In this document: piece after piece, positions 1 to 64,000 of the stretch | Layout: each line of letters starts with the position of its first letter | Numbering within the stretch: the first letter of the stretch is position 1 | NCBI GenBank assembly: GCA_965205295.1 | Contig: OZ242167.1 | Span: forward strand, 4,618,048-4,682,047 | Reading direction: 5' to 3' | Length of the DNA stretch: 64,000 nt | Origin: Candidatus Multivorans sp. | GTDB taxonomy: Bacteria > Acidobacteriota > Thermoanaerobaculia > Multivoradales > Multivoraceae | Position numbers and translations under genes: made by a program | The notes under the pieces: generated by a model | The model's input: the letters and a program-made list of their open reading frames with translations, nothing else | Databases searched by the model: none | Told to the model about the DNA's origin: nothing

Positions 1-3000
1 CGGTAACGAAGCCGCCGTCCATCAGGATCGGAAAGCCGAGGGTGCCGACCAGGCCGCCCCAGGTGCGCTTGCCGACCAGGGTGCCGAGACCCAGCTTGTT
101 GAACATCCAGGGCAGCAGGTCGCCGCCGGAGCCGGCAGTCTCGTCGATGATCATGACCTTCGGCCCCAGGATCGCCGCGCTCGGGGTGCGGAAGTCGGCG
201 CCGTGGCGGGTTGCCCAGTGGCTGATGTACGGCCGCCGCAGGTGGTCGATGTAGTAGTCCGCGACCTGGCCGCCGCCGTTGAAGCGCTCGTCGACGATCA
301 GGGCCTGCTTGTGGACCTGGGGGAAGAAGTAGCGCTTGAAGTAGGTGTGGCCGAGCGTGGTCGTGTTCGGCACGTACACGTAGGCGACCCGGCCGCCGGT
401 CGCTTCGTCGACCTTGGCCAGGTTGCGCTCGACCCACTCGCGGTTGCGCAGCGCCGATTCGTTCGCGACCGGGACCGCGGAAACGGTGCGCGAGTCCGAG
501 CCGTCGGCGTTCGGACCGACGGTCAGTTCGACGATCTTGCCGGCGGTGTTCTCGAACCGCGCGAACACGTTGTCCGTGGCGTCGAGATCGACGCCGTCGA
601 CCGCCAGCAGGTACTCGCCGGCGGTCACCGAGACGCCCGGCTCGGTGAGCGGCGCCCGCAGTTCAGGGTTCCAGTTCAGGCCGCCGAGCACGTGGGCGAA
701 GCGGTAGCGCCCGTCGGCGAGTTCGAAGTCGGCGCCGAGAAGCCCGCCGCCGACCCGCTCCGGATCGTTCCGCTGGTCGCCGCCGCCGACCCGGTGGTGG
801 CCGACCGCGATCTCGCTGCACATCCAGCGCAGCACCTTGTTCAGGTCGGCCCGGTTGGTGACATCGGTGAGGAAACCGCTGTACTTCTCTCCCATCGCCG
901 GCCAGTCGGCGCCGTGCATGCCGGGGTCGTAGAAGTAGTCGCGGTTGATCCGCCAGACCTCGTCGTAGATCTGCTGCCATTCGGCGCGGGGATCGATGCG
1001 CACCGTCAGTTTGTCGACCGGGATCGCGCTCTCCGCGCGGTCGATCTTCGCGCCTGCGTCGGCGATGCCGAAGTCGTCCTGGCCGGCGTAGAGCACTTTC
1101 TTGCCGTCGGCGCTGAGGGAGAAGCCGCCCACGCCTGAGAGCAGAACCGTTTCCTCGCGCGCTTCGAGGTCGAAGCGGATGAGATCGCCACCGCCACCGC
1201 CGCCGCCGCCGAACCTGCCCGCCGGTTGGGAACGCAGGTAGTAGAGCTTGCCTGCCGCGCCGGCTTCGAGGTTGCCGTAGCCGCCGGTCTCGATCGGAAG
1301 CGCCAGGATCCGCTGGTTGAGCCCCTCGAAGTCGATCTCGACACGATTCTCGTCCTCGTCCTCGTCCTCGTCCTCGCCGTCGTCGCCTTCGCCGTCGGCT
1401 TCCGCGTCCTCATCGCTGCCTTCGCCGGCGGCGCCATCTTCGTCGGCCTCCACGGTCTGCTCGTCGCTCTCCGGGGCCAGGGGCGATTCGCCGTCCGCGC
1501 GCAGCACGGCGACGTAGATGGAACTCGATGCCTCCATGTCGGCGTTCGACATCGCGAACCAGTGCTTCACCGGACCGGCGTCGGTGGAGGCGGTGAAGTA
1601 GAGGTAGTCGCCACTCCGGTCGAACACCGGTTCACCGACCTCGCTCAGGCCGTCAGTGACGTGGTGGGAGCTGCCTGCCTCCACGTCGTAGACGAAGACC
1701 TGCTGCATGTAGGAGCGGGTGTTCAGGGTGTAGGCGATGAACCGCGAGTCCGGCGACCAGGAGTGATCGGGGCGCGGGCTGGCGGGGCCGTAGTAGTACT
1801 CGCTCGCGATCTTCGCCACGTCGCCGCTGTCGGTGTCGATCACGAACAGGGTCATCGAGTTGTCGGCGTAGCTGATCCGTTTGCCGTCGGGCGACCACTC
1901 GGGGTTCTGGTAGAAGCCGTTGCCGCCGTGCTCGCCGCCGAGCTCGTAGCGTCTGACCTCGCCGCTGTCCTGGTTGCGGACGTGGAGCCCGTACTCGCCG
2001 CCTTCGTCCGAGAACCAGGCGATGCTCCCGCCATCGGGCGACCAGGCCGGGAAGCGCTCGTGGATGCCCGGAGTCCGCGTCAGGTTGCGAGCGTCACCCT
2101 TCTTTGCGGGCAGCGTGAGGACGTCGCCGCGGTAGCCGAAGGCGGCCCGCGCGCCGGAGGGCGAGATGGAGGCGCTGCGGATGTACTCCGGGCCCTCGAT
2201 CCAGCGCGGCCGCGTCTCGGTGAGGTCCGCCGCGACGCCGATCCGGAGCCGATCGTGGCGGTCCGAGCCCGGGTCGTAGAGGTGCAGGTAGCCGGCCTGC
2301 TCGTAGATCAGCGTGTTCGTCGATCCTGCGAGGTCTTCGAGGTGGAAGTCCTCGAACTCGGAGTGCTGAACGATCTCGCCGCTGCCGGCGTCGAACGAGA
2401 AGAGGTTGAACTCGCCGGCGCGGTCGGAGCGGAAGAAGACCCGGTTGCCGATCCAGGTCGGGTCGGTGTCGTTCGAGCGGCCCTCGGGTTGGGGGACCGT
2501 CTGCACCGAGTGGTCCCCGGTGTCGTAGATCCAGATGCGCGACGTCGTGCCGCCACGGTAGTTCTTCCACTGCTCGAAGCGCTCGGGTGTGGGGATGTAG
2601 GCGATGCGCCGCCCGTCGGGCGAATAGCTGGCCCGCAGGCCGTGCGGGATCGGCAGCTTCGTGGGCATTCCGCCGGTCAGCGGCACGACGAAGAGCTGGA
2701 AGTGACGGTTCGTGAACATGCTGCGCTGGGACGCGAACAGGACCGCCGAGCCGTCCACGGTGAAGCCCTGCACGAGGTCGTTGCCCGGATGCCAGGTCAG
2801 CCGCTTCGGCTCGCCGCCCGCGGCCGGCATGACGAACACGTCGATGTTGCCGTCGTACTCGCCGCTGAACGCGACCAGGGCGCCGTCGGGCGAGAAACGG
2901 GGGCTGCTCTCGGTCCCCTCGTGGGACGTCAGCCGGCGCGCGCCGCTGCCGTCCCGGCCGGCGATCCAGAGGTCGCCGGCGTAGGCGAACGCGACGTGCT

Positions 3001-3124
3001 CGGCGCTGACCGCGGGCTGGGACAGGAGGCGTGTGTCCGAGACGTCCACCGCCGATGCGGCGGTCGCCGTGGCGGCGATCAGGACGTGGCCGAGCGTGCG
3101 CAGGGCGAGCGTGGTTCTGGTCAT
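1..3124 (-). CDS. Tricorn protease homolog (S41-family peptidase with TolB-like beta-propellers); 3' end lies beyond window start
   Basis: Own translation of the minus strand from ATG at 3124 gives MTRTTLALRTLGHVLIAATATAASA..LLSQPAVSAEHVAFAYAGDLWIA..ESSPRFSPDGALVAFSGEYDGNIDVFVMPA..WHPG. It continues to an S41-like segment (IIDETAGSGGDLLPWMF). The frame stays open to position 1. It is missing from the ORF track because it is edge-truncated. An acidic DEDEDE insert lies around 1330-1480. Confidence 0.85.
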   Translation of the reverse strand, partial: MTRTTLALRTLGHVLIAATATAASAVDVSDTRLLSQPAVSAEHVAFAYAGDLWIAGRDGSGARRLTSHEGTESSPRFSPDGALVAFSGEYDGNIDVFVMPAAGGEPKRLTWHPGNDLVQGFTVDGSAVLFASQRSMFTNRHFQLFVVPLTGGMPTKLPIPHGLRASYSPDGRRIAYIPTPERFEQWKNYRGGTTSRIWIYDTGDHSVQTVPQPEGRSNDTDPTWIGNRVFFRSDRAGEFNLFSFDAGSGEIVQHSEFEDFHLEDLAGSTNTLIYEQAGYLHLYDPGSDRHDRLRIGVAADLTETRPRWIEGPEYIRSASISPSGARAAFGYRGDVLTLPAKKGDARNLTRTPGIHERFPAWSPDGGSIAWFSDEGGEYGLHVRNQDSGEVRRYELGGEHGGNGFYQNPEWSPDGKRISYADNSMTLFVIDTDSGDVAKIASEYYYGPASPRPDHSWSPDSRFIAYTLNTRSYMQQVFVYDVEAGSSHHVTDGLSEVGEPVFDRSGDYLYFTASTDAGPVKHWFAMSNADMEASSSIYVAVLRADGESPLAPESDEQTVEADEDGAAGEGSDEDAEADGEGDDGEDEDEDEDENRVEIDFEGLNQRILALPIETGGYGNLEAGAAGKLYYLRSQPAGRFGGGGGGGGDLIRFDLEAREETVLLSGVGGFSLSADGKKVLYAGQDDFGIADAGAKIDRAESAIPVDKLTVRIDPRAEWQQIYDEVWRINRDYFYDPGMHGADWPAMGEKYSGFLTDVTNRADLNKVLRWMCSEIAVGHHRVGGGDQRNDPERVGGGLLGADFELADGRYRFAHVLGGLNWNPELRAPLTEPGVSVTAGEYLLAVDGVDLDATDNVFARFENTAGKIVELTVGPNADGSDSRTVSAVPVANESALRNREWVERNLAKVDEATGGRVAYVYVPNTTTLGHTYFKRYFFPQVHKQALIVDERFNGGGQVADYYIDHLRRPYISHWATRHGADFRTPSAAILGPKVMIIDETAGSGGDLLPWMFNKLGLGTLVGKRTWGGLVGTLGFPILMDGGFVT

Positions 3125-3168
3125 ATCGGTTCCTTCGGGGTGCTCATGGGGGCTGCTACTCTGCCACG

Positions 3169-4128
3169 ATGCATCATTCAAATGGCGACTCAAGTACGCG
3201 CCCGATCGGCCGGCGGGAGCTTCTTGTCGGAGGCGCGGCCGCCGGGGCGGCGCTTGCGGTCGCGGCCGCCGTGCCGGCAGCGGCCAGAGCCCGGCCGGCC
3301 CAACCTGCCGCCAAGGGTGCATTCGGGCTCAAGTACGCGCCCCACTTCGGGATGTTCCGGCACCATGCCGGCGACGACCACATCGACCAGCTCAAGTTCA
3401 TGCATGACGAGGGCTTCCGCGCCCTGGAGGACAACGGCATGGGCGGGCGGGAGGTTTCGCTTCAGGAGAAGATCGCCGCCGAGCTGGACGTCTTGGGCAT
3501 GGAGATGGGTGTCTTCGTCGCCCACACCTCCTGGGGCGGCGTGAGTTTCGCCTCCGCCGACTCCTCGGTGCGCGAGGCGATCGAGGCGGACATGCGAGGG
3601 GCGGTCGAGGTCGGGGCGAGGGTGAACGCGAAGTGGTGCACCGTCGTCCCCGGTCAGCTCGACCCGGGCCTGGAGTGGGAGTACCAGACCGCGAACGTGG
3701 TCGAGAACCTGAAGCGGGCCGCGGCGATCCTCGAGCCGGCGGGCCTGGTCGCGGTGCTTGAGCCGCTCAATCACTGGGCGAACCACCCCGGCGTGTTCCT
3801 GACCGGGATTCCGCAGGCGTACCAGATCTGCCAGGCGGTCGGTTCTCCCTCGGTCAAGATCCTCGACGACCTCTACCACCAGCAGATCACCGAGGGGAAC
3901 CTGATCCCGAATCTCGACCGCGCCTGGGACGAGATCGCCTACATCCAGGTCGGCGACAACCCGGGCCGCAAGGAGCCGACCACGGGTGAGATCAACTATC
4001 TCAGCGTGTTCCGGCACCTGAAGCAGAAGGGCTTCGACGGCATCGTGGGCATGGAGCACGGCAACTCGAAGCCGGGCCGCGAGGGCGAGCGGGCCGTCAT
4101 CGACGCCTACCGGGCGTGCGACGTCTGA
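3169..4128 (+). CDS. Xylose isomerase-like TIM-barrel protein (hydroxypyruvate isomerase / sugar phosphate isomerase-epimerase family) with Tat-type signal
   Basis: ATG at 3169 lies downstream of the divergent tricorn start, so the track's 3031 start would overlap that gene. N-terminus is MHHSNGDSSTRPIGRRELLVGGAAAGAALAVAAA (RR-x-LL twin-arginine motif). The body carries ..LEPLN..HPG..LDDLYHQQI..GMEHG, typical of the AP-endonuclease-2/TIM family. Confidence 0.75.
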   Translation: MHHSNGDSSTRPIGRRELLVGGAAAGAALAVAAAVPAAARARPAQPAAKGAFGLKYAPHFGMFRHHAGDDHIDQLKFMHDEGFRALEDNGMGGREVSLQEKIAAELDVLGMEMGVFVAHTSWGGVSFASADSSVREAIEADMRGAVEVGARVNAKWCTVVPGQLDPGLEWEYQTANVVENLKRAAAILEPAGLVAVLEPLNHWANHPGVFLTGIPQAYQICQAVGSPSVKILDDLYHQQITEGNLIPNLDRAWDEIAYIQVGDNPGRKEPTTGEINYLSVFRHLKQKGFDGIVGMEHGNSKPGREGERAVIDAYRACDV

Positions 4129-4137
4129 GAGGGGAGG

Positions 4138-4743
4138 CTACTGGGCGACGCCGAAGGGCAGCACGCCCGTCTGGTTGTCCCACATCACGACGATCGCGCC
4201 GCCGCCGTCCGAGACGTCGCTGAACAGGATCGTCATCTGGTCGATCGAGTACTCCGTCGTTTCGACCGTCATCGGCGCCCGCGCCACATCGTGGTCGGCG
4301 TTGTAGCCGTAGGCGCCCCAGGTGAGGCCGTCGGCCATCTTGTCGCGGTCGAACGTCTCCATGTAGCCCTGCTTGGAGAGGATCGCAGTCCAGGCGCCTT
4401 CCTTCAGCTCGACGAACAGGCTGTACTCGCCCGCCGGCACCGTTGTTTCACCGATCATCAGGTCGGCTTCGGTCTTGATCCGGGTCGTCACGTTCGCGCC
4501 GGCGCGCCACAAGGGGCCGCCCGCGTACAGCGCCTGGCCGTAGGAGTCGCCGGCGCCGAAGACGCCGCTGCGCCCGCGCAGGATGGGTCGGCTGTAGGTG
4601 ATGTCGATCCAGGCGTCGCCGATCTGCGTCGAAGCGGCGCCCTCGGGGCTGGCGGGACGGTCCTGCGCGGCGGCGGGGGCGAAGCCGATGACCGCGAGGC
4701 ACAGGCTGAGCACGAGCAGGCGGCAAACAGTGTGTCGGTGCAT
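4138..4743 (-). CDS. DUF2911 domain-containing exported protein
   Basis: Start chosen at the ATG giving MHRHTVCRLLVLSLCLAVIGFAPAAAQ (signal peptide). The body has IDITYSRPILRGR..LWRAGANVTTRIKTEADLMIGETTVPAGEYSLFVE..WTAILSKQ, matching the DUF2911 pattern. The upstream part of the 303-aa track ORF is Arg/Ser-rich junk. Confidence 0.75.
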   Translation of the reverse strand: MHRHTVCRLLVLSLCLAVIGFAPAAAQDRPASPEGAASTQIGDAWIDITYSRPILRGRSGVFGAGDSYGQALYAGGPLWRAGANVTTRIKTEADLMIGETTVPAGEYSLFVELKEGAWTAILSKQGYMETFDRDKMADGLTWGAYGYNADHDVARAPMTVETTEYSIDQMTILFSDVSDGGGAIVVMWDNQTGVLPFGVAQ

Positions 4744-5079
4744 TATCTGAGTTCTCCTGAAATGGGGGGTGCTTGGGTGTTGGGGGCGGACTCTAGCAGC
4801 TAGGGAGTCTGCCCCGCGCCGGCAGGAAACACGCCGGCTCACGGCCGGCGTCTCGGCCCCGCGGACGTTCGCGCTTGAACCGAGGCCGGGACTCGGACGT
4901 TGATGTCGGCGCGAACTCCTGATCGTACGTTTTTTTTGCGCTCCGGCGGCTTCGTGCAGGCTCTGAACCGCCTGTTTGCGTAGCCGTGACAAGGACTTGG
5001 GCGTCGCGGGCCGTGATGGCCGGCGGCCTGGCACGTGGGTTGCCTGCAAGACCAGGCAACGGTGAGTTCAGGCCGTGGG

Positions 5080-5126
5080 GCGGACGGCGGAATACGGACT
5101 TCCCTCCTTGTCCTTCCGCCGTCCGC
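5080..5126. repeat. 13-bp perfect inverted repeat (gcggacggcggaa / ttccgccgtccgc) with 21-nt loop in an intergenic region
   Basis: Read directly from the sequence. It lies in the 575-bp non-coding gap between the DUF2911 gene and the YhcG cassette. Confidence 0.5.
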
Positions 5127-5178
5127 CTCCACGTGCTTCCAGGCGGTCCAGAGGTCTCGATGCAGTAGCCTCTGGCGC

Positions 5179-5231
5179 GTGGTCGGCGTCAACGGGATCG
5201 CGCACATCCAGTTGACGGTCCGTGACCCGGA
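5179..5231 (+). repeat. Left 53-bp direct repeat; a duplicated 5' fragment of the VOC gene (encodes VVGVNGIAHIQLTVRDP)
   Basis: gtggtcggcgtcaacgggatcgcgcacatccagttgacggtccgtgacccgga matches 6561-6613 with 3 mismatches. Confidence 0.85.
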
Positions 5232-5318
5232 TGCCGACGCACTGCCCGAGTTGGAGCATCGGGTTGAGGACTACAGCGCGAAGGTCGAGGGCCATCTGAG
5301 GCGGATGGGCCTGCCGGC

Positions 5319-6473
5319 GTGAGCCAGCCATTCGATTTCGAGCGCCTCGTCGAGCTGTGCCGGCGTACCCACGAGGAGACGCGGCACTCCGCCGCCCGCG
5401 CCGTCGACCGCTCGTTGGTCGTGCGGAACTGGTTGTTCGGCTGGTACGTCGTGGAGTACGAGCAGAGCGGCGCGGACCGGGCCGAGTACGGCGCGCAGAC
5501 CCTCAAGAAGCTCTCGGCGGCGCTGAAGGAGAGGATCGGGCGGGGTTTCTCCGTGGATGCGCTCGAGAGGATGCGGCGATTCTACCTGACTCACGACCGC
5601 ATCCTCTCGAATGGCCCGGCGTCAGACAATTCCGCGACGCCGTCGCGGATTTCCGGTAGCCAGCCAAGATCCGCAACGGCGTTGCGGATCTTGTCGGGTC
5701 CTTCGGCCGCCACGACCGACGCTCTCGCGCAACTTGCCGAGCGGCTTCCACTCGGCTGGTCCCACTACGTCACACTACTGTCGGTAACCGACGCCGAAGC
5801 CCTTCGGTTCTACGAGATCGAGGCTGCGGAGAACGGCTGGAGCGTTCGCGAGCTCAAGCGACAACTGGACAGCTCGCTCTACGAGCGGCTCGCCCTCAGC
5901 CGCGACAAAGACGAAGTCCGCCGCCTCGCCAGTGAGGGCCAGGTGGTCGAGAAGGCCTCGGACCTGATCAAGGACCCGGTGGTGCTGGAGTTCCTCGGTC
6001 TGGAAGAGAAGCCCGCCTACTCCGAGAGCGACCTGGAGACCGCAATCATCGACCGGCTCCAGCAGTTCCTGCTGGAACTCGGCAAGGGCTTCCTGTTCGA
6101 GGCGCGCCAGAAGCGCTTCAGCTTCGATGACAGCCACTTCTTCGTCGATCTCGTCTTCTACAACCGACTGTTGCGCTGCTACGTGCTGATCGACCTGAAA
6201 CGCGGCAAGCTGACCCACCAGGATCTCGGCCAGATGCAGATGTACGTGAACTACTTCGACCGGCATGTGAGGACCGACGGCGAACTGCCGACCATCGGGA
6301 TCCTCCTCTGCGACCGGAAGAACGAAGCGGTGGTCGAACTGACGCTGCCCGAAGACGCCAACATCTACGCGTCGAAGTACCAGTTGTACCTGCCGTCGCG
6401 GGAGGAGCTTGCGGATCAGGTCGCGAGGGTTCGGCGGGAGATCGAGGGGCGGGGAGGTGGGGATGATGGCTAG
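5319..6473 (+). CDS. yhcG: PDDEXK nuclease domain protein, YhcG / DUF1016 family
   Basis: 384 aa with a GTG start. Motifs seen: ..WSHYVTLLSV..ALRFYEIEAAENGWSVRELKRQLDSSLYERL.., ..DPVVLEFLGL..YSESDLETAIIDRLQQFLLELGKGFLFEARQKRFSFDDSHFFVDLVFYNRLLRCYVLIDLKRGKLTHQDLGQMQMYVNYF. This is the classic DUF1016 N-domain plus a PD-(D/E)xK core. Confidence 0.85.
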   Translation: MSQPFDFERLVELCRRTHEETRHSAARAVDRSLVVRNWLFGWYVVEYEQSGADRAEYGAQTLKKLSAALKERIGRGFSVDALERMRRFYLTHDRILSNGPASDNSATPSRISGSQPRSATALRILSGPSAATTDALAQLAERLPLGWSHYVTLLSVTDAEALRFYEIEAAENGWSVRELKRQLDSSLYERLALSRDKDEVRRLASEGQVVEKASDLIKDPVVLEFLGLEEKPAYSESDLETAIIDRLQQFLLELGKGFLFEARQKRFSFDDSHFFVDLVFYNRLLRCYVLIDLKRGKLTHQDLGQMQMYVNYFDRHVRTDGELPTIGILLCDRKNEAVVELTLPEDANIYASKYQLYLPSREELADQVARVRREIEGRGGGDDG

Positions 6474-6542
6474 ACGGTCAGGGGCCATACAGGCCCGTAC
6501 TTTCGAGGTCGCCACGGCGGAGCCGGCCGCGGCGGACGCTGA

Positions 6543-7055
6543 ATGAGCGGCGCCGGCGAAGTGGTAGGCGTCAACGGCATCGCGCACATTCAGTTGACGG
6601 TCCGTGACCCGGAGCGTTGCCTGCCGTTCTGGGAGCGGCTCTGCAACTTCCTCGACATGCGCACGTTGATCCGGGGCGAGGACGTGCTGTACTGCATCGG
6701 CAGCCGGACCGGCATTCTGGTGCGGGCGGCGCCGGCGGACAAGCGGGACCGCGGGTTCGACCAGGACCGGCCGGGGCTCCACCATTTCTGCTTCCGGGCC
6801 CGAAGCCGCGACGATGTCGACGCGATCTACCGCTTCATCGCGTCCGAACTCGACGCAACGATCATCCACGGCCCCAAGGAGGGAGATCGCTTTGCGCCGG
6901 GCTACTACTCGATCCTGGTCGAGGATCCGGACGGCATCCGGGTTGAAGTCAACCATGTGCCGGGCAAGGGGCACTTCGGAGACGGCGGGCGTCTTGGCCC
7001 GGGAGGCACGGGCCCGGCCAACACCTACGGCGACCACGGCCTGGGCGACGCCTAG
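6543..7055 (+). CDS. VOC family protein (glyoxalase / bleomycin resistance / extradiol dioxygenase fold)
   Basis: 170 aa. GIAHIQLTVRDPERCLPFWE..GLHHFCFRA..DVDA..PGYYSILVEDPDGIRVEVNH fits paired beta-alpha-beta-beta-beta VOC modules. Confidence 0.75.
   Translation: MSGAGEVVGVNGIAHIQLTVRDPERCLPFWERLCNFLDMRTLIRGEDVLYCIGSRTGILVRAAPADKRDRGFDQDRPGLHHFCFRARSRDDVDAIYRFIASELDATIIHGPKEGDRFAPGYYSILVEDPDGIRVEVNHVPGKGHFGDGGRLGPGGTGPANTYGDHGLGDA
6561..6613 (+). repeat. Right 53-bp direct repeat, inside the 5' end of the intact VOC gene
   Basis: gtggtaggcgtcaacggcatcgcgcacattcagttgacggtccgtgacccgga; partner at 5179-5231. Confidence 0.85.
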
Positions 7056-7096
7056 GAGCTTGCGCCGCAGAACGTAGCGAAGCGAGTGTCGCGGCG

Positions 7097-8806
7097 CTAG
7101 TTCAGATCGACGACGTAGATGGTGTTCGCGGCGTCGCCGGCGACCCAGGCGGTTTCGCCATCGGTCGCGATGCCGTTGAACAGCATCGTGTTGGGGAAGG
7201 CGCCGCTCGGCGGTACCTGCAACTCGAGGTCCTCGACGACCACCCGCGCCGCGCCGCTTGCCGGGTCGATTGCCGTGACCCGGCCTGCCCCGGCTTCGAC
7301 GACGTAGATCGAGCCGTTGGCGGCCGCCAGCCCTTCCGGTTGCTCGAGTCCGCTCGCCACTTCCTCGGCGCCGCCGTCGGTGATGCGGAGCAGGCTGCCG
7401 GCGAGGTTGTCGGTGACGTAGAGGCTGCCGTCCAACTCCGTCAGACCGGCCGGCCCCTCGAGACCTTCCGCGAGGATCCGCTGCTCTTCCGGGCTGCCCG
7501 GTGAGAACGCGATCACGTTGCCGGCGCCCCACTGGCTGGCGACGATGTCGTCCCCGAACATGAGCGCGTCGATGGGCGCGGCCAGACCGGCGAACGTCTG
7601 GACCAGCGCGTCCGTCTCGGGATCCCAGAGCCGCACGGCGTTGTCGAACCAACTGGAGAGGACGAGTTGACCGTCGTCCGTGGCGTGGACCGACATCGAC
7701 GAGCCGATGTCGGAGAAGCCGATCACGTCGCGTACGACGCCAAGTTCGTCGCCGGTGTCCGGGTCGAGCTGCCGCAACGCGAAGAAGTCGGCGACGACCA
7801 GACGGGTCGTGTCGCCGGTCCCGATCAGGGCGACGCCGCCGGGCATGTTCAGCCCGCCCTCGAGCACGACCCGGTTCTCCTCAGGTGACAGCGCCTCGAC
7901 GATGAAACCGTCGGCGAAGCTGGAGATGAACAGCCGGTCGGAGGCGTCGAAAGCGAAGTTGTCGAGCCCGGGCTGGACGCGCGCGACGACATCCTTGCTG
8001 CCGTCCTCACCGATGCGGACGACCTCGCCGCGGAGCGAGTCGAGGACGTGGAGTTCGCCGGCGCCGTTGAACTTGACCGCCGCCGGCACCTCGAAACCGC
8101 TGGCCACGGTTTCCATCTCACCGCTGTCGACGTCGACGCGCACGACCTCGCCGCGGAACCAGCGCGGGCCGTAGAGCTTGCCGTCGGCGGCGCCCCAGTC
8201 CATGCCGTTCAGGCCGCAGCCGGGGCCGAGGTCGTCGCGGATGAGTCGTGGCGCCGCAACGCCTTTCGGGTCGAGCTCGAACAGACGGGTGTCCATGAAG
8301 CACTGGGAGACGAACAGCCTGCCGTCGTCCGAGAAGGTGATCGGGTTGACGCCGGCCCCCGGGGCGGCGATCACCCGGGTTTCGCCGTCGGGGGTGCGCA
8401 TGGCGACCTCGCCGTTGCTGATGTCCGTCCAATACAGCGAGCCGTCGGGGCCGAAGGCAAGGTCGTCGGGCGACTTGGGGCCGTCGCCGAGGCCCCACTG
8501 GTCGAGGATCTCGCCGGTCTCCGGATCGAGACGCGCCACGGCCGGGGTCACCACGGAGGCGAGGTACAGATCGCCGTCGGGGCCGAAGAGGATGCCGTTG
8601 ATGCCGCGGAAACTGGCGCTCTCGCCGATCGTTCGGACGCCTCCCATGTCCGCTTCGGCGACGTCTGCGTCGGGAGAGCTGCAGGCCGCGGTCAGAACGG
8701 TAAGGCAGAGGGTGGCGCAACGCAGCGCGGCGCGTCGTGGCTTCGTAGCAACGGCCCGTCGCGGTGCTCCGCCTTCAGCCGACCGGTGATTCATTGGTTC
8801 CAACAT
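7097..8806 (-). CDS. Beta-propeller lipoprotein (SMP-30/gluconolactonase/LRE-like or NHL-type repeats)
   Basis: Start at ATG 8806 (MLEPMNH..) is preceded by GAGGAG. Lipobox-like LTVLTAACSS. Repeated GPDGDLY / GPDGSLYWTD / DGRLFVS / DGSLYVTD / NGSIYVVE blades run throughout. Confidence 0.65.
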   Translation of the reverse strand: MLEPMNHRSAEGGAPRRAVATKPRRAALRCATLCLTVLTAACSSPDADVAEADMGGVRTIGESASFRGINGILFGPDGDLYLASVVTPAVARLDPETGEILDQWGLGDGPKSPDDLAFGPDGSLYWTDISNGEVAMRTPDGETRVIAAPGAGVNPITFSDDGRLFVSQCFMDTRLFELDPKGVAAPRLIRDDLGPGCGLNGMDWGAADGKLYGPRWFRGEVVRVDVDSGEMETVASGFEVPAAVKFNGAGELHVLDSLRGEVVRIGEDGSKDVVARVQPGLDNFAFDASDRLFISSFADGFIVEALSPEENRVVLEGGLNMPGGVALIGTGDTTRLVVADFFALRQLDPDTGDELGVVRDVIGFSDIGSSMSVHATDDGQLVLSSWFDNAVRLWDPETDALVQTFAGLAAPIDALMFGDDIVASQWGAGNVIAFSPGSPEEQRILAEGLEGPAGLTELDGSLYVTDNLAGSLLRITDGGAEEVASGLEQPEGLAAANGSIYVVEAGAGRVTAIDPASGAARVVVEDLELQVPPSGAFPNTMLFNGIATDGETAWVAGDAANTIYVVDLN

Positions 8807-8837
8807 TCGTCGCTCCTCAACAAGTAGGGGGCCCAAG

Positions 8838-10289
8838 TCAATCAAGCAGGGGCCCAAGGACCACGTAGCGGATCACGAACACGACCATCACCAGTTCGAA
8901 CAGGAAGATGGCCCAGACGGCGATACGTACTCCCATGCCCGGGCGAATGCGCGGGTCCATCCGGTGTTTCTGGAACCAGAGCACGGCGCCGCTCTGGATC
9001 GGCAGCAGCATCCCGATGACCAGCGAACTGATCGTGACCAGCAGCACCGGGTTCGGTATCGCCACGTAGACGGCGAACGCGAAGACCGGGATCCCCGTGC
9101 AGTAGGCGCGGATCCAGGACCTGCGGGCGGTCAGGTTGCGCCGCCGCAGGTAGCCCAGCTCCATGATGTAGTCCGGGATGTAGCGGGCGCCGCCGGCGAT
9201 GGCCGAGAGCATCGTCGAGAACAGGATGCAGAAGGCGCCGACACCGAACAGCCACAGCGACCAGGGTCCCAGTGTCTGGGTGAACATCTCGGACAGCATC
9301 GAGATCGTCTCCAGGCCCTCCGGCTCCTTGCCGCGGGCCCGCAGCACGCCGGCGCCGAGGATGTAGAAGGGCAGCGTGGCGCAGGTCAGGATGACCAGGG
9401 TGACCCAGACATCGGTCTGCATGACCTTGATCCACCCTTTCGCGCGCGCCTCCCATCCCGGTGCGTCGGGGCGTCCGACGAAGTTCGGATAGCCCTTCTC
9501 GACGCACCAGTACTGGTAGGCCGAAGTCTCCGAAGAGTTCACTCCGGTGTAGCCGTAGACGGCGAGCGCGGCGACGAGATACTCGAGCGGGAAATCGAAG
9601 GTGAAGCCCGAGGCGAGGTCCGCGCGCGTGACGGCAAACTCGGTGAACTGCATCAGGATGGCGCACACCAGAGTGGCGCCGGTGAAGGTCATGACCAGCA
9701 CCAGCATCACGCCTTCCAGCAGCTTGTACGAGCCGGTCACCAGCAGTGCGATCGCGGCGAGGGCGAGCACACCGGCGGCCCAGGTGGACGGTATCTGCGG
9801 CGCCAGCAGAGTGAGCGCCTGGCCGGCGCCGCCGATGATTCCTCCGAGACCCAGCAGCCCGGGGACCAGGGCGACCAGGGCGATCGCCACCGGAAAGCTG
9901 ACATGGCCGCGTCCGATCGGGATGCGGCCGGGAAGGCGGTTCATCGCCCGCACGTACGTGTCGCCGGAAACCAGGGTGTAGCGGGCGAGTTCCGCCTGGA
10001 TCAGCGACTTGATCCAGCAGGAAAGGAGGACCCACCACAACAGGACGAAGCCGGCGGAGGCGCCCAGGCCTGAGGTGAGGATGATCTCGCCCGAACCGAC
10101 GATCGAGCCGGAAATGACGATGCTGGGACCGAGGTAGCGCAGTCGGCTGCGCCAGGTGGTCGGCGGCGGAACGGCGCCGCCCTCGCGGACGGTGTAGGGG
10201 TCGCTGCGCGTGTTGGAGAAGCCAGCCCCCCGATCTGGCCCCTCGGCGCCGGCCGGTGGATCGCTCCGCGGAATGGGGGAGTCGCTCAT
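8838..10289 (-). CDS. Nramp-like (APC-fold) metal-ion transporter, divergent
   Basis: Start at ATG 10289 (MSDSPIP..). About 11 hydrophobic segments. GPSIVISGSIVGSGEIILTSGLGASAGFVLLWWVLLSCWIKSLIQAELARY resembles Nramp TM1-2, but GSGE replaces the canonical DPGN. The upstream 200 codons of the track ORF look non-coding. Confidence 0.55.
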   Translation of the reverse strand: MSDSPIPRSDPPAGAEGPDRGAGFSNTRSDPYTVREGGAVPPPTTWRSRLRYLGPSIVISGSIVGSGEIILTSGLGASAGFVLLWWVLLSCWIKSLIQAELARYTLVSGDTYVRAMNRLPGRIPIGRGHVSFPVAIALVALVPGLLGLGGIIGGAGQALTLLAPQIPSTWAAGVLALAAIALLVTGSYKLLEGVMLVLVMTFTGATLVCAILMQFTEFAVTRADLASGFTFDFPLEYLVAALAVYGYTGVNSSETSAYQYWCVEKGYPNFVGRPDAPGWEARAKGWIKVMQTDVWVTLVILTCATLPFYILGAGVLRARGKEPEGLETISMLSEMFTQTLGPWSLWLFGVGAFCILFSTMLSAIAGGARYIPDYIMELGYLRRRNLTARRSWIRAYCTGIPVFAFAVYVAIPNPVLLVTISSLVIGMLLPIQSGAVLWFQKHRMDPRIRPGMGVRIAVWAIFLFELVMVVFVIRYVVLGPLLD

Positions 10290-10430
10290 CAGTTGTGGGA
10301 TGGAAACCGAGACTCTACACCGGCGCGGTCGGCGGCTGGCGGCTTGGCTGACTGGTACTCTCAGCGTCCGAGGCGAGCCGGCATTGGCGTCGGCATTCTG
10401 CAGGAACGGAGCGCAGGCCCGGAGACGAGA

Positions 10431-10874
10431 ATGATGAGGGATGGACATCGCTTTCGCAGGACCGTAGGGCTCGGCTCTGCCGTACTGGCCTTGACGCTCG
10501 CGGCCGCGGCCTTCGCGCACCTCAAGGCGCTCAAGACCAGTCCGGAGGACGGTGCAGCCCTGAGCGGTCCTGTACGCACTCTCCGGGTCTTCTTCAACCA
10601 GGAGCCGGACCTGCCGCTGAGCAAGCTCGAACTCGAAGGGCCGCGGGGCCCGCTGAGCGTCGAGGGCCTGCACACGATGGGCGAGAAGGACCTGATGGCC
10701 AGGGTTTCGGGCCGCATGCCCGACGGCGCCTACACCGCGCGCTGGCAGACGGCGGGCGACGACGGGCACGTCCTCAAGGGCGAGTGGGCGTTCACGATTG
10801 CCAGGGAGGTTCGAGCTGTCGAGCCCGCCCTTGCGCCGGGTGAGTTCGCACGCCTTGACCGCGGCGGTCGCTGA
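10431..10874 (+). CDS. copC: CopC-domain copper-binding periplasmic protein
   Basis: ATG at 10431. Signal peptide ends ..AAAAFA, followed by HLKALKTSPEDGAALSGPVRTLRVFF (mature N-terminal His plus the S-P-x-x-G pattern) and ..YTARWQTAGDDGHVLKGEWAFTI. A copD gene lies 2.2 kb downstream. Confidence 0.75.
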   Translation: MMRDGHRFRRTVGLGSAVLALTLAAAAFAHLKALKTSPEDGAALSGPVRTLRVFFNQEPDLPLSKLELEGPRGPLSVEGLHTMGEKDLMARVSGRMPDGAYTARWQTAGDDGHVLKGEWAFTIAREVRAVEPALAPGEFARLDRGGR

Positions 10875-10877
10875 ACC

Positions 10878-10922
10878 GCTGGCGGCAGCCGCCGCACTGA
10901 CCACGCTCGGCACGTTCTTGCA
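10878..10922 (+). pseudogene. copD-like relic (matches internal copD codons around 13326-13370) fused directly after the copC stop
   Basis: gctggcggcagccgccgcactgaccacgctcggcacgttcttgca aligns with copD gcaagcggctgccgccgcattgaccacgctcggtatgttcaccgc (roughly 34 of 40 identical by eye). The same relic recurs at 21636-21680 and 24248-24292. Confidence 0.6.
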
Positions 10923-10951
10923 CCTTGCGGTTCTTCGCGTCCCGCGGACCG

Positions 10952-12715
10952 CTACGGCTCGCAGCTATCGGCGAATGCCGCGACATCGGTGATCGCGGGG
11001 GCCGGGGCGCCGGGCTCGTTCAGGTACTCCCGGATCTCGCCGGTCACGGTGTCCGTGACCTCGATCCGGTAGCCGAGGTCCGTTGTGGCAGCGCTGAACA
11101 CCCAGACGCGACCGTTCACCTCACAGCCGTCCAGGATCTTGATCAGCGTTTCCCAGTTCTGACTCCTGAAGAACCAGAACATCCCGGAGTCGTTGGTGCC
11201 CCCCCGGACGACGTTGCCCATGCCCGTGCTGCCGTCCTGCGCCGACCAGTGAGTGCGCACCGCGAAGCGGGAGTGCCGCAGGCAGAGCGTCTCGCGGTCC
11301 GCCGTACAGGTCCCGGCCGGGTCGCTCGCCTCGACCAGGAACGTCCGTGAGGCGGTTGACTCCTCGTTGCCGTCGGCGACGGTGAGCGTCACTGTGTAGA
11401 AGCCGGGCTCGCCCCAGGCGCGGCTGCCGGTGGTGGAAGTCGCGCTGCGGTCGTCGCCGAAGCTCCACTCGCGGATGCGCACCGCCCCGGTGCTGGTGTC
11501 GACGAATCGGACGTTATCGCCGGTCAGCGCCCGGCAGAGGTCGTCGGGACAGTCGACGTCGACGGTGAAGGACGCCTTCAACGGGCCGGGTTCAGGTTCG
11601 GGTTCAGGTTCAGGCTCTGGTTCAGGCTCGGGCTGAGGCGGCGGTGGCGACGTGGTGGGCGGCGGCGGCGGCGGTGGCGGTTCTTGCGTCGGCGGGTCCT
11701 GCGGTGGCGGTTCCTGCGGCGGCGGCGGTGGCGGGTCCTGCGTCGGCGGGTCCTGGGTCAGCTCTTGCGTGGTTGCGGAGTCGACGTTCGACGGAGTTCC
11801 CGTGCCGACGGTGTTGATGGCCGAGACCCTGTAGTGGCGGGTCTGGTTGAGCGAAAAGCCGGTGTGGCTGTAGGAGGTGTTCGTGTTGCCCGTGTTGGCC
11901 GCGAGCACGGTCCAGGGGGCGTTGCCGTCGGCGGACCACTCGATCTTGTAACCCGTGATGCGCGCGCCGCCGTTGTTTGAAGGAGCGGTCCATGTCAGGT
12001 CGATCTGCGAGCTTCCGTTCGCCCTCGCCGTCAACGTTGGAGCGCTCGCCACGGCAAGGGGTGTGCTCCTCGGCGCGCCGTTCAGGGCGACCTGAACATT
12101 CCACTTCGACCAGACCTTCCAAGAGCTGCTCTTGGGTACCCATGTGTGGAATGCGTCCGGCAAGCTCCATCCCGTTTCGCCCGGTTCGCCCGTTTCGTAG
12201 TCGGAGTCGATGAGGTCGAAGTACAAATGGTCGGAGGGGGAGAGTGAGTAGAACCTCAGGTGGTAGGTCGTCTCTGGAAGGAGCGCGGTGTCGTCCGGCA
12301 GGGTGAAGGTGACGATGTGGTTGCCCGCCTTCAACCACCAAGGCCAAGGGTCGGGTGGTGAGAGCTCCGCTTCAACCGTTTCGGTGAGGCTCGTTCCGGC
12401 GACGCTGCCCTTGACGAGCGCCACCCTCGGGGTGGGTGAAAACCGTTCGTAGACGTAGACCTTGACCTCGACGGCGGCGAGGTCGTAGCCGTTCGCATGG
12501 CTGCCGGTCGTGAACTCCTGTGCGAAGTCATCTCCGGTCATTGCTTCTTGGCGTGGCTCGCCGATGCTGGAGAGGAACGTGGTCGTCTGGGCGACTGCCG
12601 GCAGCGCAAGCAGCGAGGCGACCGCCGGCGCCGCGAGGACGGCGAGCACACGGGCGTGAGCGATGTTCCACTTGTGGGCGCCCGGCTTGTACCGCGGCGC
12701 CCGAGCGTTGTGCAT
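10952..12715 (-). CDS. Secreted FN3/PKD/Cys-CTD family protein, paralog A (N-module, 1 FN3, Pro-rich + (PE)7 linker, PKD, CTD)
   Basis: Start chosen at ATG 12715 (MHNARAP..ARVLAVLAAPAVASLLALPAVAQ signal), because the family upstream motif sits at 12745-12765. FN3: IDLTWTAPSNNGGARITGYKIEWSADGNAPW..RHYRVSAIN. PKD-like: ASFTVD..FVDTSTG..WSFGDD..GFYTVTLTVADG. CTD: CTADRETLCLRHSRFAV..MFWFF..LDGCEVNGRVWVF..SCEP. Confidence 0.8.
   Translation of the reverse strand: MHNARAPRYKPGAHKWNIAHARVLAVLAAPAVASLLALPAVAQTTTFLSSIGEPRQEAMTGDDFAQEFTTGSHANGYDLAAVEVKVYVYERFSPTPRVALVKGSVAGTSLTETVEAELSPPDPWPWWLKAGNHIVTFTLPDDTALLPETTYHLRFYSLSPSDHLYFDLIDSDYETGEPGETGWSLPDAFHTWVPKSSSWKVWSKWNVQVALNGAPRSTPLAVASAPTLTARANGSSQIDLTWTAPSNNGGARITGYKIEWSADGNAPWTVLAANTGNTNTSYSHTGFSLNQTRHYRVSAINTVGTGTPSNVDSATTQELTQDPPTQDPPPPPPQEPPPQDPPTQEPPPPPPPPTTSPPPPQPEPEPEPEPEPEPEPGPLKASFTVDVDCPDDLCRALTGDNVRFVDTSTGAVRIREWSFGDDRSATSTTGSRAWGEPGFYTVTLTVADGNEESTASRTFLVEASDPAGTCTADRETLCLRHSRFAVRTHWSAQDGSTGMGNVVRGGTNDSGMFWFFRSQNWETLIKILDGCEVNGRVWVFSAATTDLGYRIEVTDTVTGEIREYLNEPGAPAPAITDVAAFADSCEP
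11588..11635 (-). repeat. (GGYTCR)n hexanucleotide microsatellite encoding a (PE)n linker, paralog A
   Basis: gggttcaggttcgggttcaggttcaggctctggttcaggctcggg encodes PEPEPEPEPEPEPEP. Confidence 0.85.
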
Positions 12716-12744
12716 GCAGACAGTTTTGTCTCCATGCGGTTCCT

Positions 12745-12765
12745 TGTCGCCTACAGAACTGCGGG
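12745..12765 (-). promoter_or_regulatory. Family-conserved upstream element (plus strand TGTCGCCTACAGAAYTGCGGG), copy A
   Basis: tgtcgcctacagaactgcggg lies 30-50 nt upstream of the chosen start. The same motif is found upstream of all six paralogs. Confidence 0.55.
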
Positions 12766-12933
12766 CTTCTCGGGAGCTCGGACCGCGCGGATGCGGCGTT
12801 CCGGTGTGAATACGCGCCCGTGTACTGGCTCGCACAGATGTGAGACTGCAGGGGCTGTTACACTGCTGCTTCCCTACGTGGTGTGCGCAGGGGTGGCCAG
12901 GTGGCAGCCCGAAACGGAACGGAGACGCTTTCG

Positions 12934-13013
12934 ATCAGGAGCCCGACGTGCCGCTGAGCAAGCTGGAACTCGAGGGTCCGGCGACCTTCACGATCGACCG
13001 CGGCGGTCGCTGA
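12934..13013 (+). pseudogene. copC 3' relic with an internal deletion, ending in the copC-type stop just upstream of copD
   Basis: atcaggagcccgacgtgccgctgagcaagctggaactcgagggtccg matches copC 10597-10645. It then jumps to ..ttcacgatcgaccgcggcggtcgctga, which matches the copC end. It translates as QEPDVPLSKLELEGP/ATFTIDRGGR*. Confidence 0.7.
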
Positions 13014-13035
13014 ACCGCTGGCAGCTTCTTCGGCA

Positions 13036-13917
13036 ATGAGCTGGGAGATGGCTGGCCGCTGGTCGATCTACCTGCCCCTCCTGCTGGTCTATGGCGTCCT
13101 TGGTCTGCGGCTGCTGGTCGCGGTCCGGGGCGGCGCGCTGTTGGTTCGCGATCCGCGGGTCGGCCTTGAGCGTCTGGGCTGGCTGTCGTCCCTGCTGCTG
13201 CTTGCGGCGCTGCTGCTGCGGGCCGTCTTCCAGTCGGTCGAGGTCTGGGGGCCTGCCGAGGGATTGTCTCTCGAGAGCCTGCGGGCGGTGGCGATCGACA
13301 GCCGATGGGGGAGTCGGTGGCAGTGGCAAGCGGCTGCCGCCGCATTGACCACGCTCGGTATGTTCACCGCACTGAGGCTCCGGGCCTTCGGCTGTCTCGT
13401 CGCCTGGATCGGCGCCCTGGGTGTGGCGGTCGCGCTGCCGATGACGGGCCATGCGTACGGCGACTTGCTGGCCTGGACGGCTCAAAGCGTGCACATCGTG
13501 GGCGCCGGCATCTGGATCGGCACCCTGGTCGTCGTGCTCCTGGTGCCTTCCGGGTTCGCCGGCACTTCGCGGGCGGAGGCGGCGTCGATGCGTCGATACT
13601 GGTTGAGCGCGTTCGCGCCCCTGGCGATGATTGGCGCCTCGCTGCTCGTGGCCAGCGGTGCGCTGCTCGCCTTCCTCTACCTGCCGGCCTGGGAGACGCT
13701 GTGGACGGACCCGTACGGCCGGATCCTCCTGGTCAAGGTCGGGCTGAGCCTGTTCGTGCTCGGTTGCGGCGCCTTCAACTCGGTGGGGCTGCACTTCCGG
13801 CCTGACTTGCACACGGACCCGCTGCCCAGGACCGTCACCTTGGAAGTCGTGTTCGCCCTGCTTGTGCTCGCGGCCACGGGCGTGCTGACGAGCACGGCGC
13901 AGCCCGACATGCACTGA
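13036..13917 (+). CDS. copD: CopD family copper resistance membrane protein
   Basis: 293 aa with about 8 hydrophobic segments. ..LPMTGHAYGD..SVHIVGAGIWIGTLVVV..LLVKVGLSLFVLGCGAFN is typical of CopD/YcnJ-type proteins. It sits directly after the copC relic. Confidence 0.75.
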   Translation: MSWEMAGRWSIYLPLLLVYGVLGLRLLVAVRGGALLVRDPRVGLERLGWLSSLLLLAALLLRAVFQSVEVWGPAEGLSLESLRAVAIDSRWGSRWQWQAAAAALTTLGMFTALRLRAFGCLVAWIGALGVAVALPMTGHAYGDLLAWTAQSVHIVGAGIWIGTLVVVLLVPSGFAGTSRAEAASMRRYWLSAFAPLAMIGASLLVASGALLAFLYLPAWETLWTDPYGRILLVKVGLSLFVLGCGAFNSVGLHFRPDLHTDPLPRTVTLEVVFALLVLAATGVLTSTAQPDMH

Positions 13918-13942
13918 GCAGGCTAGCGCGTCCCGCGGCTCG

Positions 13943-15667
13943 CTACGGCTCGCAGCCACCGGCGAATGCCGTGACGTCGGTGATCGCGGGGGCCGGGGCG
14001 CCAGGCTCGTTCAGGTACTCCCGCATCTCGCCGGTCACGGTGTCCATCACCTCGATCCGGTAGCCGACGTCCGTGGTGGAAGCGACGAACACCCAGACGC
14101 GCCCGTTCTGCGCGCAGCCGTCCAGGACCTTGATCAGCGTTTCCCGGTTCGAACTCTCGAAGAACCAGAACATTCCGGATTCGTCGGTGGCCTCCCGGAC
14201 GACGACCCCCTTGCCCGTTCTGCCGTCCGGCATCGACCAGTCGATCCGGACCGCGAAGCGGGAATGTTGCAGGCAGAGCGTCTCCTGGTCCGCGGTGCAG
14301 GTTCCCGCGGGGTCGCTCGCCTCGACCAGGAACGTCCGCGACACGGCGGATTCCCCTCCGGCGTCGGCGACGGTGAGCGTCACCGTGTAGAAGCCGGGCT
14401 CCTCCCAGCCGCGGAGGACGGTGCCCGAGCGCGCAGCGCCGTCGTCGCCGAAGGTCCACTCGCGGGTGCGCACCGCGCCGGTGCTGGTGTCGACGAACCG
14501 GACGGCATCGCCGGTCAGCGCCCGGCAGAGATCGTCGGGACAGTCGACGTCGACGGTGAAGGACGCCTTGAGCGGGCCGGGGTCAGGTTCGGGGTCAGGT
14601 TCGGGTTCGGGGTCAGGTTCGGGCTGGGGCGTCGGCGGGGGCGCTCCGCCTCCCGACGGCGACTCTTGCGTCGTGGCGGAAGCGACGTTGGACGGGGATC
14701 CCGTGCCGGCGGAGTTGATGGCCGAGACCCGATAGTGGCGGGTTTGGCCGGGCCCAACGCCGGTGTCGCTGTAGGAGGTGCTCGTACTGCCGGTGTTGGC
14801 TTCAAGCTCGTTCCAGGGTGCGTTGCCGTCGGCGGACCACTCGATCCTGTAGCCGGTGATCTGCGAGCCGCCGTCGCGCGGCGGGGCGATCCATGCAAGG
14901 TTGATATGCGAGCTGCCGCTCGCCGTCGCCGTCAGGGACGCGGGCACACCCGCGACGACAACCCGGGGCGTCTTCACGGCGATCTGGGCTAGTGGTGAGA
15001 GCGCATACCAGCGGTTGTGAGAGGACTCGAAGTAGTGACGCCCGTTGAGCACGCTCCATCCCGGTTGGCCGGCTTGGTCATGGGAGTGGGTAAGGACCAG
15101 TCCCAGGTCCACGTCACTTGGCGTCGCGCGGATCAGGACGAAGTAGGTCGTGTTTCGGGCGAGTATGGTTCCTCTCGGCGCCGCGAAGAAGTGCGTTTGA
15201 ACGGTCTGGTTGACGGCCGGCCCGGCCAACCAATCATCGGGCGCTTCGAGCGTCGCGACGAGTGTGCCGTCGGGCCGGTCGCGGCGAACCTCCGCTGTCG
15301 CCCTGACGTCTTCGTCGGACTGGAAAAAGAACCTGAGTTCCATCCCGGCGAAGTCGTAGCCCAGTTCGTTGTTGCCGGACGCGAATCCTTGCGCCAGGAC
15401 GCCGGACAAGTCGACATGGCCGGCAATCTGTTGGGAGAGATTCTCGACAAGCGTTGTCGTCTGGGCGGCTGTCGGCGGCGCCAACATCGACAGAACCGCC
15501 GACGCCGCCCATGTAGCGAGTCGAGGCGCACCAAGGCGGTGGAACCGGCCTGCCGTGCGCGGCCCGCCACGCCTATCCACGGCGGGACCGTCGACGGGCC
15601 AATGTCGGCCTTCGCCGGGGTGGTTCCCTTGTCGCCGGAAGCGAAGAACACCAGCAGTCCACACCAA
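13943..15667 (-). CDS. Secreted FN3/PKD/Cys-CTD family protein, paralog B (N-module, 1 FN3, (PE/PD) linker, PKD, CTD)
   Basis: 574-aa ORF from a TTG start; the exact start is uncertain. The signal-like segment RLATWAASAVLSMLAPPTAAQ is followed by TTTLVENLS..AQGFASGNNELGYDFAGMEL, one FN3 module, the PKD-like domain and the CTD (CTADQETLCLQHSRFAVRIDW..GGCEP). Confidence 0.75.
   Translation of the reverse strand: MVWTAGVLRFRRQGNHPGEGRHWPVDGPAVDRRGGPRTAGRFHRLGAPRLATWAASAVLSMLAPPTAAQTTTLVENLSQQIAGHVDLSGVLAQGFASGNNELGYDFAGMELRFFFQSDEDVRATAEVRRDRPDGTLVATLEAPDDWLAGPAVNQTVQTHFFAAPRGTILARNTTYFVLIRATPSDVDLGLVLTHSHDQAGQPGWSVLNGRHYFESSHNRWYALSPLAQIAVKTPRVVVAGVPASLTATASGSSHINLAWIAPPRDGGSQITGYRIEWSADGNAPWNELEANTGSTSTSYSDTGVGPGQTRHYRVSAINSAGTGSPSNVASATTQESPSGGGAPPPTPQPEPDPEPEPDPEPDPGPLKASFTVDVDCPDDLCRALTGDAVRFVDTSTGAVRTREWTFGDDGAARSGTVLRGWEEPGFYTVTLTVADAGGESAVSRTFLVEASDPAGTCTADQETLCLQHSRFAVRIDWSMPDGRTGKGVVVREATDESGMFWFFESSNRETLIKVLDGCAQNGRVWVFVASTTDVGYRIEVMDTVTGEMREYLNEPGAPAPAITDVTAFAGGCEP
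14579..14626 (-). repeat. (GGYTCR)n microsatellite encoding the (PE/PD)n linker, paralog B
   Basis: ggggtcaggttcggggtcaggttcgggttcggggtcaggttcggg encodes PEPDPEPEPDPEPDP. Confidence 0.8.
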
Positions 15668-15693
15668 AACAAGGCTAGTGGGGAAGAGGCGTA

Positions 15694-15715
15694 CTGTCGC
15701 CTACAAAACTACGAG
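15694..15715 (-). promoter_or_regulatory. Family-conserved upstream element, copy B (variant)
   Basis: tgtcgcctacaaaactacgagg shares the first ~16 nt with the consensus. Its 3' part is tandemly duplicated (see 15701-15736). Confidence 0.45.
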
Positions 15716-15736
15716 GCGATACAAAACTACGAGGCG
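15701..15736. repeat. 18-bp perfect tandem duplication (tacaaaactacgaggcga x2) overlapping upstream element B
   Basis: Read directly: cctacaaaactacgaggcgatacaaaactacgaggcgatcag. Confidence 0.85.
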
Positions 15737-15761
15737 ATCAGCGCGTGGGGGCTGTAGACCG

Positions 15762-18700
15762 CTACGGCTCGCAGCTATCGGCGAATGCCGCGACGTCGGT
15801 GATGGCGGGGGCCGGAGCGCCCGGCTCGTTCCGGTACTCCCGGATTTCGCCGGTCCCGGTGTCCGTGACCTCGATCCGGTAACCGAGGTCCGTTGTGGTA
15901 GCGCCGAACACCCAGACGCGACCGTTCACCTCACAGCCGTCCAGGACCTTGATCAGCGTTTCCCAGTTCGCGGTGTCGAAGAACCAGAACATCCCGGAGT
16001 CGTTGGTGCCTTCCCGGACGACCGTGCCGTTGCCCGTCGTGCCGTCCGGCAGCCACCAGTCGATCCGGACCGCGAAGCGGGAGTGCCGCAGGCAGAGCGT
16101 CTCCCGATCCGCCGTACAGGTCCCGGCCGGGATGCTCGCCTCGACCAGGAACGTCCGTGAGGCGGTTGACTCCTCGTCGCCGCCGGCGACGGTGAGCGTC
16201 ACTGTGTAGAAGCCGGGCTCGCCCCAGGCGCGGCTGGCGGTGGTGGAAGTCGCCCTGCGGTCGTCGCCGAAGCTCCAGCGGCGTGTGCGCACCGCCCCGG
16301 TGCTGGTGTCGAAGAATCGGACGGCCTCGCCGGTCAGCGCCCGGCAGAGGTCGTCGGGACAGTCGACGTCGACGGTGAAGGACGCCTTCAACAGGTTTGG
16401 CGTGGTGGCGGAGGCGGCGCTCGACGGGGGGCCCGTGCCGGCGGAGTTGATGGCCGAGACCCGGCAGTGGCGGGTCTGGCCGGGCTGCAGGCCGGTGGTG
16501 CTGTGGGAGGTGGTCGGGCTGCCCGTGTTCGCCACGAGATCGTTCCAGGGGGCGTTGCCGTCGGCGGACCACTCGATCTTGTAGCCGCTGATGTCCGCGC
16601 CGCCGTCGTTCGCGGGGGCGGTCCATAGCAGGTCGATCCGGGTGTTCCCGCTTGCCGTCGCCGAGAGCGACGTGGGAGCGTCCGGGGCGACCGCATCGGT
16701 GGTGGCGGAGGCGCCGCTCGACGGGGCGCCCGTGGCGGCGGAGTTGATGGCCGAGACCCGGTAGTGGCGGGTCTGGCCGGGCTGCAGGCCGGTGTTGCTG
16801 TAGGAGGTGGTCGTGCTGCCCGTGTCGGCCACGAGATCGTTCCAGGGGGCGTTGCCGTCGGCGGACCACTCGATCTTGTAGCCGGTGATATCAGCGCCGC
16901 CGTCGTCCGCGGGTGCGGTCCAGCTCAGGTCGATCCGGGTGGTCCCGCTTGCCGCCGCCGAGAGCGACGTGGGAGCGTCCGGGGCGTCCGCATCGGTGGT
17001 TGCGGAGGCGGCGCTCGACGGGGGGCCCGTGCCGACGGAGTTGATGGCCGAGACCCGGCAGTGGCGGGTCTGGCCGGGCTGCAGGCCGGTGTTGTTGTAG
17101 GTGGTGGTCGTGCTGCCCGTGTCGGCCACGAGCTCGTTCCAGGGGGCGTTGCCGTCTGCGGACCACTCGATGTTGTAGCCGGTGATGTCCCCGCCGCCGT
17201 CGTTCGCGGGGGCGGTCCATAGCAGGTCGATCCGGGTGTTCCCGCTTGCCGTCGCCGAGAGCGACGTGGGAGCGTCCGGGGCGACCGCATCGGTGGTGGC
17301 GGAGGCGGCACTCGACGGGACGCCCGTGCCGGCGGAGTTGATCGCCGAGACCCGGTAGTGGCGGGTCTGGCCGGGCTGCAGGCCGGTGTTGTTGTAGGTG
17401 GTGGTCGTGCTGCCCGTGTCGGCCACGAGCTCGTTCCAGGGGGCGTTGCCGTCGGCGGACCACTCGATGTTGTAGCCGGTGATGTCAGCGCCGCCGTCGT
17501 CCGCGGGTGCGGTCCAGCTCAGGTCGATCCGGGTGGTCCCGTTTGCCGTCGCCGAGAGCGACGTGGGAGCGTCCGGGGCGTTCGCATCGGTGGTTGTGGA
17601 GGCGGCGCTCGACGGAGAGCCCGTGCCGGCGGAGTTGATGGCCGAGACCCGGTAGTGGCGGGTGTCGCCGGGCTGCAGGCCGGTGTTGCTGTAGGAGGTG
17701 GTCGTGCTGCCGGTGTCGGCCACGAGATCGGCCCTGGGGGCGTTGCCGTCGGCGGACCACTCGATCTTGTAGCCGGTGATATCAGCGCCGCCGTCGTTCG
17801 CGGGGGCGGTCCATAGCAGGTCGATCCGGGTGTTCCCGCTTGCCGTCGCCGAGAGCGACGTGGGAGCGTCCGGGGCGACCGCATCGGTGGTGGCGGAGGC
17901 GGCACTCGACGGGACGCCCGTGCCGGCGGAGTTGATCGCCGAGACCCGGTAGTGGCGGGTCTGGCCGGGCTGCAGGCCGGTGTTGTTGTAGGTGGTGGTC
18001 GTGCTGCCCGTGTCGGCCACGAGCTCGTTCCAGGGGGCGTTGCCGTCGGCGGACCACTCGATCTTGTAGCCGGTGATGTCAGCGCCGCCGTCGTCCGCGG
18101 GTGCGGTCCAGCTCAGGTCGATCCGGGTGGTCCCGTTTGCCGTCGCCGAGAGCGACGTGGGAGCGTCCGGGGCGTTCGCATCGGTGGTTGCGGAGGCGGC
18201 GCTCGACGGGGCGCCCGTGCCGGCGGAGTTGATGGCCGAGACCTGGTAGTGGCGGGTCTGGCCGGGCTGCAGGCCGGTGTTGTTGTAGGTGGTGGTGGTG
18301 CTGCCGGTGTCGGCCACGAGCTCGTTCCAGGGGGCGTTGCCGTCGGCGGACCACTCGATGTTGTAGCCGGTGATGTCAGCGCCGCCGTCGTCCGCGGGTG
18401 CGGTCCAGCTCAGGTCGATCCGGGTGGTCCCGTTTGCCGTCGCCGAAAGCGACGTGGGAGCGTCCGGGGCGTTCGCATCGGTGGTTGCGGAGGCGGCGCT
18501 CGACGGGGTGCCCGTGCCGGCGGAGTTGATGGCCGAGACCTGGTAGTGGCGGGTCTGGCCGGGCTGCAGGCCGGTGTTGTTGTAGGTGGTGGTGGTGCTG
18601 CCCGTGTCGGCCACGAGCTCGTTCCAGGGGGCGTTGCCGTCGGCGGACCACTCGATCTTGTAGCCGGTGATGTCCCCGCCGCCGTCGTCCGCGGGGGCGG

Positions 18701-21449
18701 TCCAGCTCAGGTCGATCCGGGTGGTCCCGTTTGCCGTCGCCGAAAGCGACGTGGGAGCGTCCGGGGCGTTCGCATCGGTGGTTGCGGAGGCGGCGCTCGA
18801 CGGGGTGCCCGTGCCGGCGGAGTTGATGGCCGAGACCTGGTAGTGGCGGGTCTGGCCGGGCTGCAGGCCGGTGTTGTTGTAGGTGGTGGTGGTGCTGCCC
18901 GTGTCGGCCACGAGCTCGTTCCAGGGGGCGTTGCCGTCGGCGGACCACTCGATCTTGTAGCCGGTGATGTCCCCGCCGCCGTCGTCCGCGGGTGCGGTCC
19001 AGCTCAGGTCGATCCGGGTGGTCCCGTTTGCCGTCGCCGAGAGCGACGTGGGAGCGTCCGGGGCGTCCGCATCGGTGGTTGCGGAGGCGGCGCTCGACGG
19101 GGTGCCCGTGCCGGCGGAGTTGATGGCCGAGACCCGGTAGTGGCGGGTCTGGCCGGGCTGCAGGCCGGTGTTGTTGTTGTAGGTGGTGGTGGTGCTGCCG
19201 GTGTCGGCCACGAGCTCGTTCCAGGGGGCGTTGCCGTGGGCGGACCACTCGATCTTGTAGCCGGTGATATCAGCGCCGCCGTCGTCCACGGGTGCGGTCC
19301 AGCTCAGGTCGATCCGGGTGGTCCCGTTTGCCGTCGCCGAGAGCGACGTGGGAGCGTCCGGGGCGTCCGCATCGGTGGTTGCGGAGGCGCCGCTCGACGG
19401 GGTGCCCGTGCCGGCGGAGTTGATGGCCGAGACCCGGTAGTGGCGGGTCTGGCCGGGCTGCAGGCCGGTGTTGTTGTAGGTGGTGGTGGTGCTGCCGGTG
19501 TCGGCCACGAGCTCGTTCCAGGGGGCGTTGCCGTCGGCGGACCACTCGATCTTGTAGCCGGTGATGTCCCCGCCGCCGTCGTCCGCGGGTGCGGTCCAGC
19601 TCAGGTCGATCCGGGTGGTCCCGTTTGCCGTCGCCGAGAGCGACGTGGGAGCGTCCGGGGCGTCCGCACCGGTGGTTGCGGAGGCGCCGCTCGACGGGGT
19701 GCCCGTGCCGGCGGAGTTGATGGCCGAGACCCGGTAGTGGCGGGTCTGGCCGGGCTGCAGGCCGGTGTTGTTGTAGGTGGTGGTGGTGCTGCCGGTGTCG
19801 GCCACGAGCTCGTTCCAGGGGGCGTTGCCGTCGGCGGACCACTCGATCTTGTAGCCGGTGATGTCCCCGCCGCCGTCGTTCGCGGGGGCGGTCCATAGCA
19901 GGTCGATCCGGGTGGTCCCGCTTGCCGTCGCCGAGAGCGACGTGGGAGCGGCCGGGGCGGTGGCGACGGTGTTGGATTTGAGGTGGCCGTTGATGGCGAT
20001 CAGCAGGGAATGAGTGGTGGTGGCGTTCATCCACACTGTCCCGTCCCCGTCCTCCGGGGTTTGCATGTGGCGGTCCGCCACCCTCCACCCAGGCTCGCCC
20101 GTTTGGTCGTTGCTTGCATGGGTTGCGACGTTCCAACCGTGGTCACCTTTGTCGATTCTCACAAAGTAGCCCGTCTCCGAAAGGAGCGTGATCCCCGACG
20201 GCGCCGTGTAACTTATGTTCGTGTAGGTCCCCGTGGTTCCCTCCAGGCTTCCGGTAGGCGCTTCGAGCGTTGCCGTGACCGTTCCGTTGGGGCTGCTGCC
20301 GCTGATTATCTTCACGGTCGGATAGGTCCTTGAGCCGGCGTTGAGCCGGGCCCTGATCACGGCGCCGCTCAGTGTGTAGCCGAGGGCGTTGGTGCCGGCC
20401 TTGAAACCTTGCGCTAGACCGCGATTGGCAAAAGAAATAGAACGGACATCACCCACATTGGTATTGAGGACAAGCGGGCTAGACGTGGGAGTGGTGGCGG
20501 AGGCGACGTTCGACACGGCGCCCGTGCCGAGGGAGTTGATGGCCGAGACCCTGTAGTGGCGGGTCTGGCCGGGCTGCAGGCCGGTGTCGCTGTAGGTGGT
20601 GTCCCTGCTGCCCGTGCTGGCCACGAGCTCGTTCCAGGGGGCGTTGCCGCCGGCGGACCACTCGATCTTGTAGCCGGTGATGGTACGGCCGCCGTCGTTC
20701 GCGGGGGCGGTCCAGCTCAGGTCGATCCGGGTGGTCCCGCTTGCCGTCGCCGAGAGCGACGTGGAAGCGTCCGGGGCGCCCGGAGGGGTGGCGATCTTGC
20801 CCTTGACGGCGATTACGGCGGACGTTCCCGACGAAATGTCAAACCACGTTTGCGCGGTGTTGGCGGTGGTCTGCTTGGCGGCGTTCGCCAAGCTCCACCC
20901 CGACAAGCCCGTGTCACTGTCGGAGGCAGCGAGCCTGACGCCCGTGTTGTCGTTGTCGTTTTTATTCCACCTCACATAGTAGGTCGTCGTTGGAAGGAGT
21001 GTGATCACCGTCGGCAGCGTGTAAGTGGCGTTGACAATAGAGAAAATGTCGCCGGAAGCCCGCGGAAACGGGTTGGGCGGTGAGAGCGTCGCCACGACAG
21101 TCCCGTCTGGGGCGCCCTGGACGATGTCCACGGGCGGTGCGGTTGGGTTCGAGGGGACGGCGAGCTTCATCGTGACCTCGTGCAGTTCGTAGCCCAAGGT
21201 TTCGCTGCCGGTCGTGAAACCTTGCGCAACGCTCCGGTTGCTTATTGACAGATGTGTGGTGTCAGTCTCCGAGGTATTGGAAACAAGCGTGATTGTCTGT
21301 GCGACTGCCGGCAACGTGAAGAGCGCGGCGAGCGCCGGCGCCGCGAGCGCGGCGAGCCTGGCAGTGGCGAGGCGGCGGCAGGGCGCTGGACCAGCCATCG
21401 TCTTGGTGGGGGGGCTATTGGACAATGCGCACTGCCATATGGCAGTCAT
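15762..21449 (-). CDS. Giant secreted FN3/PKD/Cys-CTD family protein, paralog C (1895 aa: N-module, FN3, second N-module, 12 tandem FN3, PKD, CTD; no PE linker)
   Basis: Single intact ORF. MTAIWQ..RLAALAAPALAALFTLPAVAQ signal. 13 copies of the ..DLSWTAPADDGGADITGYKIEWSADGNAPWNELVADTGSTTTTYNNTGLQPGQTRHYRVSAINSAGTG.. module. Ends ..ATTPNLLKASFTVDVDCPDDLCRAL..CTADRETLCLRH..ADSCEP. Confidence 0.85.
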   Translation of the reverse strand: MTAIWQCALSNSPPTKTMAGPAPCRRLATARLAALAAPALAALFTLPAVAQTITLVSNTSETDTTHLSISNRSVAQGFTTGSETLGYELHEVTMKLAVPSNPTAPPVDIVQGAPDGTVVATLSPPNPFPRASGDIFSIVNATYTLPTVITLLPTTTYYVRWNKNDNDNTGVRLAASDSDTGLSGWSLANAAKQTTANTAQTWFDISSGTSAVIAVKGKIATPPGAPDASTSLSATASGTTRIDLSWTAPANDGGRTITGYKIEWSAGGNAPWNELVASTGSRDTTYSDTGLQPGQTRHYRVSAINSLGTGAVSNVASATTPTSSPLVLNTNVGDVRSISFANRGLAQGFKAGTNALGYTLSGAVIRARLNAGSRTYPTVKIISGSSPNGTVTATLEAPTGSLEGTTGTYTNISYTAPSGITLLSETGYFVRIDKGDHGWNVATHASNDQTGEPGWRVADRHMQTPEDGDGTVWMNATTTHSLLIAINGHLKSNTVATAPAAPTSLSATASGTTRIDLLWTAPANDGGGDITGYKIEWSADGNAPWNELVADTGSTTTTYNNTGLQPGQTRHYRVSAINSAGTGTPSSGASATTGADAPDAPTSLSATANGTTRIDLSWTAPADDGGGDITGYKIEWSADGNAPWNELVADTGSTTTTYNNTGLQPGQTRHYRVSAINSAGTGTPSSGASATTDADAPDAPTSLSATANGTTRIDLSWTAPVDDGGADITGYKIEWSAHGNAPWNELVADTGSTTTTYNNNTGLQPGQTRHYRVSAINSAGTGTPSSAASATTDADAPDAPTSLSATANGTTRIDLSWTAPADDGGGDITGYKIEWSADGNAPWNELVADTGSTTTTYNNTGLQPGQTRHYQVSAINSAGTGTPSSAASATTDANAPDAPTSLSATANGTTRIDLSWTAPADDGGGDITGYKIEWSADGNAPWNELVADTGSTTTTYNNTGLQPGQTRHYQVSAINSAGTGTPSSAASATTDANAPDAPTSLSATANGTTRIDLSWTAPADDGGADITGYNIEWSADGNAPWNELVADTGSTTTTYNNTGLQPGQTRHYQVSAINSAGTGAPSSAASATTDANAPDAPTSLSATANGTTRIDLSWTAPADDGGADITGYKIEWSADGNAPWNELVADTGSTTTTYNNTGLQPGQTRHYRVSAINSAGTGVPSSAASATTDAVAPDAPTSLSATASGNTRIDLLWTAPANDGGADITGYKIEWSADGNAPRADLVADTGSTTTSYSNTGLQPGDTRHYRVSAINSAGTGSPSSAASTTTDANAPDAPTSLSATANGTTRIDLSWTAPADDGGADITGYNIEWSADGNAPWNELVADTGSTTTTYNNTGLQPGQTRHYRVSAINSAGTGVPSSAASATTDAVAPDAPTSLSATASGNTRIDLLWTAPANDGGGDITGYNIEWSADGNAPWNELVADTGSTTTTYNNTGLQPGQTRHCRVSAINSVGTGPPSSAASATTDADAPDAPTSLSAAASGTTRIDLSWTAPADDGGADITGYKIEWSADGNAPWNDLVADTGSTTTSYSNTGLQPGQTRHYRVSAINSAATGAPSSGASATTDAVAPDAPTSLSATASGNTRIDLLWTAPANDGGADISGYKIEWSADGNAPWNDLVANTGSPTTSHSTTGLQPGQTRHCRVSAINSAGTGPPSSAASATTPNLLKASFTVDVDCPDDLCRALTGEAVRFFDTSTGAVRTRRWSFGDDRRATSTTASRAWGEPGFYTVTLTVAGGDEESTASRTFLVEASIPAGTCTADRETLCLRHSRFAVRIDWWLPDGTTGNGTVVREGTNDSGMFWFFDTANWETLIKVLDGCEVNGRVWVFGATTTDLGYRIEVTDTGTGEIREYRNEPGAPAPAITDVAAFADSCEP
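16397..19965 (-). repeat. Coding tandem repeat array, 12 units of 297 bp (99-aa FN3 module), paralog C
   Basis: Shadow ORFs recur at 297-bp or 594-bp spacing (17358/17952, 18079/18376). The unit sequence gatcttgtagccggtgat..ccagctcaggtcgatccgggtggtccc recurs. One unit carries a 3-nt (extra Asn) insertion. Confidence 0.85.
21431..21446. promoter_or_regulatory. 16-bp perfect palindrome ACTGCCATATGGCAGT immediately after the paralog C start codon (codons 2-6)
   Basis: Read directly. An identical copy lies at 24043-24058 in paralog D; the paralog E copy is degenerate (actgccacgcggtagt). Confidence 0.5.
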
Positions 21450-21471
21450 CTGATGAGGATGATTCCCTTGG

Positions 21472-21501
21472 TTTCGAGATTCGAGGACTCGAATCTCGAA
21501 A
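21472..21501. promoter_or_regulatory. Perfect 14-bp inverted repeat with 2-nt spacer (TTTCGAGATTCGAG-GA-CTCGAATCTCGAAA) in the 5' leader of paralog C
   Basis: Read directly. It lies 23-52 nt upstream of ATG 21449 and could be an operator or an mRNA hairpin. Confidence 0.5.
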
Positions 21502-21524
21502 TCCTAGGCCGGTAGCTACCGCGC

Positions 21525-21546
21525 TGTCGCCTACAGAATTGCGGGG
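21525..21546 (-). promoter_or_regulatory. Family-conserved upstream element, copy C
   Basis: tgtcgcctacagaattgcgggg lies 76-97 nt upstream of the start. Confidence 0.55.
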
Positions 21547-21709
21547 GGCCGCACTCACTTCCGTACGTCGCTGCGGCCGGCGGACTGAGCGCTACACGGG
21601 CAACCTCCGGACAAGCGAGCGGCGGTCGTTGAGCCGCTGGCGGCAGCCGCCGCACTGACCACGCTCGGCACGTTCTTGCACCTTGCGGTTCTTCGCGTCC
21701 CGCGGCTCG

Positions 21710-24061
21710 CTACGGCTCGCAGCTATTGGCGAATGCCGTGACGTCGGTGAACGCGGGGGCCGGGGCGCCAGGCTCGTTCCGGTACTCGCGGATCTCGCCG
21801 GTCCCGGTGTCCGTCACCTCGATCCGGTAGCCGATGTCCGTTGTGGCAGCGCCGAACACCCAGACGCGACCGTTCACCTCACAGCCGTCCAGGACCTTGA
21901 TCAGTGTTTCCCAGTTCGCGGTGTCGAAGAACCAGAACATCCCGGAGTCGTTGGTGCCTTCCCGGACGACCGTGCCGTTGCCCGTCGTGCCGTCCGGCAG
22001 CCACCAGTCGATCCGGACCGCGAAGCGGGAGTGCCGCAGGCAGAGCGTCTCCCGATTTGCCGTACAGGTCCCGGCCGGGATGCTCGCCTCGACCAGAAAC
22101 GTCCGTGAGGCGGTTGACTCCTTGTTGCCGCCGGCGACGGTGAGCGTCACTGGGTAGAAGCCGGGCTCGCCCCAGGCGCGGCTGGCGGTGGGGGAAGTCG
22201 CGCTGCGGTCGTCGCCGAAGCTCCAGCGGCGTGTGCGCACCGCCCCGGTGCTGGTGTCGAAGAATCGGACGGCATCGCCGGTCAGCGCCCGGCAGAGGTC
22301 GTCGGGACATTCGACATCGACGGTGAAGGACGCCTTCAACGGGCCGGGTTCAGGTTCGGGTTCGGGTTCAGGTTCGGGTTCAGGTTCGGGTTCAGGTTCG
22401 GGTTCAGGCTCGGGTTCAGGCTCGGGTTCAGGTGGCGGAGGCGACGTGGTAGGCGGTGATGGCGATCCTGTGGATGGCGGAGCTGGCGTCGGCGGGTCCT
22501 GCGTGGCTGCGGAGGCACCGCTCGACGGGGCGCTCGTGGCGGCGGAGTTGATGGCCGAGACCCGGTAGTGGCGGGTCTGGCCGCGCTGCAGGCTGGTGTC
22601 GCTGTAGAAGGTGACCGCGCTGCCCGTGTTCGCCACGAGCTCGGTCCAGGGGGCGTTGCCGTCTGCGGACCACTCGATCTTGTAGCCGGTGATGTTCGCG
22701 CCGCCGTTGTTCGCGGGGGCGGTCCATTGCAGGTCGATCCGGGTGGTCCCGCTTGCCGTCGCCGAGAGCGACGTGGGAGCGTCCGGGGCGACGACCGCAG
22801 CGGTGGTGGCGGAGGCGACGCCCGACGGGGCGCCCGTGCCGACGGAGTTGATGGCCGAGACCTGGTAGTGGCGGGTCTGGCCGGGCTGCAGGCCGGTGTC
22901 GTTGTAGGAGGTGGTCGTGCTGCCGGTGTTCGCTGCGAGAACGGTCCAGGAGGCGTTGCCGCCGATGGACGACTCGATCTTGTAGCCGGTGATGGTCTGG
23001 CCGCCGTCGTGCGCGGGGGCGGTCCATTGCAGGTCGATCCGGGTGGTCCCGCTTGCCGTCGCCGAGAGCGACGATGGAGCGGCCGGGGCGGCCGTAGCGG
23101 TGGTGGCGGAGGCGCCGCTCGACGGGGAGCCTGCGCCGGCGATGTTGATGGCCGAGACCCGGTAGTGGCGGGTTTGGCCGGGCTGCACGCCGGTGTCGCT
23201 GTAGGAGGTGGTCGCGCTGCCCGTGTTCGCCACGAGATCGGTCCAGGGGGCGTTGCCGTTGACGGACCACTCGATCTTGTAACCGATGATGTTCTCGCCG
23301 CCGGTGTTCGCGGGGGCGGTCCATTGCAGGTCGATCCGGGTGGTCCCGCTTGCCGTCGCCGAGAGCGACGTGGGAGCGTCCGGGGTGCTCCCATTTGTGA
23401 GGACCTTGCCCTTGACGGCGATTACGGCGGAGGATCCCGACGAAGTGTCAAACCACGTGTGCGCGTCGTTGGCGGTGGTCTGCTTGACGGCGTTCGCCAA
23501 GCTCCACCCCCACATGCTCGTGTCACTGTCGGAGCCAGCGAGCCTGACGCTCGCGTCGTTGTTGTGGTCGTGTCTGTTCCACCTCACATAGTAGGTCGTC
23601 GTTGGAAGGAGTGTGATCGCCGTCGGCAGCGTGTAGGTGGTGGTGACAATAGAGAAAATGTCGCCGGAAGCCCGCGGGAACGGGTTGGGCGGTGAGAGCG
23701 TCGCCACGACAGTCCCGTTTGGGGCGCCCCGGACGATGCTCACGGGCGGTGCGGTTGGGTTCGAGGGGACGATGAGCTTCATCGTGACCTCGTGCAGTTC
23801 GTAGCCCAAGGATCGGCTGCCGGTCGTGAAACCTTGCGCAACGCTCCGGTTGCTCATTGACAGATGTGTGGTGTCAGTCTCCGAGGTATTGGAAACAAGC
23901 GTGATTGTCTGTGCGACTGCCGGCAACGTGAAGAGCGCGGCGAGCGCCGGCGCCGCGAGCGCGGCGAGCCTGGCAGTGGCGAGGCGGCGGCAGGGCGCCG
24001 GGCCAGCCACGGTCTTGGTGGGGGGGCTATTGGACAATGCGCACTGCCATATGGCAGTCAT
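21710..24061 (-). CDS. Secreted FN3/PKD/Cys-CTD family protein, paralog D (783 aa: N-module, 3 FN3, Pro-rich + long (PE)n linker, PKD, CTD)
   Basis: Intact ORF. The first ~200 aa are nearly identical to paralog C. The CTD is nearly identical to paralog F (..WWLPDGTTGNGTVVREGTNDSGMFWFFDTANWETLIKVLDGCEVNGRVWVFGAATTDIGYRIEV..FANSCEP). Confidence 0.85.
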   Translation of the reverse strand: MTAIWQCALSNSPPTKTVAGPAPCRRLATARLAALAAPALAALFTLPAVAQTITLVSNTSETDTTHLSMSNRSVAQGFTTGSRSLGYELHEVTMKLIVPSNPTAPPVSIVRGAPNGTVVATLSPPNPFPRASGDIFSIVTTTYTLPTAITLLPTTTYYVRWNRHDHNNDASVRLAGSDSDTSMWGWSLANAVKQTTANDAHTWFDTSSGSSAVIAVKGKVLTNGSTPDAPTSLSATASGTTRIDLQWTAPANTGGENIIGYKIEWSVNGNAPWTDLVANTGSATTSYSDTGVQPGQTRHYRVSAINIAGAGSPSSGASATTATAAPAAPSSLSATASGTTRIDLQWTAPAHDGGQTITGYKIESSIGGNASWTVLAANTGSTTTSYNDTGLQPGQTRHYQVSAINSVGTGAPSGVASATTAAVVAPDAPTSLSATASGTTRIDLQWTAPANNGGANITGYKIEWSADGNAPWTELVANTGSAVTFYSDTSLQRGQTRHYRVSAINSAATSAPSSGASAATQDPPTPAPPSTGSPSPPTTSPPPPEPEPEPEPEPEPEPEPEPEPEPEPEPEPGPLKASFTVDVECPDDLCRALTGDAVRFFDTSTGAVRTRRWSFGDDRSATSPTASRAWGEPGFYPVTLTVAGGNKESTASRTFLVEASIPAGTCTANRETLCLRHSRFAVRIDWWLPDGTTGNGTVVREGTNDSGMFWFFDTANWETLIKVLDGCEVNGRVWVFGAATTDIGYRIEVTDTGTGEIREYRNEPGAPAPAFTDVTAFANSCEP
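22345..22432 (-). repeat. (GGYTCR)n microsatellite, about 14 units, encoding the (PE)n linker, paralog D
   Basis: gggttcaggttcgggttcgggttcaggttcgggttc... read directly. Confidence 0.85.
24043..24058. promoter_or_regulatory. 16-bp perfect palindrome ACTGCCATATGGCAGT after the paralog D start codon
   Basis: Identical to 21431-21446. Confidence 0.5.
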
Positions 24062-24083
24062 CTGATGAGGATGATTCCCTTGG

Positions 24084-24113
24084 TTTCGAGATTCGAGGAC
24101 TCGAAATTCGAAA
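24084..24113. promoter_or_regulatory. Inverted repeat in the 5' leader of paralog D (TTTCGAGATTCGAG-GA-CTCGAAATTCGAAA; 2 mismatches in the right arm)
   Basis: Read directly; homologous to 21472-21501. Confidence 0.45.
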
Positions 24114-24136
24114 TCCTAGGCCGGTAGCTACCGCGC

Positions 24137-24157
24137 TGTCGCCTACAGAATTGCGGG
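24137..24157 (-). promoter_or_regulatory. Family-conserved upstream element, copy D
   Basis: tgtcgcctacagaattgcggg lies 76-96 nt upstream of ATG 24061. Confidence 0.55.
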
Positions 24158-24957
24158 CGGCCGCACTCACTTCCGTACGTCGCTGCGGCCGGCGGACTGA
24201 GCGCTACACGGGCAACCTCCGGACAAGCGAGCGGCGGTCGTTGAGCCGCTGGCGGCAGCCGCCGCACTGACCACGCTCGGCACGTTCTTGCACCTTGCGG
24301 TTCTTCGCGTCCCGCGGCTCGCTACGGCTCGCAGCTATTGGCGAATGCCGTGACGTCGGTGATCGCGGGGGCCGGGGCGCCAGGCTCGTTCAGGTACTCC
24401 CGCATCTCGCCGGTCAGGGTGTCCATCACCTCGATCCGGTAGCCGAGGTCCGTTGTGGCAGCGCCGAACACCCAGATGCGACCGTTCACATCACAGCCGT
24501 CCAGGACCTTGATCAGCGTTTCCCAGTTCTGGCTGTCGAAGAACCAGAACATCCCGGAGTCGTTGGTGCCCCCCCGGACGACGTTGCCCATGCCCGTGCC
24601 GCCGTCCGGCGCCGACCAGTGAGTGCGCACCGCGAAGCGGGAGTGCCGCAGGCAGAGCGTCTCCCGATTTGCCGTACAGGTCCCGGCCGGGATGCTCGCC
24701 TCGACCAGAAACGTCCGTGAGGCGGTTGACTCCTTGTTGCCGCCGGCGACGGTGAGCGTCACTGTGTAGAAGCCGGGCTCGCCCCAGGCGCGGCTGGCGG
24801 TGGTGGAAGTCGCGCTGCGGTCGTCGCCGAAGCTCCAGCGGCGTGTGCGCACCGCCCCGGTGCTGGTGTCGAAGAATCGGACGGCCTCGCCGGTCAGCGC
24901 CCGGCAGAGGTCGTCGGGACAGTCGACGTCGACGGTGAAGGACGCCTTCAACGGGCC

Positions 24958-24990
24958 GGGTTCGGGTTCAGGCTCGGGATCAGGCTCCGG
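24958..24990 (-). repeat. (GGYTCR)n microsatellite encoding a short (PE/PD)n linker, paralog E
   Basis: gggttcgggttcaggctcgggatcaggctccgg encodes PEPDPEPEPEP. Confidence 0.75.
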
Positions 24991-25071
24991 CGGAGGTGGC
25001 GGAGGCGGCGGTGACGGCGGTCCTGTGGATGGCGGGTTTGACGGCGGCGGGTCTGGTGTTGGCAGGTCTGG

Positions 25072-28000
25072 CGTGGTGGCGGAGGCGCCGCTCGACGGGG
25101 GCCCCGTGCCGGCGGAGTTGATGGCCGAGACCCGGCAGTGGCGGGTCTGGCCGGGCTGCAGGCCGGTGGCGCTGTGGGAGGTGGTCGCGCTGCCCGTGTT
25201 CGCCACGAGATCGGTCCAGGGGGCGTTGCCGTCTGCGGACCACTCGATCTTGTAGCCGGTGATGTCCGCGCCGCCGTCGTTCGCGGGGGCGGTCCATAGC
25301 AGGTCGATCCGGGTGGGCCCGCTTGCCGTCGCCGAGAGCGACGTGGGAGCGTCCGGGGCGACCGCATCGGTGGTGGCGGAGGCGCCGCTCGACGGGGCGC
25401 CCGTGGCGGCGGAGTTGATGGCCGAGACCCGGTAGTGGCGGGTCTGGCCGGGCTGCAGGCCGGTGTCGCTGTAGGAGGTGGTCGTGTTGCTCGTGTTCGC
25501 CACGACATCGGTCCAGGGGGCGTTGCCGTCGGCGGACCACTCGATCTTGTAGCCGGTGATGGTCTGGCCGCCGTTGTTCGCGGGGGCGGTCCATTGCAGG
25601 TCGATCCGGGTGGTCCCGCTTGCCGTCGCCGAGAGCGATGTGGGAGCGTCCGGGGCGTTCGCCGCGGTGGTGGCGGAGGCGCCGCTCGACGAGGCGCCCG
25701 TGCCGGTGGAGTTGATCGCCGAGACCCTGTAGTGGCGGGTCTGGCCAGGCTGCAGGCCGGTGTCGCTGTGGGAGGTGGTCGTGCTGCCCGTGTCGGCCAC
25801 GAGGTCGGTCCAAGGGGCGTTGCCGTCGGCGGACCACTCGATCCTGTAGCCGGTGATGTCCGCGCCGCCGTCGTTCGCGGGGGCGGTCCATTGCAGGTCG
25901 ATCCGGGTGTTCCCGCTTGCCGTCGCCGAAAGCGACGTGGGAGCGTCCGGGGCGTTCGCATCGGTGGTTGCGGAGGCGGCGCTCGACGGGGCGCCCGTGC
26001 CGGCGGAGTTGATGGCCGAGACCTGGTAGTGGCGGGTCTGGCCGGGCTGCAGGCCGGTGTTGTTGTAGGTGGTGGTGGTGCTGCCGGTGTCGGCCACGAG
26101 CTCGTTCCAGGGGGCGTTGCCGTCGGCGGACCACTCGATGGTGTAGCCGGTGATGTCCCCGCCGCCGTCGTCCGCGGGTGCGGTCCATTGCAGGTCGATC
26201 CGGGTGTTCCCGTTTGCCGTCGCCGAGAGCGACGTGGGAGCGTCCGGGGCGTTCGCATCGGTGGTTGCGGAGGCGCCGCTCGACGGGGCGCCCGTGGCGG
26301 CGGAGTTGATGGCCGAGACCTGGTAGTGGCGGGTCTGGCCGGGCTGCAGGCCGGTGTTGTTGTAGGTGGTGGTGGTGCTGCCGGTGTCGGCCACGAGCTC
26401 GGTCCAGGGGGCGTTGCCGTCGACGGACCACTCGATCCTGTAGCCGGTGATATCAGCGCCGCCGTCGTCCGCGGGGGCTGTCCAGCTCAGGTCGATCCGG
26501 GTGTTCCCGCTTGCCGTCGCCGAGAGCGACGTGGGAGCGTCCGGGGCGTCCGCATCGGTGGTTGTGGAGGCGGCGCTCGACGGGGCGCCCGTGCCGGTGG
26601 AGTTGATCGCCGAGACCCGGTAGTGGCGGGTGTCGCCGGGCTGCAGGCCGATGTCGCTGTAGGAGGTGATCGCGCTGCCCGTGTTCGCCGCGACATCGTT
26701 CCAGGGGGCGTTGCCGTCGGCGGACCACTCGATCTTGTAGCCGGTGATGCTCGCGCCGCCGTCGTTCGCGGGGGCTGTCCAGCTCAGGTCGACCTGGGTG
26801 GTCCCGCTTGCCGCCGCCGAGAGCGACGTGGGAGCGTCCGGGGCGTTCGCATCGGTGGTTGCGGAGGCGGCGCTCGACGGGGAGCTCGTGCCGCCTGAGT
26901 TGATGGCCGAGACCTGGTAGTGGCGGGTCTGGCCGGGCTCCAGGTTGGCGTTGTTGTAGGTGGTGGTGGTGCTGCCGGTGTCGGCCACGAGCTCGGTCCA
27001 GGGGGCGTTGCCGTCGGCGGACCACTCGATCTTGTAGCCGGTGATGTCCGCGCCGCCGTCGTTCGCGGGGGCGGTCCAGCTCAGGTCGATCCGGGTGGTC
27101 CCGTTTGCCGCCGCCGAGAGCGACGTGGGAGCGTCCGGGGCGTTCGCAGCGGTGGTTGCGGAGGCGGCGCTCGACGGGGAGCTCGTGCCGCCTGAGTTGA
27201 TGGCCGAGACCTGGTAGTGGCGGGTCTGGCCGGGCTCCAGGTTGGCGTTGCTGTAGGAGGTGGCCGTGCTGCCCGTGTCGGCCACGAGCTCGTTCCAGGG
27301 GGCGTTGCCGTCGGCGGACCACTCGATCCTGTAGCCGCTGATGTCCCCGCCGCCGTTGTTCGCGGGGGCGGTCCATTGCAGGTCGATCTGGGTGTTCCCG
27401 TTTGCCGTCGCCGAGAGCGACGTGGGAGCGTCCGGGGCGTCCGCATCGGTGGTTGTGGAGGCGGCGCTCGACGGGGCGCCCGTGCCGGCGGAGTTGATGG
27501 CCGAGACCTGGTAGTGGCGGGTCTGGCCGGGCTCCAGGCCGGTGTTGTTGTAGGTGGTGGTGGTGCTGCCGGTGTCGGCCACGAGCTCGGTCCAGGGGGC
27601 GTTGCCGTCGGCGGACCACTCGATCTTGTAGCCGGTGATGCTCGCGCCGCCGTCGTCCGCGGGGGCGGTCCAGCTCAGGTCGATCCGGGTGGTCCCGTTT
27701 GCCGTCGCCGAAAGCGACGTGGGAGCGTCCGGGGCGTTCGCATCGGTGGTTGCGGAGGCGGCGCTCGACGGGGCGCCCGTGCCGGCGGAGTTGATGGCCG
27801 AGACCTGGTAGTGGCGGGTCTGGCCGGGCTGCAGGCCGGTGTTGTTGTAGGTGGTGGTGGTGCTGCCGGTGTCGGCCACGAGCTCGTTCCAGGGGGCGTT
27901 GCCGTCGGCGGACCACTCGATGGTGTAGCCGGTGATGACCCCGCCGCCGTCGTCCGCGGGTGCGGTCCAGCTCAGGTCGATCCGGGTGGTCCCGTTTGCC

Positions 28001-31000
28001 GTCGCCGAGAGCGACGTGGGAGCGTCCGGGGCGTTCGCATCGGTGGTTGTGGAGGCGGCGCTCGACGGGGCGCCCGTGCCGGCGGAGTTGATGGCCGAGA
28101 CCTGGTAGTGGCGGGTCTGGCCGGGCTGCAGGCCGGTGTTGTTGTAGGTGGTGGTGGTGCTGCCGGTGTCGGCCACGAGCTCGGTCCAGGGGGCGTTGCC
28201 GTCGACGGACCACTCGATCTTGTAGCCGGCGATGTCCGCGCCGCCGTCGTCCGCGGGTGCGGTCCAGCTCAGGTCGATCCGGGTGGTCCCGCTTGCCGTC
28301 GCCGAGAGCGACGTGGGAGCGTCCGGGGCGTTCGCATCGGTGGTTGCGGCGGCGGCGCTCGACGGGGCGCTCGTGCCGCCTGAGTTGATGGCCGAGACCT
28401 GGTAGTGGCGGGTCTGGCCGGGCTCCAGGTTGGCGTTGCTGTAGGAGGTGGCCGTGCTGCCCGTGTCGGCCACGAGCTCGTTCCAGGGGGTGTTGCCGTC
28501 GGCGGACCACTCGATCTTGTAGCCGCTGATGTCCCCGCCGCCGTTGTTCGCGGGGGCGGTCCATTGCAGGTCGATCCGGGTGTTCCCGTTTGCGGTCGCC
28601 GAGAGCGACGTGGGAGCGTCCGGGGCGTCCGCATCGGTGGTTGCGGAGGCGACGCTCGACGAGGCGCCCGTGCCGGCGGAGTTGATGGCCGAGACCCTGT
28701 AGTGGCGGGTCTGGGCGGGCTGCAGGCCGGTGTCGCTGTGGGAGGTGGTCGTGCTGCCCGTGTCGGCCACGAGCTCGGCCCAGGGGGCGTTGCCGTCGGC
28801 GGACCACTCGATCTTGTAGCCGGTGATGCTCGCGCCGCCGTCGTTCGCGGGGGCGGTCCAGTTCAGGTCGATCCGGGTGGTCCCGCTTGCCGCCGCCGAG
28901 AGCGACGTGGGAGCGTCCGGGGCGTTCGCAGCGGTGGTTGCGGAGGCGCCGCTCGACGGGGAGCTCGTGCCGCCTGAGTTGATGGCCGAGACCTGGTAGT
29001 GGCGGGTCTGGCCGGGCTCCAGGTTGGCGTTGCTGTAGGAGGTGGCCGTGCTGCCCGTGTCGGCCACGAGCTCGTTCCAGGGGGTGTTGCCGTCGGCGGA
29101 CCACTCGATCCTGTAGCCGGTGATATCAGCGCCGCCGTCGTCCGCGGGTGCGGTCCAGCTCAGGTCGATCCGGGTGGTCCCGTTTGCCGCCGCCGAGAGC
29201 GACGTGGGAGCGTCCGGGGCGGCCGCATCGGTGGTTGCGGAGGCGGCGCTCGACGGGGTGCCCGTGCCGGCGGAGTTGATGGCCGAGACCCTGTAGTGGC
29301 GGGTCTGGGCGGGCTGCAGGCCGGTGTCGCTGTGGGAGGTGGTCGTGCTGCCCGTGTCGGCCACGAGATCGTTCCAGGGGGCGTTGCCGTCGGCGGACCA
29401 CTCGATCTTGTAGCCGGTGATGTTCTCGCCGCCGTCGTCCGCGGGGTGCGGTCCAGCTGCAGGTCGATCCGGGTGGTCCCGCTTGCCGTCGCCGAGAGCG
29501 ACGTGGGAGCGTCCGGGGCGGTGGCTTGCGCATCGGTGGTTGCGGAGGCGACGCTCGACGGGACGCCCGTGCCGGCGGAGTTGGTGGCCGAGACCCGGTA
29601 GTGGCGGGTCTGGGCGGGCTGCAGGCCGGTGTCGCTGTGGGAGGTGGTCGTGCTGCCTGTGTCGGCCACGAGATCGGCCCAGGGGGCGTTGCCGTCGGCG
29701 GACCACTCGATCCCGTAGCCGGTGATGTTCGTGCCGCCGTTGTTCGCGGGGGCGGTCCATTGCAGGTCGATCTGGGTGGTCCCGCTTGCCGTCGCCGACA
29801 GCGACGTGGGAGCGTCCGGGGCGACCGCATCGGTGGTTGCGGAGGCGACGCTCGACGGGGCGCCCGTGGAGGTGGAATTGATGGCCGAGACCCTGTAGTG
29901 GCGGGTCTGGCCGGGCCGCAGGCCGCTGTTGCTGTAGGTGGTGGTGGTGCTGCCGGTGTCGGCCACGAGCTCGTTCCAGAGGGCGTTGCCGTCGGCGGAC
30001 CACTCGATCTTGTAGCCGGTGATGGCCCCGCCGCCGTCGTCCGCGGGTGCGGTCCAGCTCAGGTCGATCCGGGTGGTCCCGTTTGCCGCCGCCGAGAGCG
30101 ACGTGGGAGCGTCCGGGGCGGCCGCATCGGTGGTTGCGGAGGCGGCGCTCGACGGGGTGCCCGTGCCGGCGGAGTTGATGGCCGAGACCCTGTAGTGGCG
30201 GGTCTGGGCGGGCTGCAGGCCGGTGTCGCTGTGGGAGGTGGTCGTGCTGCCCGTGTCGGCCACGAGATCGTTCCAGGGGGCGTTGCCGTCGGCGGACCAC
30301 TCGATCTTGTAGCCGGTGATGTTCTCGCCGCCGTCGTCCGCGGGTGCGGTCCATTGCAGGTCGATCCGGGTGGTCCCGCTTGCCGTCGCCGAGAGCGACG
30401 TGGGAGCGTCCGGGGCGGTGGCTTGCGCAGCGGTGGTGGCGGAGGCGACGCTCGACGGGACGCCCGTGCCGGCGGAGTTGGTGGCCGAGACCCGGTAGTG
30501 GCGGGTCTGGGCGGGCTGCAGGCCGGTGTCGCTGTGGGAGGTGGTCGTGCTGCCTGTGTCGGCCACGAGATCGGCCCAGGGGGCGTTGCCGTCGGCGGAC
30601 CACTCGATCCCGTAGCCGGTGATGTTCGTGCCGCCGTTGTTCGCGGGGGCGGTCCATTGCAGGTCGATCTGGGTGGTCCCGCTTGCCGTCGCCGACAGCG
30701 ACGTGGGAGCGTCCGGGGCGACCGCATCGGTGGTTGCGGAGGCGACGCTCGACGGGGCGCCCGTGGAGGTGGAATTGATGGCCGAGACCCTGTAGTGGCG
30801 GGTCTGGCCGGGCCGCAGGCCGCTGTTGCTGTAGGTGGTGGTGGTGCTGCCGGTGTCGGCCACGAGCTCGTTCCAGAGGGCGTTGCCGTCGGCGGACCAC
30901 TCGATCTTGTAGCCGGTGATGGCCCCGCCGCCGTCGTCCGCGGGTGCGGTCCAGCTCAGGTCGATCCGGGTGGTCCCGTTTGCCGTCGCCGAGAGCGACG

Positions 31001-31015
31001 TGGGAGCGGCCGGGG
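25072..31015 (-). repeat. Coding tandem repeat array, about 20 units of 297 bp (FN3 modules), paralog E. It contains a near-perfect ~0.9 kb (3-unit) duplication at about 29.14-30.04 and 30.04-30.94 kb
   Basis: 5944 bp divided by 297 is 20.0. Position 29161 onward matches 30060 onward (offset 899 = 897 + the 2 extra nt), with only a few mismatches seen. Confidence 0.85.
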
Positions 31016-32603
31016 GGGCGACGGTGTTGGATTTGAGGTGGCCGTTGATGGCGATCAGCAGGGAATGAGTGGTGGCGTTCATCCACACTGTCCCGTCCCC
31101 GTCCTCCGGCGTTTGCAGGTAGCGGTCCGCCACTCTCCACCCGGGCTCGCCCGTTTGGTCGTTGCTTGCATTTATTGCGGCGTTCCAACCGTAGTCACCT
31201 TTGTCGATTCTCAGAAAGTAGCCCGTCTCCGCAACGAGCGTGATCCCCGACGGCGCCGTGTAACTTATGTTCGTGTAGGTCCCCGTGGTTCCCTCCAGGC
31301 TTCCGGTAGGCGCTTCGAGCGTTGCCGTGACCGTTCCGTTGGGGCTGCTGCCGCTGATTATCTTCACGGTCGGATAGGTCCTTGAGCCGGCGTTGAGCCG
31401 GACCCTGATCTCGGCGCCGCTCAGTGTGTAGCCGAGGGCGTTGGTGCCGGCCTTGAAACCTTGCGCTATGCCGCGAGTGGCAAAAGAAATAGAACGGCCA
31501 TCACCCTCATTGGTATTGAAGACAAGCGGGCTGAACGTGGGAGTGGTGGCGAAGGCGACGTTCGACGGGGGGCCCGTGCCGACGGAGTTGATAGCCGAAA
31601 CCCTGTAGTGGCGGGTCTGGTTGCGCTGCAGGCCGGTGTCGCTGTAGGTGGTGTCCCTGCTGCCCGTGCTGGCCACGAGCTCGTTCCAGGGGGCGTTGCC
31701 GTCGGCGGACCACTCGATCTTGTAGCCGGTGATGGTACGGCCGCCGTCGTTCGCGGGGGCGGTCCAGCTCAGGTCGATCCCGGTGGTCCTGCTTGCCGTC
31801 GCCGAGAGCGACGTGGGAGCGTCCGGGGGGCCCGGAGGGGTGGCGATCTTGCCCTTGACGGCGATTACGGCGGAATTTCCGTTCGCATTGTCAAACCACG
31901 TTTGCGCGGTGTTTTCGGTGGTCTGCTTGGCGGCGTTCGCCAAGCTCCACCCCGACAAGCCCGTGTCACTGTCGGAGGCAGCGAGCCTGACGGCCGTGTT
32001 GTCGTTGTCGTGTTTTTTCCACCTCACATAGTAGGTCGTCGTTGGAAGGAGTGTGATCACCGTCGGCGGCGTGTAAGTGGCGTTGACAGTAGAGAAAGTG
32101 CTGCCGGGAGCCCGCGGAAACGGGTTGGGCGGCGAGAGCGTCACCACGACAGTCCCGTCTGGGGCGCCCTGGACGATGTCCACGGGCGGTACGGTTGGGT
32201 TCGAGTTGACGGTGAGCTTCATCGTGACCTCGCGCAGTTCGTAGCCCGAGGTTTCGCTGCCGGTCGTGAAACCTTGCGCAACGCTCCGGGTGCCCATTGA
32301 CAGATGTGTGGTGTCAGTCTCCGAGGTATTGGAGACAAGCGTGATTGTCTGTGCGACTGCCGGCAGCGTGAAGAGGGCGACGACCGCCGGCGCCGCGAGC
32401 GCGGCGAGCCTGGGGGTGGAGAGGCGACGGCAGGGCACTCGGCCAGCCACCGTCTTGGTGGGGGGGCTAATAGACATCGCGGACTGCCACGCGGTAGTCA
32501 TCTGGTCAGAATGGCGGTCTTGGTCTCCAGGACCGGCACTCTGGGGCGTGTTTTTCCAGGTCCGGCACCTAGATGCTTGAACCATAGGCCCGGAGCAGGC
32601 CGC

Positions 32604-32624
32604 TGTCACCTACAGAATTGCGGG
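32604..32624 (-). promoter_or_regulatory. Family-conserved upstream element, copy E
   Basis: tgtcacctacagaattgcggg(g) lies 103-123 nt upstream of ATG 32501. Confidence 0.5.
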
Positions 32625-32729
32625 GATCCGAGACTCGCTCCTATACGTCGCTGCGGCCGTGGGACTGAGCGCTACACGGGCAACCTCCGGACAAGCGAGC
32701 GACGGTCGTTCTTCGCGTCCCGCGGCTCG

Positions 32730-34391
32730 CTACGGCTCGCAGCTATTGGCGAATGCCGTGACGTCGGTGAACGCGGGGGCCGGGGCGCCAGGCTCGTTCC
32801 GGTACTCGCGGATCTCGCCGGTCCCGGTGTCCGTCACCTCGATCCGGTAGCCGATGTCCGTTGTGGCAGCGCCGAACACCCAGACGCGACCGTTCACCTC
32901 ACAGCCGTCCAGGACCTTGATCAGTGTTTCCCAGTTCGCGGTGTCGAAGAACCAGAACATCCCGGAGTCGTTGGTGCCTTCCCGGACGACCGTGCCGTTG
33001 CCCGTCGTGCCGTCCGGCAGCCACCAGTCGATCCGGACCGCGAAGCGGGAGTGCCGCAGGCAGAGCGTCTCGCGGTCCGCCGTACAGGTCCCGGCCGGGT
33101 CGCTCGCCTCGACCAGGAACGTCCGTGAGGCGGTTGACTCCTCGTTGCCGCCGGCGACGGTGAGCGTCACTGGGTAGAAGCCGGGCTCGCCCCAGGCGCG
33201 GCTGGCGGTGGGGGAAGTCGCGCTGCGGTCGTCGCCGAAGCTCCAGCGGCGTGTGCGCACCGCCCCGGTGCTGGTGTCGAAGAATCGGACGGCATCGCCG
33301 GTCAGCGCCCGGCAGAGGTCGTCGGGACATTCGACATCGACGGTGAAGGACGCCTTCAACGGGCCGGGTTCGGGTTCGGGTTCGGGTTCGGGTTCGGGTT
33401 CGGGCTCGGGTTCGGGTTCGGGCTCGGGTTCAGGCTCGGGTTCAGGTGGCGGAGGCGACGTGGTAGGCGGTGATGGCGATCCTGTGGATGGCGGGTCTGG
33501 CGTCGGCGGGTCTGGCGGCGGCGGGTTCTCCGTGGTGGCGGAGGCGCCGCTCGACGGGGATCCCGTGCCGACCGAAGTGATGGCCGAGACCTGGTAGTGG
33601 CGCGTCGTTCCGGGCTGCAGGCCGCTGTTGCTGTAGGAGGTGTTCGCGTCGCCCGTGTCGGCTTCGAGCGCGGTCCAGGTGGCGTTGCCGTCGGCGGACC
33701 ACTCGAGTTTGTAGCCGGTGATGTCGGCGCCGCCATTGTCCGAAGGGGCGCTCCACGTCAGGTCGATCTGCGTGCTTCCGTTCGCGCTCGCGGTCAGCGA
33801 GGTGGGCGCATCCGGGGCGCTCGCGGAGGTGGTGAGCCTCGCGGCGCCCTTCACGGCCATCTCGTAGATCTTTCTGGCGTTGCTTTGCCACCCGCCCCCG
33901 GCTTCCCAACCATCGTCGTCGATGCTCCAGCCCGGTTCGCCGGTTTGTCCGGTGTATTTGGTACCGTAGATGTACGAAACCGTTTCGGATACGACTACGA
34001 AGTACTTGGTGTTCGGGAGGAGTACGGTTCCCCCGGGGGCCGCGAAGAAGTATGTTTCGATGACCCCGTCGTCGGCTTGCCAATCCGCGGGGCTTTCGAG
34101 GGTCGCGACGAGTGTTCCGTCGTACGAACCGCGGCGAATCTTCAACCACGGGGGGCGTCCGTCCCAGTCCTCGGGCAGAATGTCCCCGGGCTTGTGCCTC
34201 CGTGTCTTGAGCATGATCTCGACGCCGGCCAGGTCGTAGCCCAACTCGTTTCGGCCGGTCGTGAAGCCTTGCGCTTGCGAACCCACGGAGAATTGCCAGA
34301 ACGTGGTTGCTTCGGAAACGTTCTCGACAAGGGTGATCGTCTGGGTGGCGGCCGGCGACGCGAACAGCGAGGCGATCGCCGGCACCGCCAT
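32730..34391 (-). CDS. Secreted FN3/PKD/Cys-CTD family protein, paralog F (553 aa: N-module, 1 FN3, Pro-rich + long (PE)n linker, PKD, CTD)
   Basis: Intact ORF from ATG 34391 (MAVPAIASLFASPAATQ TITLVENVSE..AQGFTTGRNELGYDLAGVEI..). The frame stays open upstream and encodes an n-region-like ..RRRWAGRFSRRGALHLAT, but without an ATG, GTG or TTG. Confidence 0.8.
   Translation of the reverse strand: MAVPAIASLFASPAATQTITLVENVSEATTFWQFSVGSQAQGFTTGRNELGYDLAGVEIMLKTRRHKPGDILPEDWDGRPPWLKIRRGSYDGTLVATLESPADWQADDGVIETYFFAAPGGTVLLPNTKYFVVVSETVSYIYGTKYTGQTGEPGWSIDDDGWEAGGGWQSNARKIYEMAVKGAARLTTSASAPDAPTSLTASANGSTQIDLTWSAPSDNGGADITGYKLEWSADGNATWTALEADTGDANTSYSNSGLQPGTTRHYQVSAITSVGTGSPSSGASATTENPPPPDPPTPDPPSTGSPSPPTTSPPPPEPEPEPEPEPEPEPEPEPEPEPEPEPGPLKASFTVDVECPDDLCRALTGDAVRFFDTSTGAVRTRRWSFGDDRSATSPTASRAWGEPGFYPVTLTVAGGNEESTASRTFLVEASDPAGTCTADRETLCLRHSRFAVRIDWWLPDGTTGNGTVVREGTNDSGMFWFFDTANWETLIKVLDGCEVNGRVWVFGAATTDIGYRIEVTDTGTGEIREYRNEPGAPAPAFTDVTAFANSCEP
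33365..33447 (-). repeat. (GGYTCR)n microsatellite, about 14 units, encoding the (PE)n linker, paralog F
   Basis: gggttcgggttcgggttcgggttcgggttcgggctcggg... read directly. Confidence 0.85.
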
Positions 34392-34558
34392 GGTGGCGAG
34401 GTGAAGGGCGCCGCGCCGGCTGAACCGGCCCGCCCACCTGCGGCGCGATCGCGCGTTGGCAGTGCTGCCCTTGGCCGAGGGGGTGCTCGCCTGGGGAGGG
34501 AAACGAAGGGCCGAAGCAGGTTTCAGAAGGACGGAAGGCTACGAACGGCTTGACTCGC

Positions 34559-34580
34559 TGTCGCCTACAGGATTGCGGGG
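34559..34580 (-). promoter_or_regulatory. Family-conserved upstream element, copy F
   Basis: tgtcgcctacaggattgcgggg lies 168-189 nt upstream of ATG 34391. Confidence 0.5.
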
Positions 34581-34602
34581 CCGTCGCCGAAGACGCTTCC
34601 CG

Positions 34603-34661
34603 TCAGAAGTTGATCCGGCTGCTTGCGCCAAGCCCGAAGCGCGGCCCTTTGTGGCGCAGCC
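34603..34661 (-). pseudogene. Relic of the last ~18 codons of a second TonB-dependent receptor gene
   Basis: The reverse strand reads ..LRHKGPRFGLGASSRINF*. The C-terminus of the adjacent intact receptor reads ..NPPRTIGVSSRISF*. Confidence 0.6.
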
Positions 34662-37082
34662 TCAGAAGCTGATGCGGCTGGACACCCCGATTGTCCGCGG
34701 AGGGTTCGTCAGGTAGCCGACCCGAGCACGGGTCCCGCGCTCCTGGTCGAGGGCCAGGAAGGCCCGCTCATCGGTCGCGTTGTTGATGAAGAGGGCGATG
34801 TCCCAGCGCTCGTTCAGGAAACCCAGCCGCAGGTTGAGGAGGTCGTAGGCGGGCAGTTCGGGATCGAACCGGAACACGGACTGGGTCAGCGGACCGCCGA
34901 CCGGGTTGGTGGCGGAGAGCGCCAGCAGATCCACGGTGCCGAAGCCGGGGGCATGGTCGCCGATCTGGGTGAAGCGCGAACCGACGTGCTGGAAGGCAGA
35001 GGAAAAGTAGCCGGCCCAGTCGCCGGCCTCCCAGCGATAGGTCGCGGCGACCGTGGCCTGGAGCTTCGGCACCGTCGGCAGGCGGTTGCCCTTCTCGATG
35101 CCGGAAACCACGCTCGTCGTGCCGTCGTCGGCGGTCGAAGTGAGGGTCGACCCGAGTTCCGAGTCCGCGTAGCTGGCCGAGATCGCGAAGTCGAACGCGC
35201 CGGTGGGCTGCCCGGTGATCTCGAGTTCGAGTCCGGTGCTGCGGGCGCTCGGCACGTTGAAGATCAGGCGGGAGGAGCAGGAACCGGCGGTGACGGTCGT
35301 CTGCAGGTCCGAGATGTCCATGGTGAAGGCCGCAATGTTGAACGTGCCGCGGCCGCCCAGGATCGTCGACTTCGAGCCGACCTCGACGTTCCAGAGCTCC
35401 TCGTCCTCCCAACTGTCGCGGCCGCTGAAGGTCGCGAGATCCTCCGGCGTGCAGACCGGCACGTTCAGCGGATCGTTGATGCCGCCGAGCCGGAAGCCCT
35501 TGGCGACTTGCGCGTTGAGCCGCGTGTTCTCGCTGACCTCGAAGCTGGCGATGAAGCGAGGCGCCAGACCGTCCGCGCTGGTCTCGCCTTCGGTCGGCCG
35601 GGGATCGGCGAATATCCCGTCGAAGACCTGGCTGCGGCTCTCCTCGTAGTCGTACCAGCGAGCGCCCGCCGTCAGGTCGACCCGCTCGCTGGCGGTCCAG
35701 GTGATCTCGAAGAAGGCCGCCGTCTGGTCGAACTCGTAGTTCAGGTCGGAGTAGAACAGTTCGTCGGTGCCGGCGCCGTACTGGCCCATCGTCGGGATGG
35801 TGCTCATCGCCTCGAAGCCGGTGACCGGCAGGCTCTGGCCGTAGTCGCGCTCGCTGCTGCTGTAGAACAGGCCGAGAACCCAGTGGGTGTACTCGTCCCC
35901 GCTGGACAGTCGCAGCTCCTGGGTCAGGCCGGTGGCGGTCGTCGCGTCGATCAGGGGCGCGTCCAGGGTGTAGATCGGCTCGGGAAGGCCGATCGTGGCG
36001 CCGGCGACGCTGGCGAAGAGGGCGGTCGAGTCGCGTACGACGAGCACGTCGCGGTCCGTGGCCGTCGTGATGGAGGTGAACGCGTAGCCGTCGGGAAGAT
36101 CGATTTCGATCTTCAGATCGGCAAGCAGGAACTCGTCGGTGGTTGGCTCATCGATCTGGGTGAAGAGCTGCCGCTCGCCAAGGTTCACCGCGGGGCGCGT
36201 CGTCGTGTACGGATTGGCGAGGATGTTGAAGTCGTCGATCCGGTTCCAGCCGTCCATGCTGAGTTCCTGGTAGAGCACGCGGGGGGTGACCGTCACCTTC
36301 TCGTTGGGCTCGAAGCGCAGCGCCCAGCGAGCGCCGGTCCGCTCGCCGGAGTTCACGTCCTCGGCGACGCTCAGGTCGGGTTGCACGGCGTCCAAAAAAC
36401 CGCCGAAGGCCGTGTGGTACGCCGTGATCCGCATCGCCGACGTGCTGCCCATGGGCACGTTGACCGCGACCTTCGCGTTGCCGCCCATGCCGCCGTCGCC
36501 AACCGAGTTGAGCGAGAACTCGCCGAAGCCTTCGGAGACGCCGACCTCGGGCTGGTTCGTGATGTAGCGGACGGTTCCGGCCAGCGAACCCGAGCCGAAC
36601 AGGGTGCCCTGCGGTCCGCGGAGAACCTCCACGCGCGACATGTCGAAGAGGTCGATATCGGGCGTGAACAGCGACAGGGAGATGACCGACTCGTCCAGGT
36701 AGATGCCCACCTGTTCCTTGACCCCGGGCTGGTCACGGACGATCTGCCCGGCCGCGACGCCGCGTATGGCGACCTGGCTCTGCCCGGGTCCGAGGCTCTG
36801 CACGGTGAACCCGGCGACGTTGGCCGCGATCTCCTCCAGGTTGGAGACGCCGCGGTTCCGCAGCTCGTCCTCGCTCGGGGCGACGATCGAGAAAGGAACG
36901 TCCTGGAGGTTCTCCTCCCGCTTGCGGGCGGTCACGGTGAGCTCCTCGGCGAAGGTCTGGGCGGGCGCCGCTTCGGCCTCGCCCGCTTCGGCTTCCTGGG
37001 CGGTGGCCGGGGCGCCGAATCCGCTCCAGAGGATTGCCAGCGTGCAGGCCAGGAAGAGTCGCGAAAAGCTCGTCCGAGTCAT
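34662..37082 (-). CDS. TonB-dependent receptor
   Basis: 806 aa. Signal peptide ..GAPATAQ. Plug motifs: LTVTARKREENLQDVPFSI, VEVLRGPQGTLFGSGSLAGTV. C-terminal ..RTIGVSSRISF with a terminal Phe. Confidence 0.9.
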   Translation of the reverse strand: MTRTSFSRLFLACTLAILWSGFGAPATAQEAEAGEAEAAPAQTFAEELTVTARKREENLQDVPFSIVAPSEDELRNRGVSNLEEIAANVAGFTVQSLGPGQSQVAIRGVAAGQIVRDQPGVKEQVGIYLDESVISLSLFTPDIDLFDMSRVEVLRGPQGTLFGSGSLAGTVRYITNQPEVGVSEGFGEFSLNSVGDGGMGGNAKVAVNVPMGSTSAMRITAYHTAFGGFLDAVQPDLSVAEDVNSGERTGARWALRFEPNEKVTVTPRVLYQELSMDGWNRIDDFNILANPYTTTRPAVNLGERQLFTQIDEPTTDEFLLADLKIEIDLPDGYAFTSITTATDRDVLVVRDSTALFASVAGATIGLPEPIYTLDAPLIDATTATGLTQELRLSSGDEYTHWVLGLFYSSSERDYGQSLPVTGFEAMSTIPTMGQYGAGTDELFYSDLNYEFDQTAAFFEITWTASERVDLTAGARWYDYEESRSQVFDGIFADPRPTEGETSADGLAPRFIASFEVSENTRLNAQVAKGFRLGGINDPLNVPVCTPEDLATFSGRDSWEDEELWNVEVGSKSTILGGRGTFNIAAFTMDISDLQTTVTAGSCSSRLIFNVPSARSTGLELEITGQPTGAFDFAISASYADSELGSTLTSTADDGTTSVVSGIEKGNRLPTVPKLQATVAATYRWEAGDWAGYFSSAFQHVGSRFTQIGDHAPGFGTVDLLALSATNPVGGPLTQSVFRFDPELPAYDLLNLRLGFLNERWDIALFINNATDERAFLALDQERGTRARVGYLTNPPRTIGVSSRISF

Positions 37083-37136
37083 GGCAGCCTCCTTTTGTTC
37101 TGTCAGTTTCGTGTCGGGGCTTCACCTGAGGTTTGA

Positions 37137-37673
37137 TCAGGGCCGCAGGTGCGGCTCGAGCAGCTTGCTCCATTGCTTGCCGTACGGGTGGACCCGGTCC
37201 ACCTCGTCGTCGCCGCGATACACGGGGCGTCCCGAGTTGGCCCACTCGAAGATCGAGCCTTCGAGGTTCCAGACCCGGTCCCCGATCTCCGGGTCGTTCA
37301 ACTGGATCAGGTCGGCCACCGCGGCGGATGACCGGTAGCCGACGGAGCAGTAGAGGACGACCGGGCGGTCCGGTTCGGCCTCGGCAACCAGTTCGGCGAT
37401 GTCCTCACCCTGGGCATGGACGGCGCCGGGCAGATGGCTGACGTCGTATTCGAATGGCTCGCGGACGTCGATCACCAGGGGCGGGGGATCGTCCTTGAGC
37501 CGCCGGTCGAGCTCCTCGATGCTCATCTGGGGTACGCCGGGGAAGCTGGCGCGGACCAGCGCCTTGAGCTGCGACATGCTCGACTCGCCGCAGGCAACAG
37601 CCAGCGGCGCCGCAAGCAGCAGCGCGGCAAGGAGGGACCGGAAGCCGGCGGCCGATGCGCGCGCCGTCGTCAC
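37137..37673 (-). CDS. Rhodanese-like domain lipoprotein (sulfurtransferase-like)
   Basis: 178 aa. Lipobox LAVAC. ..LVIDVREPFEYDVSHLPGAVH..VVLYCSVGYRSS.. is the active-site Cys loop. Its start overlaps the stop of the upstream gene (ATGA). Confidence 0.75.
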   Translation of the reverse strand: MTTARASAAGFRSLLAALLLAAPLAVACGESSMSQLKALVRASFPGVPQMSIEELDRRLKDDPPPLVIDVREPFEYDVSHLPGAVHAQGEDIAELVAEAEPDRPVVLYCSVGYRSSAAVADLIQLNDPEIGDRVWNLEGSIFEWANSGRPVYRGDDEVDRVHPYGKQWSKLLEPHLRP

Positions 37674-39310
37674 TCGCCGCCGGCGGCGCCGGTGGCTTCG
37701 CTGGACGGCGCCCGCCCGGCTGGCTGACCCACCATCTTCATCTGCAGCGGACGCTCGCTGCCGGCGCCGATCGTGATCGTGCCCTGGAGCGCCCCGTCCG
37801 CGTCGAGTTCGCCTTCGATCCGGGTCGTGATCGCCGATGCCTCCGGCGTCGGGAACTGGGTAGTCACCTGCAGGCGATTCCCGGACCAGGCGATGTCGTC
37901 GAGAGTGATCGTGAACATCTGCAGGCCGTTGACCAGGTAGAGCACGCCCTCGCCGTCGTGAGGCGCGTCGAAGGCGATCGGCATGAAGCCTTCAACCAGG
38001 AAGGAGGTCCCGCTGGGGTGCTGGGCGATCAGGTCCTTCAGCTTGTCGAGGTTTGGTCTGGGCCGGTGATAGCCGCCCTCCTTGCGGACGACTTCCATGA
38101 AGCCGACGAACATCTCGTTGAACACATTGCCGCGGTAGATGATCTCGCGCGCCGGGTCGGGGTTGGCCGGGTTGTCCTCCGAGTTGTCCCACACCGCGGT
38201 GACCTCGACCCGGCTGCCGGCCGGGATGTCGATCGGCTCGGTGGGGTAGTAGAGCCACTGCCAGTTGTAGTCGTACCGCGGCACGTCGAGCAGGGTCTCG
38301 CTGGCGCCGTCGGGATGGACGAGGCGATAGGTCATCGCCTTGCCGCGCAGGTGCATGTGGGGGCTGAAGGCGAGGATCTGCATGGCCTCGTCCGGCTTGT
38401 AGAAGCCCTCCTCCGCGTGGTGGTCGGCGCCCGGAGGAATGCGGATGCCGGTGTTGGCCACCGAGACGGTCGCCACCTCGCGCTGCAGCTCGCCCTCGCC
38501 GAAGAAGATGCCGATCCGGGTCTCGTCCGAGGTCGCCTCGCCGAAGGGATGGTAGTGCGAGTCGACCAGGATCGAGGTGCCCGGGCCGAGGACGCGGCCG
38601 GCGCCGTCGGGGAAGACGTAGGGCGGCATGCCGGCGGTCCAGATGCCGAACACGCCGCTGCCGGCGGCGCCCTCGCGCACCTTCGCGCCGGCGCCGATCG
38701 GGCCGCCGCTCTGCCGCCGCGGCGTCGTGTAGGTCGTCTGGAAGTGGTGGGTGGCGCGGCGGTCGCCGGGCATGAACTCGATCGCCCGCACCCAGCGCTC
38801 TTCCTCGAGGTCCAGCTTGATCTGCTGCTTGGGGAAGACGTCAGGGCCTTCGGCTGGGACTTCGACCCGCTTGAGGGTCAGCACGTAGTCCGGTTCGCCC
38901 AGGGTCCAGCCGTCGGAGAAGGTCGGCGTGGGCGGCAGGTCCGCGGGATCGCCTTCGGGCGCCCCGCCGGCGGCCCAGGAAGTGATCGTCTCGATCTGTT
39001 CGGGGGAGAGGGAGAGGTCGTTGCGAAAGACGACGTGCTCCGACTCGGCGCTCCACGGCGGCATGTCGCGGTTCTCGACGGCGCGCGCCATGCCGCGAGC
39101 CCAGGGGCGAGCCTCGCGATAGGAAAGCAGAGACATCGGCGCCGCCTGATTCGGCCGGTGACACTGCACGCACTTCTCGAACAGGATCGGCGCCACGTCG
39201 CGGCTGAACGTGGGCGTTTCGGCGGCGCCGGCGGCCGTCGCGGCGAGAATTGCGGCGCCCGCCAGGAGGGTCGCGAGTCGCTGCGGGCGAGTGTGAGTCG
39301 GGGACCTCAT
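37670..39310 (-). CDS. Exported haem-c (CxxCH) protein with a copper type II ascorbate-dependent monooxygenase (PHM/DBH)-like domain
   Basis: 546 aa. Signal peptide, then FEKCVQCHRP (CxxCH). Later His clusters: ATHHF, DSHYHPFG and AFSPHMHLRGKAM, resembling the CuH/CuM ligands (HH..H and HxH..M). Confidence 0.5.
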   Translation of the reverse strand: MRSPTHTRPQRLATLLAGAAILAATAAGAAETPTFSRDVAPILFEKCVQCHRPNQAAPMSLLSYREARPWARGMARAVENRDMPPWSAESEHVVFRNDLSLSPEQIETITSWAAGGAPEGDPADLPPTPTFSDGWTLGEPDYVLTLKRVEVPAEGPDVFPKQQIKLDLEEERWVRAIEFMPGDRRATHHFQTTYTTPRRQSGGPIGAGAKVREGAAGSGVFGIWTAGMPPYVFPDGAGRVLGPGTSILVDSHYHPFGEATSDETRIGIFFGEGELQREVATVSVANTGIRIPPGADHHAEEGFYKPDEAMQILAFSPHMHLRGKAMTYRLVHPDGASETLLDVPRYDYNWQWLYYPTEPIDIPAGSRVEVTAVWDNSEDNPANPDPAREIIYRGNVFNEMFVGFMEVVRKEGGYHRPRPNLDKLKDLIAQHPSGTSFLVEGFMPIAFDAPHDGEGVLYLVNGLQMFTITLDDIAWSGNRLQVTTQFPTPEASAITTRIEGELDADGALQGTITIGAGSERPLQMKMVGQPAGRAPSSEATGAAGGE

Positions 39311-39486
39311 CCGTTCGTCCTCCCTTGGAGGGTTGGAGCCTCGATTGGTGCCGGGACTCTACCAGCGCTGATCGTCGGAACCGATCCGGTGCGGTAGGCT
39401 CGACGCCTGTCCAGGTGCCCGTCTTCTGAGCCTGCGTCCCAAGAGGACGCGGCCCTCTTTCTACCGAAAGAACGGAGGAATCTCCC

Positions 39487-40581
39487 ATGCGTTTCGAACG
39501 AGCCGCTGTCACCCCTTCTACTCTTGGCGCCCTCTCGATCATTGGCGTCGCCGTGCTGGTGGCGGCGCCGGTCATAGCCGCCGGTGACGACATCCCGCGC
39601 ACCGCGGACGGCAAGCCCGACCTGAGCGGCCGCTACAACATCGCGAGCTCGACTCCGTTCGTACGGGATGCGCGCTTCGGGGACAAGAAGTTCATGAGCG
39701 TCGAGGAGGCGGAGCGGATCATGGCGGCGACCGCGGCGGCGATGGCCAAGGCCAACGCCGCCAGCGATCCCAACCGGTCGGCGCCTCCGGCCGGCGGTGA
39801 CGGTTCCGGCGGTCCCGCGGGTGCGGTCGGCGGCTACAACGCCTTCTGGACCGACAGCGGCAGTGCGCGCTACGCGATCGACGGTCAGTTCCAGACCTCC
39901 ATCCTCACCGATCCGCCGGACGGCCGCATGCCGCCGGTGTCGGAAGCGGGCAAGGCGCGCCGCGCCAATCTGCATCCCTACGCGTACGAGAACACCGGGA
40001 CTGCCTGGTGGATCGAGACCGGCGACGATCCCTACGACGGTCCGGAGACGCTGTCCCTGCTGGACCGCTGCCTGTATCTCAGCGCCGCCGCGACTCCGGC
40101 CCGGCCCATCCTCTACAACAACATGAAGACGATCACCCAGACCGAGGACCACGTCGTGATCCTGGTCGAGTGGATGCACTGGGCGAAGGTCGTGCGCCTC
40201 AACGCGGAACACGCGCCCGCCGACGTGCGGTCGCTCGGCGGCGACTCGATCGGCTGGTGGGAAGGCGACACCCTGGTCGTCGAGACGACGAACTTCCTCG
40301 ATCGACCCGGCGTGTCGCGCGAAGGCTTGAAGGTGATCGAGCGCTTCACCCGCCAGAGCGCGGACGGGCTGCTCTACGAGTTCACCGTCCTCGACCCGGA
40401 CTACACCGCGCCCTACAGCGGCGAGTTCATCTGGCCGCAGACGGACGAACAGAACTACGAGTACGCCTGCCACGAAGGCAACTACGCGATGGGCGGCATC
40501 CTGCGCGGCGCGCGGCTGCTGGAGCGTGAGTACCACGAGAAGAAAAGTCAGGCCGGCAGCACAGGCTCCGGGGACGAGTAG
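39487..40581 (+). CDS. Conserved exported hypothetical protein, family paralog 1 of 4 in this window
   Basis: 364 aa with a GGAGGA Shine-Dalgarno sequence upstream. Signal peptide. Shared family motifs: GKPDLSGRY, DPPDGRMP, WEGDTLVVETTNF, ERFTR, YEYACHEGNYAM. Confidence 0.7.
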   Translation: MRFERAAVTPSTLGALSIIGVAVLVAAPVIAAGDDIPRTADGKPDLSGRYNIASSTPFVRDARFGDKKFMSVEEAERIMAATAAAMAKANAASDPNRSAPPAGGDGSGGPAGAVGGYNAFWTDSGSARYAIDGQFQTSILTDPPDGRMPPVSEAGKARRANLHPYAYENTGTAWWIETGDDPYDGPETLSLLDRCLYLSAAATPARPILYNNMKTITQTEDHVVILVEWMHWAKVVRLNAEHAPADVRSLGGDSIGWWEGDTLVVETTNFLDRPGVSREGLKVIERFTRQSADGLLYEFTVLDPDYTAPYSGEFIWPQTDEQNYEYACHEGNYAMGGILRGARLLEREYHEKKSQAGSTGSGDE

Positions 40582-40594
40582 CCGCAAGGGCGCG

Positions 40595-42136
40595 ATGGAG
40601 ACGTTCTCCTACGACGCGTGGGATCGTCTGCTGTCTGCGGTCGTAGCCGAGGACGGCAAGGTCGACTACGAGCGTCTCGCCGCCCGGCGTCCCCTGCTCG
40701 AGGAGTTCGTCGCTGAACTCGGCGAAGTCTCGCCGGACAGTCGGCCGGACCTGTTCGCGAGCGAGGAAGACGGGCTCGCCTACTGGATCAACGCCTACAA
40801 CGCGTTCACCCTGCACGCGATCGTGGACGAGTATCCGATCCGCTCCGTCTGGAAGACGCGGGACGGCCAGTTCTTCCAGCGACGGCGGCACCTGGCCGGC
40901 GGCACAGCAGTCAGCCTCGACGACATCGAGCACGAGATTCTGCGCTCGGAGTTCGCGGAACCCCGGATCCACTTCGCGATCAATTGCGGCGCGAACGGTT
41001 GCCCGGCAGTGCGGCCCTCGGCCTACCGCGGCGACGGGCTTCGCGACACGTTGCACGAGGCGACGAAGGCGTTCCTGGCCAACCGCTGGAACTGCCGGGT
41101 GGACCACGACGCGCGCAAGGTCTTCGTCTCTCGCATCTTCCGGATGTACGCGGAGGACTTCGCAGCCGGGGCGGGAACGACGGAGGAGTACCGGCGCGGC
41201 GTATTGGGCTTCGTCGCCGGGTACGCCGGTCTCGATGCGGAGCGGATCGCCGGCTACGAGCTCGTCTACAACACCTACGACTGGGGTCTGAACGACACCC
41301 ACCGCGACCCGAACATCGGCCCGATCACGTTTCACGAGCCGGTGGAGCACTTCGCCGAGGCCGACGGTGAACTTCGCGAGCTGCACCTCTACGAGGGGAA
41401 CTTCTGCAACCGGGACTGCTCCTGGTGCACGATCCACGGTTCGCCCGACGGCTGGTACCAGGCCTACACGCCGGAGGTCCTCGACCAGGCGCTCGACACC
41501 CTCGCCGCGGACGGCAACCTGAAGTTCTACGGCGGCGAGCCGACCTTGCACACGCCCGAGATCGTCGCCGCGATGCGTTACGTACGCGAGCGTGGCTTCA
41601 CCGGTTTGATCACCGTGTTCTCGAACGGCATCCAGGCGGAGAAGCTGATCGCGATCCTGGAGTCGGACCCGAAGAGCGAAGCGGTGCTCAACTACTCGAT
41701 CTACCACGGCCGCGACGCCAAACCCATGCCGCGGTACGCCAGGGACCGCCTGGAGCAGTGGGCGCGCGAGAACCCGAACCGCATCTTCCAGGGCTACAAG
41801 GTGCTCTTCCACGCCGGGGGCGGCGCGGAGGAGGAGTTCGACCAGGACCGGGAGTCGGACTACCACGGCATGGGCAACCGTTGCGTGCGTTGCTTCCCGG
41901 TGCTGACCACGAAGGGCAAGTTCCACGCCTGTCCCTTCGCTGCCGAGATCGATTCGCCGCACTTCGACCTCGGTGGGGTTGGTTCGAGTTCCGAGGCGGT
42001 ATTCGACAACTACCGCACCTTCCTGCAGTGGGTGGACGAGGAACTGGACCCGGCGGCCGAGGCCCGGGGCATCTCGAGTTGCGAGATGTGCCACCGGCGC
42101 CTGGCTGAACTGCCGGCGGCCGAGTTCGCAGGCTAG
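40595..42136 (+). CDS. DUF547 domain fused to a radical SAM / SPASM-like domain
   Basis: Start at ATG 40595 (METFSYDAW), 14 nt after the previous stop. DUF547: YWINAYNAFTLHAIV..HFAINCGANGCP. Radical SAM: FCNRDCSWC (Cx3Cx2C) and KFYGGEPTL. C-terminal Cys cluster: CVRCFPVLTTKGKFHACPF..SSCEMCH. Confidence 0.7.
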   Translation: METFSYDAWDRLLSAVVAEDGKVDYERLAARRPLLEEFVAELGEVSPDSRPDLFASEEDGLAYWINAYNAFTLHAIVDEYPIRSVWKTRDGQFFQRRRHLAGGTAVSLDDIEHEILRSEFAEPRIHFAINCGANGCPAVRPSAYRGDGLRDTLHEATKAFLANRWNCRVDHDARKVFVSRIFRMYAEDFAAGAGTTEEYRRGVLGFVAGYAGLDAERIAGYELVYNTYDWGLNDTHRDPNIGPITFHEPVEHFAEADGELRELHLYEGNFCNRDCSWCTIHGSPDGWYQAYTPEVLDQALDTLAADGNLKFYGGEPTLHTPEIVAAMRYVRERGFTGLITVFSNGIQAEKLIAILESDPKSEAVLNYSIYHGRDAKPMPRYARDRLEQWARENPNRIFQGYKVLFHAGGGAEEEFDQDRESDYHGMGNRCVRCFPVLTTKGKFHACPFAAEIDSPHFDLGGVGSSSEAVFDNYRTFLQWVDEELDPAAEARGISSCEMCHRRLAELPAAEFAG

Positions 42137-42147
42137 GAAGCGCCGCC

Positions 42148-43082
42148 TTGGAGGTTGGACGGGTCCTGACGGGCGGACGCCGACTCCACGCCGCGATCCT
42201 CGTCGCGGCGCTTCTGACGCTCGGAGCTCTGCTGCTCCACGCCCGCGAGTACCAGTTCCTCACAGACGACGCCTACATCTCCTTCCGCTACGCACGGAAT
42301 CTCGCCGACGGTCACGGCCTCGTCTTCAACCCCGGCTTCGAGCGGGTCGAGGGTTACACGAACCTGCTCTGGGTCCTGATCCTGGCCGCCGGCGCGCTCG
42401 CAGGCATTGCTCCGGAAGCCGCCGCGATCCCGCTCGGCTACGGCCTGACGATCGTGCTCTGGCTACTCGTCTGCGGGTTCGCGTACAGCGAAGCACGGCC
42501 GCGCGCCCCGCCGTGGATCTAGCTGCTGGCGCCGGTGATGCTGGCCGCCACACGCAGCGTCGCCGTGTGGTCCACGGGCGGGCTCGAGACCCGTCTGTTC
42601 GAAGTCCTGATCCTGGGCGCTGTCCTCCGGCTGGTGGTCGAGATCCGGGGCTCGGCTTCGAGCGTCTCGGCCGAGGCGCTTGGGCGACGATCGAGCGAGA
42701 GTTCGACTACGCGCTGTCGGTGGCGCCGGACGGGCAAGTCTCAGCCCTGGTGCGGCGGCCGCGCGGTGTCTCCTCCGCCCTGCCAACACGGATTCCGGTC
42801 CGGTCCGGGACAGGACGGATGCGGGGTTTCGTTGACGCCGTCGCGCCCGCGCCCACGCCGGGCGGCGCTGGGCCGCTTGCGAGGATGAACGTCCAAGGCT
42901 GGGCGTTCGGCGAGCGGGCCGGCGGCATCCTGGATCTGGTCATCTTCGCCGGCGAGATGCAGACGCCCTACGAGCGGGTCGACCTGACCGAACGGCCTGA
43001 TGTCGCGGCGACCCTGGGACCGGACTCCCGGAACAGCGGCTGGTTCGTCTCCACAAGGGTAGATGCCGAGACGGTTTCGTGA
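42148..43082 (+). pseudogene. Decayed membrane glycosyltransferase-like gene (DDAYISFRYARN-type N-terminus) with an in-frame TAG and an internal deletion/frame change
   Basis: The N-terminus ..LTDDAYISFRYARNLADGHGLVFNPGFERVEGYTNLLWVL.. stops at TAG 42520-42522. The same frame then continues ..LAATRSVAVWSTGGLETRLFEVLILG... After ~42650 the plausible coding signal moves to another frame (..MNVQGWAFGERAGGILDLVIFAGE..RPDVAATLG..), ending at 43082. Confidence 0.55.
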
Positions 43083-43978
43083 CGTTCGTCGCTACGGTGC
43101 TTGCGCAGACGCTGCCCTCGGCGCCTCAGTTGACCGGCTCGGTCTCGGGACGGACTCAGGCGCTGACATGGACCGGGGCTTCCGGCGGCGGGATCACGCG
43201 CTATCAGTTGCAGACCAGGGAATCGTCAGCGCACTCATGGCGCTTCACGGGCGCCGGTTCGCCGTCGCCTTCCTCGAACATGGGTTCCAGCGCGAGGTCA
43301 TGGAGCGTGGTTACCCCTTGGACGCTGTATCGGCAGTATCAGGTGCGGGCGACGAACGCGGTCGGGGACGGTCCATGGTCCAACGCCGTCGAACTGAGAA
43401 CGCCGCCGGCGCCGCCTCCGCCGCTGTCTGTGCCGGGGATCCCGAACTTTCCCGGTTTGGCGTCGGGCCGCACTTTGAGTACGGTGTTTCCGGCCGCAAC
43501 AGGAGGTACCCCGCCGTATTCCTACAGTTTGGCGGGTTTGCCGCCGGGACTCTCCTTCGTGGCGTCGACGCGCGTCGCGAGCGGAACGCTTCCGACGGTC
43601 ACGATCGCCACGACCTACACGATCACCTACGCAGTGACGGACAGCGCAGGGGCGTCTGTCAGCGTGACGTTCGCGGCTACCGTGGTTCCGCCGCCACCAC
43701 CATCACCGGTCTTGCCGGAGATTCCGGACTTCCCCGATTTGGCGTCGGGCCGCACGGTGAACGCAGTGCTGTTTCCTGCCGCAACGGGAGGCACCCCACC
43801 GTACTCCTACAGTTTGTCGGGTCTGCCGCCGGGACTCTCCTTCGTGGCGTCGACGCGCATCGCGAGCGGAACGCTTCCGACGGTCACGACTGCCACGACC
43901 TACACGATCACCTACTCCGTTACGGACAGCGCTGGGGCGTCTGCCAGCGAGACGTTCACAGCCACTGTCGTCCCCTGA
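43079..43978 (+). CDS. FN3 domain + two He_PIG-like (putative Ig) repeats; N-terminally truncated-looking
   Basis: 299 aa from GTG, with no n-region for a signal peptide. FN3: ..LTWTGASGGGITRYQLQ..YQVRATNAVGDGPWS. Two ~93-aa repeats: FPAATGGTPPYSYSL(A/S)GLPPGLSFVASTR(V/I)ASGTLPTVT..TYTITY.VTDSAGAS. Confidence 0.6.
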   Translation: MTFVATVLAQTLPSAPQLTGSVSGRTQALTWTGASGGGITRYQLQTRESSAHSWRFTGAGSPSPSSNMGSSARSWSVVTPWTLYRQYQVRATNAVGDGPWSNAVELRTPPAPPPPLSVPGIPNFPGLASGRTLSTVFPAATGGTPPYSYSLAGLPPGLSFVASTRVASGTLPTVTIATTYTITYAVTDSAGASVSVTFAATVVPPPPPSPVLPEIPDFPDLASGRTVNAVLFPAATGGTPPYSYSLSGLPPGLSFVASTRIASGTLPTVTTATTYTITYSVTDSAGASASETFTATVVP

Positions 43979-44160
43979 TGTCGGCGCTCCCTTGGGCGAT
44001 ACCGGGGGACGGCGGCCTACCGCTGAGGGAAGGGCGAGGCTAGTAGAGGGGCCCCGGGCCACCGGATTGGAAGATCGACACCTTGAACGGGAGTCGACGA
44101 AGTTGGGGACGATCTTGGGGGCCGACCGGCCCGCTACCGCCGGCGAATAGGATGCGCAAC

Positions 44161-45339
44161 ATGGCGCGGAGACTCGCTCTGCTCGGAGGCAGTCTGCCGT
44201 GGCTGGTTCTGCTGGCGTGGCTTTCGTCGGTGGCCTGGTTCCTGTGCGACGACGCCTTCATCAGCTTCCGGTATGTCCGCAATCTGGTGGAAGGACACGG
44301 TCTGGTCTTCAACCCCGGCGAGCGCGTGGAGGGGTACTCCAACTTCCTCTGGGTGCTCGAACTCGCGGGACTTTGGCGAGTCTTCGGGCTGCGCCCCGAG
44401 AACGCTGCTCCGTGGCTGTCGGTGGCATGCACGGTCGGCACGCTGGCGGCGACGGTGTGGTGGGCGATGCGACTTCCCGGGCTGCGGCGCCGGGCGCTCG
44501 CGACTTGGATGGCGCTGGGTCTGGTGTGCAGCAGCGCCACGTTCGCGGTGACTGGTGGCGGCGCACTTCCTGTTCCGCTACGCCTACTACGGAGAGTGGC
44601 TGCCGAACACCTACTACGCCAAGCACGGCTTTGCGGAAGGCATGGCGAGAGCGCAGAGACCTTCGGTACGCCCTGCCGCTTGTGTGCATCGGCCCGCACA
44701 TGGCCTACCTGTTCCGGATCGGCGGCGACTACTTCGAGTACCGCCCGCTCGACTACTACTGGCCGCTGCTGGCGGTTCCCGCGGCTGCTGGTGTGGTTCA
44801 CGCGGGGGCCATGGCTCCGGCCAACTGCAGCGACTGCGGTCGACGCCGCGGCCCTCAGGGCCGACAAGGCCGGCCGTATGCGCCGTCTTCCTGTTCGTGC
44901 CCGTCCTCTTCTTTACGAACTCATTGCAAGGCATGCTCCTGTTTCGAGGCGCCGCCACAGAGGGCGTCACGGACGCGTGGGACGGGTTGGGCGCCTCACG
45001 GATGCGACCGTTGCGCGCAACCCGGTGACTTGGCCCAACAGCGAGCGTTTCATGGCGCACGACCGAAGGCCGCCACCGGGGTACATTCTGGAGGAACGGG
45101 GAGTGAACGTCATGGTGCTCCCATCCGTGACCAGCGGGCAAGAGGGCCTCAAGCGCGCCGCGTACGCCCTTCGGGTCGGTCCCGATCTCTGGATGCCCTT
45201 CGATGCCGCCGACCATGATTGGGTCCTCGCGCACTTCGACCGGGGGAGGTTGCGCATGCGAGAAGATCGAGAGAGCCGCTGGGAAGTGCAAGTCAGGGCC
45301 ATCAGGAGGTACGAGGCGGGGGGAGTGGAGGCGCAGTAG
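44161..45339 (+). pseudogene. Second decayed membrane glycosyltransferase-like gene (multiple frameshifts/deletions)
   Basis: Frame 1: MARRLALLGG..FLCDDAFISFRYVRNLVEGHGLVFNPGERVEGYSNFLWVLE..SSATFAV. The coding signal then jumps to other frames: AAHFLFRYAYYGEWLPNTYYAK (ORF 44555..) and YALPLVCIGPHMAYLFRIGGDYFEYRPLDYYWPLLAVP (ORF 44199..). It returns to the first frame for the tail ..VLPSVTSGQEGLKRAAYALRVGPDLWMPFDAADHDW... Confidence 0.55.
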
Positions 45340-45413
45340 GCGCGGGCCGGAGTGTCTGCGCCTTCGTGGCTGCCGGGACTGAGGGCTTAGGCCCTTGCTC
45401 TCCTCGAGCGAAT

Positions 45414-46473
45414 CTACGCCGGCGCCTCGGCGACGCCGGATGACTTCGCGCCGCCCCAGCGGTTGAAGCCGAGTTCGCCGCGGACGTCGGCGGTGCGCTC
45501 CAGGGTCATCGCGTCGCTGGCGATGCCGGTCGAGTCCGCGACTCGGACGAGGCCGTTGAAGATGCCGACGGTGGCGGCGGCCTCGACGAACTTGGCCGGG
45601 CCCAGCGCGTCGGCGACGCGGGCGCGGACCGCGTCCAGATCGTCCGTTGCCCGCACCACGGCCTCGGCGAATGCGGTCAGGAGCGCGCCGTGCTCGACGC
45701 CGCCGTCAGCCGCGTCCTCCACCGTCGCGCTCAGGTCGACCTCGGCGCCAACCGCGTTGCTGCTCACCCGGAGCAGCATGGTGTGGGCGGTCGTTCAGTA
45801 GAAGCACTGGTTGAGGGCCGAGACCCTCGCGGCGATCAACTCGACCTGGGGCCTGGCAAGCGGCCGGTGGTCCCCACACCATCTCGGTGAAGTCGGTTCC
45901 GGTGCCCGCGTACATGGCAACCACCATGCGGAAGAAGGTGCGCACGCCTTGCGGCACCAGGCTCAGTGCGCGGGCAACGTTGGCGCGGTTCCAGTCGACC
46001 ACCTGGACGGGAACCCAGGCGCCGATGTCGCCCATGCCGTCCGGCCGTTCGCGGGTCGGTTCGCCGGTCTCGGGTTCGGGCAGGGGCTCGTGCTCGATGC
46101 CCATCGCTTCGCAGAAGGCGTCGGTGGCAACCGTGGTCACGACGACCGAGGCGAGTTCCACGTACGGCGCGTCGCCGAGCTCGGCGATGGCGCGTGCGGC
46201 CCATTCGCGGTCGAGGTGGGTCGGATCGGCGCCGATCTTGCGCGCCGCCTCGACCGCCTTCTCGGGCAGGGGCGCCGGCGGCGCCGAGCGGTTGCGGCTC
46301 CAGGGCGGCTCGTTGCGCTGGACGCGCTCGGCGCGTGCGAGAGCCGCGATGGCCACGCGTTCAGGGCCGGTCCACCAGGTGCCGGGCCGGCCGATGTCGG
46401 CCCACGACCGGCGCAGCGCGGTGGCCATGTCCTCGCGGACTGGAACGGGGAAGCGGTGGTCGTCGAAACTCAT
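45414..46473 (-). CDS. AhpD/carboxymuconolactone decarboxylase (CMD)-like protein; candidate selenoprotein (CFYU motif). Needs TGA recoding at 45795-45797 plus a 1-nt correction in a G-run near 45868
   Basis: Track ORFs 45706-46473 and 45414-45779 are one gene split in two. Reading the 45414 frame upstream gives ..GDHRPLARPQVELIAARVSALNQCFY-TGA-TTAHTMLLRV... TGA therefore sits where the CMD CxxC..H motif expects Cys. An 8-bp stem/5-nt loop hairpin starts 16 nt after the TGA. Confidence 0.5.
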
Positions 46474-46579
46474 TGGCGGTTCCTCTGCGCGGATGGGGTT
46501 TCGCCCTCAGGGAACGCGGGCATCCTGCCCGCATCCGGTGCGAGCACCGGTCTCTGAACCGGTGCCGGAGACGGAACGA

Positions 46580-47566
46580 CTACGGACTGCTGCCCGTCTT
46601 CTCCAGGTGACGGGCGCCGCTCAGCGTGTTGGTGACCGCCCAGTTCCCTTCGTGGCAGGCGTACTCGAACATCTCGTAGTTCGCATCGAAGTAGAGCGGG
46701 AGATTCACGCTCCAGGTATCCGTGTAGTTGACCGGATCTTCGATCGTGACGGTCCAGTCGATCGTGTGCTCGTCGAGCCGGGTGAAGCGCTCTTGTGTGA
46801 CCAGTTCGTTGCTCACGGGGATGCCCTTGATCCGGCCCTGGGAGCCGCTGGAGGCGATCCAGCCCTGGTCCGAGAAGTTCTTCGTTTCGACGACCAGCGT
46901 GTCGCCGTCCCAGTGGCCGCGGGAGTCGCCGTTCCAGAGGTGGATGTCTTCCGGGATGCGCTCCCGGCCATCGACCGGAATGAAACGGACGTCGTTGATC
47001 ATCTCGGAGTAGATGACCACGTACTCGGGCGTCTGCGCGATCCGGTAACCGTTGTTGTAGCCGGCCGGGAACAGGTGCCCGGGAACGCCGCGCGTGATGC
47101 AGCGGTCCCAGACGCTCATGTACTCGTACGAGTCGAACATCTTCACCAGGTTGTCCGCGCGCACCTGCTGCGCCTCCGGCCGCACCGGCACACGCCCGTT
47201 CGGGGGATCGACGACTTGGGATGTGCGCCGGCTGCCGACCACCTTGGTGCCGAGCTCCAGCCAGTGCAGGTTGTAGGCGCCGACGTTCTGGCCGGCCTCC
47301 GCCTTCTGTGCCGGTTGCTCGGCGCGATTCTCGATCATCGCCTGCCGGGCGGCTTCCTGCTGCGCGACCTCCTCTTCGGTCAGGAACGCCTTGTCGCCCA
47401 GCTCGACCGGCCGCTCGAAGGGCGTCAGGGTGGTGTTCGTCCAGAGGCCCTGGAGGTCCGGGTGGCCCCAGGGGGTGCGCGGCGTCTTCCAGTCGTCGGC
47501 CGCCAGAACGGGCGCCGCGAATAGTGCGGTCGCCACGGCAAGAGCGAGCGTGGTCCGTCCGATCAT
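46580..47566 (-). CDS. Conserved exported hypothetical protein, family paralog 2 of 4
   Basis: Start at ATG 47566 (MIGRTTLALAVATALFAAPVLA), preceded by GGAGGA. Motifs: GHPDLQGLW, DPPNGRVP, WDGDTLVVETKNF, ERFTR, FEYACHEGNWAV. Confidence 0.7.
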   Translation of the reverse strand: MIGRTTLALAVATALFAAPVLAADDWKTPRTPWGHPDLQGLWTNTTLTPFERPVELGDKAFLTEEEVAQQEAARQAMIENRAEQPAQKAEAGQNVGAYNLHWLELGTKVVGSRRTSQVVDPPNGRVPVRPEAQQVRADNLVKMFDSYEYMSVWDRCITRGVPGHLFPAGYNNGYRIAQTPEYVVIYSEMINDVRFIPVDGRERIPEDIHLWNGDSRGHWDGDTLVVETKNFSDQGWIASSGSQGRIKGIPVSNELVTQERFTRLDEHTIDWTVTIEDPVNYTDTWSVNLPLYFDANYEMFEYACHEGNWAVTNTLSGARHLEKTGSSP

Positions 47567-47624
47567 CGGTGACTTCCTCCGTGTTGGCTTTGATGGTTGG
47601 GAGGCTATCAACTCGCGGCTCGCC

Positions 47625-48632
47625 TCAGTCGTCGCTCATCAGCGCCTGGGCGCGCCGCCAGCGCTCGACGATCCGGTCCTCGCGCTCGTAGTCGAAGCGT
47701 CCCGTTCCCGCGGCGTAGAGGTCCTTCTCGGCGGGTGGGTTGGCGGCGAGATGGCGGGCGGTGGCGCGTGTAGCGCTCTCCGGGTCGACCACATCGCGGT
47801 AGCCGAGCAGCGTCCGGGCCTTCGACATGTCGAGGATCTGGTTCGACTTCTCGGCGAGCGGAAAGACGCCGCGGCAGTAGGGCGCGGGCACGCCGACGAA
47901 CTCCATCTCGGCGTCGAGCTCGTCGACGATGACCTCCGCCACGGCGCGGCAACTGATCACCCGCTCGTCGCCGGCGTTGAACGCCTGTCCCGCCGCTTCG
48001 GGCCTCGTGGAGGCCAGGAACACGAGCCGGGCCAGGTTCTCGGCGTAGCCGCGCTGAAAGTAGGTGACGCCGTCGTGGGGCAGGATCATGAAGGGCCGCC
48101 GATCGAGGATGCGCTTGACCACCGCCCACTCGTGGTTCATCGGTGTGCGCGGTCCGTAGACGCCCGGATAGCGCAGGATCACGACCTCGAAGTCGCCGCG
48201 GCCGTGCTGCTCGAAGAGCTGGTCTTCTCCGGCCGCGACCTTGCCGGTGTAGTTCGCCGCGTCGTACTGGCGCGGCGCGAACTCCGGCACCGGCAGCGGT
48301 ATGCGCCCCTCGGGCGTGGGGGGTTGCGAGCCCAGGTAGACGGGCTGGCCGGTGATGCCGACCAGGCGTCCCGTCTTGCCCGCGAGCTCCTCGGCCAGCG
48401 TCCGCAACCGGCCGTACATGCACACCGCGATGTCCCACTCGCGCGAGGCGATCTTGGTGCGGATGTCGTCCCGGTCGCGGGCGTTGCCGAGGATGCGTTC
48501 CACCGGACCGTCGAAGTCGACCGGATGGGCGCCGGAGTGGAAGATCGACACCTCGAAACCGGCGGCGAGGAAGTTGTTGACGATCGGCGGGCCGGTTGGG
48601 CCGGTGCCGCCGACGACTAGTATGCGCGACAT
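47625..48632 (-). CDS. NAD-dependent epimerase/dehydratase family (extended SDR) protein
   Basis: Start at ATG 48632 gives [18 protein letters not shown] (Rossmann GxxGxxG). ~335 aa. Confidence 0.7.
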
Positions 48633-50814
48633 GGCGCGAAGTGTATGCGGCCCCGTGGCAGCGATGGCGCTGCTTGCCACGGTCGCCGCTGATGTCCGGG
48701 CGCAGCCACCGGAGGCCCCGGCGCGGGTGTTTACCGCCGAACAGGCGGAGCGCGGGCGGGCGCTCTACGAGGCGCTCTGCGTTGAATGCCACCTGTCGAG
48801 CCTGGCCGGCGCGAGCGAGGCGCCGCCCCTGCGTGGCGCGAGCTTTCTCGACGCCTGGCGAGCCGGCGCCGTGGTCGATCTCGCGGACACGATCCGGGTC
48901 ACCATGCCGCCGGAGGACCGGAACTCTCTTACGTCCCAGCAGACCTGCGATCTCGTCGCCTTCGTGCTGCGGGCGAACGGTGCTGTGGCCGGCGATGAAC
49001 CCCTGGTGGCCGATGCGCCGGGCTTGAGTGCGGTGCTGGACAGCCTCGGCCTGGACGGCGAGGCAGCGTCGGCCCCCGCCGCGGACCCGGCCAGCGTCGC
49101 GGACCGGGATCGCCGCATCCCGCTGGAGGCGGCAGAGGAGGAGTACGTCAGGCCTCCGGGGGAGCGCGAGATCGAGGACTTCGAACCGGTGACGGTCGAG
49201 ACGCTGCTCGACCCGGACCCCGGCGACTGGTTGATGTTCCGGCGCACCTACGACGGCCAGGGGCACAGCCCGCTCGATCAGGTCGACGCGAGCAACGTCG
49301 GCGAGCTGCGCCTGGCCTGGTCCTGGGCGATGGCGGACGGCGTGAACCAGCCGACGCCGCTGGTCTACCGCGGCGTGATGTACCTCGCCAACCCGCGCAA
49401 CATCATCCAGGCGCTGGAGGCCGACACCGGCACGCTGATCTGGGAGTACCGGCGTCCGTTGGAGGGCGACGCGGCGCGCGGGTTCAACCAACTCCGCAAC
49501 CTCGCCATCTACGGCGACAAGATCTTCGTCGCCACCAAGGACGCGGCGATGCTCGCGCTCGACGCCCGGACCGGGCGGCCGCGCTGGGAGACGCAGATCG
49601 CCGATCCGGCGAAGGGCTACAAGAACACGAGCGGACCGATCGTGGTCGAGGGTCTGGTGATCAACGGCATCAACGGTTGCATCCGCTACTTCGAGGACAG
49701 TTGCTTCATCACCGCCCACGACGCGGAAACCGGCGAGGAGCGATGGCGCACGTACACCATCGCCCGGCCGGGGGCGCCGGGCGGCGACACCTGGGGCGAT
49801 CTGCCGCTCATGCTGCGAGGCGGCGGCGACTCGTGGATTCCAGGCAGCTACGACCCGGAGCTCGAGCTGCTCTACTGGCCGGTGGCTCAGGCCAAACCCT
49901 GGGTGCCGGCGAGCCGCGGGCTGACCATCGACCATCAGGTCCTCTACACGAACTCGACCCTGGTGCTGCAGCCCGGCGACGGAGCGATCGCCTTTTACCG
50001 CCAACACGTGCCTGGCGAGGCCCTCGACCTGGACGAGGCCTTCGAGCAGGTGCTGATCGACCGCGGCGGACGCCGGCTCCTGCTCACCTCCGGCAAGCAC
50101 GGGATCCTGTGGAAGCTCGACCGTGTGGACGCCTCCTTCGTGGCTCTCAAGGAGATGGTGTTCCAGAACGTCTTCGACCACATCGACCGCGAGACCGGGG
50201 AAGTTCGCTACCGGGAGGACATCGCCTCGGCCGGGATCGGCGAGTGGGTGTCGGTGTGCCCCAGCACCGCGGGCGGCCACAACTGGCAGGCCTCCTCCTA
50301 CAGCCCGGAGCACGGCCTGCTGGTGGTGCCGCTGAGCCAGAGCTGTCTCGACATCTCGGGGCGCGAGACACGGTTCGAGGAGGGGGCGGGCGGCGAGCAG
50401 GCGGACCGCAAGTGGTTCGAGATGCCCGGCACGGAGGGGCGACTCGGCAAGCTGGCGGCGTACGACGTGGACACGATGGAGGAGGTCTGGAGCGTCGAGC
50501 AGCGCGCCGCCTTCCTGACCGCGGCGCTGACCACCGGCGGCGGCGTCGTCTTCGCCGGCGACATCGACCGCCGTTTCCGGGCCTGGGACACCGCGACCGG
50601 CGGCGAGCTCTGGGGCGCCCGCCTGCCGACCTCGGTGCAGGGCTTCCCGATCAGCTACGAGGTCGACGGCGTCCAGTACGTGGCGGTGTCCACCGGCCTC
50701 GGCGGCGGCAGTCCCCGCTTCGTGCCGGCCCGGGTCAGTCCGGAGATCCGCTATCCCGGCAGCGGCAACGGCCTGTTCGTGTTCCGGCTGCCACAAGCCC
50801 GGCCTTCGTTATAG
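48622..50814 (+). CDS. PQQ-dependent dehydrogenase (quinoprotein beta-propeller) with an N-terminal c-type cytochrome domain
   Basis: Start at ATG 48622 or 48631 (M(RDM)[24 protein letters not shown]). [10 protein letters not shown] is a CxxCH site. Propeller motifs: ..[52 protein letters not shown]... The upstream part of the 820-aa track ORF is antisense to the SDR gene. Confidence 0.75.
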
Positions 50815-50823
50815 TTCCCGGCC

Positions 50824-51639
50824 ATGCAACGGAACAGTTTGGCCGTGTCGCTGCTTGCGATGCTGCTCTTCGCTGTGACTGCCGGCGCGCAGTCGCAGGA
50901 CGGCGCCTACCAGGCGCCGCGGACGCCGGACGGCGATCCGGATCTGAACGGCATCTGGCAAACGATGAACAGCGCCCACTGGGACCTCGAAGGTCACAGC
51001 GCGCGGCGCACCCCGGTGCCGGAGTACGGCGCTTTCGGTGCGGTACCGGCCGGCCTGAGCGTGGTCGAAGGCGGCAGCATCCCGTACCAGGACTGGGCGC
51101 TGGAGCAGCGCAACGCGAACCGGGCGGACTGGCTGAACCTGGACCCGGCGGCGAAGTGCTTCATGCCCGGCGTTCCGCGCGCCAACTACATGCCGCTGCC
51201 GTTCCAGATCGTCCAGACGCCAAGGGCCGTCTTCTTCGCCTACGAGTGGGGCGGCAACAGCCGCGCGGTCCGGCTCGACCGGCCCGGCACGAGAGCGGAA
51301 CTGCCGTCCTGGATGGGGTACTCGCTGGGCCGCTTCGAGGGCGACACGCTGGTCGTCGAGGTCACCGACCAGGTGGCGGACACGTGGTTCGACGCCTCGG
51401 GCAACTTCCACAGCGAGGCGCTCGTCGTGGTGGAGCGGTTTACCCCCACAGGCCCGAACTCGATGAACTACGAGGCGACGATCACGGATCCGAGCGTGTT
51501 CACCGAGCCGTGGACGATCGGCATGCCGCTCTATCGACGGCTGGAAGAGAACGCGCGCCTGCTCGAGTTCAAGTGCATTCCCCTCGGGGGAGAGGACGCG
51601 GCCTACGGCCATCTGCGCCGGGGGGCGACGCCGGAGTAG
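50824..51639 (+). CDS. Conserved exported hypothetical protein, family paralog 3 of 4 (shorter; CHEGN motif degenerate)
   Basis: 271 aa. Signal MQRNSLAVSLLAMLLFAVTAGAQ. Motifs: GDPDLNGIW, FEGDTLVVEVTD, ERFTPTG, LEFKCIPLG. Confidence 0.65.
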   Translation: MQRNSLAVSLLAMLLFAVTAGAQSQDGAYQAPRTPDGDPDLNGIWQTMNSAHWDLEGHSARRTPVPEYGAFGAVPAGLSVVEGGSIPYQDWALEQRNANRADWLNLDPAAKCFMPGVPRANYMPLPFQIVQTPRAVFFAYEWGGNSRAVRLDRPGTRAELPSWMGYSLGRFEGDTLVVEVTDQVADTWFDASGNFHSEALVVVERFTPTGPNSMNYEATITDPSVFTEPWTIGMPLYRRLEENARLLEFKCIPLGGEDAAYGHLRRGATPE

Positions 51640-51681
51640 AGGAGGCGAGGTCTGCCTGAAGAATCGGAAGGAGTCGAAGGA

Positions 51682-53172
51682 ATGAAGCACATACCTCTTG
51701 CGACCATCGTTTGTTTCACGGCGGTTGCCGTCGGTTTCGCCGGCGCAGCGGCCGCGCAGGATGCGGACCTTGTGACCTCCTGGGGAGTGCCCGACCTGCA
51801 GGGCGCCTGGGACTTCCGCTCGATCACGCCGCTCGAGCGCCCGGCCGCCTTCGGCGACAAGGCGACCCTGACCGCCGAAGAGGCGGCGGCCTGGGAGCAG
51901 CGGCGCAAGGAAGAGCGCGCCGCAAGCGCCGCGCGGAGCGGCGGCGACGTCGACCCCAGCCAGGGCGACGTCGACGTGGGCTACAACTCGTTCTGGCTTG
52001 ACCAGGGCGAGAAGCTCTCCGGCACCATGCGGACCTCCCTGGTCGTCGATCCGCCGAACGGCCGTGTGCCGGCGATGACCGCCGATGCGCGGCGTCGCTA
52101 CGACGAACGCTACGCGCTCTGGGGCCAAGCCCCGGCCGGCCCGGAGGAGCGGAACACGTACGAGCGCTGCATCCTCGGCTTCAATGCCGGTCCGCCGATG
52201 ACCCCGGGGGCCTACAACAACATGATGGAGATCTTCCAGTCGACGGGCTACGTCGCGATCATGACCGAGATGATCAACGACCACCGGGTGATCCCGACCG
52301 ACGGCCGCGAGCACGCCGACGAACACATGCGCTTCTGGAAGGGCGACTCGTCAGGCGTCTGGGAAGGCGACACCTTCGTCGTGACGACGAAGAACTACAA
52401 CGAGCACACCGCGTTCCGCGGCACCGGCCCGAACCTGGTTCTCACCGAGCGCTTCACCCGCACCGGCCCCGACACTTTGCTCTACGAATACACCGTCAAC
52501 GACCCCGAGTCCTACGAGGCGCCCTGGACGAGCGCCCTCGAGATGCGGCGTACCGACGATCCGCTCCTCGAGTACGCCTGCCACGAGGGCAACCGCGCCA
52601 TGACCCTCATGCTCCGCGGCGCCCGCCACCGCGAACGGGAAGGCAAGGCCGAGGACGGCAAGGACTGGTTGGCGAGCTGGTACGGCGGCCAGAACCGGGT
52701 CGACGCGGCGAAGAAGGCGCTGGAGGCGGCGAAGGAAGAGGCGGGGGAGGCCCCAGCCGATCCTGGGCCGCAGACGGAACCCGAGCTCGAGCCACAGCCT
52801 GAGCCGGAGGGCGAACCCCAAGCGAACGCTGACGGGGACGAAGCGAAGGTTCACTCTACGTCGGACGTCGTGCCGCCCAGAAGGGTCAAGTCGCCGAAGA
52901 TCATCTACCCGAGTTCCGCCCAGGGAAGGGTGATCGTACAAGCCGTGATCAACGAGGAAGGAACCGTCGAAGATCTGAAGGTCCTTCGTGTCGAGGCCTC
53001 GGACTTCGTTGACGCAGCGTTGCATGCGATCGAGCGGTGGGAGTTCGAGCCTGCAATGCTCGATGGCAAGCCCGTACCTGTGTACTACAACGTGACGGTG
53101 AACTTCGCAGGGACGGAAAAGCCTGACGGGCCGGCAGAACGTCGCAGGAAGCGATCCAGGCAGATCCGCTAG
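51682..53172 (+). CDS. Family paralog 4 of 4, fused through an acidic/PE-rich linker to a TonB C-terminal-like domain
   Basis: 496 aa. Signal peptide. Motifs: GVPDLQGAW, DPPNGRVP, WEGDTFVVTTKNY, ERFTRTG, LEYACHEGNRAM. A linker follows (..PQTEPELEPQPEPEGEPQ..), then ..PPRRVKSPKIIYPSSAQGRVIVQAVINEEGTVEDLKVL..AALHAIERWEFEPAMLDGKPVPVYYNVTVNF (TonB_C pattern). Confidence 0.7.
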   Translation: MKHIPLATIVCFTAVAVGFAGAAAAQDADLVTSWGVPDLQGAWDFRSITPLERPAAFGDKATLTAEEAAAWEQRRKEERAASAARSGGDVDPSQGDVDVGYNSFWLDQGEKLSGTMRTSLVVDPPNGRVPAMTADARRRYDERYALWGQAPAGPEERNTYERCILGFNAGPPMTPGAYNNMMEIFQSTGYVAIMTEMINDHRVIPTDGREHADEHMRFWKGDSSGVWEGDTFVVTTKNYNEHTAFRGTGPNLVLTERFTRTGPDTLLYEYTVNDPESYEAPWTSALEMRRTDDPLLEYACHEGNRAMTLMLRGARHREREGKAEDGKDWLASWYGGQNRVDAAKKALEAAKEEAGEAPADPGPQTEPELEPQPEPEGEPQANADGDEAKVHSTSDVVPPRRVKSPKIIYPSSAQGRVIVQAVINEEGTVEDLKVLRVEASDFVDAALHAIERWEFEPAMLDGKPVPVYYNVTVNFAGTEKPDGPAERRRKRSRQIR

Positions 53173-53307
53173 ACGGTAGCTTTGCTGCAAGCCGCCTGGC
53201 CAGCGCGTCCTCGCGGCGGAGCCCCGCGACCTGGCCGCGGCCTTCGCCTGCGCGCTTGACCAGGCGCTCGCCACCGGCCTGCCGGGTTACTGCTCGGTCA
53301 ATTCTCG

Positions 53308-53338
53308 CCCCGGTTTATCTGAAAGCGATAAACCGGGG
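53308..53338. repeat. Perfect 12-bp inverted repeat with 7-nt loop (CCCCGGTTTATC-tgaaagc-GATAAACCGGGG)
   Basis: Read directly. It lies in a lower-GC 526-bp intergenic region, 136 nt after the stop at 53172. No U-tract follows on either strand. Confidence 0.5.
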
Positions 53339-53483
53339 TAACTTCCCTATAGGTCGACGATCTGGCCTGTTGCCTGGTCGGATCGAAGCCATCCTGTAGC
53401 GCGCCGTTGGCGGAGGGCGTATGATCCGCCGAGACCTGAGATCCTGGCGCGGGCTGCGCCAACCACGCTGTAGAAGGTGGCAC

Positions 53484-53603
53484 ATGGGTGACTTCGAGTT
53501 CTTCATCCTGATGGCTGTGGTGTTCATTGCCCTGGAGATCGTCGCTTCGTTCGGTCTGATCGACGACCATGGGCAATCGAGCCAAGCGCCAGGCGATTCC
53601 TGA
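53484..53603 (+). CDS. Possible small (39 aa) single-TM membrane peptide
   Basis: MGDFEFFILMAVVFIALEIVASFGLIDDHGQSSQAPGDS, with AAGGTGG 5 nt upstream of the ATG. I recognise no homology, and the region has atypical composition. Confidence 0.25.
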   Translation: MGDFEFFILMAVVFIALEIVASFGLIDDHGQSSQAPGDS

Positions 53604-53698
53604 CCAGCCGGCTTTGGCCGACGACGCGTTCACCGAGCGGAAGCCGGCCTTGGGCCGGCGTACCCGTTTGGCGCCCAGCGCCGCACGCTGAGCCGCTT

Positions 53699-54145
53699 CT
53701 ACTGCTCGACCGGATCCGCGCCGTCCCGCGGCGCGCCGGTGCCGGATGAGCCCATGAACAGGCTGCGGCCGTCGGGGAGGGTCATGTCGCGGCCGCTGCC
53801 GCGGCAGTTCGGCGTGCACATCCTGTCCTTGCTCTGGTAGCCGCGGACGACGACCTCGGTTCCGGGCCGCAGCAGGGTGCGGCTGAGGCCTCGCCGCACC
53901 AGGGTGTTCGGAGTGCCCGCCTCGAGTTCCCAGGTCTCGGTTTCGCCGTCGTCCAGGGTGATCTGCACGTGGACCCAGGCGTGCGGGTTGATCCACTCGA
54001 CCTTGGTAATCGTGCCCTCGATCTTGATCGGCAGGTTGGCGTCGAACTCGGCCGAGAAGGCATGGTGAGCGGGGGACGGGCCGGCCGCGCTCAGGGTCAG
54101 CGCGAGAGCGGCCACGGGCAGGACTCGGTGGACTCGTCCGGACAT
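53699..54145 (-). CDS. DUF6152 family exported protein
   Basis: 148 aa. Signal, then AHHAFSAEFDANLPIKIEGTITKVEWINPHAWVHVQI..ETWELEAGTPNTLVRRGL..GTEVVVRGYQSKD. Divergent from a TonB-dependent receptor. Confidence 0.7.
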   Translation of the reverse strand: MSGRVHRVLPVAALALTLSAAGPSPAHHAFSAEFDANLPIKIEGTITKVEWINPHAWVHVQITLDDGETETWELEAGTPNTLVRRGLSRTLLRPGTEVVVRGYQSKDRMCTPNCRGSGRDMTLPDGRSLFMGSSGTGAPRDGADPVEQ

Positions 54146-54413
54146 CTGAACCTCCTGTTGGGGAGTGATCTTAGTTCACGCCGCCGCCGCGAGTAGGATC
54201 GAAGCCTCGGCGGCGCCGGGGCGTCCGGTCCCAGCTCGGCGGAGCCGGGACCAACGCCCATTTGGGGGGGGCCATTCCGGGGGCAATCCAGAGGCAATCG
54301 GTGTATGGTTGTCGCACAGGCCCTCGTGTCTAACTCGCGATCCGGTTGGTAGGTCGACGCCTGCTTGGCGACGAGCCGCTCAGGCATTGTCAAAGCCGGA
54401 GTAAGGAGGCGAA

Positions 54414-57400
54414 ATGCACAACAAGTCCATGTCGATCTTGCTGATGCTCCTCGTGGTGGCCCTTGGGGGAACTGCCCTCGCTGCCGAAGATGGGACCGAA
54501 TCCGTCCCGCCCGAGGCCTCCGCGGCCTCGCCCGCGACGCCTCCGCCCCAGGAAGACGAGGATCACGACGACGAGGACCACGAGGGTGAGGAGGCCGGCG
54601 TCCTCGACTTCCACGCCCACGACGTAGTGGTCGTCACCGGTTCGGCGATCGAGGAACCGGCCGTCGACCTTCCCTACGCGGTCCAGGTGCTGAACCGGGA
54701 ACTCCAGAAGGAGCAGGGGTCGCTGCAGGCGGTCGATCTGATCAAGAACCTGACCGCCTCGTCCGGCGTCATCGGCGAGGCGAACAGTTGGTACAACGAC
54801 CAGGGGACGGCGGTGCCCGAGAGCGTCGCCAACGTGAACCTCCGGGGCCTCGGGGCATCGCGGACCCTGGTGCTGCTCAACGGCCGCCGCCAGACGCCGC
54901 TGCCGGCGCGGTTGTTCGGCGGCCGTTTCGTCGACATCAACGCCTTTCCCTCGATCGCGGTCGACCGCATCGAGGTCTTGAAGGAGGGCGCCGCCGCGAT
55001 CTACGGTTCGGACGCCGTGGCCGGCGTTGCCAACTTCGTCACCCGCGACGAATTCACCGGGTTCGAGGTCGAGCTCTCGCACGAGAGTCTGGACGGCGCC
55101 GGCGATTCCACGGCCGGCGCGATCTGGGGCGGCAAGCTCGGTGGCTCGGATCATCACCTCGTCTTTTCGCTCGAGCGCGCGGAGCGCTCGCATCTCGGCG
55201 CCAGGGAGCGGCCGTTCACGCTCAAGGCGCGCGACACCGGCTGGTTCTGGGGCTGGTCCAACACCGGCAATCCGGGCATCTTCCTGCGCCCGAACCTCAC
55301 CGGCGGCGAAACCTCTTCGGCGTTCGTCGAGGAGCTGGCCCGTTCGCGCAACGGCACGGCCGGCACGGACTACTTCGTCGATCCCGCGTGCAACGGTCTC
55401 GGCGGCTATGACCGCGGCTTCACCTGCGCCTTCCGCTATCAGCCGTGGGACAGCCTGGTCGAGGCGACGGAGACGAACCGGTTCTTCGCCGAGCTGAACG
55501 GTCCGCTGGCCGAGGGCACGAGCTACCACGTGGAGGCTCTGTACGCGGAGTCGATCATCCCGAACTACGTGACCACGCCTTCCTTCCCGCCGGTGTCGCT
55601 GCTGGACGGCCTGCAGGTCGTCCCCAGCATCCATCCCGGGCGGCAGGCGCTCTGCGGTTCGGGCTTCGCTTCCGCCGGCTTCGACTCGGAGCAGGCGTGC
55701 CTCGAGGACGACTGGTACTTCTATGGCCGCATGGTCGGGAACGCGGGCCCTGGACGCGGTCTGCGGCGGGGCACGGAAACGACCCGCCTCGCGGCGAATA
55801 TCGAGCACGACCTGTCCATCGGCGGCAAGGCGGCCAACCTGGACGTGGGCGTGAGCTACTCGCGGGCCACCGGCAACATGAACCAGCCGGCCGAGTACGC
55901 CTATCGCAAGTTCCTCGCCTTCCGCGGCTACGGCGGCCCGAACTGCGGCGTCGGCGTGGTGGCCGACGCCACGAGCCCCTCTGGCATGCGGCTCGGAGAC
56001 ACCGGTTCGGCCCAGTCCGGCGTCGGTGACTGCATGTTCTACAACCCGTTCGGCAACGGCATCGAGTTTTCGGCCCAGCCCGGCGCGGCGTGGGAGAACA
56101 ACCCGAATCCGATGTACGTCTCGGGCCTGGAGAACAGTCGGGCGATGCTCGACTGGATAAACGAGCAGGTGGACGTCGACAACGAGGCGGAACTCCTCGT
56201 CGCCGAGGCGACGCTGTCCGGCAACTGGCTGCCTGAGAAGGTCGACTACGCGCTCGGCTACCAGTACCGGCGTCTGGACGTGAGCGCGATCCCGAATGCG
56301 GTCGGCAACTACGAACTGAACCCCTGCGTGGTGCCGGGCGACCGGTCCTGCGTCGATCCGGCAACCGGCAGGCAGAGAGGGGCGCGCGCGGGCGCCTTCA
56401 CCTTCTCCTCGGGCTACTACCCGTACGGCGACTCCCAGGCGGTTCACCGGATGTTCGGCGAGCTGTCGGTCAACGCGCTTGGCGGCGACATGCAGTTCGC
56501 GGCGAACTACGAGCTCCACGACGAGATCGACAGCTTCGATCCGAAGTTCTCGGGCCGCTGGCAGCTCTCGGCGGGCGAAGGTCACGTGCTGTCGTTCCGC
56601 ACCTCGGTCCAGACCACGTTCCGGGCGCCCTCGGTCGACGATCTGAACGAGGAGATTCGGACCACCCTGGAGTACCTGAACACGGTCGGCGTCTACAAGG
56701 CGGTCGACGCCTTCGGCAGCGGGGCGCTGAAGCCGGAGCAGGCGTTCACCTACAACCTGGGTCTGGTGCTCTTCGCCTCGCCTGGAATCGATGTCACGCT
56801 GGACTACTGGAGCTACGACTTCGAGAACGTGATCGCCCTGCTGCCGCAGCAGGAGGTGCTGCGGCTCTACGCCGACGGCTACGGGGGCAACCAGGCGGCG
56901 CTCAACGCGGTGATGGGCCGTGTCGTCTGCCCGGGAGGTTTGGCGGACGGTTCCTGCGATCCCGCGGACATCGAGCGCGTGCGGATCGACCTGATCAACT
57001 GGCCGGGAATCAAGACCTCGGGCTTCGACTTTCATCTGCACGGCCACCTGGACGCGGGCAGGGGCGAGCTCTCCTTTGGCCTGGACAGCACGTACACGCA
57101 GAGCTACGAGCTGAAGGAACTCCAACGCGACGGCGTCGTCTACCGCGAGCGCAAGGACGTCGTCGGCCTGCTGAACCGCGACACGCCGATCGCGCCGCCG
57201 CTGCCGGAGATGAAGACGCGGGCGTCGCTCGGCTATCGGTGGGGCGACTACAGTCTGATCGGTTGGGCCAACCACATCTCGTCGTACGAGGACAGCAACG
57301 TGGCCTGGACGCCGCCCGAGTTGCTGCCGATCGACGAGTGGCTCACGTTCGATTTGACGTTCTTGTGGCGTTTCCCGCGGCTCGGTTTCGATCTCGCCCT

Positions 57401-57533
57401 GTCGGCGATCAACCTGACCGACGAGGAGCCGCCGCTGGTCTTCTTCGAGCAGGCGTTCGACGCCCTGACCGCCAATCCGAAGGGTCGCCGCTTGAAGGCC
57501 GTCATGAGCTATCGCTTCGGCGGCGGCTCGTAG
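54414..57533 (+). CDS. TonB-dependent receptor (large, 1039 aa) with an acidic His/Asp/Glu-rich N-terminal extension
   Basis: AAGGAGG Shine-Dalgarno sequence. Signal MHNKSMSILLMLLVVALGGTALA. ..QEDEDHDDEDHEGEE... Plug: VVTGSAIEE..VANVNLRGLGASRTLVLLNGRR..IEVLKEGAAAIYGSDAVAGVANFVT. C-terminal ..KAVMSYRFGGGS. Confidence 0.85.
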   Translation: MHNKSMSILLMLLVVALGGTALAAEDGTESVPPEASAASPATPPPQEDEDHDDEDHEGEEAGVLDFHAHDVVVVTGSAIEEPAVDLPYAVQVLNRELQKEQGSLQAVDLIKNLTASSGVIGEANSWYNDQGTAVPESVANVNLRGLGASRTLVLLNGRRQTPLPARLFGGRFVDINAFPSIAVDRIEVLKEGAAAIYGSDAVAGVANFVTRDEFTGFEVELSHESLDGAGDSTAGAIWGGKLGGSDHHLVFSLERAERSHLGARERPFTLKARDTGWFWGWSNTGNPGIFLRPNLTGGETSSAFVEELARSRNGTAGTDYFVDPACNGLGGYDRGFTCAFRYQPWDSLVEATETNRFFAELNGPLAEGTSYHVEALYAESIIPNYVTTPSFPPVSLLDGLQVVPSIHPGRQALCGSGFASAGFDSEQACLEDDWYFYGRMVGNAGPGRGLRRGTETTRLAANIEHDLSIGGKAANLDVGVSYSRATGNMNQPAEYAYRKFLAFRGYGGPNCGVGVVADATSPSGMRLGDTGSAQSGVGDCMFYNPFGNGIEFSAQPGAAWENNPNPMYVSGLENSRAMLDWINEQVDVDNEAELLVAEATLSGNWLPEKVDYALGYQYRRLDVSAIPNAVGNYELNPCVVPGDRSCVDPATGRQRGARAGAFTFSSGYYPYGDSQAVHRMFGELSVNALGGDMQFAANYELHDEIDSFDPKFSGRWQLSAGEGHVLSFRTSVQTTFRAPSVDDLNEEIRTTLEYLNTVGVYKAVDAFGSGALKPEQAFTYNLGLVLFASPGIDVTLDYWSYDFENVIALLPQQEVLRLYADGYGGNQAALNAVMGRVVCPGGLADGSCDPADIERVRIDLINWPGIKTSGFDFHLHGHLDAGRGELSFGLDSTYTQSYELKELQRDGVVYRERKDVVGLLNRDTPIAPPLPEMKTRASLGYRWGDYSLIGWANHISSYEDSNVAWTPPELLPIDEWLTFDLTFLWRFPRLGFDLALSAINLTDEEPPLVFFEQAFDALTANPKGRRLKAVMSYRFGGGS

Positions 57534-57862
57534 CGGCCGTCCTTCGCCTCACGTCGCCCTCTCGGGCCGGATCCGGCGGTCCGCCGCCGGCCGGGAAGCC
57601 GGGTCGCCCATTGTAGGATCGGCGTTGAACGCATGAACGGAGGGTTCGACCGATGATCCGCAAGTCACTGTCCGCTGCCGGGGTTCTGGCCCTGCCGGCC
57701 GCCCCGGTCGTCCTCGCCGAGGCTGCCAGGAAGAGCGATCCAAGCCGCGGCGCTCCGCCCGCCGGCGGCGCTTCGCCCTTCGGGACGCCGGACAGCGAGC
57801 GGGAGAACCTGGCAGCCACGAAGTAAGTCCGTTCGCGGCCGGCCCCGCTGCGTTCGCCGCCG

Positions 57863-58477
57863 ATGCGAGCCGCATTCCGATCCAGTAGAGGCAGTTCGTT
57901 CGCCCTCGTGGCGGGCGGGCTGGTCTGTTTCCTGCCGGCATTCCCCTTGGCGGGTCAGGAGGTCGGTCGCGAGGCGGTCGAGGAACCGGCCGAAGCCTCC
58001 ATCGCCGATCAGGTGCGAGCAGACGTGGACGACAAGTCGCTGCGTTGGGTCGGCGTCGGTCGTGTCAGGTACTCGACGCCAATGCAGTTTTCGGTGGGCG
58101 CCGGAGCGGTCGTGACGCGGGTGCCGTCCAGCCATGACTGCGTCGCTTTCTGCGAGTACCGGGGCCTGGTTCTGCATCTCGAACCGGGTTCGGCGGGCGG
58201 CCAGATCGGTGTCGGATATGGCCGCCTCGTCGCTGGTCGCATGCCGGGTTCGCCCCTCGTGACCAGCCTCTACGTCGGCTGGAGCGGCCGCGCCGTGTTG
58301 CTCCGCACCTGGGGCGACTCGGACCTCGATCCCGCGCGTCAGACGTTGGCCGGTTTCGAGGCGCAGTTCTCGCTGCCTCGGGTCAGCTTCACCCTCGGCG
58401 CGCTGCGGCGGATCAGCTCAGCCGATCAGGACGCGGACAGCTACGTGTACACCGCCGGCATCGGCTGGGGCTTCTGA
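57863..58477 (+). CDS. Hypothetical exported protein, possible small outer-membrane beta-barrel
   Basis: 204 aa. Signal-like FALVAGGLVCFLPAFPLAGQ. Alternating beta-like segments. C-terminal ..YVYTAGIGWGF with a terminal aromatic residue. Confidence 0.5.
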   Translation: MRAAFRSSRGSSFALVAGGLVCFLPAFPLAGQEVGREAVEEPAEASIADQVRADVDDKSLRWVGVGRVRYSTPMQFSVGAGAVVTRVPSSHDCVAFCEYRGLVLHLEPGSAGGQIGVGYGRLVAGRMPGSPLVTSLYVGWSGRAVLLRTWGDSDLDPARQTLAGFEAQFSLPRVSFTLGALRRISSADQDADSYVYTAGIGWGF

Positions 58478-59481
58478 TGCCGGGCGCCGCCGCCTGGGCC
58501 GGCGCCCGTTCTCCTCGGGTTGCGGCGGTCGCGGTGGCGCTGGTCGGACTCGGCGGCGCCGGCGCCGCGCCTGCTCTGGAGACCGACCAATTCTACGCTT
58601 GGGGCCGCCACCTCAAGGACGCGACCGAGGTGCTGAACGCTCGGATCAACCTGGAACTCGAGCGGCTGGTCGCCGAACTGAACCGGGACGGTGAACCCGT
58701 CGCCTGCCAGAACGTGCGGTCGCGGTTCTTCAGCCGGCATCGCATGCTGTTCTTCGATGGCTTCGAGACCTGGTCGATGAACTCGCCTCTGGTCAGCAGG
58801 TCGCCGTCGGGGCCGGACGAGATGCGAGAGTTCAAGCAGAAGTACATCTACCGCACGATGACGTTCCTCGACACCGGTTCCTGGATGCCGCCGAGTCCGA
58901 CGGTTGAGGTGGACGGTGTACGGCTCGGCACGGACAAGCTGACCCACTTGCTCGGTACGGCGTGGTACTACCACCGGTGGTACCGAAGGGCCCGCGCCCG
59001 CGGCGCGAGCCCTGCCGAGGCGGAACTCGTGGCCTTGCGGCGCGGTGTGCGCGCGGAGAACACGGTTCTCGGCAAGCTCGTCTCCGGCGTGTTTTCGTTG
59101 GGCGACCTGGAGGCGAACCACCAGGGGATGTGGTTCTACGAGCACCTGTGCGCCGGCGACGATCCGACGATCGTCCACGAAGAGGGCGAATGGCGACTTC
59201 GCCGGCCGTTCGACCTGCGCGCGTACGTCACTCCGGAGTGGGACGAGTCCTACCAGCCGAACATCTATTCGCGGCGGAAGTGGGCCAAGGTGAAGCTGCT
59301 GTTGATGGGATACTGTTCGATGCTTGAGCATCCCCAGGTGCAGGCGCGGCGCGAGGCCTACGCGGAGAGAGACCGGGTTACGGTGACGGAAGAGTTGATC
59401 AAGGAGATGGTCGCGGCGGGCAAACTGCCCGACCCTTCCGGATACACGATCGAGACGGTGTGTAGTGCTTCGGCGAACTGA
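58477..59481 (+). CDS. Hypothetical exported protein
   Basis: 334 aa. Its start overlaps the upstream stop (TGATG). Signal ..VALVGLGGAGAAPA. I recognise no family. Confidence 0.55.
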   Translation: MPGAAAWAGARSPRVAAVAVALVGLGGAGAAPALETDQFYAWGRHLKDATEVLNARINLELERLVAELNRDGEPVACQNVRSRFFSRHRMLFFDGFETWSMNSPLVSRSPSGPDEMREFKQKYIYRTMTFLDTGSWMPPSPTVEVDGVRLGTDKLTHLLGTAWYYHRWYRRARARGASPAEAELVALRRGVRAENTVLGKLVSGVFSLGDLEANHQGMWFYEHLCAGDDPTIVHEEGEWRLRRPFDLRAYVTPEWDESYQPNIYSRRKWAKVKLLLMGYCSMLEHPQVQARREAYAERDRVTVTEELIKEMVAAGKLPDPSGYTIETVCSASAN

Positions 59482-60598
59482 GGAGCGGGCGGGCCGCCCG
59501 CACCCGTTCCGGCGCCGAGTGTTCCAGGCGGCGGTCGCCTGCACGCTGCCGGCAATAGCGCTCCTGATCGCCGCCTGCGGCGCGCCCCCGCTACAGCCTC
59601 CGGCTTCCGACGCGGCGTCGGCGGCGCCGGCGCTGCAGCGCATCGGCGTCGGTTCCTGCCTCAAGCAGGACCAGCCGCAACCGATCTTCGACGCCGTCCT
59701 CGACGACGAGTTCGACCTGTTCCTGTTCCTGGGCGACAACGTGTACGGCGACGTGGAGTCGGAGGACCTGCGCGAGCTGCGGGAGGCCTACGCGATGCAG
59801 GCCACGGGTGAAGGCTTCCGCCGTCTGCGCGAGACGGTGCCGATCCAGGCGGTGTGGGACGACCACGACTACGGCCTGAACGACGGCGGCGCCGACTTTT
59901 TCGGCCGCGAAGAGGCGCAGCGGATCTTCGAGGACTTCTGGGATGTGCCGGCGGACTCGGAGCGCGCTGCCCGACCGGGCGTCTACGACGCGGTGACCTA
60001 CGGCCCGCCGGGCCAGCGGGTCCAGCTCATTCTGCTCGACACGCGCTACTTCCGGTCGCCGCTCAAGCCCACCGACGAACCCGGTGCGCCGGGCCGTGAG
60101 CGCTACGTGCCGGATGCGGACCCCGCGAAGACGGTGCTCGGCGAGGAGCAGTGGAGCTGGCTTCGCCAGGTGCTGCAGCAGGAGGCGGATCTCCGCATCC
60201 TCGCGTCGTCGATCCAGGTCATCGCGGACGGCCACGGCTACGAGGGCTGGCGGAATCTCCCGGCCGATCGCGACCGCCTGTACGGCCTGGTGCGCGAGAC
60301 CGGCGCCAACGGCCTGGTGATCGTGTCGGGCGACCGCCACCGCGGCGGCATCTACCGGCGTGACGAGGTGATCGGCTATCCGCTGGTCGAGCTCACCGCG
60401 AGCGCGCTGAACGCGCCTTCAAGCAGTGCGGAAGAGGCAGGGCCCTACCGGCTCGGCCCGACCTACACGCCGGAGAACTACGGCTCGCTCTCGATCGACT
60501 GGGCCTCCCGCGCCGTGACGCTGGAGGTTCGCGGCATCGACGGCGAGACGGTGCTCAGCGAGACGCTCAACCTGGATGACCTGCGCGTTGACGGTTAG
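59465..60598 (+). CDS. phoD: PhoD-like alkaline phosphatase / metallophosphoesterase lipoprotein
   Basis: 377 aa from GTG. Lipobox LLIAACG. ..FLFLGDNVYGD..AVWDDHDYGLNDGG..QLILLDTRYFRS..LGEEQWSWL..VIVSGDRHRGGIY... Confidence 0.75.
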   Translation: MLRRTEERAGRPHPFRRRVFQAAVACTLPAIALLIAACGAPPLQPPASDAASAAPALQRIGVGSCLKQDQPQPIFDAVLDDEFDLFLFLGDNVYGDVESEDLRELREAYAMQATGEGFRRLRETVPIQAVWDDHDYGLNDGGADFFGREEAQRIFEDFWDVPADSERAARPGVYDAVTYGPPGQRVQLILLDTRYFRSPLKPTDEPGAPGRERYVPDADPAKTVLGEEQWSWLRQVLQQEADLRILASSIQVIADGHGYEGWRNLPADRDRLYGLVRETGANGLVIVSGDRHRGGIYRRDEVIGYPLVELTASALNAPSSSAEEAGPYRLGPTYTPENYGSLSIDWASRAVTLEVRGIDGETVLSETLNLDDLRVDG

Positions 60599-60614
60599 AG
60601 AAGGAGACGCAACC

Positions 60615-62159
60615 ATGACGACGATCGAACCCGAGCCCCAGGAAATCGCCGGCGTCTCGCGGCGCCAAATCATCAACGCCCTGTCCCTGGCCGGGGCCGC
60701 GGGCTTGCTCGCCGGCTGCAACGGCGACGCGACGGCGCCGTCCGATGCGGCCGCCGCCGCTGCCACGGGCCCGATGCCCGACGATCCATGGCGCGCCAGC
60801 GCCGGCGAGCTGGCGGCGGCGATTCGCCGCGGCGAGGTCTCGAGCCTTGAGGTCATCGAGTCCCACCTCGCGCGGGTCGACGCGGTGAACGGCCACCTGA
60901 ACGCGGTCGTCCGGGTGCTCGCCGACGAAGCACGCGCGGCCGCGCAGGCCGCCGACGACGCGGTGGCCGCCGGCGCCGAGCTGGGGCCCCTTCACGGCGT
61001 GCCGATCTCGGTCAAGGACAACATCGCCGTCGCCGGCACGCCGACCACGAACGGCGTGCCCGCCTTCGCGGAGGAGAACGCCGGGGCGGACGCGCTGATC
61101 GTCACCCGTCTCAAGGCGGCCGGGGCGATTGTGTTGACCCGCACCAACCTGCCCGACCTGGGTCTGCGCGTCCACACCGACAGCTATCTCTACGGGCTGA
61201 CCCGGAACCCGTGGGCCGCCGACCGCAACGTCGGCGGTTCGAGCGGCGGTGAGGGCTCGGCGCTGGCGAGCGGCATGAGCTGCCTGGGCCTGGGCAACGA
61301 CATCGGCGGTTCACTCCGCATCCCGGCCCAGTGCAACGGCATCGCGTCGCTCAAGCCGACGCTGGGCCGGATCGCCAGTCCGACCGGCGGTGACTTGTCC
61401 GGGCAGTTGATGGCCGTCGACGGCCCGATGGCGCGTCGCGTCGCCGACTTGCGCACCGCCTACGAGCTGCTGGGTCGGTATCACCGCAGCGATCCGTGGT
61501 CGGTGCCCGTGCCGCTCGACCTCGAGCGGCCGGGCGAGCCGATCAAGGTTGCTCTGGTACCGGTGCCCAGCGGCGGCACGACGCATCCGGATGTCGCCGC
61601 CAGCGTACGCGCGGCGGGTGAAGCGCTCGCGGCCGCCGGCTACGCGGTCGAGGAAGTGGAGCCGCCGATGGTGGCCGAGGCGCGCCGGGCCTGGGAGGTC
61701 TTCCTGGGCTACGAGCTGAACCTGGCCCGCCCGGCTCTCAAGGAGATCATGTCGCCCGAGGCCTTCGACTTCCTGGTCCGGGCGCTCGACATGTTCGGCG
61801 TCGAATCGGGACCCGAGTACACGGCGATGTTCACGGATCGCCATGCCATCGCCAGCGCCTGGCAGGAGTTCCAGGAGGACTACCCGGTCATGGTCGCCCC
61901 GATCCTGACCCAGCCGCCCTTCGTGAACGGCTACGACCTGCAGGAACCCGGCGACGTGCTGGACCAGATGCGGTTCGAGGTGGTGATGAACCTGCTCGGT
62001 CTGCCGGCCGTTTGCGTCCCCACCGGCGTCGCGGGGGCCTTGCCCCAGGTCGTGGAGGTGGTCGGCGGCCGCTTCCGCGAGGACCTGTGCCTGAAGGCCG
62101 GCCAGGCGATCGAGGACGCGCTCGGCATCATCACGCCGATCGACCCCGTGATGGGGTGA
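60615..62159 (+). CDS. Amidase-signature family amidase with a Tat-type signal
   Basis: ATG 60615 follows AAGGAG. ..GVSRRQIINALSLAGAAGLLAGC... ..GVPISVKDNIAVAG... GGSSGGEGSALASG is the amidase-signature motif. Confidence 0.8.
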   Translation: MTTIEPEPQEIAGVSRRQIINALSLAGAAGLLAGCNGDATAPSDAAAAAATGPMPDDPWRASAGELAAAIRRGEVSSLEVIESHLARVDAVNGHLNAVVRVLADEARAAAQAADDAVAAGAELGPLHGVPISVKDNIAVAGTPTTNGVPAFAEENAGADALIVTRLKAAGAIVLTRTNLPDLGLRVHTDSYLYGLTRNPWAADRNVGGSSGGEGSALASGMSCLGLGNDIGGSLRIPAQCNGIASLKPTLGRIASPTGGDLSGQLMAVDGPMARRVADLRTAYELLGRYHRSDPWSVPVPLDLERPGEPIKVALVPVPSGGTTHPDVAASVRAAGEALAAAGYAVEEVEPPMVAEARRAWEVFLGYELNLARPALKEIMSPEAFDFLVRALDMFGVESGPEYTAMFTDRHAIASAWQEFQEDYPVMVAPILTQPPFVNGYDLQEPGDVLDQMRFEVVMNLLGLPAVCVPTGVAGALPQVVEVVGGRFREDLCLKAGQAIEDALGIITPIDPVMG

Positions 62160-62213
62160 GTAGGAGCACTTGAAGGTTCCGGAACGCTGCACTCGCCGCG
62201 TACGTAGGTTTCA

Positions 62214-63371
62214 ATGACCGGCATGAGGGGTTGGACCGGTTTACAGTGCCGGGAGGGATGCGATTTCCTCCAGTGGCTCGAGAAGGACCAGGCGCTTAGA
62301 GCGGGATTCAGTGGCTTGGCAGGAGCCTTGCACTCGCTTCTTGAGGATTGGGTTCGTACCGAAGAGGACGTACACGAGGTTTGGGCCGCAGTTCCGGCTG
62401 TGATCGGACAGTGCAACAAAGCGGCGACCTACGGAATGCCGGGTGCCGCACGCGCTTATGCTTGGATTCATCTTCTCGATCGCTATGTCCGGACCTGGCT
62501 CGCTTTGCAGCGGCTCGTTGAATACTCCATCCTGCCGATGGGCAGCGAAGGCGTGGGAGTGCTTGACGTCGGCACGGGCCCCGGACCGTCCGCTTTCGCA
62601 GTCCATGACTTCTTCGCCGCAATGGTCAGGTACAGCGAGGGCCCAGGAAGTCAGAGCTGGCGACAGCCGGCTCGAATCAACTGCGTGGAGTCCGCCGCCA
62701 GGATGAACCGCTTCCGGCACCACCTTGCCGAGCGCCTGTATGCCAACGGTGCCCAGAAATCTGTCTTGGACATGTGCAGGCACACTTTGGACTTTAGGTC
62801 GATCGACCCGGCCCGCGAGCGCGCAGAGTTGAACGCGCGGTTACGCGAGGCCTATGACGACTTCTACGACGAAGACAGGGGCGAGTGGGAGTCGGAGCAG
62901 TGCCATACCGCCGACGAGGCGAACGCAATGGCCAACGTTCTCCACCGCTATCGACTCCTTACCTTCAGTAACGTCCTGACGGAGATGTCCACAGTAAAGC
63001 GCTTCTGGCAGAACTTGGTGGACATCCTTTCCGACGCCCATCCGAGCTCGGTGTTGTTGCTCGTCGGAGGCAGAGGCCGCCACTATCCGAAAATATACGG
63101 CGATGTAGCCGGGCTCGCCCAGGATGCGGGCTTCTCCCGCGAAGCCGAATGCCCTCAAGTCTCTTGTTCGGACGCAGGAATGGACCGCCTGGTTCATGCT
63201 GAACAGGTCTGGTTCTATCGACGGCTCAGGAACTTCGTCGGCGACCTATCCGTTGCGGATCCCATTGCGAAAGATCTGAAAATTGAGTTCGAAGGCGAGA
63301 AGCCCGCCACGTTCGGCAAGAGTGACGTCCGTGCGTACAGGAAGCTCACATGGAGAACGGATCCTGGCTGA
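62214..63371 (+). CDS. Class I SAM-dependent methyltransferase-like protein (Rsm22-like), lower GC than its surroundings
   Basis: 385 aa. VLDVGTGPGPSAFAV is motif I. ..YRLLTFSNVLTEMS.. resembles the Rsm22 YVLxEL motif. Codon usage and composition are visibly less GC-rich. Confidence 0.55.
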   Translation: MTGMRGWTGLQCREGCDFLQWLEKDQALRAGFSGLAGALHSLLEDWVRTEEDVHEVWAAVPAVIGQCNKAATYGMPGAARAYAWIHLLDRYVRTWLALQRLVEYSILPMGSEGVGVLDVGTGPGPSAFAVHDFFAAMVRYSEGPGSQSWRQPARINCVESAARMNRFRHHLAERLYANGAQKSVLDMCRHTLDFRSIDPARERAELNARLREAYDDFYDEDRGEWESEQCHTADEANAMANVLHRYRLLTFSNVLTEMSTVKRFWQNLVDILSDAHPSSVLLLVGGRGRHYPKIYGDVAGLAQDAGFSREAECPQVSCSDAGMDRLVHAEQVWFYRRLRNFVGDLSVADPIAKDLKIEFEGEKPATFGKSDVRAYRKLTWRTDPG

Positions 63372-64000
63372 GTGCAAGTTCCTTCGCGCCCGGGGGACTC
63401 GTTTGTGCCGACGTGGAGCCCTGACAGGCCAGCCGTGGCTTGACCCGTGGGCGCGCTCATAGCGCGGCGTCGCGAGCTATTTCTAGTCCGAAGTTCTGAG
63501 CAGCAAGATGGGAAATCCCTTGTAGGTACGGGGCTTGTCGTGGATTCGGGTGTGTCCGGTACGACGCGGTTTCTGGTCAGCGTGGCGAGGTCGTCGATGA
63601 GGGTGTGGAAGCTGTGCACGGGGAATCCGTCGGGGGTGCGGCCGGAGTTGGCCTTGGTCCTTGCGGCGGTCGATTTCCGCGCCGGCTGGACGGGCGACGC
63701 GCGGTCGTCGGTCTTGCGGTGGTCGTCGAAGAGGATGGGCGCGAGGCGTCTTCGCATGTGCCACTCGACGTAGTAGGCGAGGACGCAGAGGAGGACATGG
63801 GCGCGCACGCGGCCGGCGAGCCGGTGATGCACGGGGCGCACCTTGAGGTCGACGCTCTTGAGGCAGCGGAAGGCTCGTTCGACGCGGCTGAGGCTCTTGT
63901 AGGAGCGGACGGCCTCGTCGGCGGGCAGGTCGGCCTCCGGGACGTTGGTTCGGATGACGTAGAGGCCGTCGAGGGCGGCTTCCTTGTCGATGCGCTCTTC
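63215..64000 (-). mobile_element. IS1634/IS4-like DDE transposase, C-terminal part only (gene continues beyond window end)
   Basis: The reverse strand, open from 64000, reads EERIDKEAALDGLYVIRTNVPEADLPADEAVRSYKSLSRVERAFRCLKSVDLKVRPVHHRLAGRVRAHVLLCVLAYYVEWHMRRRL..FHTLIDDLATLTRNRV... The frame runs on to 63215 and overlaps the methyltransferase 3' end. The true stop or IS end is therefore probably nearer 63.4-63.5 kb. IS terminal repeats were not identified. Confidence 0.65.

Follow-up and report, generated by a model that had tools for sequence, protein, structure and literature searches.

Six paralogous genes, A to F, are read from the minus strand of the 64-kb stretch of DNA analysed here (the window; Table 1). 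The original prediction described them as an array built on a single blueprint, and the borders that it gave for A, B, C, D and F coincide with intact minus-strand open reading frames; E, however, is broken as assembled by two single-base insertions. All six are same-strand paralogs, as had been proposed, but the array is not contiguous: a gene for a CopD-family membrane protein, encoded on the plus strand, separates A from B. The ancestral locus already contained this gene, which stands outside the six-paralog family. The predicted size range of 553 to about 2725 aa likewise holds at its upper end as the frame-corrected length of E, which has no single open reading frame. The predicted signal-peptide ending ..PAVAQ is found in A, C, D and E, with the variants ..TAAQ in B and ..AATQ in F. 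Directly upstream of F lies a gene for a TonB-dependent receptor. An NCBIfam search of ten flanking open reading frames returned only an amidase and a weak PhoD match, and an Rfam search of the whole window gave no match.

Table 1. Coordinates of the six genes, their predicted promoters and associated features in the window.
Feature	Position	Strand	Description
Gene A	10952..12715	-	587 aa; signal peptide, choice-of-anchor R head, 1 FN3, Pro/(PE)7 linker, PKD, CTD
Gene B	13943..15667	-	574 aa; 1 FN3; paralog diverging most
Gene C	15762..21449	-	1895 aa; head, FN3, second head, 12 FN3, PKD, CTD; no Pro linker
Gene D	21710..24061	-	783 aa; C/E-type head, 3 FN3, (PE)15 linker
Gene E	24322..32501	-	2725 aa frame-corrected; head, FN3, second head, 20 FN3, linker, PKD, CTD
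Gene F	32730..34391	-	553 aa; own head type, 1 FN3, (PE)14 linker, PKD, CTD
CopD-family membrane protein gene	13036..13917	+	PF05425 CopD, E = 1.1e-12; interrupts the array
Predicted promoter of A	12722..12765	-	21-nt element, CCCGCAGTTCTGTAG followed by GCGACA (-35-like); 17-nt spacer; AAAACT
Predicted promoter element of B	15695..15715	-	then TAGCCT at 17 nt
Predicted promoter element of C	21525..21545	-	then TAGGAT at 18 nt
Predicted promoter element of D	24137..24157	-	then TAGGAT at 18 nt
Predicted promoter element of E	32604..32624	-	GTGACA, then TATGGT at 17 nt
Predicted promoter element of F	34559..34579	-	then TAGCCT at 17 nt
CTD of D (reference copy)	21713..22090	-	126 aa, 4 Cys
Other CTD copies	10955-11332, 13946-14323, 15765-16142, 24325-24702, 32733-33110	-	HMM
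Site of two 1-nt insertions in E	29446..29457	-	frame comparison and sister-repeat comparison
30-nt direct repeat around A	12996..13025 (left), 10857-10886 (right)	-	repeat search

Judged by its sequence, the window belongs to a Multivorans-like bacterium (Acidobacteriota, Thermoanaerobaculia): a flanking PQQ dehydrogenase shares 92% identity with one on OZ244152.1, a Candidatus Multivorans MAG chromosome. The closest homologues of the C-terminal domain (CTD) that carry a source name come mostly from Holophagales MAG bins of the SB06xx series, which we take to be sponge-derived. The sponge-symbiont background suggested by the original prediction is thus supported indirectly, through these two relationships, and the bacterium is probably sponge-associated.

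Not all of the genes need be functional. E consists of two overlapping frames, 29160-32609 and 24322-31188, that can be joined only by deleting the two insertions, near 29446 and 29457. The frameshift lies in an internal duplication of 99.5% identity, and a nearly identical sister repeat 897 nt away has neither insertion. F lacks a canonical start codon that would precede a proper signal n-region, and its signal peptide may be truncated. Since E is broken and F perhaps lacks a working signal peptide, there may be at most four or five functional genes. The reading frame of A stays open up to a GTG at 12835; the position of the promoter favours the ATG at 12715 as its start.

As predicted, the stalks of A to F contain 1, 1, 13, 3, 21 and 1 FN3 modules, 40 in all, as detected with Pfam in A, B, C, D and F and by a motif count on the frame-corrected sequence of E. 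PF00041 scored 40 bits in A, 44.9 in B, 613.5 in C (13 stretches), 110.7 in D (three) and 49.5 in F, against a cut-off of 25. At the DNA level, 297-nt tandem repeats run through C at 16402-19959 (12 copies, 95% matches) and E at 25073-31015 (20 copies, 91% matches), with 2.9 copies at 88% in D. Divergence between repeat units is 0.4-12% and structured: near-identical pairs occur both within one gene and across genes, and the first and last units keep their position between C and E. For A, B and F, which have one FN3 apiece, variation in stalk length is variation among paralogs and not among alleles.

The N-terminal module, or head, had been called uncharacterised, yet it corresponds to a described NCBIfam domain, choice-of-anchor R (NF041539). 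All eight head modules of the six genes match this model, from 43.9 bits in A up to 70.4 bits (NCBI cut-off, 30 bits), with alignments that run from about positions 1-19 to 152-154 of its 155 positions. C and E each have a second head, placed after the first FN3. Both a profile search of the PDB and Foldseek gave CBM6 as the best match, weakly and with E above significance: the profile search placed it at E = 0.05 and 0.18, and Foldseek, with a head model of moderate quality (pLDDT 64), at E = 2e-3 to 4e-2, with a probability of 0.9-0.99 and a TM of 0.25-0.38. The weak structural and profile matches were all to carbohydrate-binding modules, and the modelled heads are probably beta-sandwich, lectin-like, ligand-binding domains. 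Pfam searches of the isolated heads at E <= 10 gave nothing useful, CBM6 included. A word-indexed homologue search with the head module of C produced 104 candidates, none significant; a metagenome scan with the head of D was likewise negative, D has no exact-protein record, and the homologue searches yielded no orthologue for A to F.

At the other end, the proteins share a tail of 209 aa, from LKASFTVD to the stop codon, with six cysteines at identical positions in all six genes and a common ending, ...AFA(D/N/G)(S/G)CEP; the predicted cysteine-containing C-terminus is thus indeed invariant in length. A Pro-rich/(PE)n linker is present in every protein except C, and the PKD-like domain was recovered by Pfam as one PKD_4 match per protein in A, B, C, D and F, at 36.2-42.8 bits (cut-off 27; PF18911 and PF00801 were searched at the Pfam gathering score), both in agreement with the original prediction. 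The tail of E aligns with the others, at 88-89% protein identity to A, C, D and F and 79% to B, the tail of B itself being 78-79% identical to the other five. None of the six proteins has an LPXTG, PEP-CTERM or GlyGly-CTERM signal or a hydrophobic stretch at the C-terminus; Pfam and NCBIfam found no RTX/T1SS or autotransporter domains in them, and no outer-membrane export route was identified for them.

Within the tail, the CTD is predicted to be a cysteine-stabilised, all-beta domain (AlphaFold2 model, pLDDT 89.6). It has no match in Pfam or NCBIfam even at E = 10, none among PDB structures at E <= 1e-3 (best TM about 0.3) and none among viral structures by Foldseek. A CTD HMM has six matches in the window, all within the six genes. 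Beyond the window the family comprises 10,127 representative clusters, with at least 545 genomic matches, and PKD plus CTD form the end of all 39 large open reading frames sampled from Multivorans and other Thermoanaerobaculia. Calx-beta, LRR, protease, sulfatase, acetylesterase and other domains share proteins with this cassette; the tail is not private to the six-gene family but lineage-wide. One stand-alone 210-aa PKD+CTD copy was seen in a single related locus (L001). Short PKD+CTD proteins of about 200 aa were also considered as a free-standing family and rejected, as some are contig-end truncations and long-read genomes put the cassette on large proteins.

Such a distribution raises the question of whether the CTD could be a secretion or sorting tag, as in the type IX secretion system (T9SS) of Bacteroidota, where an outer-membrane machine exports the cargo and then removes the tag or attaches the cargo covalently; the six proteins would then be cargo. 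The same terminal cassette does occur on many unrelated signal-peptide proteins and repeatedly within single genomes (24 or more copies in the OZ242222.1 loci examined), the last CTD copy lies within 25 aa of the C-terminus in 132 of the top 150 CTD representatives, and the family name of the heads, choice-of-anchor, refers to alternative C-terminal sorting signals. However, 146 of the same 150 representatives have two copies and the remaining 4 have four, and the CTD directly follows the signal peptide in 10 and is internal in 8, unlike the single, strictly C-terminal domain of T9SS. It also lacks similarity to the T9SS sorting-domain models (TIGR04183 and PF18962) and to any solved structure, and no candidate machinery was identified. 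We therefore consider a sorting tag unlikely. Tandem copies and an N-terminal position in some proteins fit a binding module instead; as the CTD matches nothing of known function, its anchoring role is argued by analogy.

Each gene appears to be transcribed from a promoter of its own. The sequence TCTGTAGGCGACAG, with at most one mismatch, occurs exactly six times in the window, always on the minus strand and once upstream of each gene, in line with the shared cis element originally predicted. Its arrangement reads as that of a -35/-10 type promoter. The 21-nt element ends in GCGACA, and in 10 of the 18 sites a TAnnnT, whose background frequency is 0.4%, follows 17-18 nt further on; the looser nAnnnT is found at all 18 when the table of sites is inspected by eye. 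In related genomes, those of Candidatus Multivorans among them, the same element precedes 12 signal-peptide genes, nine of which end in a CTD. A sigma-54 promoter and an integron attC site were each considered for the element and set aside on inspection, their spacing and core motifs being a misfit. Silent cassettes for antigenic variation were likewise discarded, each copy having its own promoter and signal peptide.

A syntenic relative (L096) keeps both flanks at 68-92% amino-acid identity. In it the genes for the TonB-dependent receptor, CopD and Nramp lie side by side, CTD, head and motif all being absent, and this empty site marks the array as a lineage-specific insertion and expansion. 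The 30-nt sequence that is directly repeated around A is present as a single copy between CopD and Nramp in L096. A tblastn search with the flanking proteins of the window against 77 loci found no syntenic array. Sequence identity within the array is mosaic. The predicted near-identity of intergenic units is borne out by the C-D and D-E units, which differ at only 2 of 260 nt. The tails share 85-99% DNA identity among paralogs, reaching 98.7% between D and F, whereas the heads share 65-72%, except among C, D and E. Synonymous divergence (dS) lies at 0.03-0.28 in the tails and near 1.1 in the A, B and F heads. The ratio pN/pS (Nei-Gojobori) is 2.0-2.4 in the heads of C, D and E against 0.4-1.1 in their tails (Fisher's test for head versus tail in the C-D pair, p = 0.006), values that carry an uncorrected, strong GC3 bias and are on their own borderline significant. 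By these measures, the tails appear to have been homogenised while the heads diverged.

The position of the receptor gene bears on a second alternative, in which the proteins would be secreted polysaccharide or matrix binders that capture nutrients together with the adjacent TonB-dependent receptor, with no part in adhesion and no functional meaning to stalk length. The modelled resemblance of the head to CBM6, the receptor gene next to F and the presence of the same cassette on sulfatases, proteases and an acetylesterase are in keeping with this. However, the receptor gene is already there in the ancestral arrangement seen at the empty site, which makes its position next to the array incidental; Pfam detected no catalytic domain in any of the six proteins; and high DNA identity is kept over 12 and 20 repeats, the pattern of length-variable surface stalks (PMC8201768). 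Nutrient capture is, in our judgement, quite improbable. That the array is wholly or partly an artefact of assembly, with fewer genes or with repeats mis-joined or mis-counted, can be given very little credence: the near-identical intergenic units and D and F tails, the duplication in E that holds the frameshift, and a related low-coverage contig that seems to stop near the expected start of the array could all be read that way. Against this, head, linker and junction sequences are particular to each gene, the repeat units vary in a structured manner, and same-strand arrays of 2-5 CTD genes are seen repeatedly in loci from related genomes, mostly in MAG chromosomes of 3.7-5.4 Mb.

We favour a different account, namely that the array is probably a recently expanded, lineage-specific family of six independently transcribed genes that encode stalked binding proteins resembling the Periscope Proteins. 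Sec signals, a head with weak matches to carbohydrate-binding modules, 297-nt repeats at 91-95%, a Pro/(PE)n spacer and a terminal cassette together fit secreted or cell-surface binding proteins. The adhesin or binding repertoire of the original prediction is upheld in its conserved ends and variable FN3 stalk; ligand binding and surface retention, along with co-regulation and a benefit to host-associated life, are what we infer for the six proteins from this architecture.

On the stalked-protein reading, each product would be exported through Sec and would comprise, in order, one or two heads, a rod of 1-21 near-identical FN3 modules, a stiff Pro/(PE)n spacer, PKD and CTD. The linker-PKD-CTD cassette, as the common tail of much of the exported proteome of the lineage, would by analogy most likely hold the protein non-covalently at the cell surface or in the extracellular matrix, while the FN3 rod would present the head at a set distance. 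If an FN3 module is taken to span about 3.5 nm, the six paralogs would offer four or five different heads with a reach of roughly 4 to 75 nm. The family may have grown by duplicating entire promoter-gene-flank units in tandem and changed further by unequal crossing-over inside the 297-nt repeats, gene conversion of the tails and accelerated amino-acid change in the heads. We tentatively put forward a broader possibility: that the cassette and the conserved promoter constitute a new surface-display system of Thermoanaerobaculia. The CTD, as a disulfide-bonded beta domain of 126 aa with an apparently new fold, might then target the cell envelope or host matrix and tether a large, diverse exoproteome that includes adhesins, proteases and sulfatases, and the array might be a rapidly diversifying adhesin module with heads under positive selection.

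Attachment and host interaction in sponge symbionts have so far mostly been inferred from counts of "eukaryote-like" domains. Variable heads, graded stalks, and gain or loss between close relatives form the pattern expected at a host or community interface, and the promoter element could define a regulon of exported proteins. The CTD itself is very widespread, with more than 10,000 clusters, and uncurated, and seems to be a hallmark of the proteins exported by an entire bacterial class. Should it turn out to be an anchor, it would account for the retention of enzymes and adhesins on the surface of these diderm bacteria, and would provide a simple sequence handle for predicting the surface proteome.

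Several known systems resemble parts of this arrangement. SLH domains and the N-terminal domain of Caulobacter RsaA are terminal modules that bind the cell surface (LPS in the case of RsaA). Like the CTD, they are found at either terminus, in tandem copies and on many exoproteins, but they are not homologous to it. T9SS cargo of Bacteroidota carries one C-terminal domain, a conserved beta-sandwich often preceded by PKD, on dozens of unrelated exported enzymes and adhesins, and here too a PKD lies just before the CTD. Our CTD, however, belongs to another phylum, has no sequence or structural similarity to that domain, and is present in tandem copies, with some proteins carrying it N-terminally. 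The choice-of-anchor R proteins, a family known by sequence alone and with no described function, share the head, as all eight modules match almost the whole model above its cut-off; here the head is joined to a tail that has no curated model, and is duplicated in C and E. FN3, cadherin, LRR and Calx-beta domains, all of which are among the cassette-bearing domains seen here, are reported as enriched in sponge symbionts in a passage of PMC9531527 that cites Reynolds & Thomas 2016. The reports on such "eukaryotic-like proteins", as that passage presents them, are domain-count enrichments, whereas the present analysis resolves one gene family together with its promoter, cassette and evolutionary dynamics.

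The closest parallel is with the Periscope Proteins and fibrillar adhesins (SasG/Aap, Rib, Sgo_0707, CdrA; PMC8201768, PMC9704523, PMC9210967), which likewise combine an N-terminal putative binding domain, a rod of repeats with high DNA similarity and an attachment end at the C-terminus, and in which repeat number differs, here between the sister genes C and E (12 versus 20). The tandem array typical of Periscope Proteins is present in C and E and, at lower copy number and identity, in D, and absent from the single-FN3 proteins A, B and F. By contrast, the organism here is a diderm acidobacterium whose proteins bear neither LPXTG nor another known anchor, the attachment end is a previously undescribed PKD+CTD cassette, and the series of lengths extends over co-resident paralogs, each with a promoter of its own.

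Genes A to F are best read, by analogy with Periscope proteins and fibrillar adhesins, as stalked binding proteins. Each follows a common plan of signal peptide, N-terminal head, FN3 stalk, Pro-rich or (PE)n linker, PKD domain and C-terminal domain (CTD, the last 126 aa). As predicted, A, B, C, D and F (five of the six genes) are uninterrupted on the minus strand, and a Pfam search of these five detected both expected domains, with 1, 1, 13, 3 and 1 fn3 stretches, respectively, and a single PKD domain per protein. In E, motif counting finds 21 FN3 modules, for an array total of 40, so that Pfam and motifs together match the anticipated series of 1, 1, 13, 3, 21 and 1. The N-terminal module of ~170 aa is not uncharacterised, as had been thought: each of the eight copies scores 43.9–70.4 bits (cut-off 30) against the NCBIfam choice-of-anchor R model, NF041539, eight heads occurring in six genes because C and E each carry a second one after the first FN3. 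The tail, from LKASFTVD to the stop, is exactly 209 aa with six position-matched Cys in all six genes, bearing out the proposed Cys-containing domain of invariant length. The preceding linker varies from nothing in C, an absence that the original prediction had noted and the tail alignment upholds, to (PE)15 in D.

Judged by eye, the signal peptides open with a basic n-region, continue into a hydrophobic core and finish in AVA|Q or TAA|Q. The exception is F, where the first canonical start leaves just MAVPAIASLFASPAATQ. In-frame sequence upstream (..RSRRRWAGRFSRRGALHLAT, preceding MAVPAIASLF) resembles the missing n-region, and a search of this stretch for ATG, GTG and TTG found none; possible explanations are truncation of the signal peptide and use of a non-canonical start. 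E, predicted to be a single gene, was split by ORF analysis into two frames that overlap by 2 kb, with their sole junction in the motif RIDLQ/WTAP/ADDGG, where the DNA reads CTGCAG-C-TGGACCGCACCC-C-GCGGAC. A ~0.9 kb duplication of three FN3 units carries the disruption in its second copy, as two single-base insertions lying 11 nt from each other; the copies are otherwise 99.5% identical, and the sister copy lacks both extra bases. Once these are taken out, E has the predicted 2725 aa. E may be a real pseudogene, or the break may be an error of the consensus. The G+C of the window is 67–72%, and a strong strand composition skew over the repeat-rich region (GC skew up to 0.20, AT skew down to -0.38) is due to the FN3 coding repeats and is not a replication feature.

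Features of the array and its surroundings, in window coordinates
Feature	Position	Strand
Gene A	10952-12715	-
Gene B	13943-15667	-
Gene C	15762-21449	-
Gene D	21710-24061	-
Gene E	24322-32501	-
Gene F	32730-34391	-
E, N-terminal frame	29160-32609	-
E, C-terminal frame	24322-31188	-
E, two insertions	29446-29457	
F, upstream in-frame stretch	34392-34460	-
CopD gene	13036-13917	+
546-aa ORF	37670-39310	-
30-nt direct repeat around A	10857-10886; 12996-13025	
23-nt repeat core, 3′ of D	21619-21641	
23-nt repeat core, 3′ of E	24231-24253	
17-nt tandem duplication, B promoter region	15708-15741	
Leader hairpin, C	about 21465-21492	
Leader hairpin, D	about 24077-24104	
Composition skew	16000-32000	

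With the threshold as loose as E = 10, neither Pfam nor NCBIfam gave a match to the CTD. A profile search of species-representative genomes placed it in at least 545 places, the best 80 of which lie nearly all in Multivorans, Multivoraceae, Thermoanaerobaculia or Holophagales; at least 24 copies occur on one chromosome, counting only fetched loci. CTD-ended ORFs in related genomes span 142–2618 aa, about two-thirds exceeding 1,000 aa, and many start with a recognisable signal peptide; same-strand arrays of 2–5 such genes are common. In all 39 sampled ORFs a Pro-rich linker and PKD precede the CTD, accompanied by Calx-beta (23), fn3 (11), Big_9 (7) or LRR (5), and partners further include trypsin-like, subtilase, reprolysin, M14 and M10 peptidases, sulfatases and arylsulfotransferase. 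By its sequence distribution, the linker-PKD-CTD cassette is lineage-wide and common to much of the lineage's exoproteome. At one Multivorans chromosomal locus (L001), a lone 210-aa PKD+CTD gene without signal peptide (10001-10633) precedes a gene of the prepilin type (N_methyl; 10755-11339) and two large CTD-bearing Calx-beta proteins.

Against 1.84 billion representative proteins, the CTD profile gave 8,868 matches at E ≤ 1e-10, rising to 10,127 with the threshold relaxed to E ≤ 1e-3. Its AlphaFold2 model is confident (pLDDT 89.6) and all-beta, with nine strands and a short helix; compared with the PDB and viral models it had no significant match (best TM about 0.3). Among the 150 best representatives, 146 proteins carry two copies and 4 carry four; the last copy is C-terminal in 132, the pair directly follows the signal peptide in 10 and is internal in 8. 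The CTD could instead be a secretion tag, which is less well supported: tandem copies and N-terminal and internal positions argue against an obligate C-terminal one, and a terminal binding or anchoring module fits better. At the other end of the protein, the head model is of moderate quality (pLDDT 64); its top Foldseek matches are CBM6 modules, with probability 0.9–0.99 but E = 2e-3 to 4e-2, and a head sequence profile also ranked CBM6 first in the PDB, weakly (E = 0.05 and 0.18). We treat a lectin-like beta-sandwich as a lead, not a result.

The last 603 nt of A–F are 85–99% identical in all pairs (D–F 98.7%); the first 660 nt are 65–72% identical, but C, D and E reach 88–94% among themselves, and D is a mosaic of C-like head and F-like tail. 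Synonymous divergence is 0.03–0.28 in the tails and about 1.1 when the A, B and F heads are compared with one another. The tails have undergone homogenisation or recent exchange. The FN3 units evolve in concert (C8–C10 99.6%, E2–4 versus E5–7 99.3–99.6%, C5/C7 and E12 98.2% identity), with terminal units positionally orthologous (C1–E1 95%, C13–E21 97%). For C, D and E, which are recent paralogs, pN/pS is 2.0–2.4 in heads, 0.1–0.7 in signal peptides and 0.4–1.1 in tails; between C and D, non-synonymous changes outnumber synonymous ones by 32 to 5 in the head but by only 13 to 11 in the tail (p = 0.006). This rough estimate points to diversifying selection on these heads.

The cis element that the genes were expected to share does precede each of them: TCTGTAGGCGACAG, with at most one mismatch, has six sites in the 64 kb, all on the minus strand, one ahead of each gene. 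Its full extent is 21 nt, CCCGCA(A/G)T(T/C)(T/C)TGTAGGCGACA, and 1.47 Mb of loci from related genomes hold 12 further sites (at most 4 mismatches), every one on the gene strand and 9–125 nt upstream of an ORF beginning with a signal peptide; nine of these ORFs have a CTD at their end. The element closes with GCGACA, six bases similar to a -35 box. TAnnnT follows 17–18 nt later in 10 of the 18 sites (0.4% expected), inspection of the table gives nAnnnT at that spacing in all 18, and an independent generic promoter scan flags the E site. The element would therefore be a promoter by its sequence, and its conservation and -35/-10-like spacing would give each gene its own. Conservation of the other 15 bases, upstream of the -35, may point to a shared regulator or a specialised sigma factor. 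The B promoter region has a 17-nt tandem duplication (CGCCTCGTAGTTTTGTA, ×2) overlapping the upstream half of the element; only the C and D 5′ leaders have a hairpin, TTCGAGATTCGAG-TCC-TCGAATCTCGAA, perfect in C and with one mismatch in D.

A syntenic relative, L096 (JGI contig Ga0209543_1001439), matches both array flanks, with amino-acid identities of 68–92%. Its TonB-dependent receptor, CopD and Nramp genes adjoin one another directly, with no CTD, head module or promoter element. Relative to such a locus the array is an insertion; by this gene order, A occupies the former CopD–Nramp spacer and B–F (20.7 kb) a former 72-nt receptor–CopD gap. The direct repeat bracketing A (29/30 identical) is single-copy at the empty site, at about 12327-12357 of L096. 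Its core also lies 3′ of D and E, within a ~90-nt flank common to A, D and E past their stops; F shares just the first 22 nt, without the core. The shared flanks and core indicate that a unit at the A position was probably the source from which new units were copied together with their flank. A–F had no orthologues in the species-representative genomes (best CTD identity 68–70%), and the array is accessory and recent.

Candidatus Multivorans is placed in Acidobacteriota, Thermoanaerobaculia. A PQQ dehydrogenase in the flank shares 92% identity with a copy on OZ244152.1, the chromosome of a Candidatus Multivorans MAG, and 95% with one on ENA contig ctg556127_5x_l (L077). The latter, a low-coverage linear contig of 58,052 bp from a close relative, is syntenic with window 40-60 kb and should, by distance, end close to the expected start of the array, a possible assembly break at repeats. 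Source-named closest CTD homologues are mostly Holophagales MAG bins SB06xx. These MAG series are presumed to be sponge-derived, and contig names agree with metaMDBG assemblies from sponge holobiont projects; the window may likewise come from a sponge. A 546-aa ORF 3 kb from the array has no Pfam or NCBIfam match; paralogs (36–38% identity) adjoin CTD genes at three related loci (L050, L061, L011), and L096 has a second copy (48%). This proximity may be coincidence or a functional link. Another related locus (L039, 3864-10381) has a 2161-aa gene with the same promoter element and PKD+CTD at its end; it opens with a divergent sequence resembling choice-of-anchor R (..IRTLISNTGQTSS..GIGFTTG..), which suggests family relatives beyond the reach of the head HMM.

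A role for A–F in nutrient capture is less well supported than one as stalked binding proteins, as is the explanation of the array as an assembly artefact. Periscope and fibrillar-adhesin stalked proteins (PMC8201768) offer the comparison class. Relative to Periscope proteins, A–F would be unusual in three respects: the length series lies on co-resident paralogs that all have a conserved promoter of their own; the heads are not alike and seem to be diversifying; and the putative attachment end is an undescribed cassette used far more widely in the lineage.

Follow-up and report, generated by a model that had tools for sequence, protein, structure and literature searches.

The Sargasso Sea selenoproteome included four sequences named 'hypothetical protein 1', which carry a CXXU motif and a predicted SECIS element (Zhang, Fomenko and Gladyshev 2005, PMC1088965). 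This group is equal to the CxxU selenoprotein 'AhpD-related protein', which is the NCBIfam family NF041238 (2026 review, PMC13188914). The selenoproteins called 'AhpD-like' come from the Sargasso Sea and GOS surveys and comprise AhpD-like 1 (COG2128, TIGR01926) and AhpD-like 2 (PF02627) (PMC1088965, PMC2398784).

The gene considered here lies on the minus strand of a 64-kb stretch of DNA, the whole of which is referred to as the window (Table 1). It resembles NF041238 in a profile match over the full length, in the sequence C-F-Y-U-T with its CxxU motif, in a predicted SECIS whose small apical loop contains G, and in a size of about 350 aa, of which 200 aa form an N-terminal extension. The only difference is a 1-nt insertion (45872-45875) in the window copy. 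With the 'AhpD-like' selenoproteins the predicted protein shares the CMD/AhpD core, a CxxU motif with Sec in second place, a His four residues further on and a distribution in marine and soil metagenomes. Those proteins are about 180-200 aa long and have a single domain, whereas the window protein has in addition an N-terminal domain of about 200 aa without a Pfam match. The AhpD of M. tuberculosis is an alkylhydroperoxidase with the residues Cys130, Cys133, His137 and Glu118, and its partners are AhpC and the lipoamide system. From this enzyme we take E-x11-C-x2-C/U-x3-H to be the AhpD signature. Glu211, Cys223, Sec226 and His230 of the window protein have the same spacing, E-x11-C-x2-[C/U]-x3-H, and the two proteins differ in the predicted Sec that replaces the second Cys. 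AhpC or lipoamide-system partner proteins were not evident in the neighbourhood of the window gene.

The selenoprotein family is already described and curated, and close relatives are already annotated accordingly; some database homologues among those listed bear the name 'alkylhydroperoxidase-related (seleno)protein [Acidobacteriota bacterium]'. The sole novelty of the locus is the frameshift of the window copy.

Table 1. Features of the AhpD-related gene, in window coordinates
Feature	Coordinates	Strand	Basis
Whole gene of the AhpD-related predicted selenoprotein	45414..46473	(-)	Two-frame translation; NF041238 score; one-frame homologues 94% identical
N-terminal part, frame A, residues 1-200 (MSFDDH...TDFTEMVW)	45876..46473	(-)	NF041238 profile positions 1-203; no Pfam domain
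GGGG run with one extra G (+1 insertion)	45872..45875	(-)	GGG in 9/9 close relatives
GAG, Glu211 of the AhpD signature (presumed) E-x11-C-x2-C/U-x3-H	45840..45842	(-)	E211 invariant in 21 sequences
TGC, Cys223, first residue of CxxU	45804..45806	(-)	Cys in 128/128 sequences
TGA, predicted selenocysteine codon (U226)	45795..45797	(-)	Aligns with second Cys of CxxC
CAC, His230 of CxxUxxxH	45783..45785	(-)	His in 128/128 sequences
Predicted bacterial SECIS hairpin, 8-bp stem and 5-nt loop CGGGU	45758..45778	(-)	Fold; published criteria; conservation
Coding sequence 3' of the UGA, 126 codons and TAG	45414..45794	(-)	C-terminal half of AhpD-like domain

Reading frames and family of the gene

After removal of one G the gene runs on the minus strand from an ATG (46471-46473) to a TAG (45414-45416) and has 352 codons. 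Translation of the three minus-strand frames divides it over two of them. Frame A opens with the ATG at 46473, reads MSFDDH...TDFTEMVWG and then passes into arginine-rich nonsense, and frame B reads ..GDHRPLARPQVELIAARVSALNQCFY*TTAHTMLLRVSS... as far as the TAG at 45414. The frame that bears the TGA extends upstream of it for no more than 41 open codons (ORF 45795-45920).

The repaired protein scored 339.4 bits against NF041238 (cutoff 175) and matched profile positions 1-355 of 357. The N-terminal frame alone gave 148.8 bits, which is under the cutoff of 175, and a 150-aa C-terminal query (RPLARPQ... to the stop, with 22 preceding residues and the UGA read as Cys) gave 178.6 bits. A match to the Pfam CMD domain PF02627 was found at residues 195-236 of the 353-aa fused query with 29.1 bits (gathering score 23), and TIGR00778 (ahpD_dom) reached 30.4 bits (cutoff 27.8). 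The peroxidase-related model TIGR01926 gave 29.4 bits against a cutoff of 81.8, which is too low for membership. The name of the NF041238 model is taken from a motif that is present here, C-F-Y-U-T, and the gene reads ..NQ C F Y TGA T T A H.., with the xxH that the family also has. The relatives are encoded in a single uninterrupted frame, the UGA apart, and the window copy is not; the break bears on functionality and not on homology. Judged by profile score and motif, the window gene is a member of NF041238 ('AhpD_rel_CFYUT', alkylhydroperoxidase-related (seleno)protein). The original prediction had spoken of an 'AhpD-like' selenoprotein. Its selenoprotein part agrees with NF041238, and the family had to be corrected, since it is not the more abundant TIGR01926/COG2128, which is a related but distinct neighbour. 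Neither the N-terminal domain of about 200 residues nor the frameshift 75 nt upstream of the TGA had been part of that prediction.

The C-terminal half aligns with solved structures of peroxidase-related and AhpD proteins, namely 2pfx, 2oyo and 3c1l, which are of the TIGR01926 type, and the D. radiodurans AhpD 6k40, with the Cys of their CFYC or CVYC at the UGA position. The alignments to 2pfx and 6k40 cross the TGA and reach residue ~319.

Standard gene callers truncate the family at the UGA, and most of the homologues listed are therefore fragments of about 225 aa ending in CFY. The window gene is fragmented further by the frameshift, and the correct call would be a single selenoprotein gene, or pseudogene, with 352 codons.

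The TGA codon and the hairpin that follows it

The minus strand reads ..GCC CTC AAC CAG TGC TTC TAC TGA ACG ACC GCC CAC ACC ATG CTG CTC CGG GTG AGC AGC AAC.. in this region. It had been proposed that the TGA stands after Cys-Phe-Tyr at the second redox Cys position with a His downstream, and on re-reading the codon positions all the coordinates given for it were right. The protein search yielded 315 homologues, and most of the 120 listed were 213-257 aa long and covered 56-64% of the query. Such lengths are as expected if the proteins end at CFY, where gene callers stop at the TGA; all the fragments that were aligned (18/18) end at CFY. Two full-length forms, P0082 and P0091, have the sequence CFYCTS, and their Cys aligns with the TGA position, as do those of 2pfx and 6k40.

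When one genome per species was scanned, 599 stretches matched, and in 496 of them a relative was confirmed. The closest were MAGs of 'Candidatus Multivorans' (Acidobacteriota), with amino-acid identity up to 95%; a literature search for this name gave no match. The alignment with Cys- and Sec-containing homologues that had been suggested as a check favoured the prediction, as CFY-TGA-[T/A]xxH was found in all 80 genome loci retrieved and Cys in the rare full-length forms. These loci belong to Acidobacteriota, Myxococcota, Actinomycetota, Chloroflexota, Binatia and others, and the tandem paralogues present in Chloroflexota and Binatia keep the motif. Among metagenome-derived sequences around the Cys form the codon is TGA in 49/51 and TGT in the other two (L081 and L082). 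On the 3' side of the TGA the frame is constant and the spacing is without variation in 128/128 sequences. The dN/dS values are 0.13-0.24 downstream of the TGA versus 0.12-0.25 upstream (dS up to 0.76), and this equality indicates that the downstream part is translated within the same protein. Homologues ending at this position and followed by a separate gene, which had been named as evidence against a Sec codon, are not what the alignments contain, since the frame runs on for 126 codons under the same purifying selection.

The stem of the hairpin consists of UGCUGCUC (45771-45778) paired with GAGCAGCA (45758-45765), and the loop CGGGU occupies 45766-45770. From the UGA it is 16 nt to the stem and 24 nt to the loop; the geometry first described (a perfect 8-bp stem, a 5-nt loop and these two spacings) proved exact when the distances were recomputed. 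The hairpin by itself has a folding energy of -12.2 kcal/mol. In a 66-nt context the value is -27.3 kcal/mol (z = -2.1), and 4/200 shuffles were as good. The criteria published for bacterial SECIS elements are a loop of 3-9 nt, a stem of 4-16 bp, a G in the first two loop positions, a spacing of 16-37 nt between UGA and loop and an MFE of -7.5 kcal/mol or lower (PMC13188914). With its loop of 5 nt, stem of 8 bp, G at loop position 2 followed by another G, spacing of 24 nt and the energy given above, the window hairpin lies within every one of these limits. It is also kept in relatives with its synonymous sites frozen, and the comparison with a bacterial SECIS model thus came out in favour of the prediction. 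It resembles the bSECISearch consensus, whose prototype is E. coli fdhF, in being a stem-loop inside the coding sequence just past the UGA and in agreeing with all of its criteria; it differs from the E. coli fdhF element in that it has no sequence similarity to it and no Rfam family match.

Chance was evaluated by counting perfect 8-bp hairpins with a loop of 3-9 nt and a G in the first two loop positions. There are 44 of these per 128,000 strand positions in the window, which has 68% G+C. The chance of a comparable hairpin 16-37 nt after any given TGA is ~0.008, and since the window contains 1,215 TGA triplets, about nine coincidences of TGA and hairpin would be expected in it. The hairpin by itself is unconvincing for this reason, and it becomes persuasive because it is placed after this particular TGA and is conserved in relatives. 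A search of the whole window with Rfam at the gathering threshold gave no match to a SECIS or tRNA-Sec family, and a search of 45700-45860 at E values up to 10 gave no SECIS match and a single noise match to a miRNA on the wrong strand. These results say little because bacterial SECIS elements are poorly modelled in Rfam.

The conservation of the helix was assessed in 85 distinct sequences from several phyla. In these, 91% of the cells of the 8-bp helix are paired, compared with 22-63% when the partner columns are slid, and the five apical pairs are present in at least 84 of them. The second loop position (G32) is G without exception, and the third is either G or U. The compensatory changes are modest (3 pairs, 9 cells); the covariation score is above that of all 500 shuffles. 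The sequence of the stem is nearly invariant and it overlaps the conserved peptide motif LLRxSS, and for this reason the synonymous sites were tested in 128 sequences. The codon of Leu+7 is CTG in 93% of these and that of Leu+8 CTC in 99%, Ser+11 is AGY in every sequence, and Ala+10 is GCG in 85/85. Codon +10 ends in G in 128/128, with a residue that varies between A, V, E, G, R and S. Upstream of the UGA the conserved Leu, Ala and Ser positions use 4-6 codons each, with a codon entropy of 1.4-1.75 bits. The frozen synonymous sites of the hairpin point to selection on the RNA and not on the protein alone. Of the two Cys forms, L081 retains the hairpin and L082 is without it, so that the control of a hairpin gone in Cys forms comes down to L082. 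As there are two Cys sequences only, the synonymous-site conservation was relied on instead.

No selA, selB, selD or tRNA-Sec gene was found within the 64-kb window (about 35 ORFs scanned), and ARAGORN detected no tRNA in the window. In all the retrieved loci together it detected one tRNA-SeC, in a Myxococcota MAG (L034), with the anticodon TCA; it precedes the family member by about 150 nt, and the ORFs that flank this tRNA include no sel genes. We infer Sec decoding in the organism of the window from the UGA, the SECIS and the downstream frame that are conserved in its closest relatives.

The frameshift of the window copy

The window copy reads TGGGGAC where all nine close relatives read TGGGAC (TGG GAC, Trp-Asp), and in tblastn the frame switches at 45874/45872. 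The extra G sits 75 nt upstream of the UGA and places the N-terminal part of 200 codons out of frame with the CxxU part. In the DNA that aligns with the nine relatives this is the sole clean window-specific 1-nt indel inside any gene, and the other syntenic genes (13/13) align to the relatives in a single frame. The remainder of the gene is intact, and its dN/dS to the nearest relatives is normal. The private substitutions of the window copy are 6 amino-acid-changing and 4 silent, compared with 48 and 103 pooled in the relatives; with p = 0.087 (Fisher) this difference is not significant and gives no evidence of relaxed selection.

To judge from its reading frames, the window copy as sequenced cannot make the full-length selenoprotein, and ribosomes would not arrive at its UGA in the right frame. 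The extra G can be a real and very recent inactivating mutation or population variant, or it can be an assembly error. For the former there is the fact that indel errors are not seen elsewhere in the assembly, that the G run is only four bases long and that the neighbouring gene at 44083-45339 is genuinely decayed. For the latter there is the conservation of the gene in every related genome, and no consensus error is commoner than the single-base homopolymer indel. We lean slightly towards a real frameshift. The chances are about even that this locus shows the loss of a widely conserved selenoprotein gene at its very first step, in a Ca. Multivorans-like genome. A real frameshift would provide a modest case of selenoprotein loss from an uncultivated lineage of acidobacteria, and an erroneous one would reveal a mistake in the consensus of the assembly. 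In both cases the knowledge of selenocysteine decoding stays unchanged.

The adjacent gene (44083-45339), which is convergent, is a decayed remnant of a 750-aa protein that is intact in a relative (L002). The remnant has three internal deletions and frame changes.

Readings of the TGA and the predicted enzyme

The explanation that accounts best for the locus, and that we consider highly probable from the comparison of the sequences, is that the TGA is the Sec codon of an NF041238 gene, that the hairpin is a bacterial SECIS and that the window copy is frameshifted. At least six neighbouring genes end in TGA as an ordinary stop, so that UGA is not reassigned genome-wide, and a scan for further in-frame TGA codons with a coding signal on both sides gave nothing convincing. 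The TGA of this gene could itself be taken as an ordinary stop, with a protein of about 225 aa that ends at CFY and with the ORF 45414-45779 as a separate gene or as non-coding DNA. This is how gene callers annotate the homologues, to which the lengths and the common CFY end described above are due, and an ATG 15 nt after the TGA (Met232, 45777-45779) opens the ORF. Met is found at this place (+6) in only 36% of sequences, however, and an ordinary stop is very improbable when the frame and spacing beyond it are constant in every sequence, when purifying selection is equal on its two sides and when full-length Cys forms exist. Moreover one AhpD-like domain spans the TGA, as the NF041238 profile and the alignments with 2pfx and 6k40 both show. 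The TGA could also have arisen as a nonsense mutation of a Cys codon (TGC or TGT to TGA) in a decaying gene, with the hairpin a coincidence. The window copy does have one disabling lesion and a decayed neighbour, and some nine coincidences of this type are expected in the window. The identical TGA and hairpin nevertheless occur in the 80 genomes and in 49 of the 51 metagenome-derived sequences, so they are ancestral and not a lesion of the window copy, which makes a nonsense mutation extremely improbable.

Read-through of the UGA with a residue other than Sec could be achieved by a SelC* tRNA(Cys), which would insert Cys, or by an allo-tRNA acting as opal suppressor, as tRNAs of both kinds exist (PMC5389517). 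The tRNA(Sec)-like SelC* tRNA(Cys) is known from Firmicutes, Thermodesulfobacteria, Nitrospirae and Proteobacteria and is without report from Acidobacteria, whereas allo-tRNAs, which are possible suppressors, are present in Acidobacteria (PMC5389517). We regard this kind of read-through as very improbable, given that the UGA and a SelB-type hairpin are retained together across at least six phyla, that a canonical tRNA-SeC adjoins one member (L034) and that the family is curated as a selenoprotein. Another suggestion concerns the extra G, which might be real and be bypassed by programmed +1 frameshifting at UGG GGA C, with SECIS-directed Sec insertion 75 nt further on; if true, this would mean two recoding events on one mRNA. 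It would agree with the remainder of the gene being intact, from the TGA and the SECIS to the downstream frame. None of the nine close relatives has the site, though, so that it is not a conserved recoding signal, and re-pairing from UGG to GGG would be poor. The site also lacks a prfB-like context, in which a slippery codon precedes a stop or rare codon and a Shine-Dalgarno-like element acts as stimulator; programmed frameshifting is in our opinion hardly credible.

If the TGA is a Sec codon with the hairpin as its SECIS, its decoding would follow the established bacterial Sec pathway, from which the steps are inferred. SelB with GTP and Sec-tRNA(Sec) would bind the apical loop 24 nt past the UGA as the ribosome nears it, the bound loop offering the invariant G and then G or U. 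SelB would then deliver Sec and so forestall termination by release factor 2. The predicted product would have a redox pair Cys223-x-x-Sec226 with Glu211 and His230 flanking it. This E-x11-C-x2-C-x3-H constellation, as found in AhpD-type alkylhydroperoxidases, would fit a thiol/selenol oxidoreductase or a peroxidase-related enzyme, and the shared spacing suggests the same proton-relay and dithiol chemistry.

In a structural model of the Cys homologue P0082 the N-terminal 210 residues are helical with a pLDDT of about 75-98. The C-terminal half has a pLDDT below 50, because the alignment is shallow there. In a Foldseek search of this model against the PDB only weak matches were obtained (best E = 0.19), with AhpD-family structures and Sestrin2 at the top.

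Cysteine forms and tandem copies of the selenoprotein family

Family members carrying TGT (Cys) at the position of the Sec TGA were found in only two of the retrieved loci of relatives, L081 and L082 (see the table). A perfect 8-bp SECIS-like hairpin is kept in the Cys form of L081, and this could be the fossil of a recent Sec-to-Cys change. The hairpin is gone from the Cys form of L082.

Two paralogues of the family stand in tandem in ten Chloroflexota/Dehalococcoidia loci (L054, L056, L065, L067, L068, L073, L074, L076, L077 and L078) and likewise in the Binatia locus L069. The hairpin of the second copy has the loop GGUCG, and in the second copies of L077 and L078 the stem presents compensatory changes, from G-C to C-G and from U-A to A-U. 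In a Myxococcota MAG (L034) a tRNA-SeC gene is placed close to the family member. The scanned ORFs flanking this tRNA gene comprise uvrA, gcvPA, gcvPB and the genes encoding a TPR protein and an M48 protease, with no sel gene among them.

Coordinates of the features discussed (positions in the window or in the locus named)
Feature	Position	Strand	Remarks
Cys (TGT) forms	L081 887-950; L082 3909-3970
Tandem paralogue pairs	about 10650-11950 in their loci; L078 9493-10598		CFY-TGA and hairpin in both copies
tRNA-SeC, anticodon TCA	L034 9750-9848	minus	about 150 nt upstream of the NF041238 homologue
Degraded membrane-protein gene	window 44083-45339; wider region 42130-45414	plus	intact counterpart in L002
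Intact membrane-protein gene (750 aa)	L002 12177-14429	minus
Fibronectin type III/PKD genes (five)	window 13943-34391	minus	paralogous
DUF547/radical SAM frame	window 40337-42136	plus	putative fusion
Unannotated gene (343 aa)	window 46580-47611	minus	just upstream of the selenoprotein gene
TonB_C-containing gene	window 51640-53172	plus
IS1634-family transposase, C-terminal part	window 63215-64000	minus	gene extends past the window end

A decayed gene beside the selenoprotein gene

The immediate neighbour of the selenoprotein gene is a real pseudogene. Its intact counterpart in L002 weakly resembles an arabinofuranosyltransferase model. Relative to that gene, stretches of approximately 272, 89 and 263 nt are missing from the window copy, which also has frame changes. 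The entire 3.3-kb wider region is missing from the relatives L001, L003 and L004. In L002 an ORF at 15813-17027, near that genome's copy of the selenoprotein locus, appears transposase-like by eye.

Repeats and other genes of the window

The five fibronectin type III/PKD paralogues (574, 1895, 783, 2288 and 553 aa) contain about 40 tandem repeats of 297 nt (99 aa) each, with 87-100% identity. The relatives L001, L004 and L006 lack the whole block (approximately 13923-34660). It has the appearance of "eukaryote-like" adhesin repeats that expanded in this lineage specifically.

An inverted repeat of 167 nt, 70% complementary, has one arm (46876-47042) in the 343-aa gene and the other (52230-52396) in the TonB_C-containing gene, and these two genes probably have a paralogous domain in common. 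The product of the former has an apparent N-terminal signal peptide, as judged by eye. Both the start of the DUF547/radical SAM frame and its domain fusion are putative, the alignment of relatives beginning only at about 40589.
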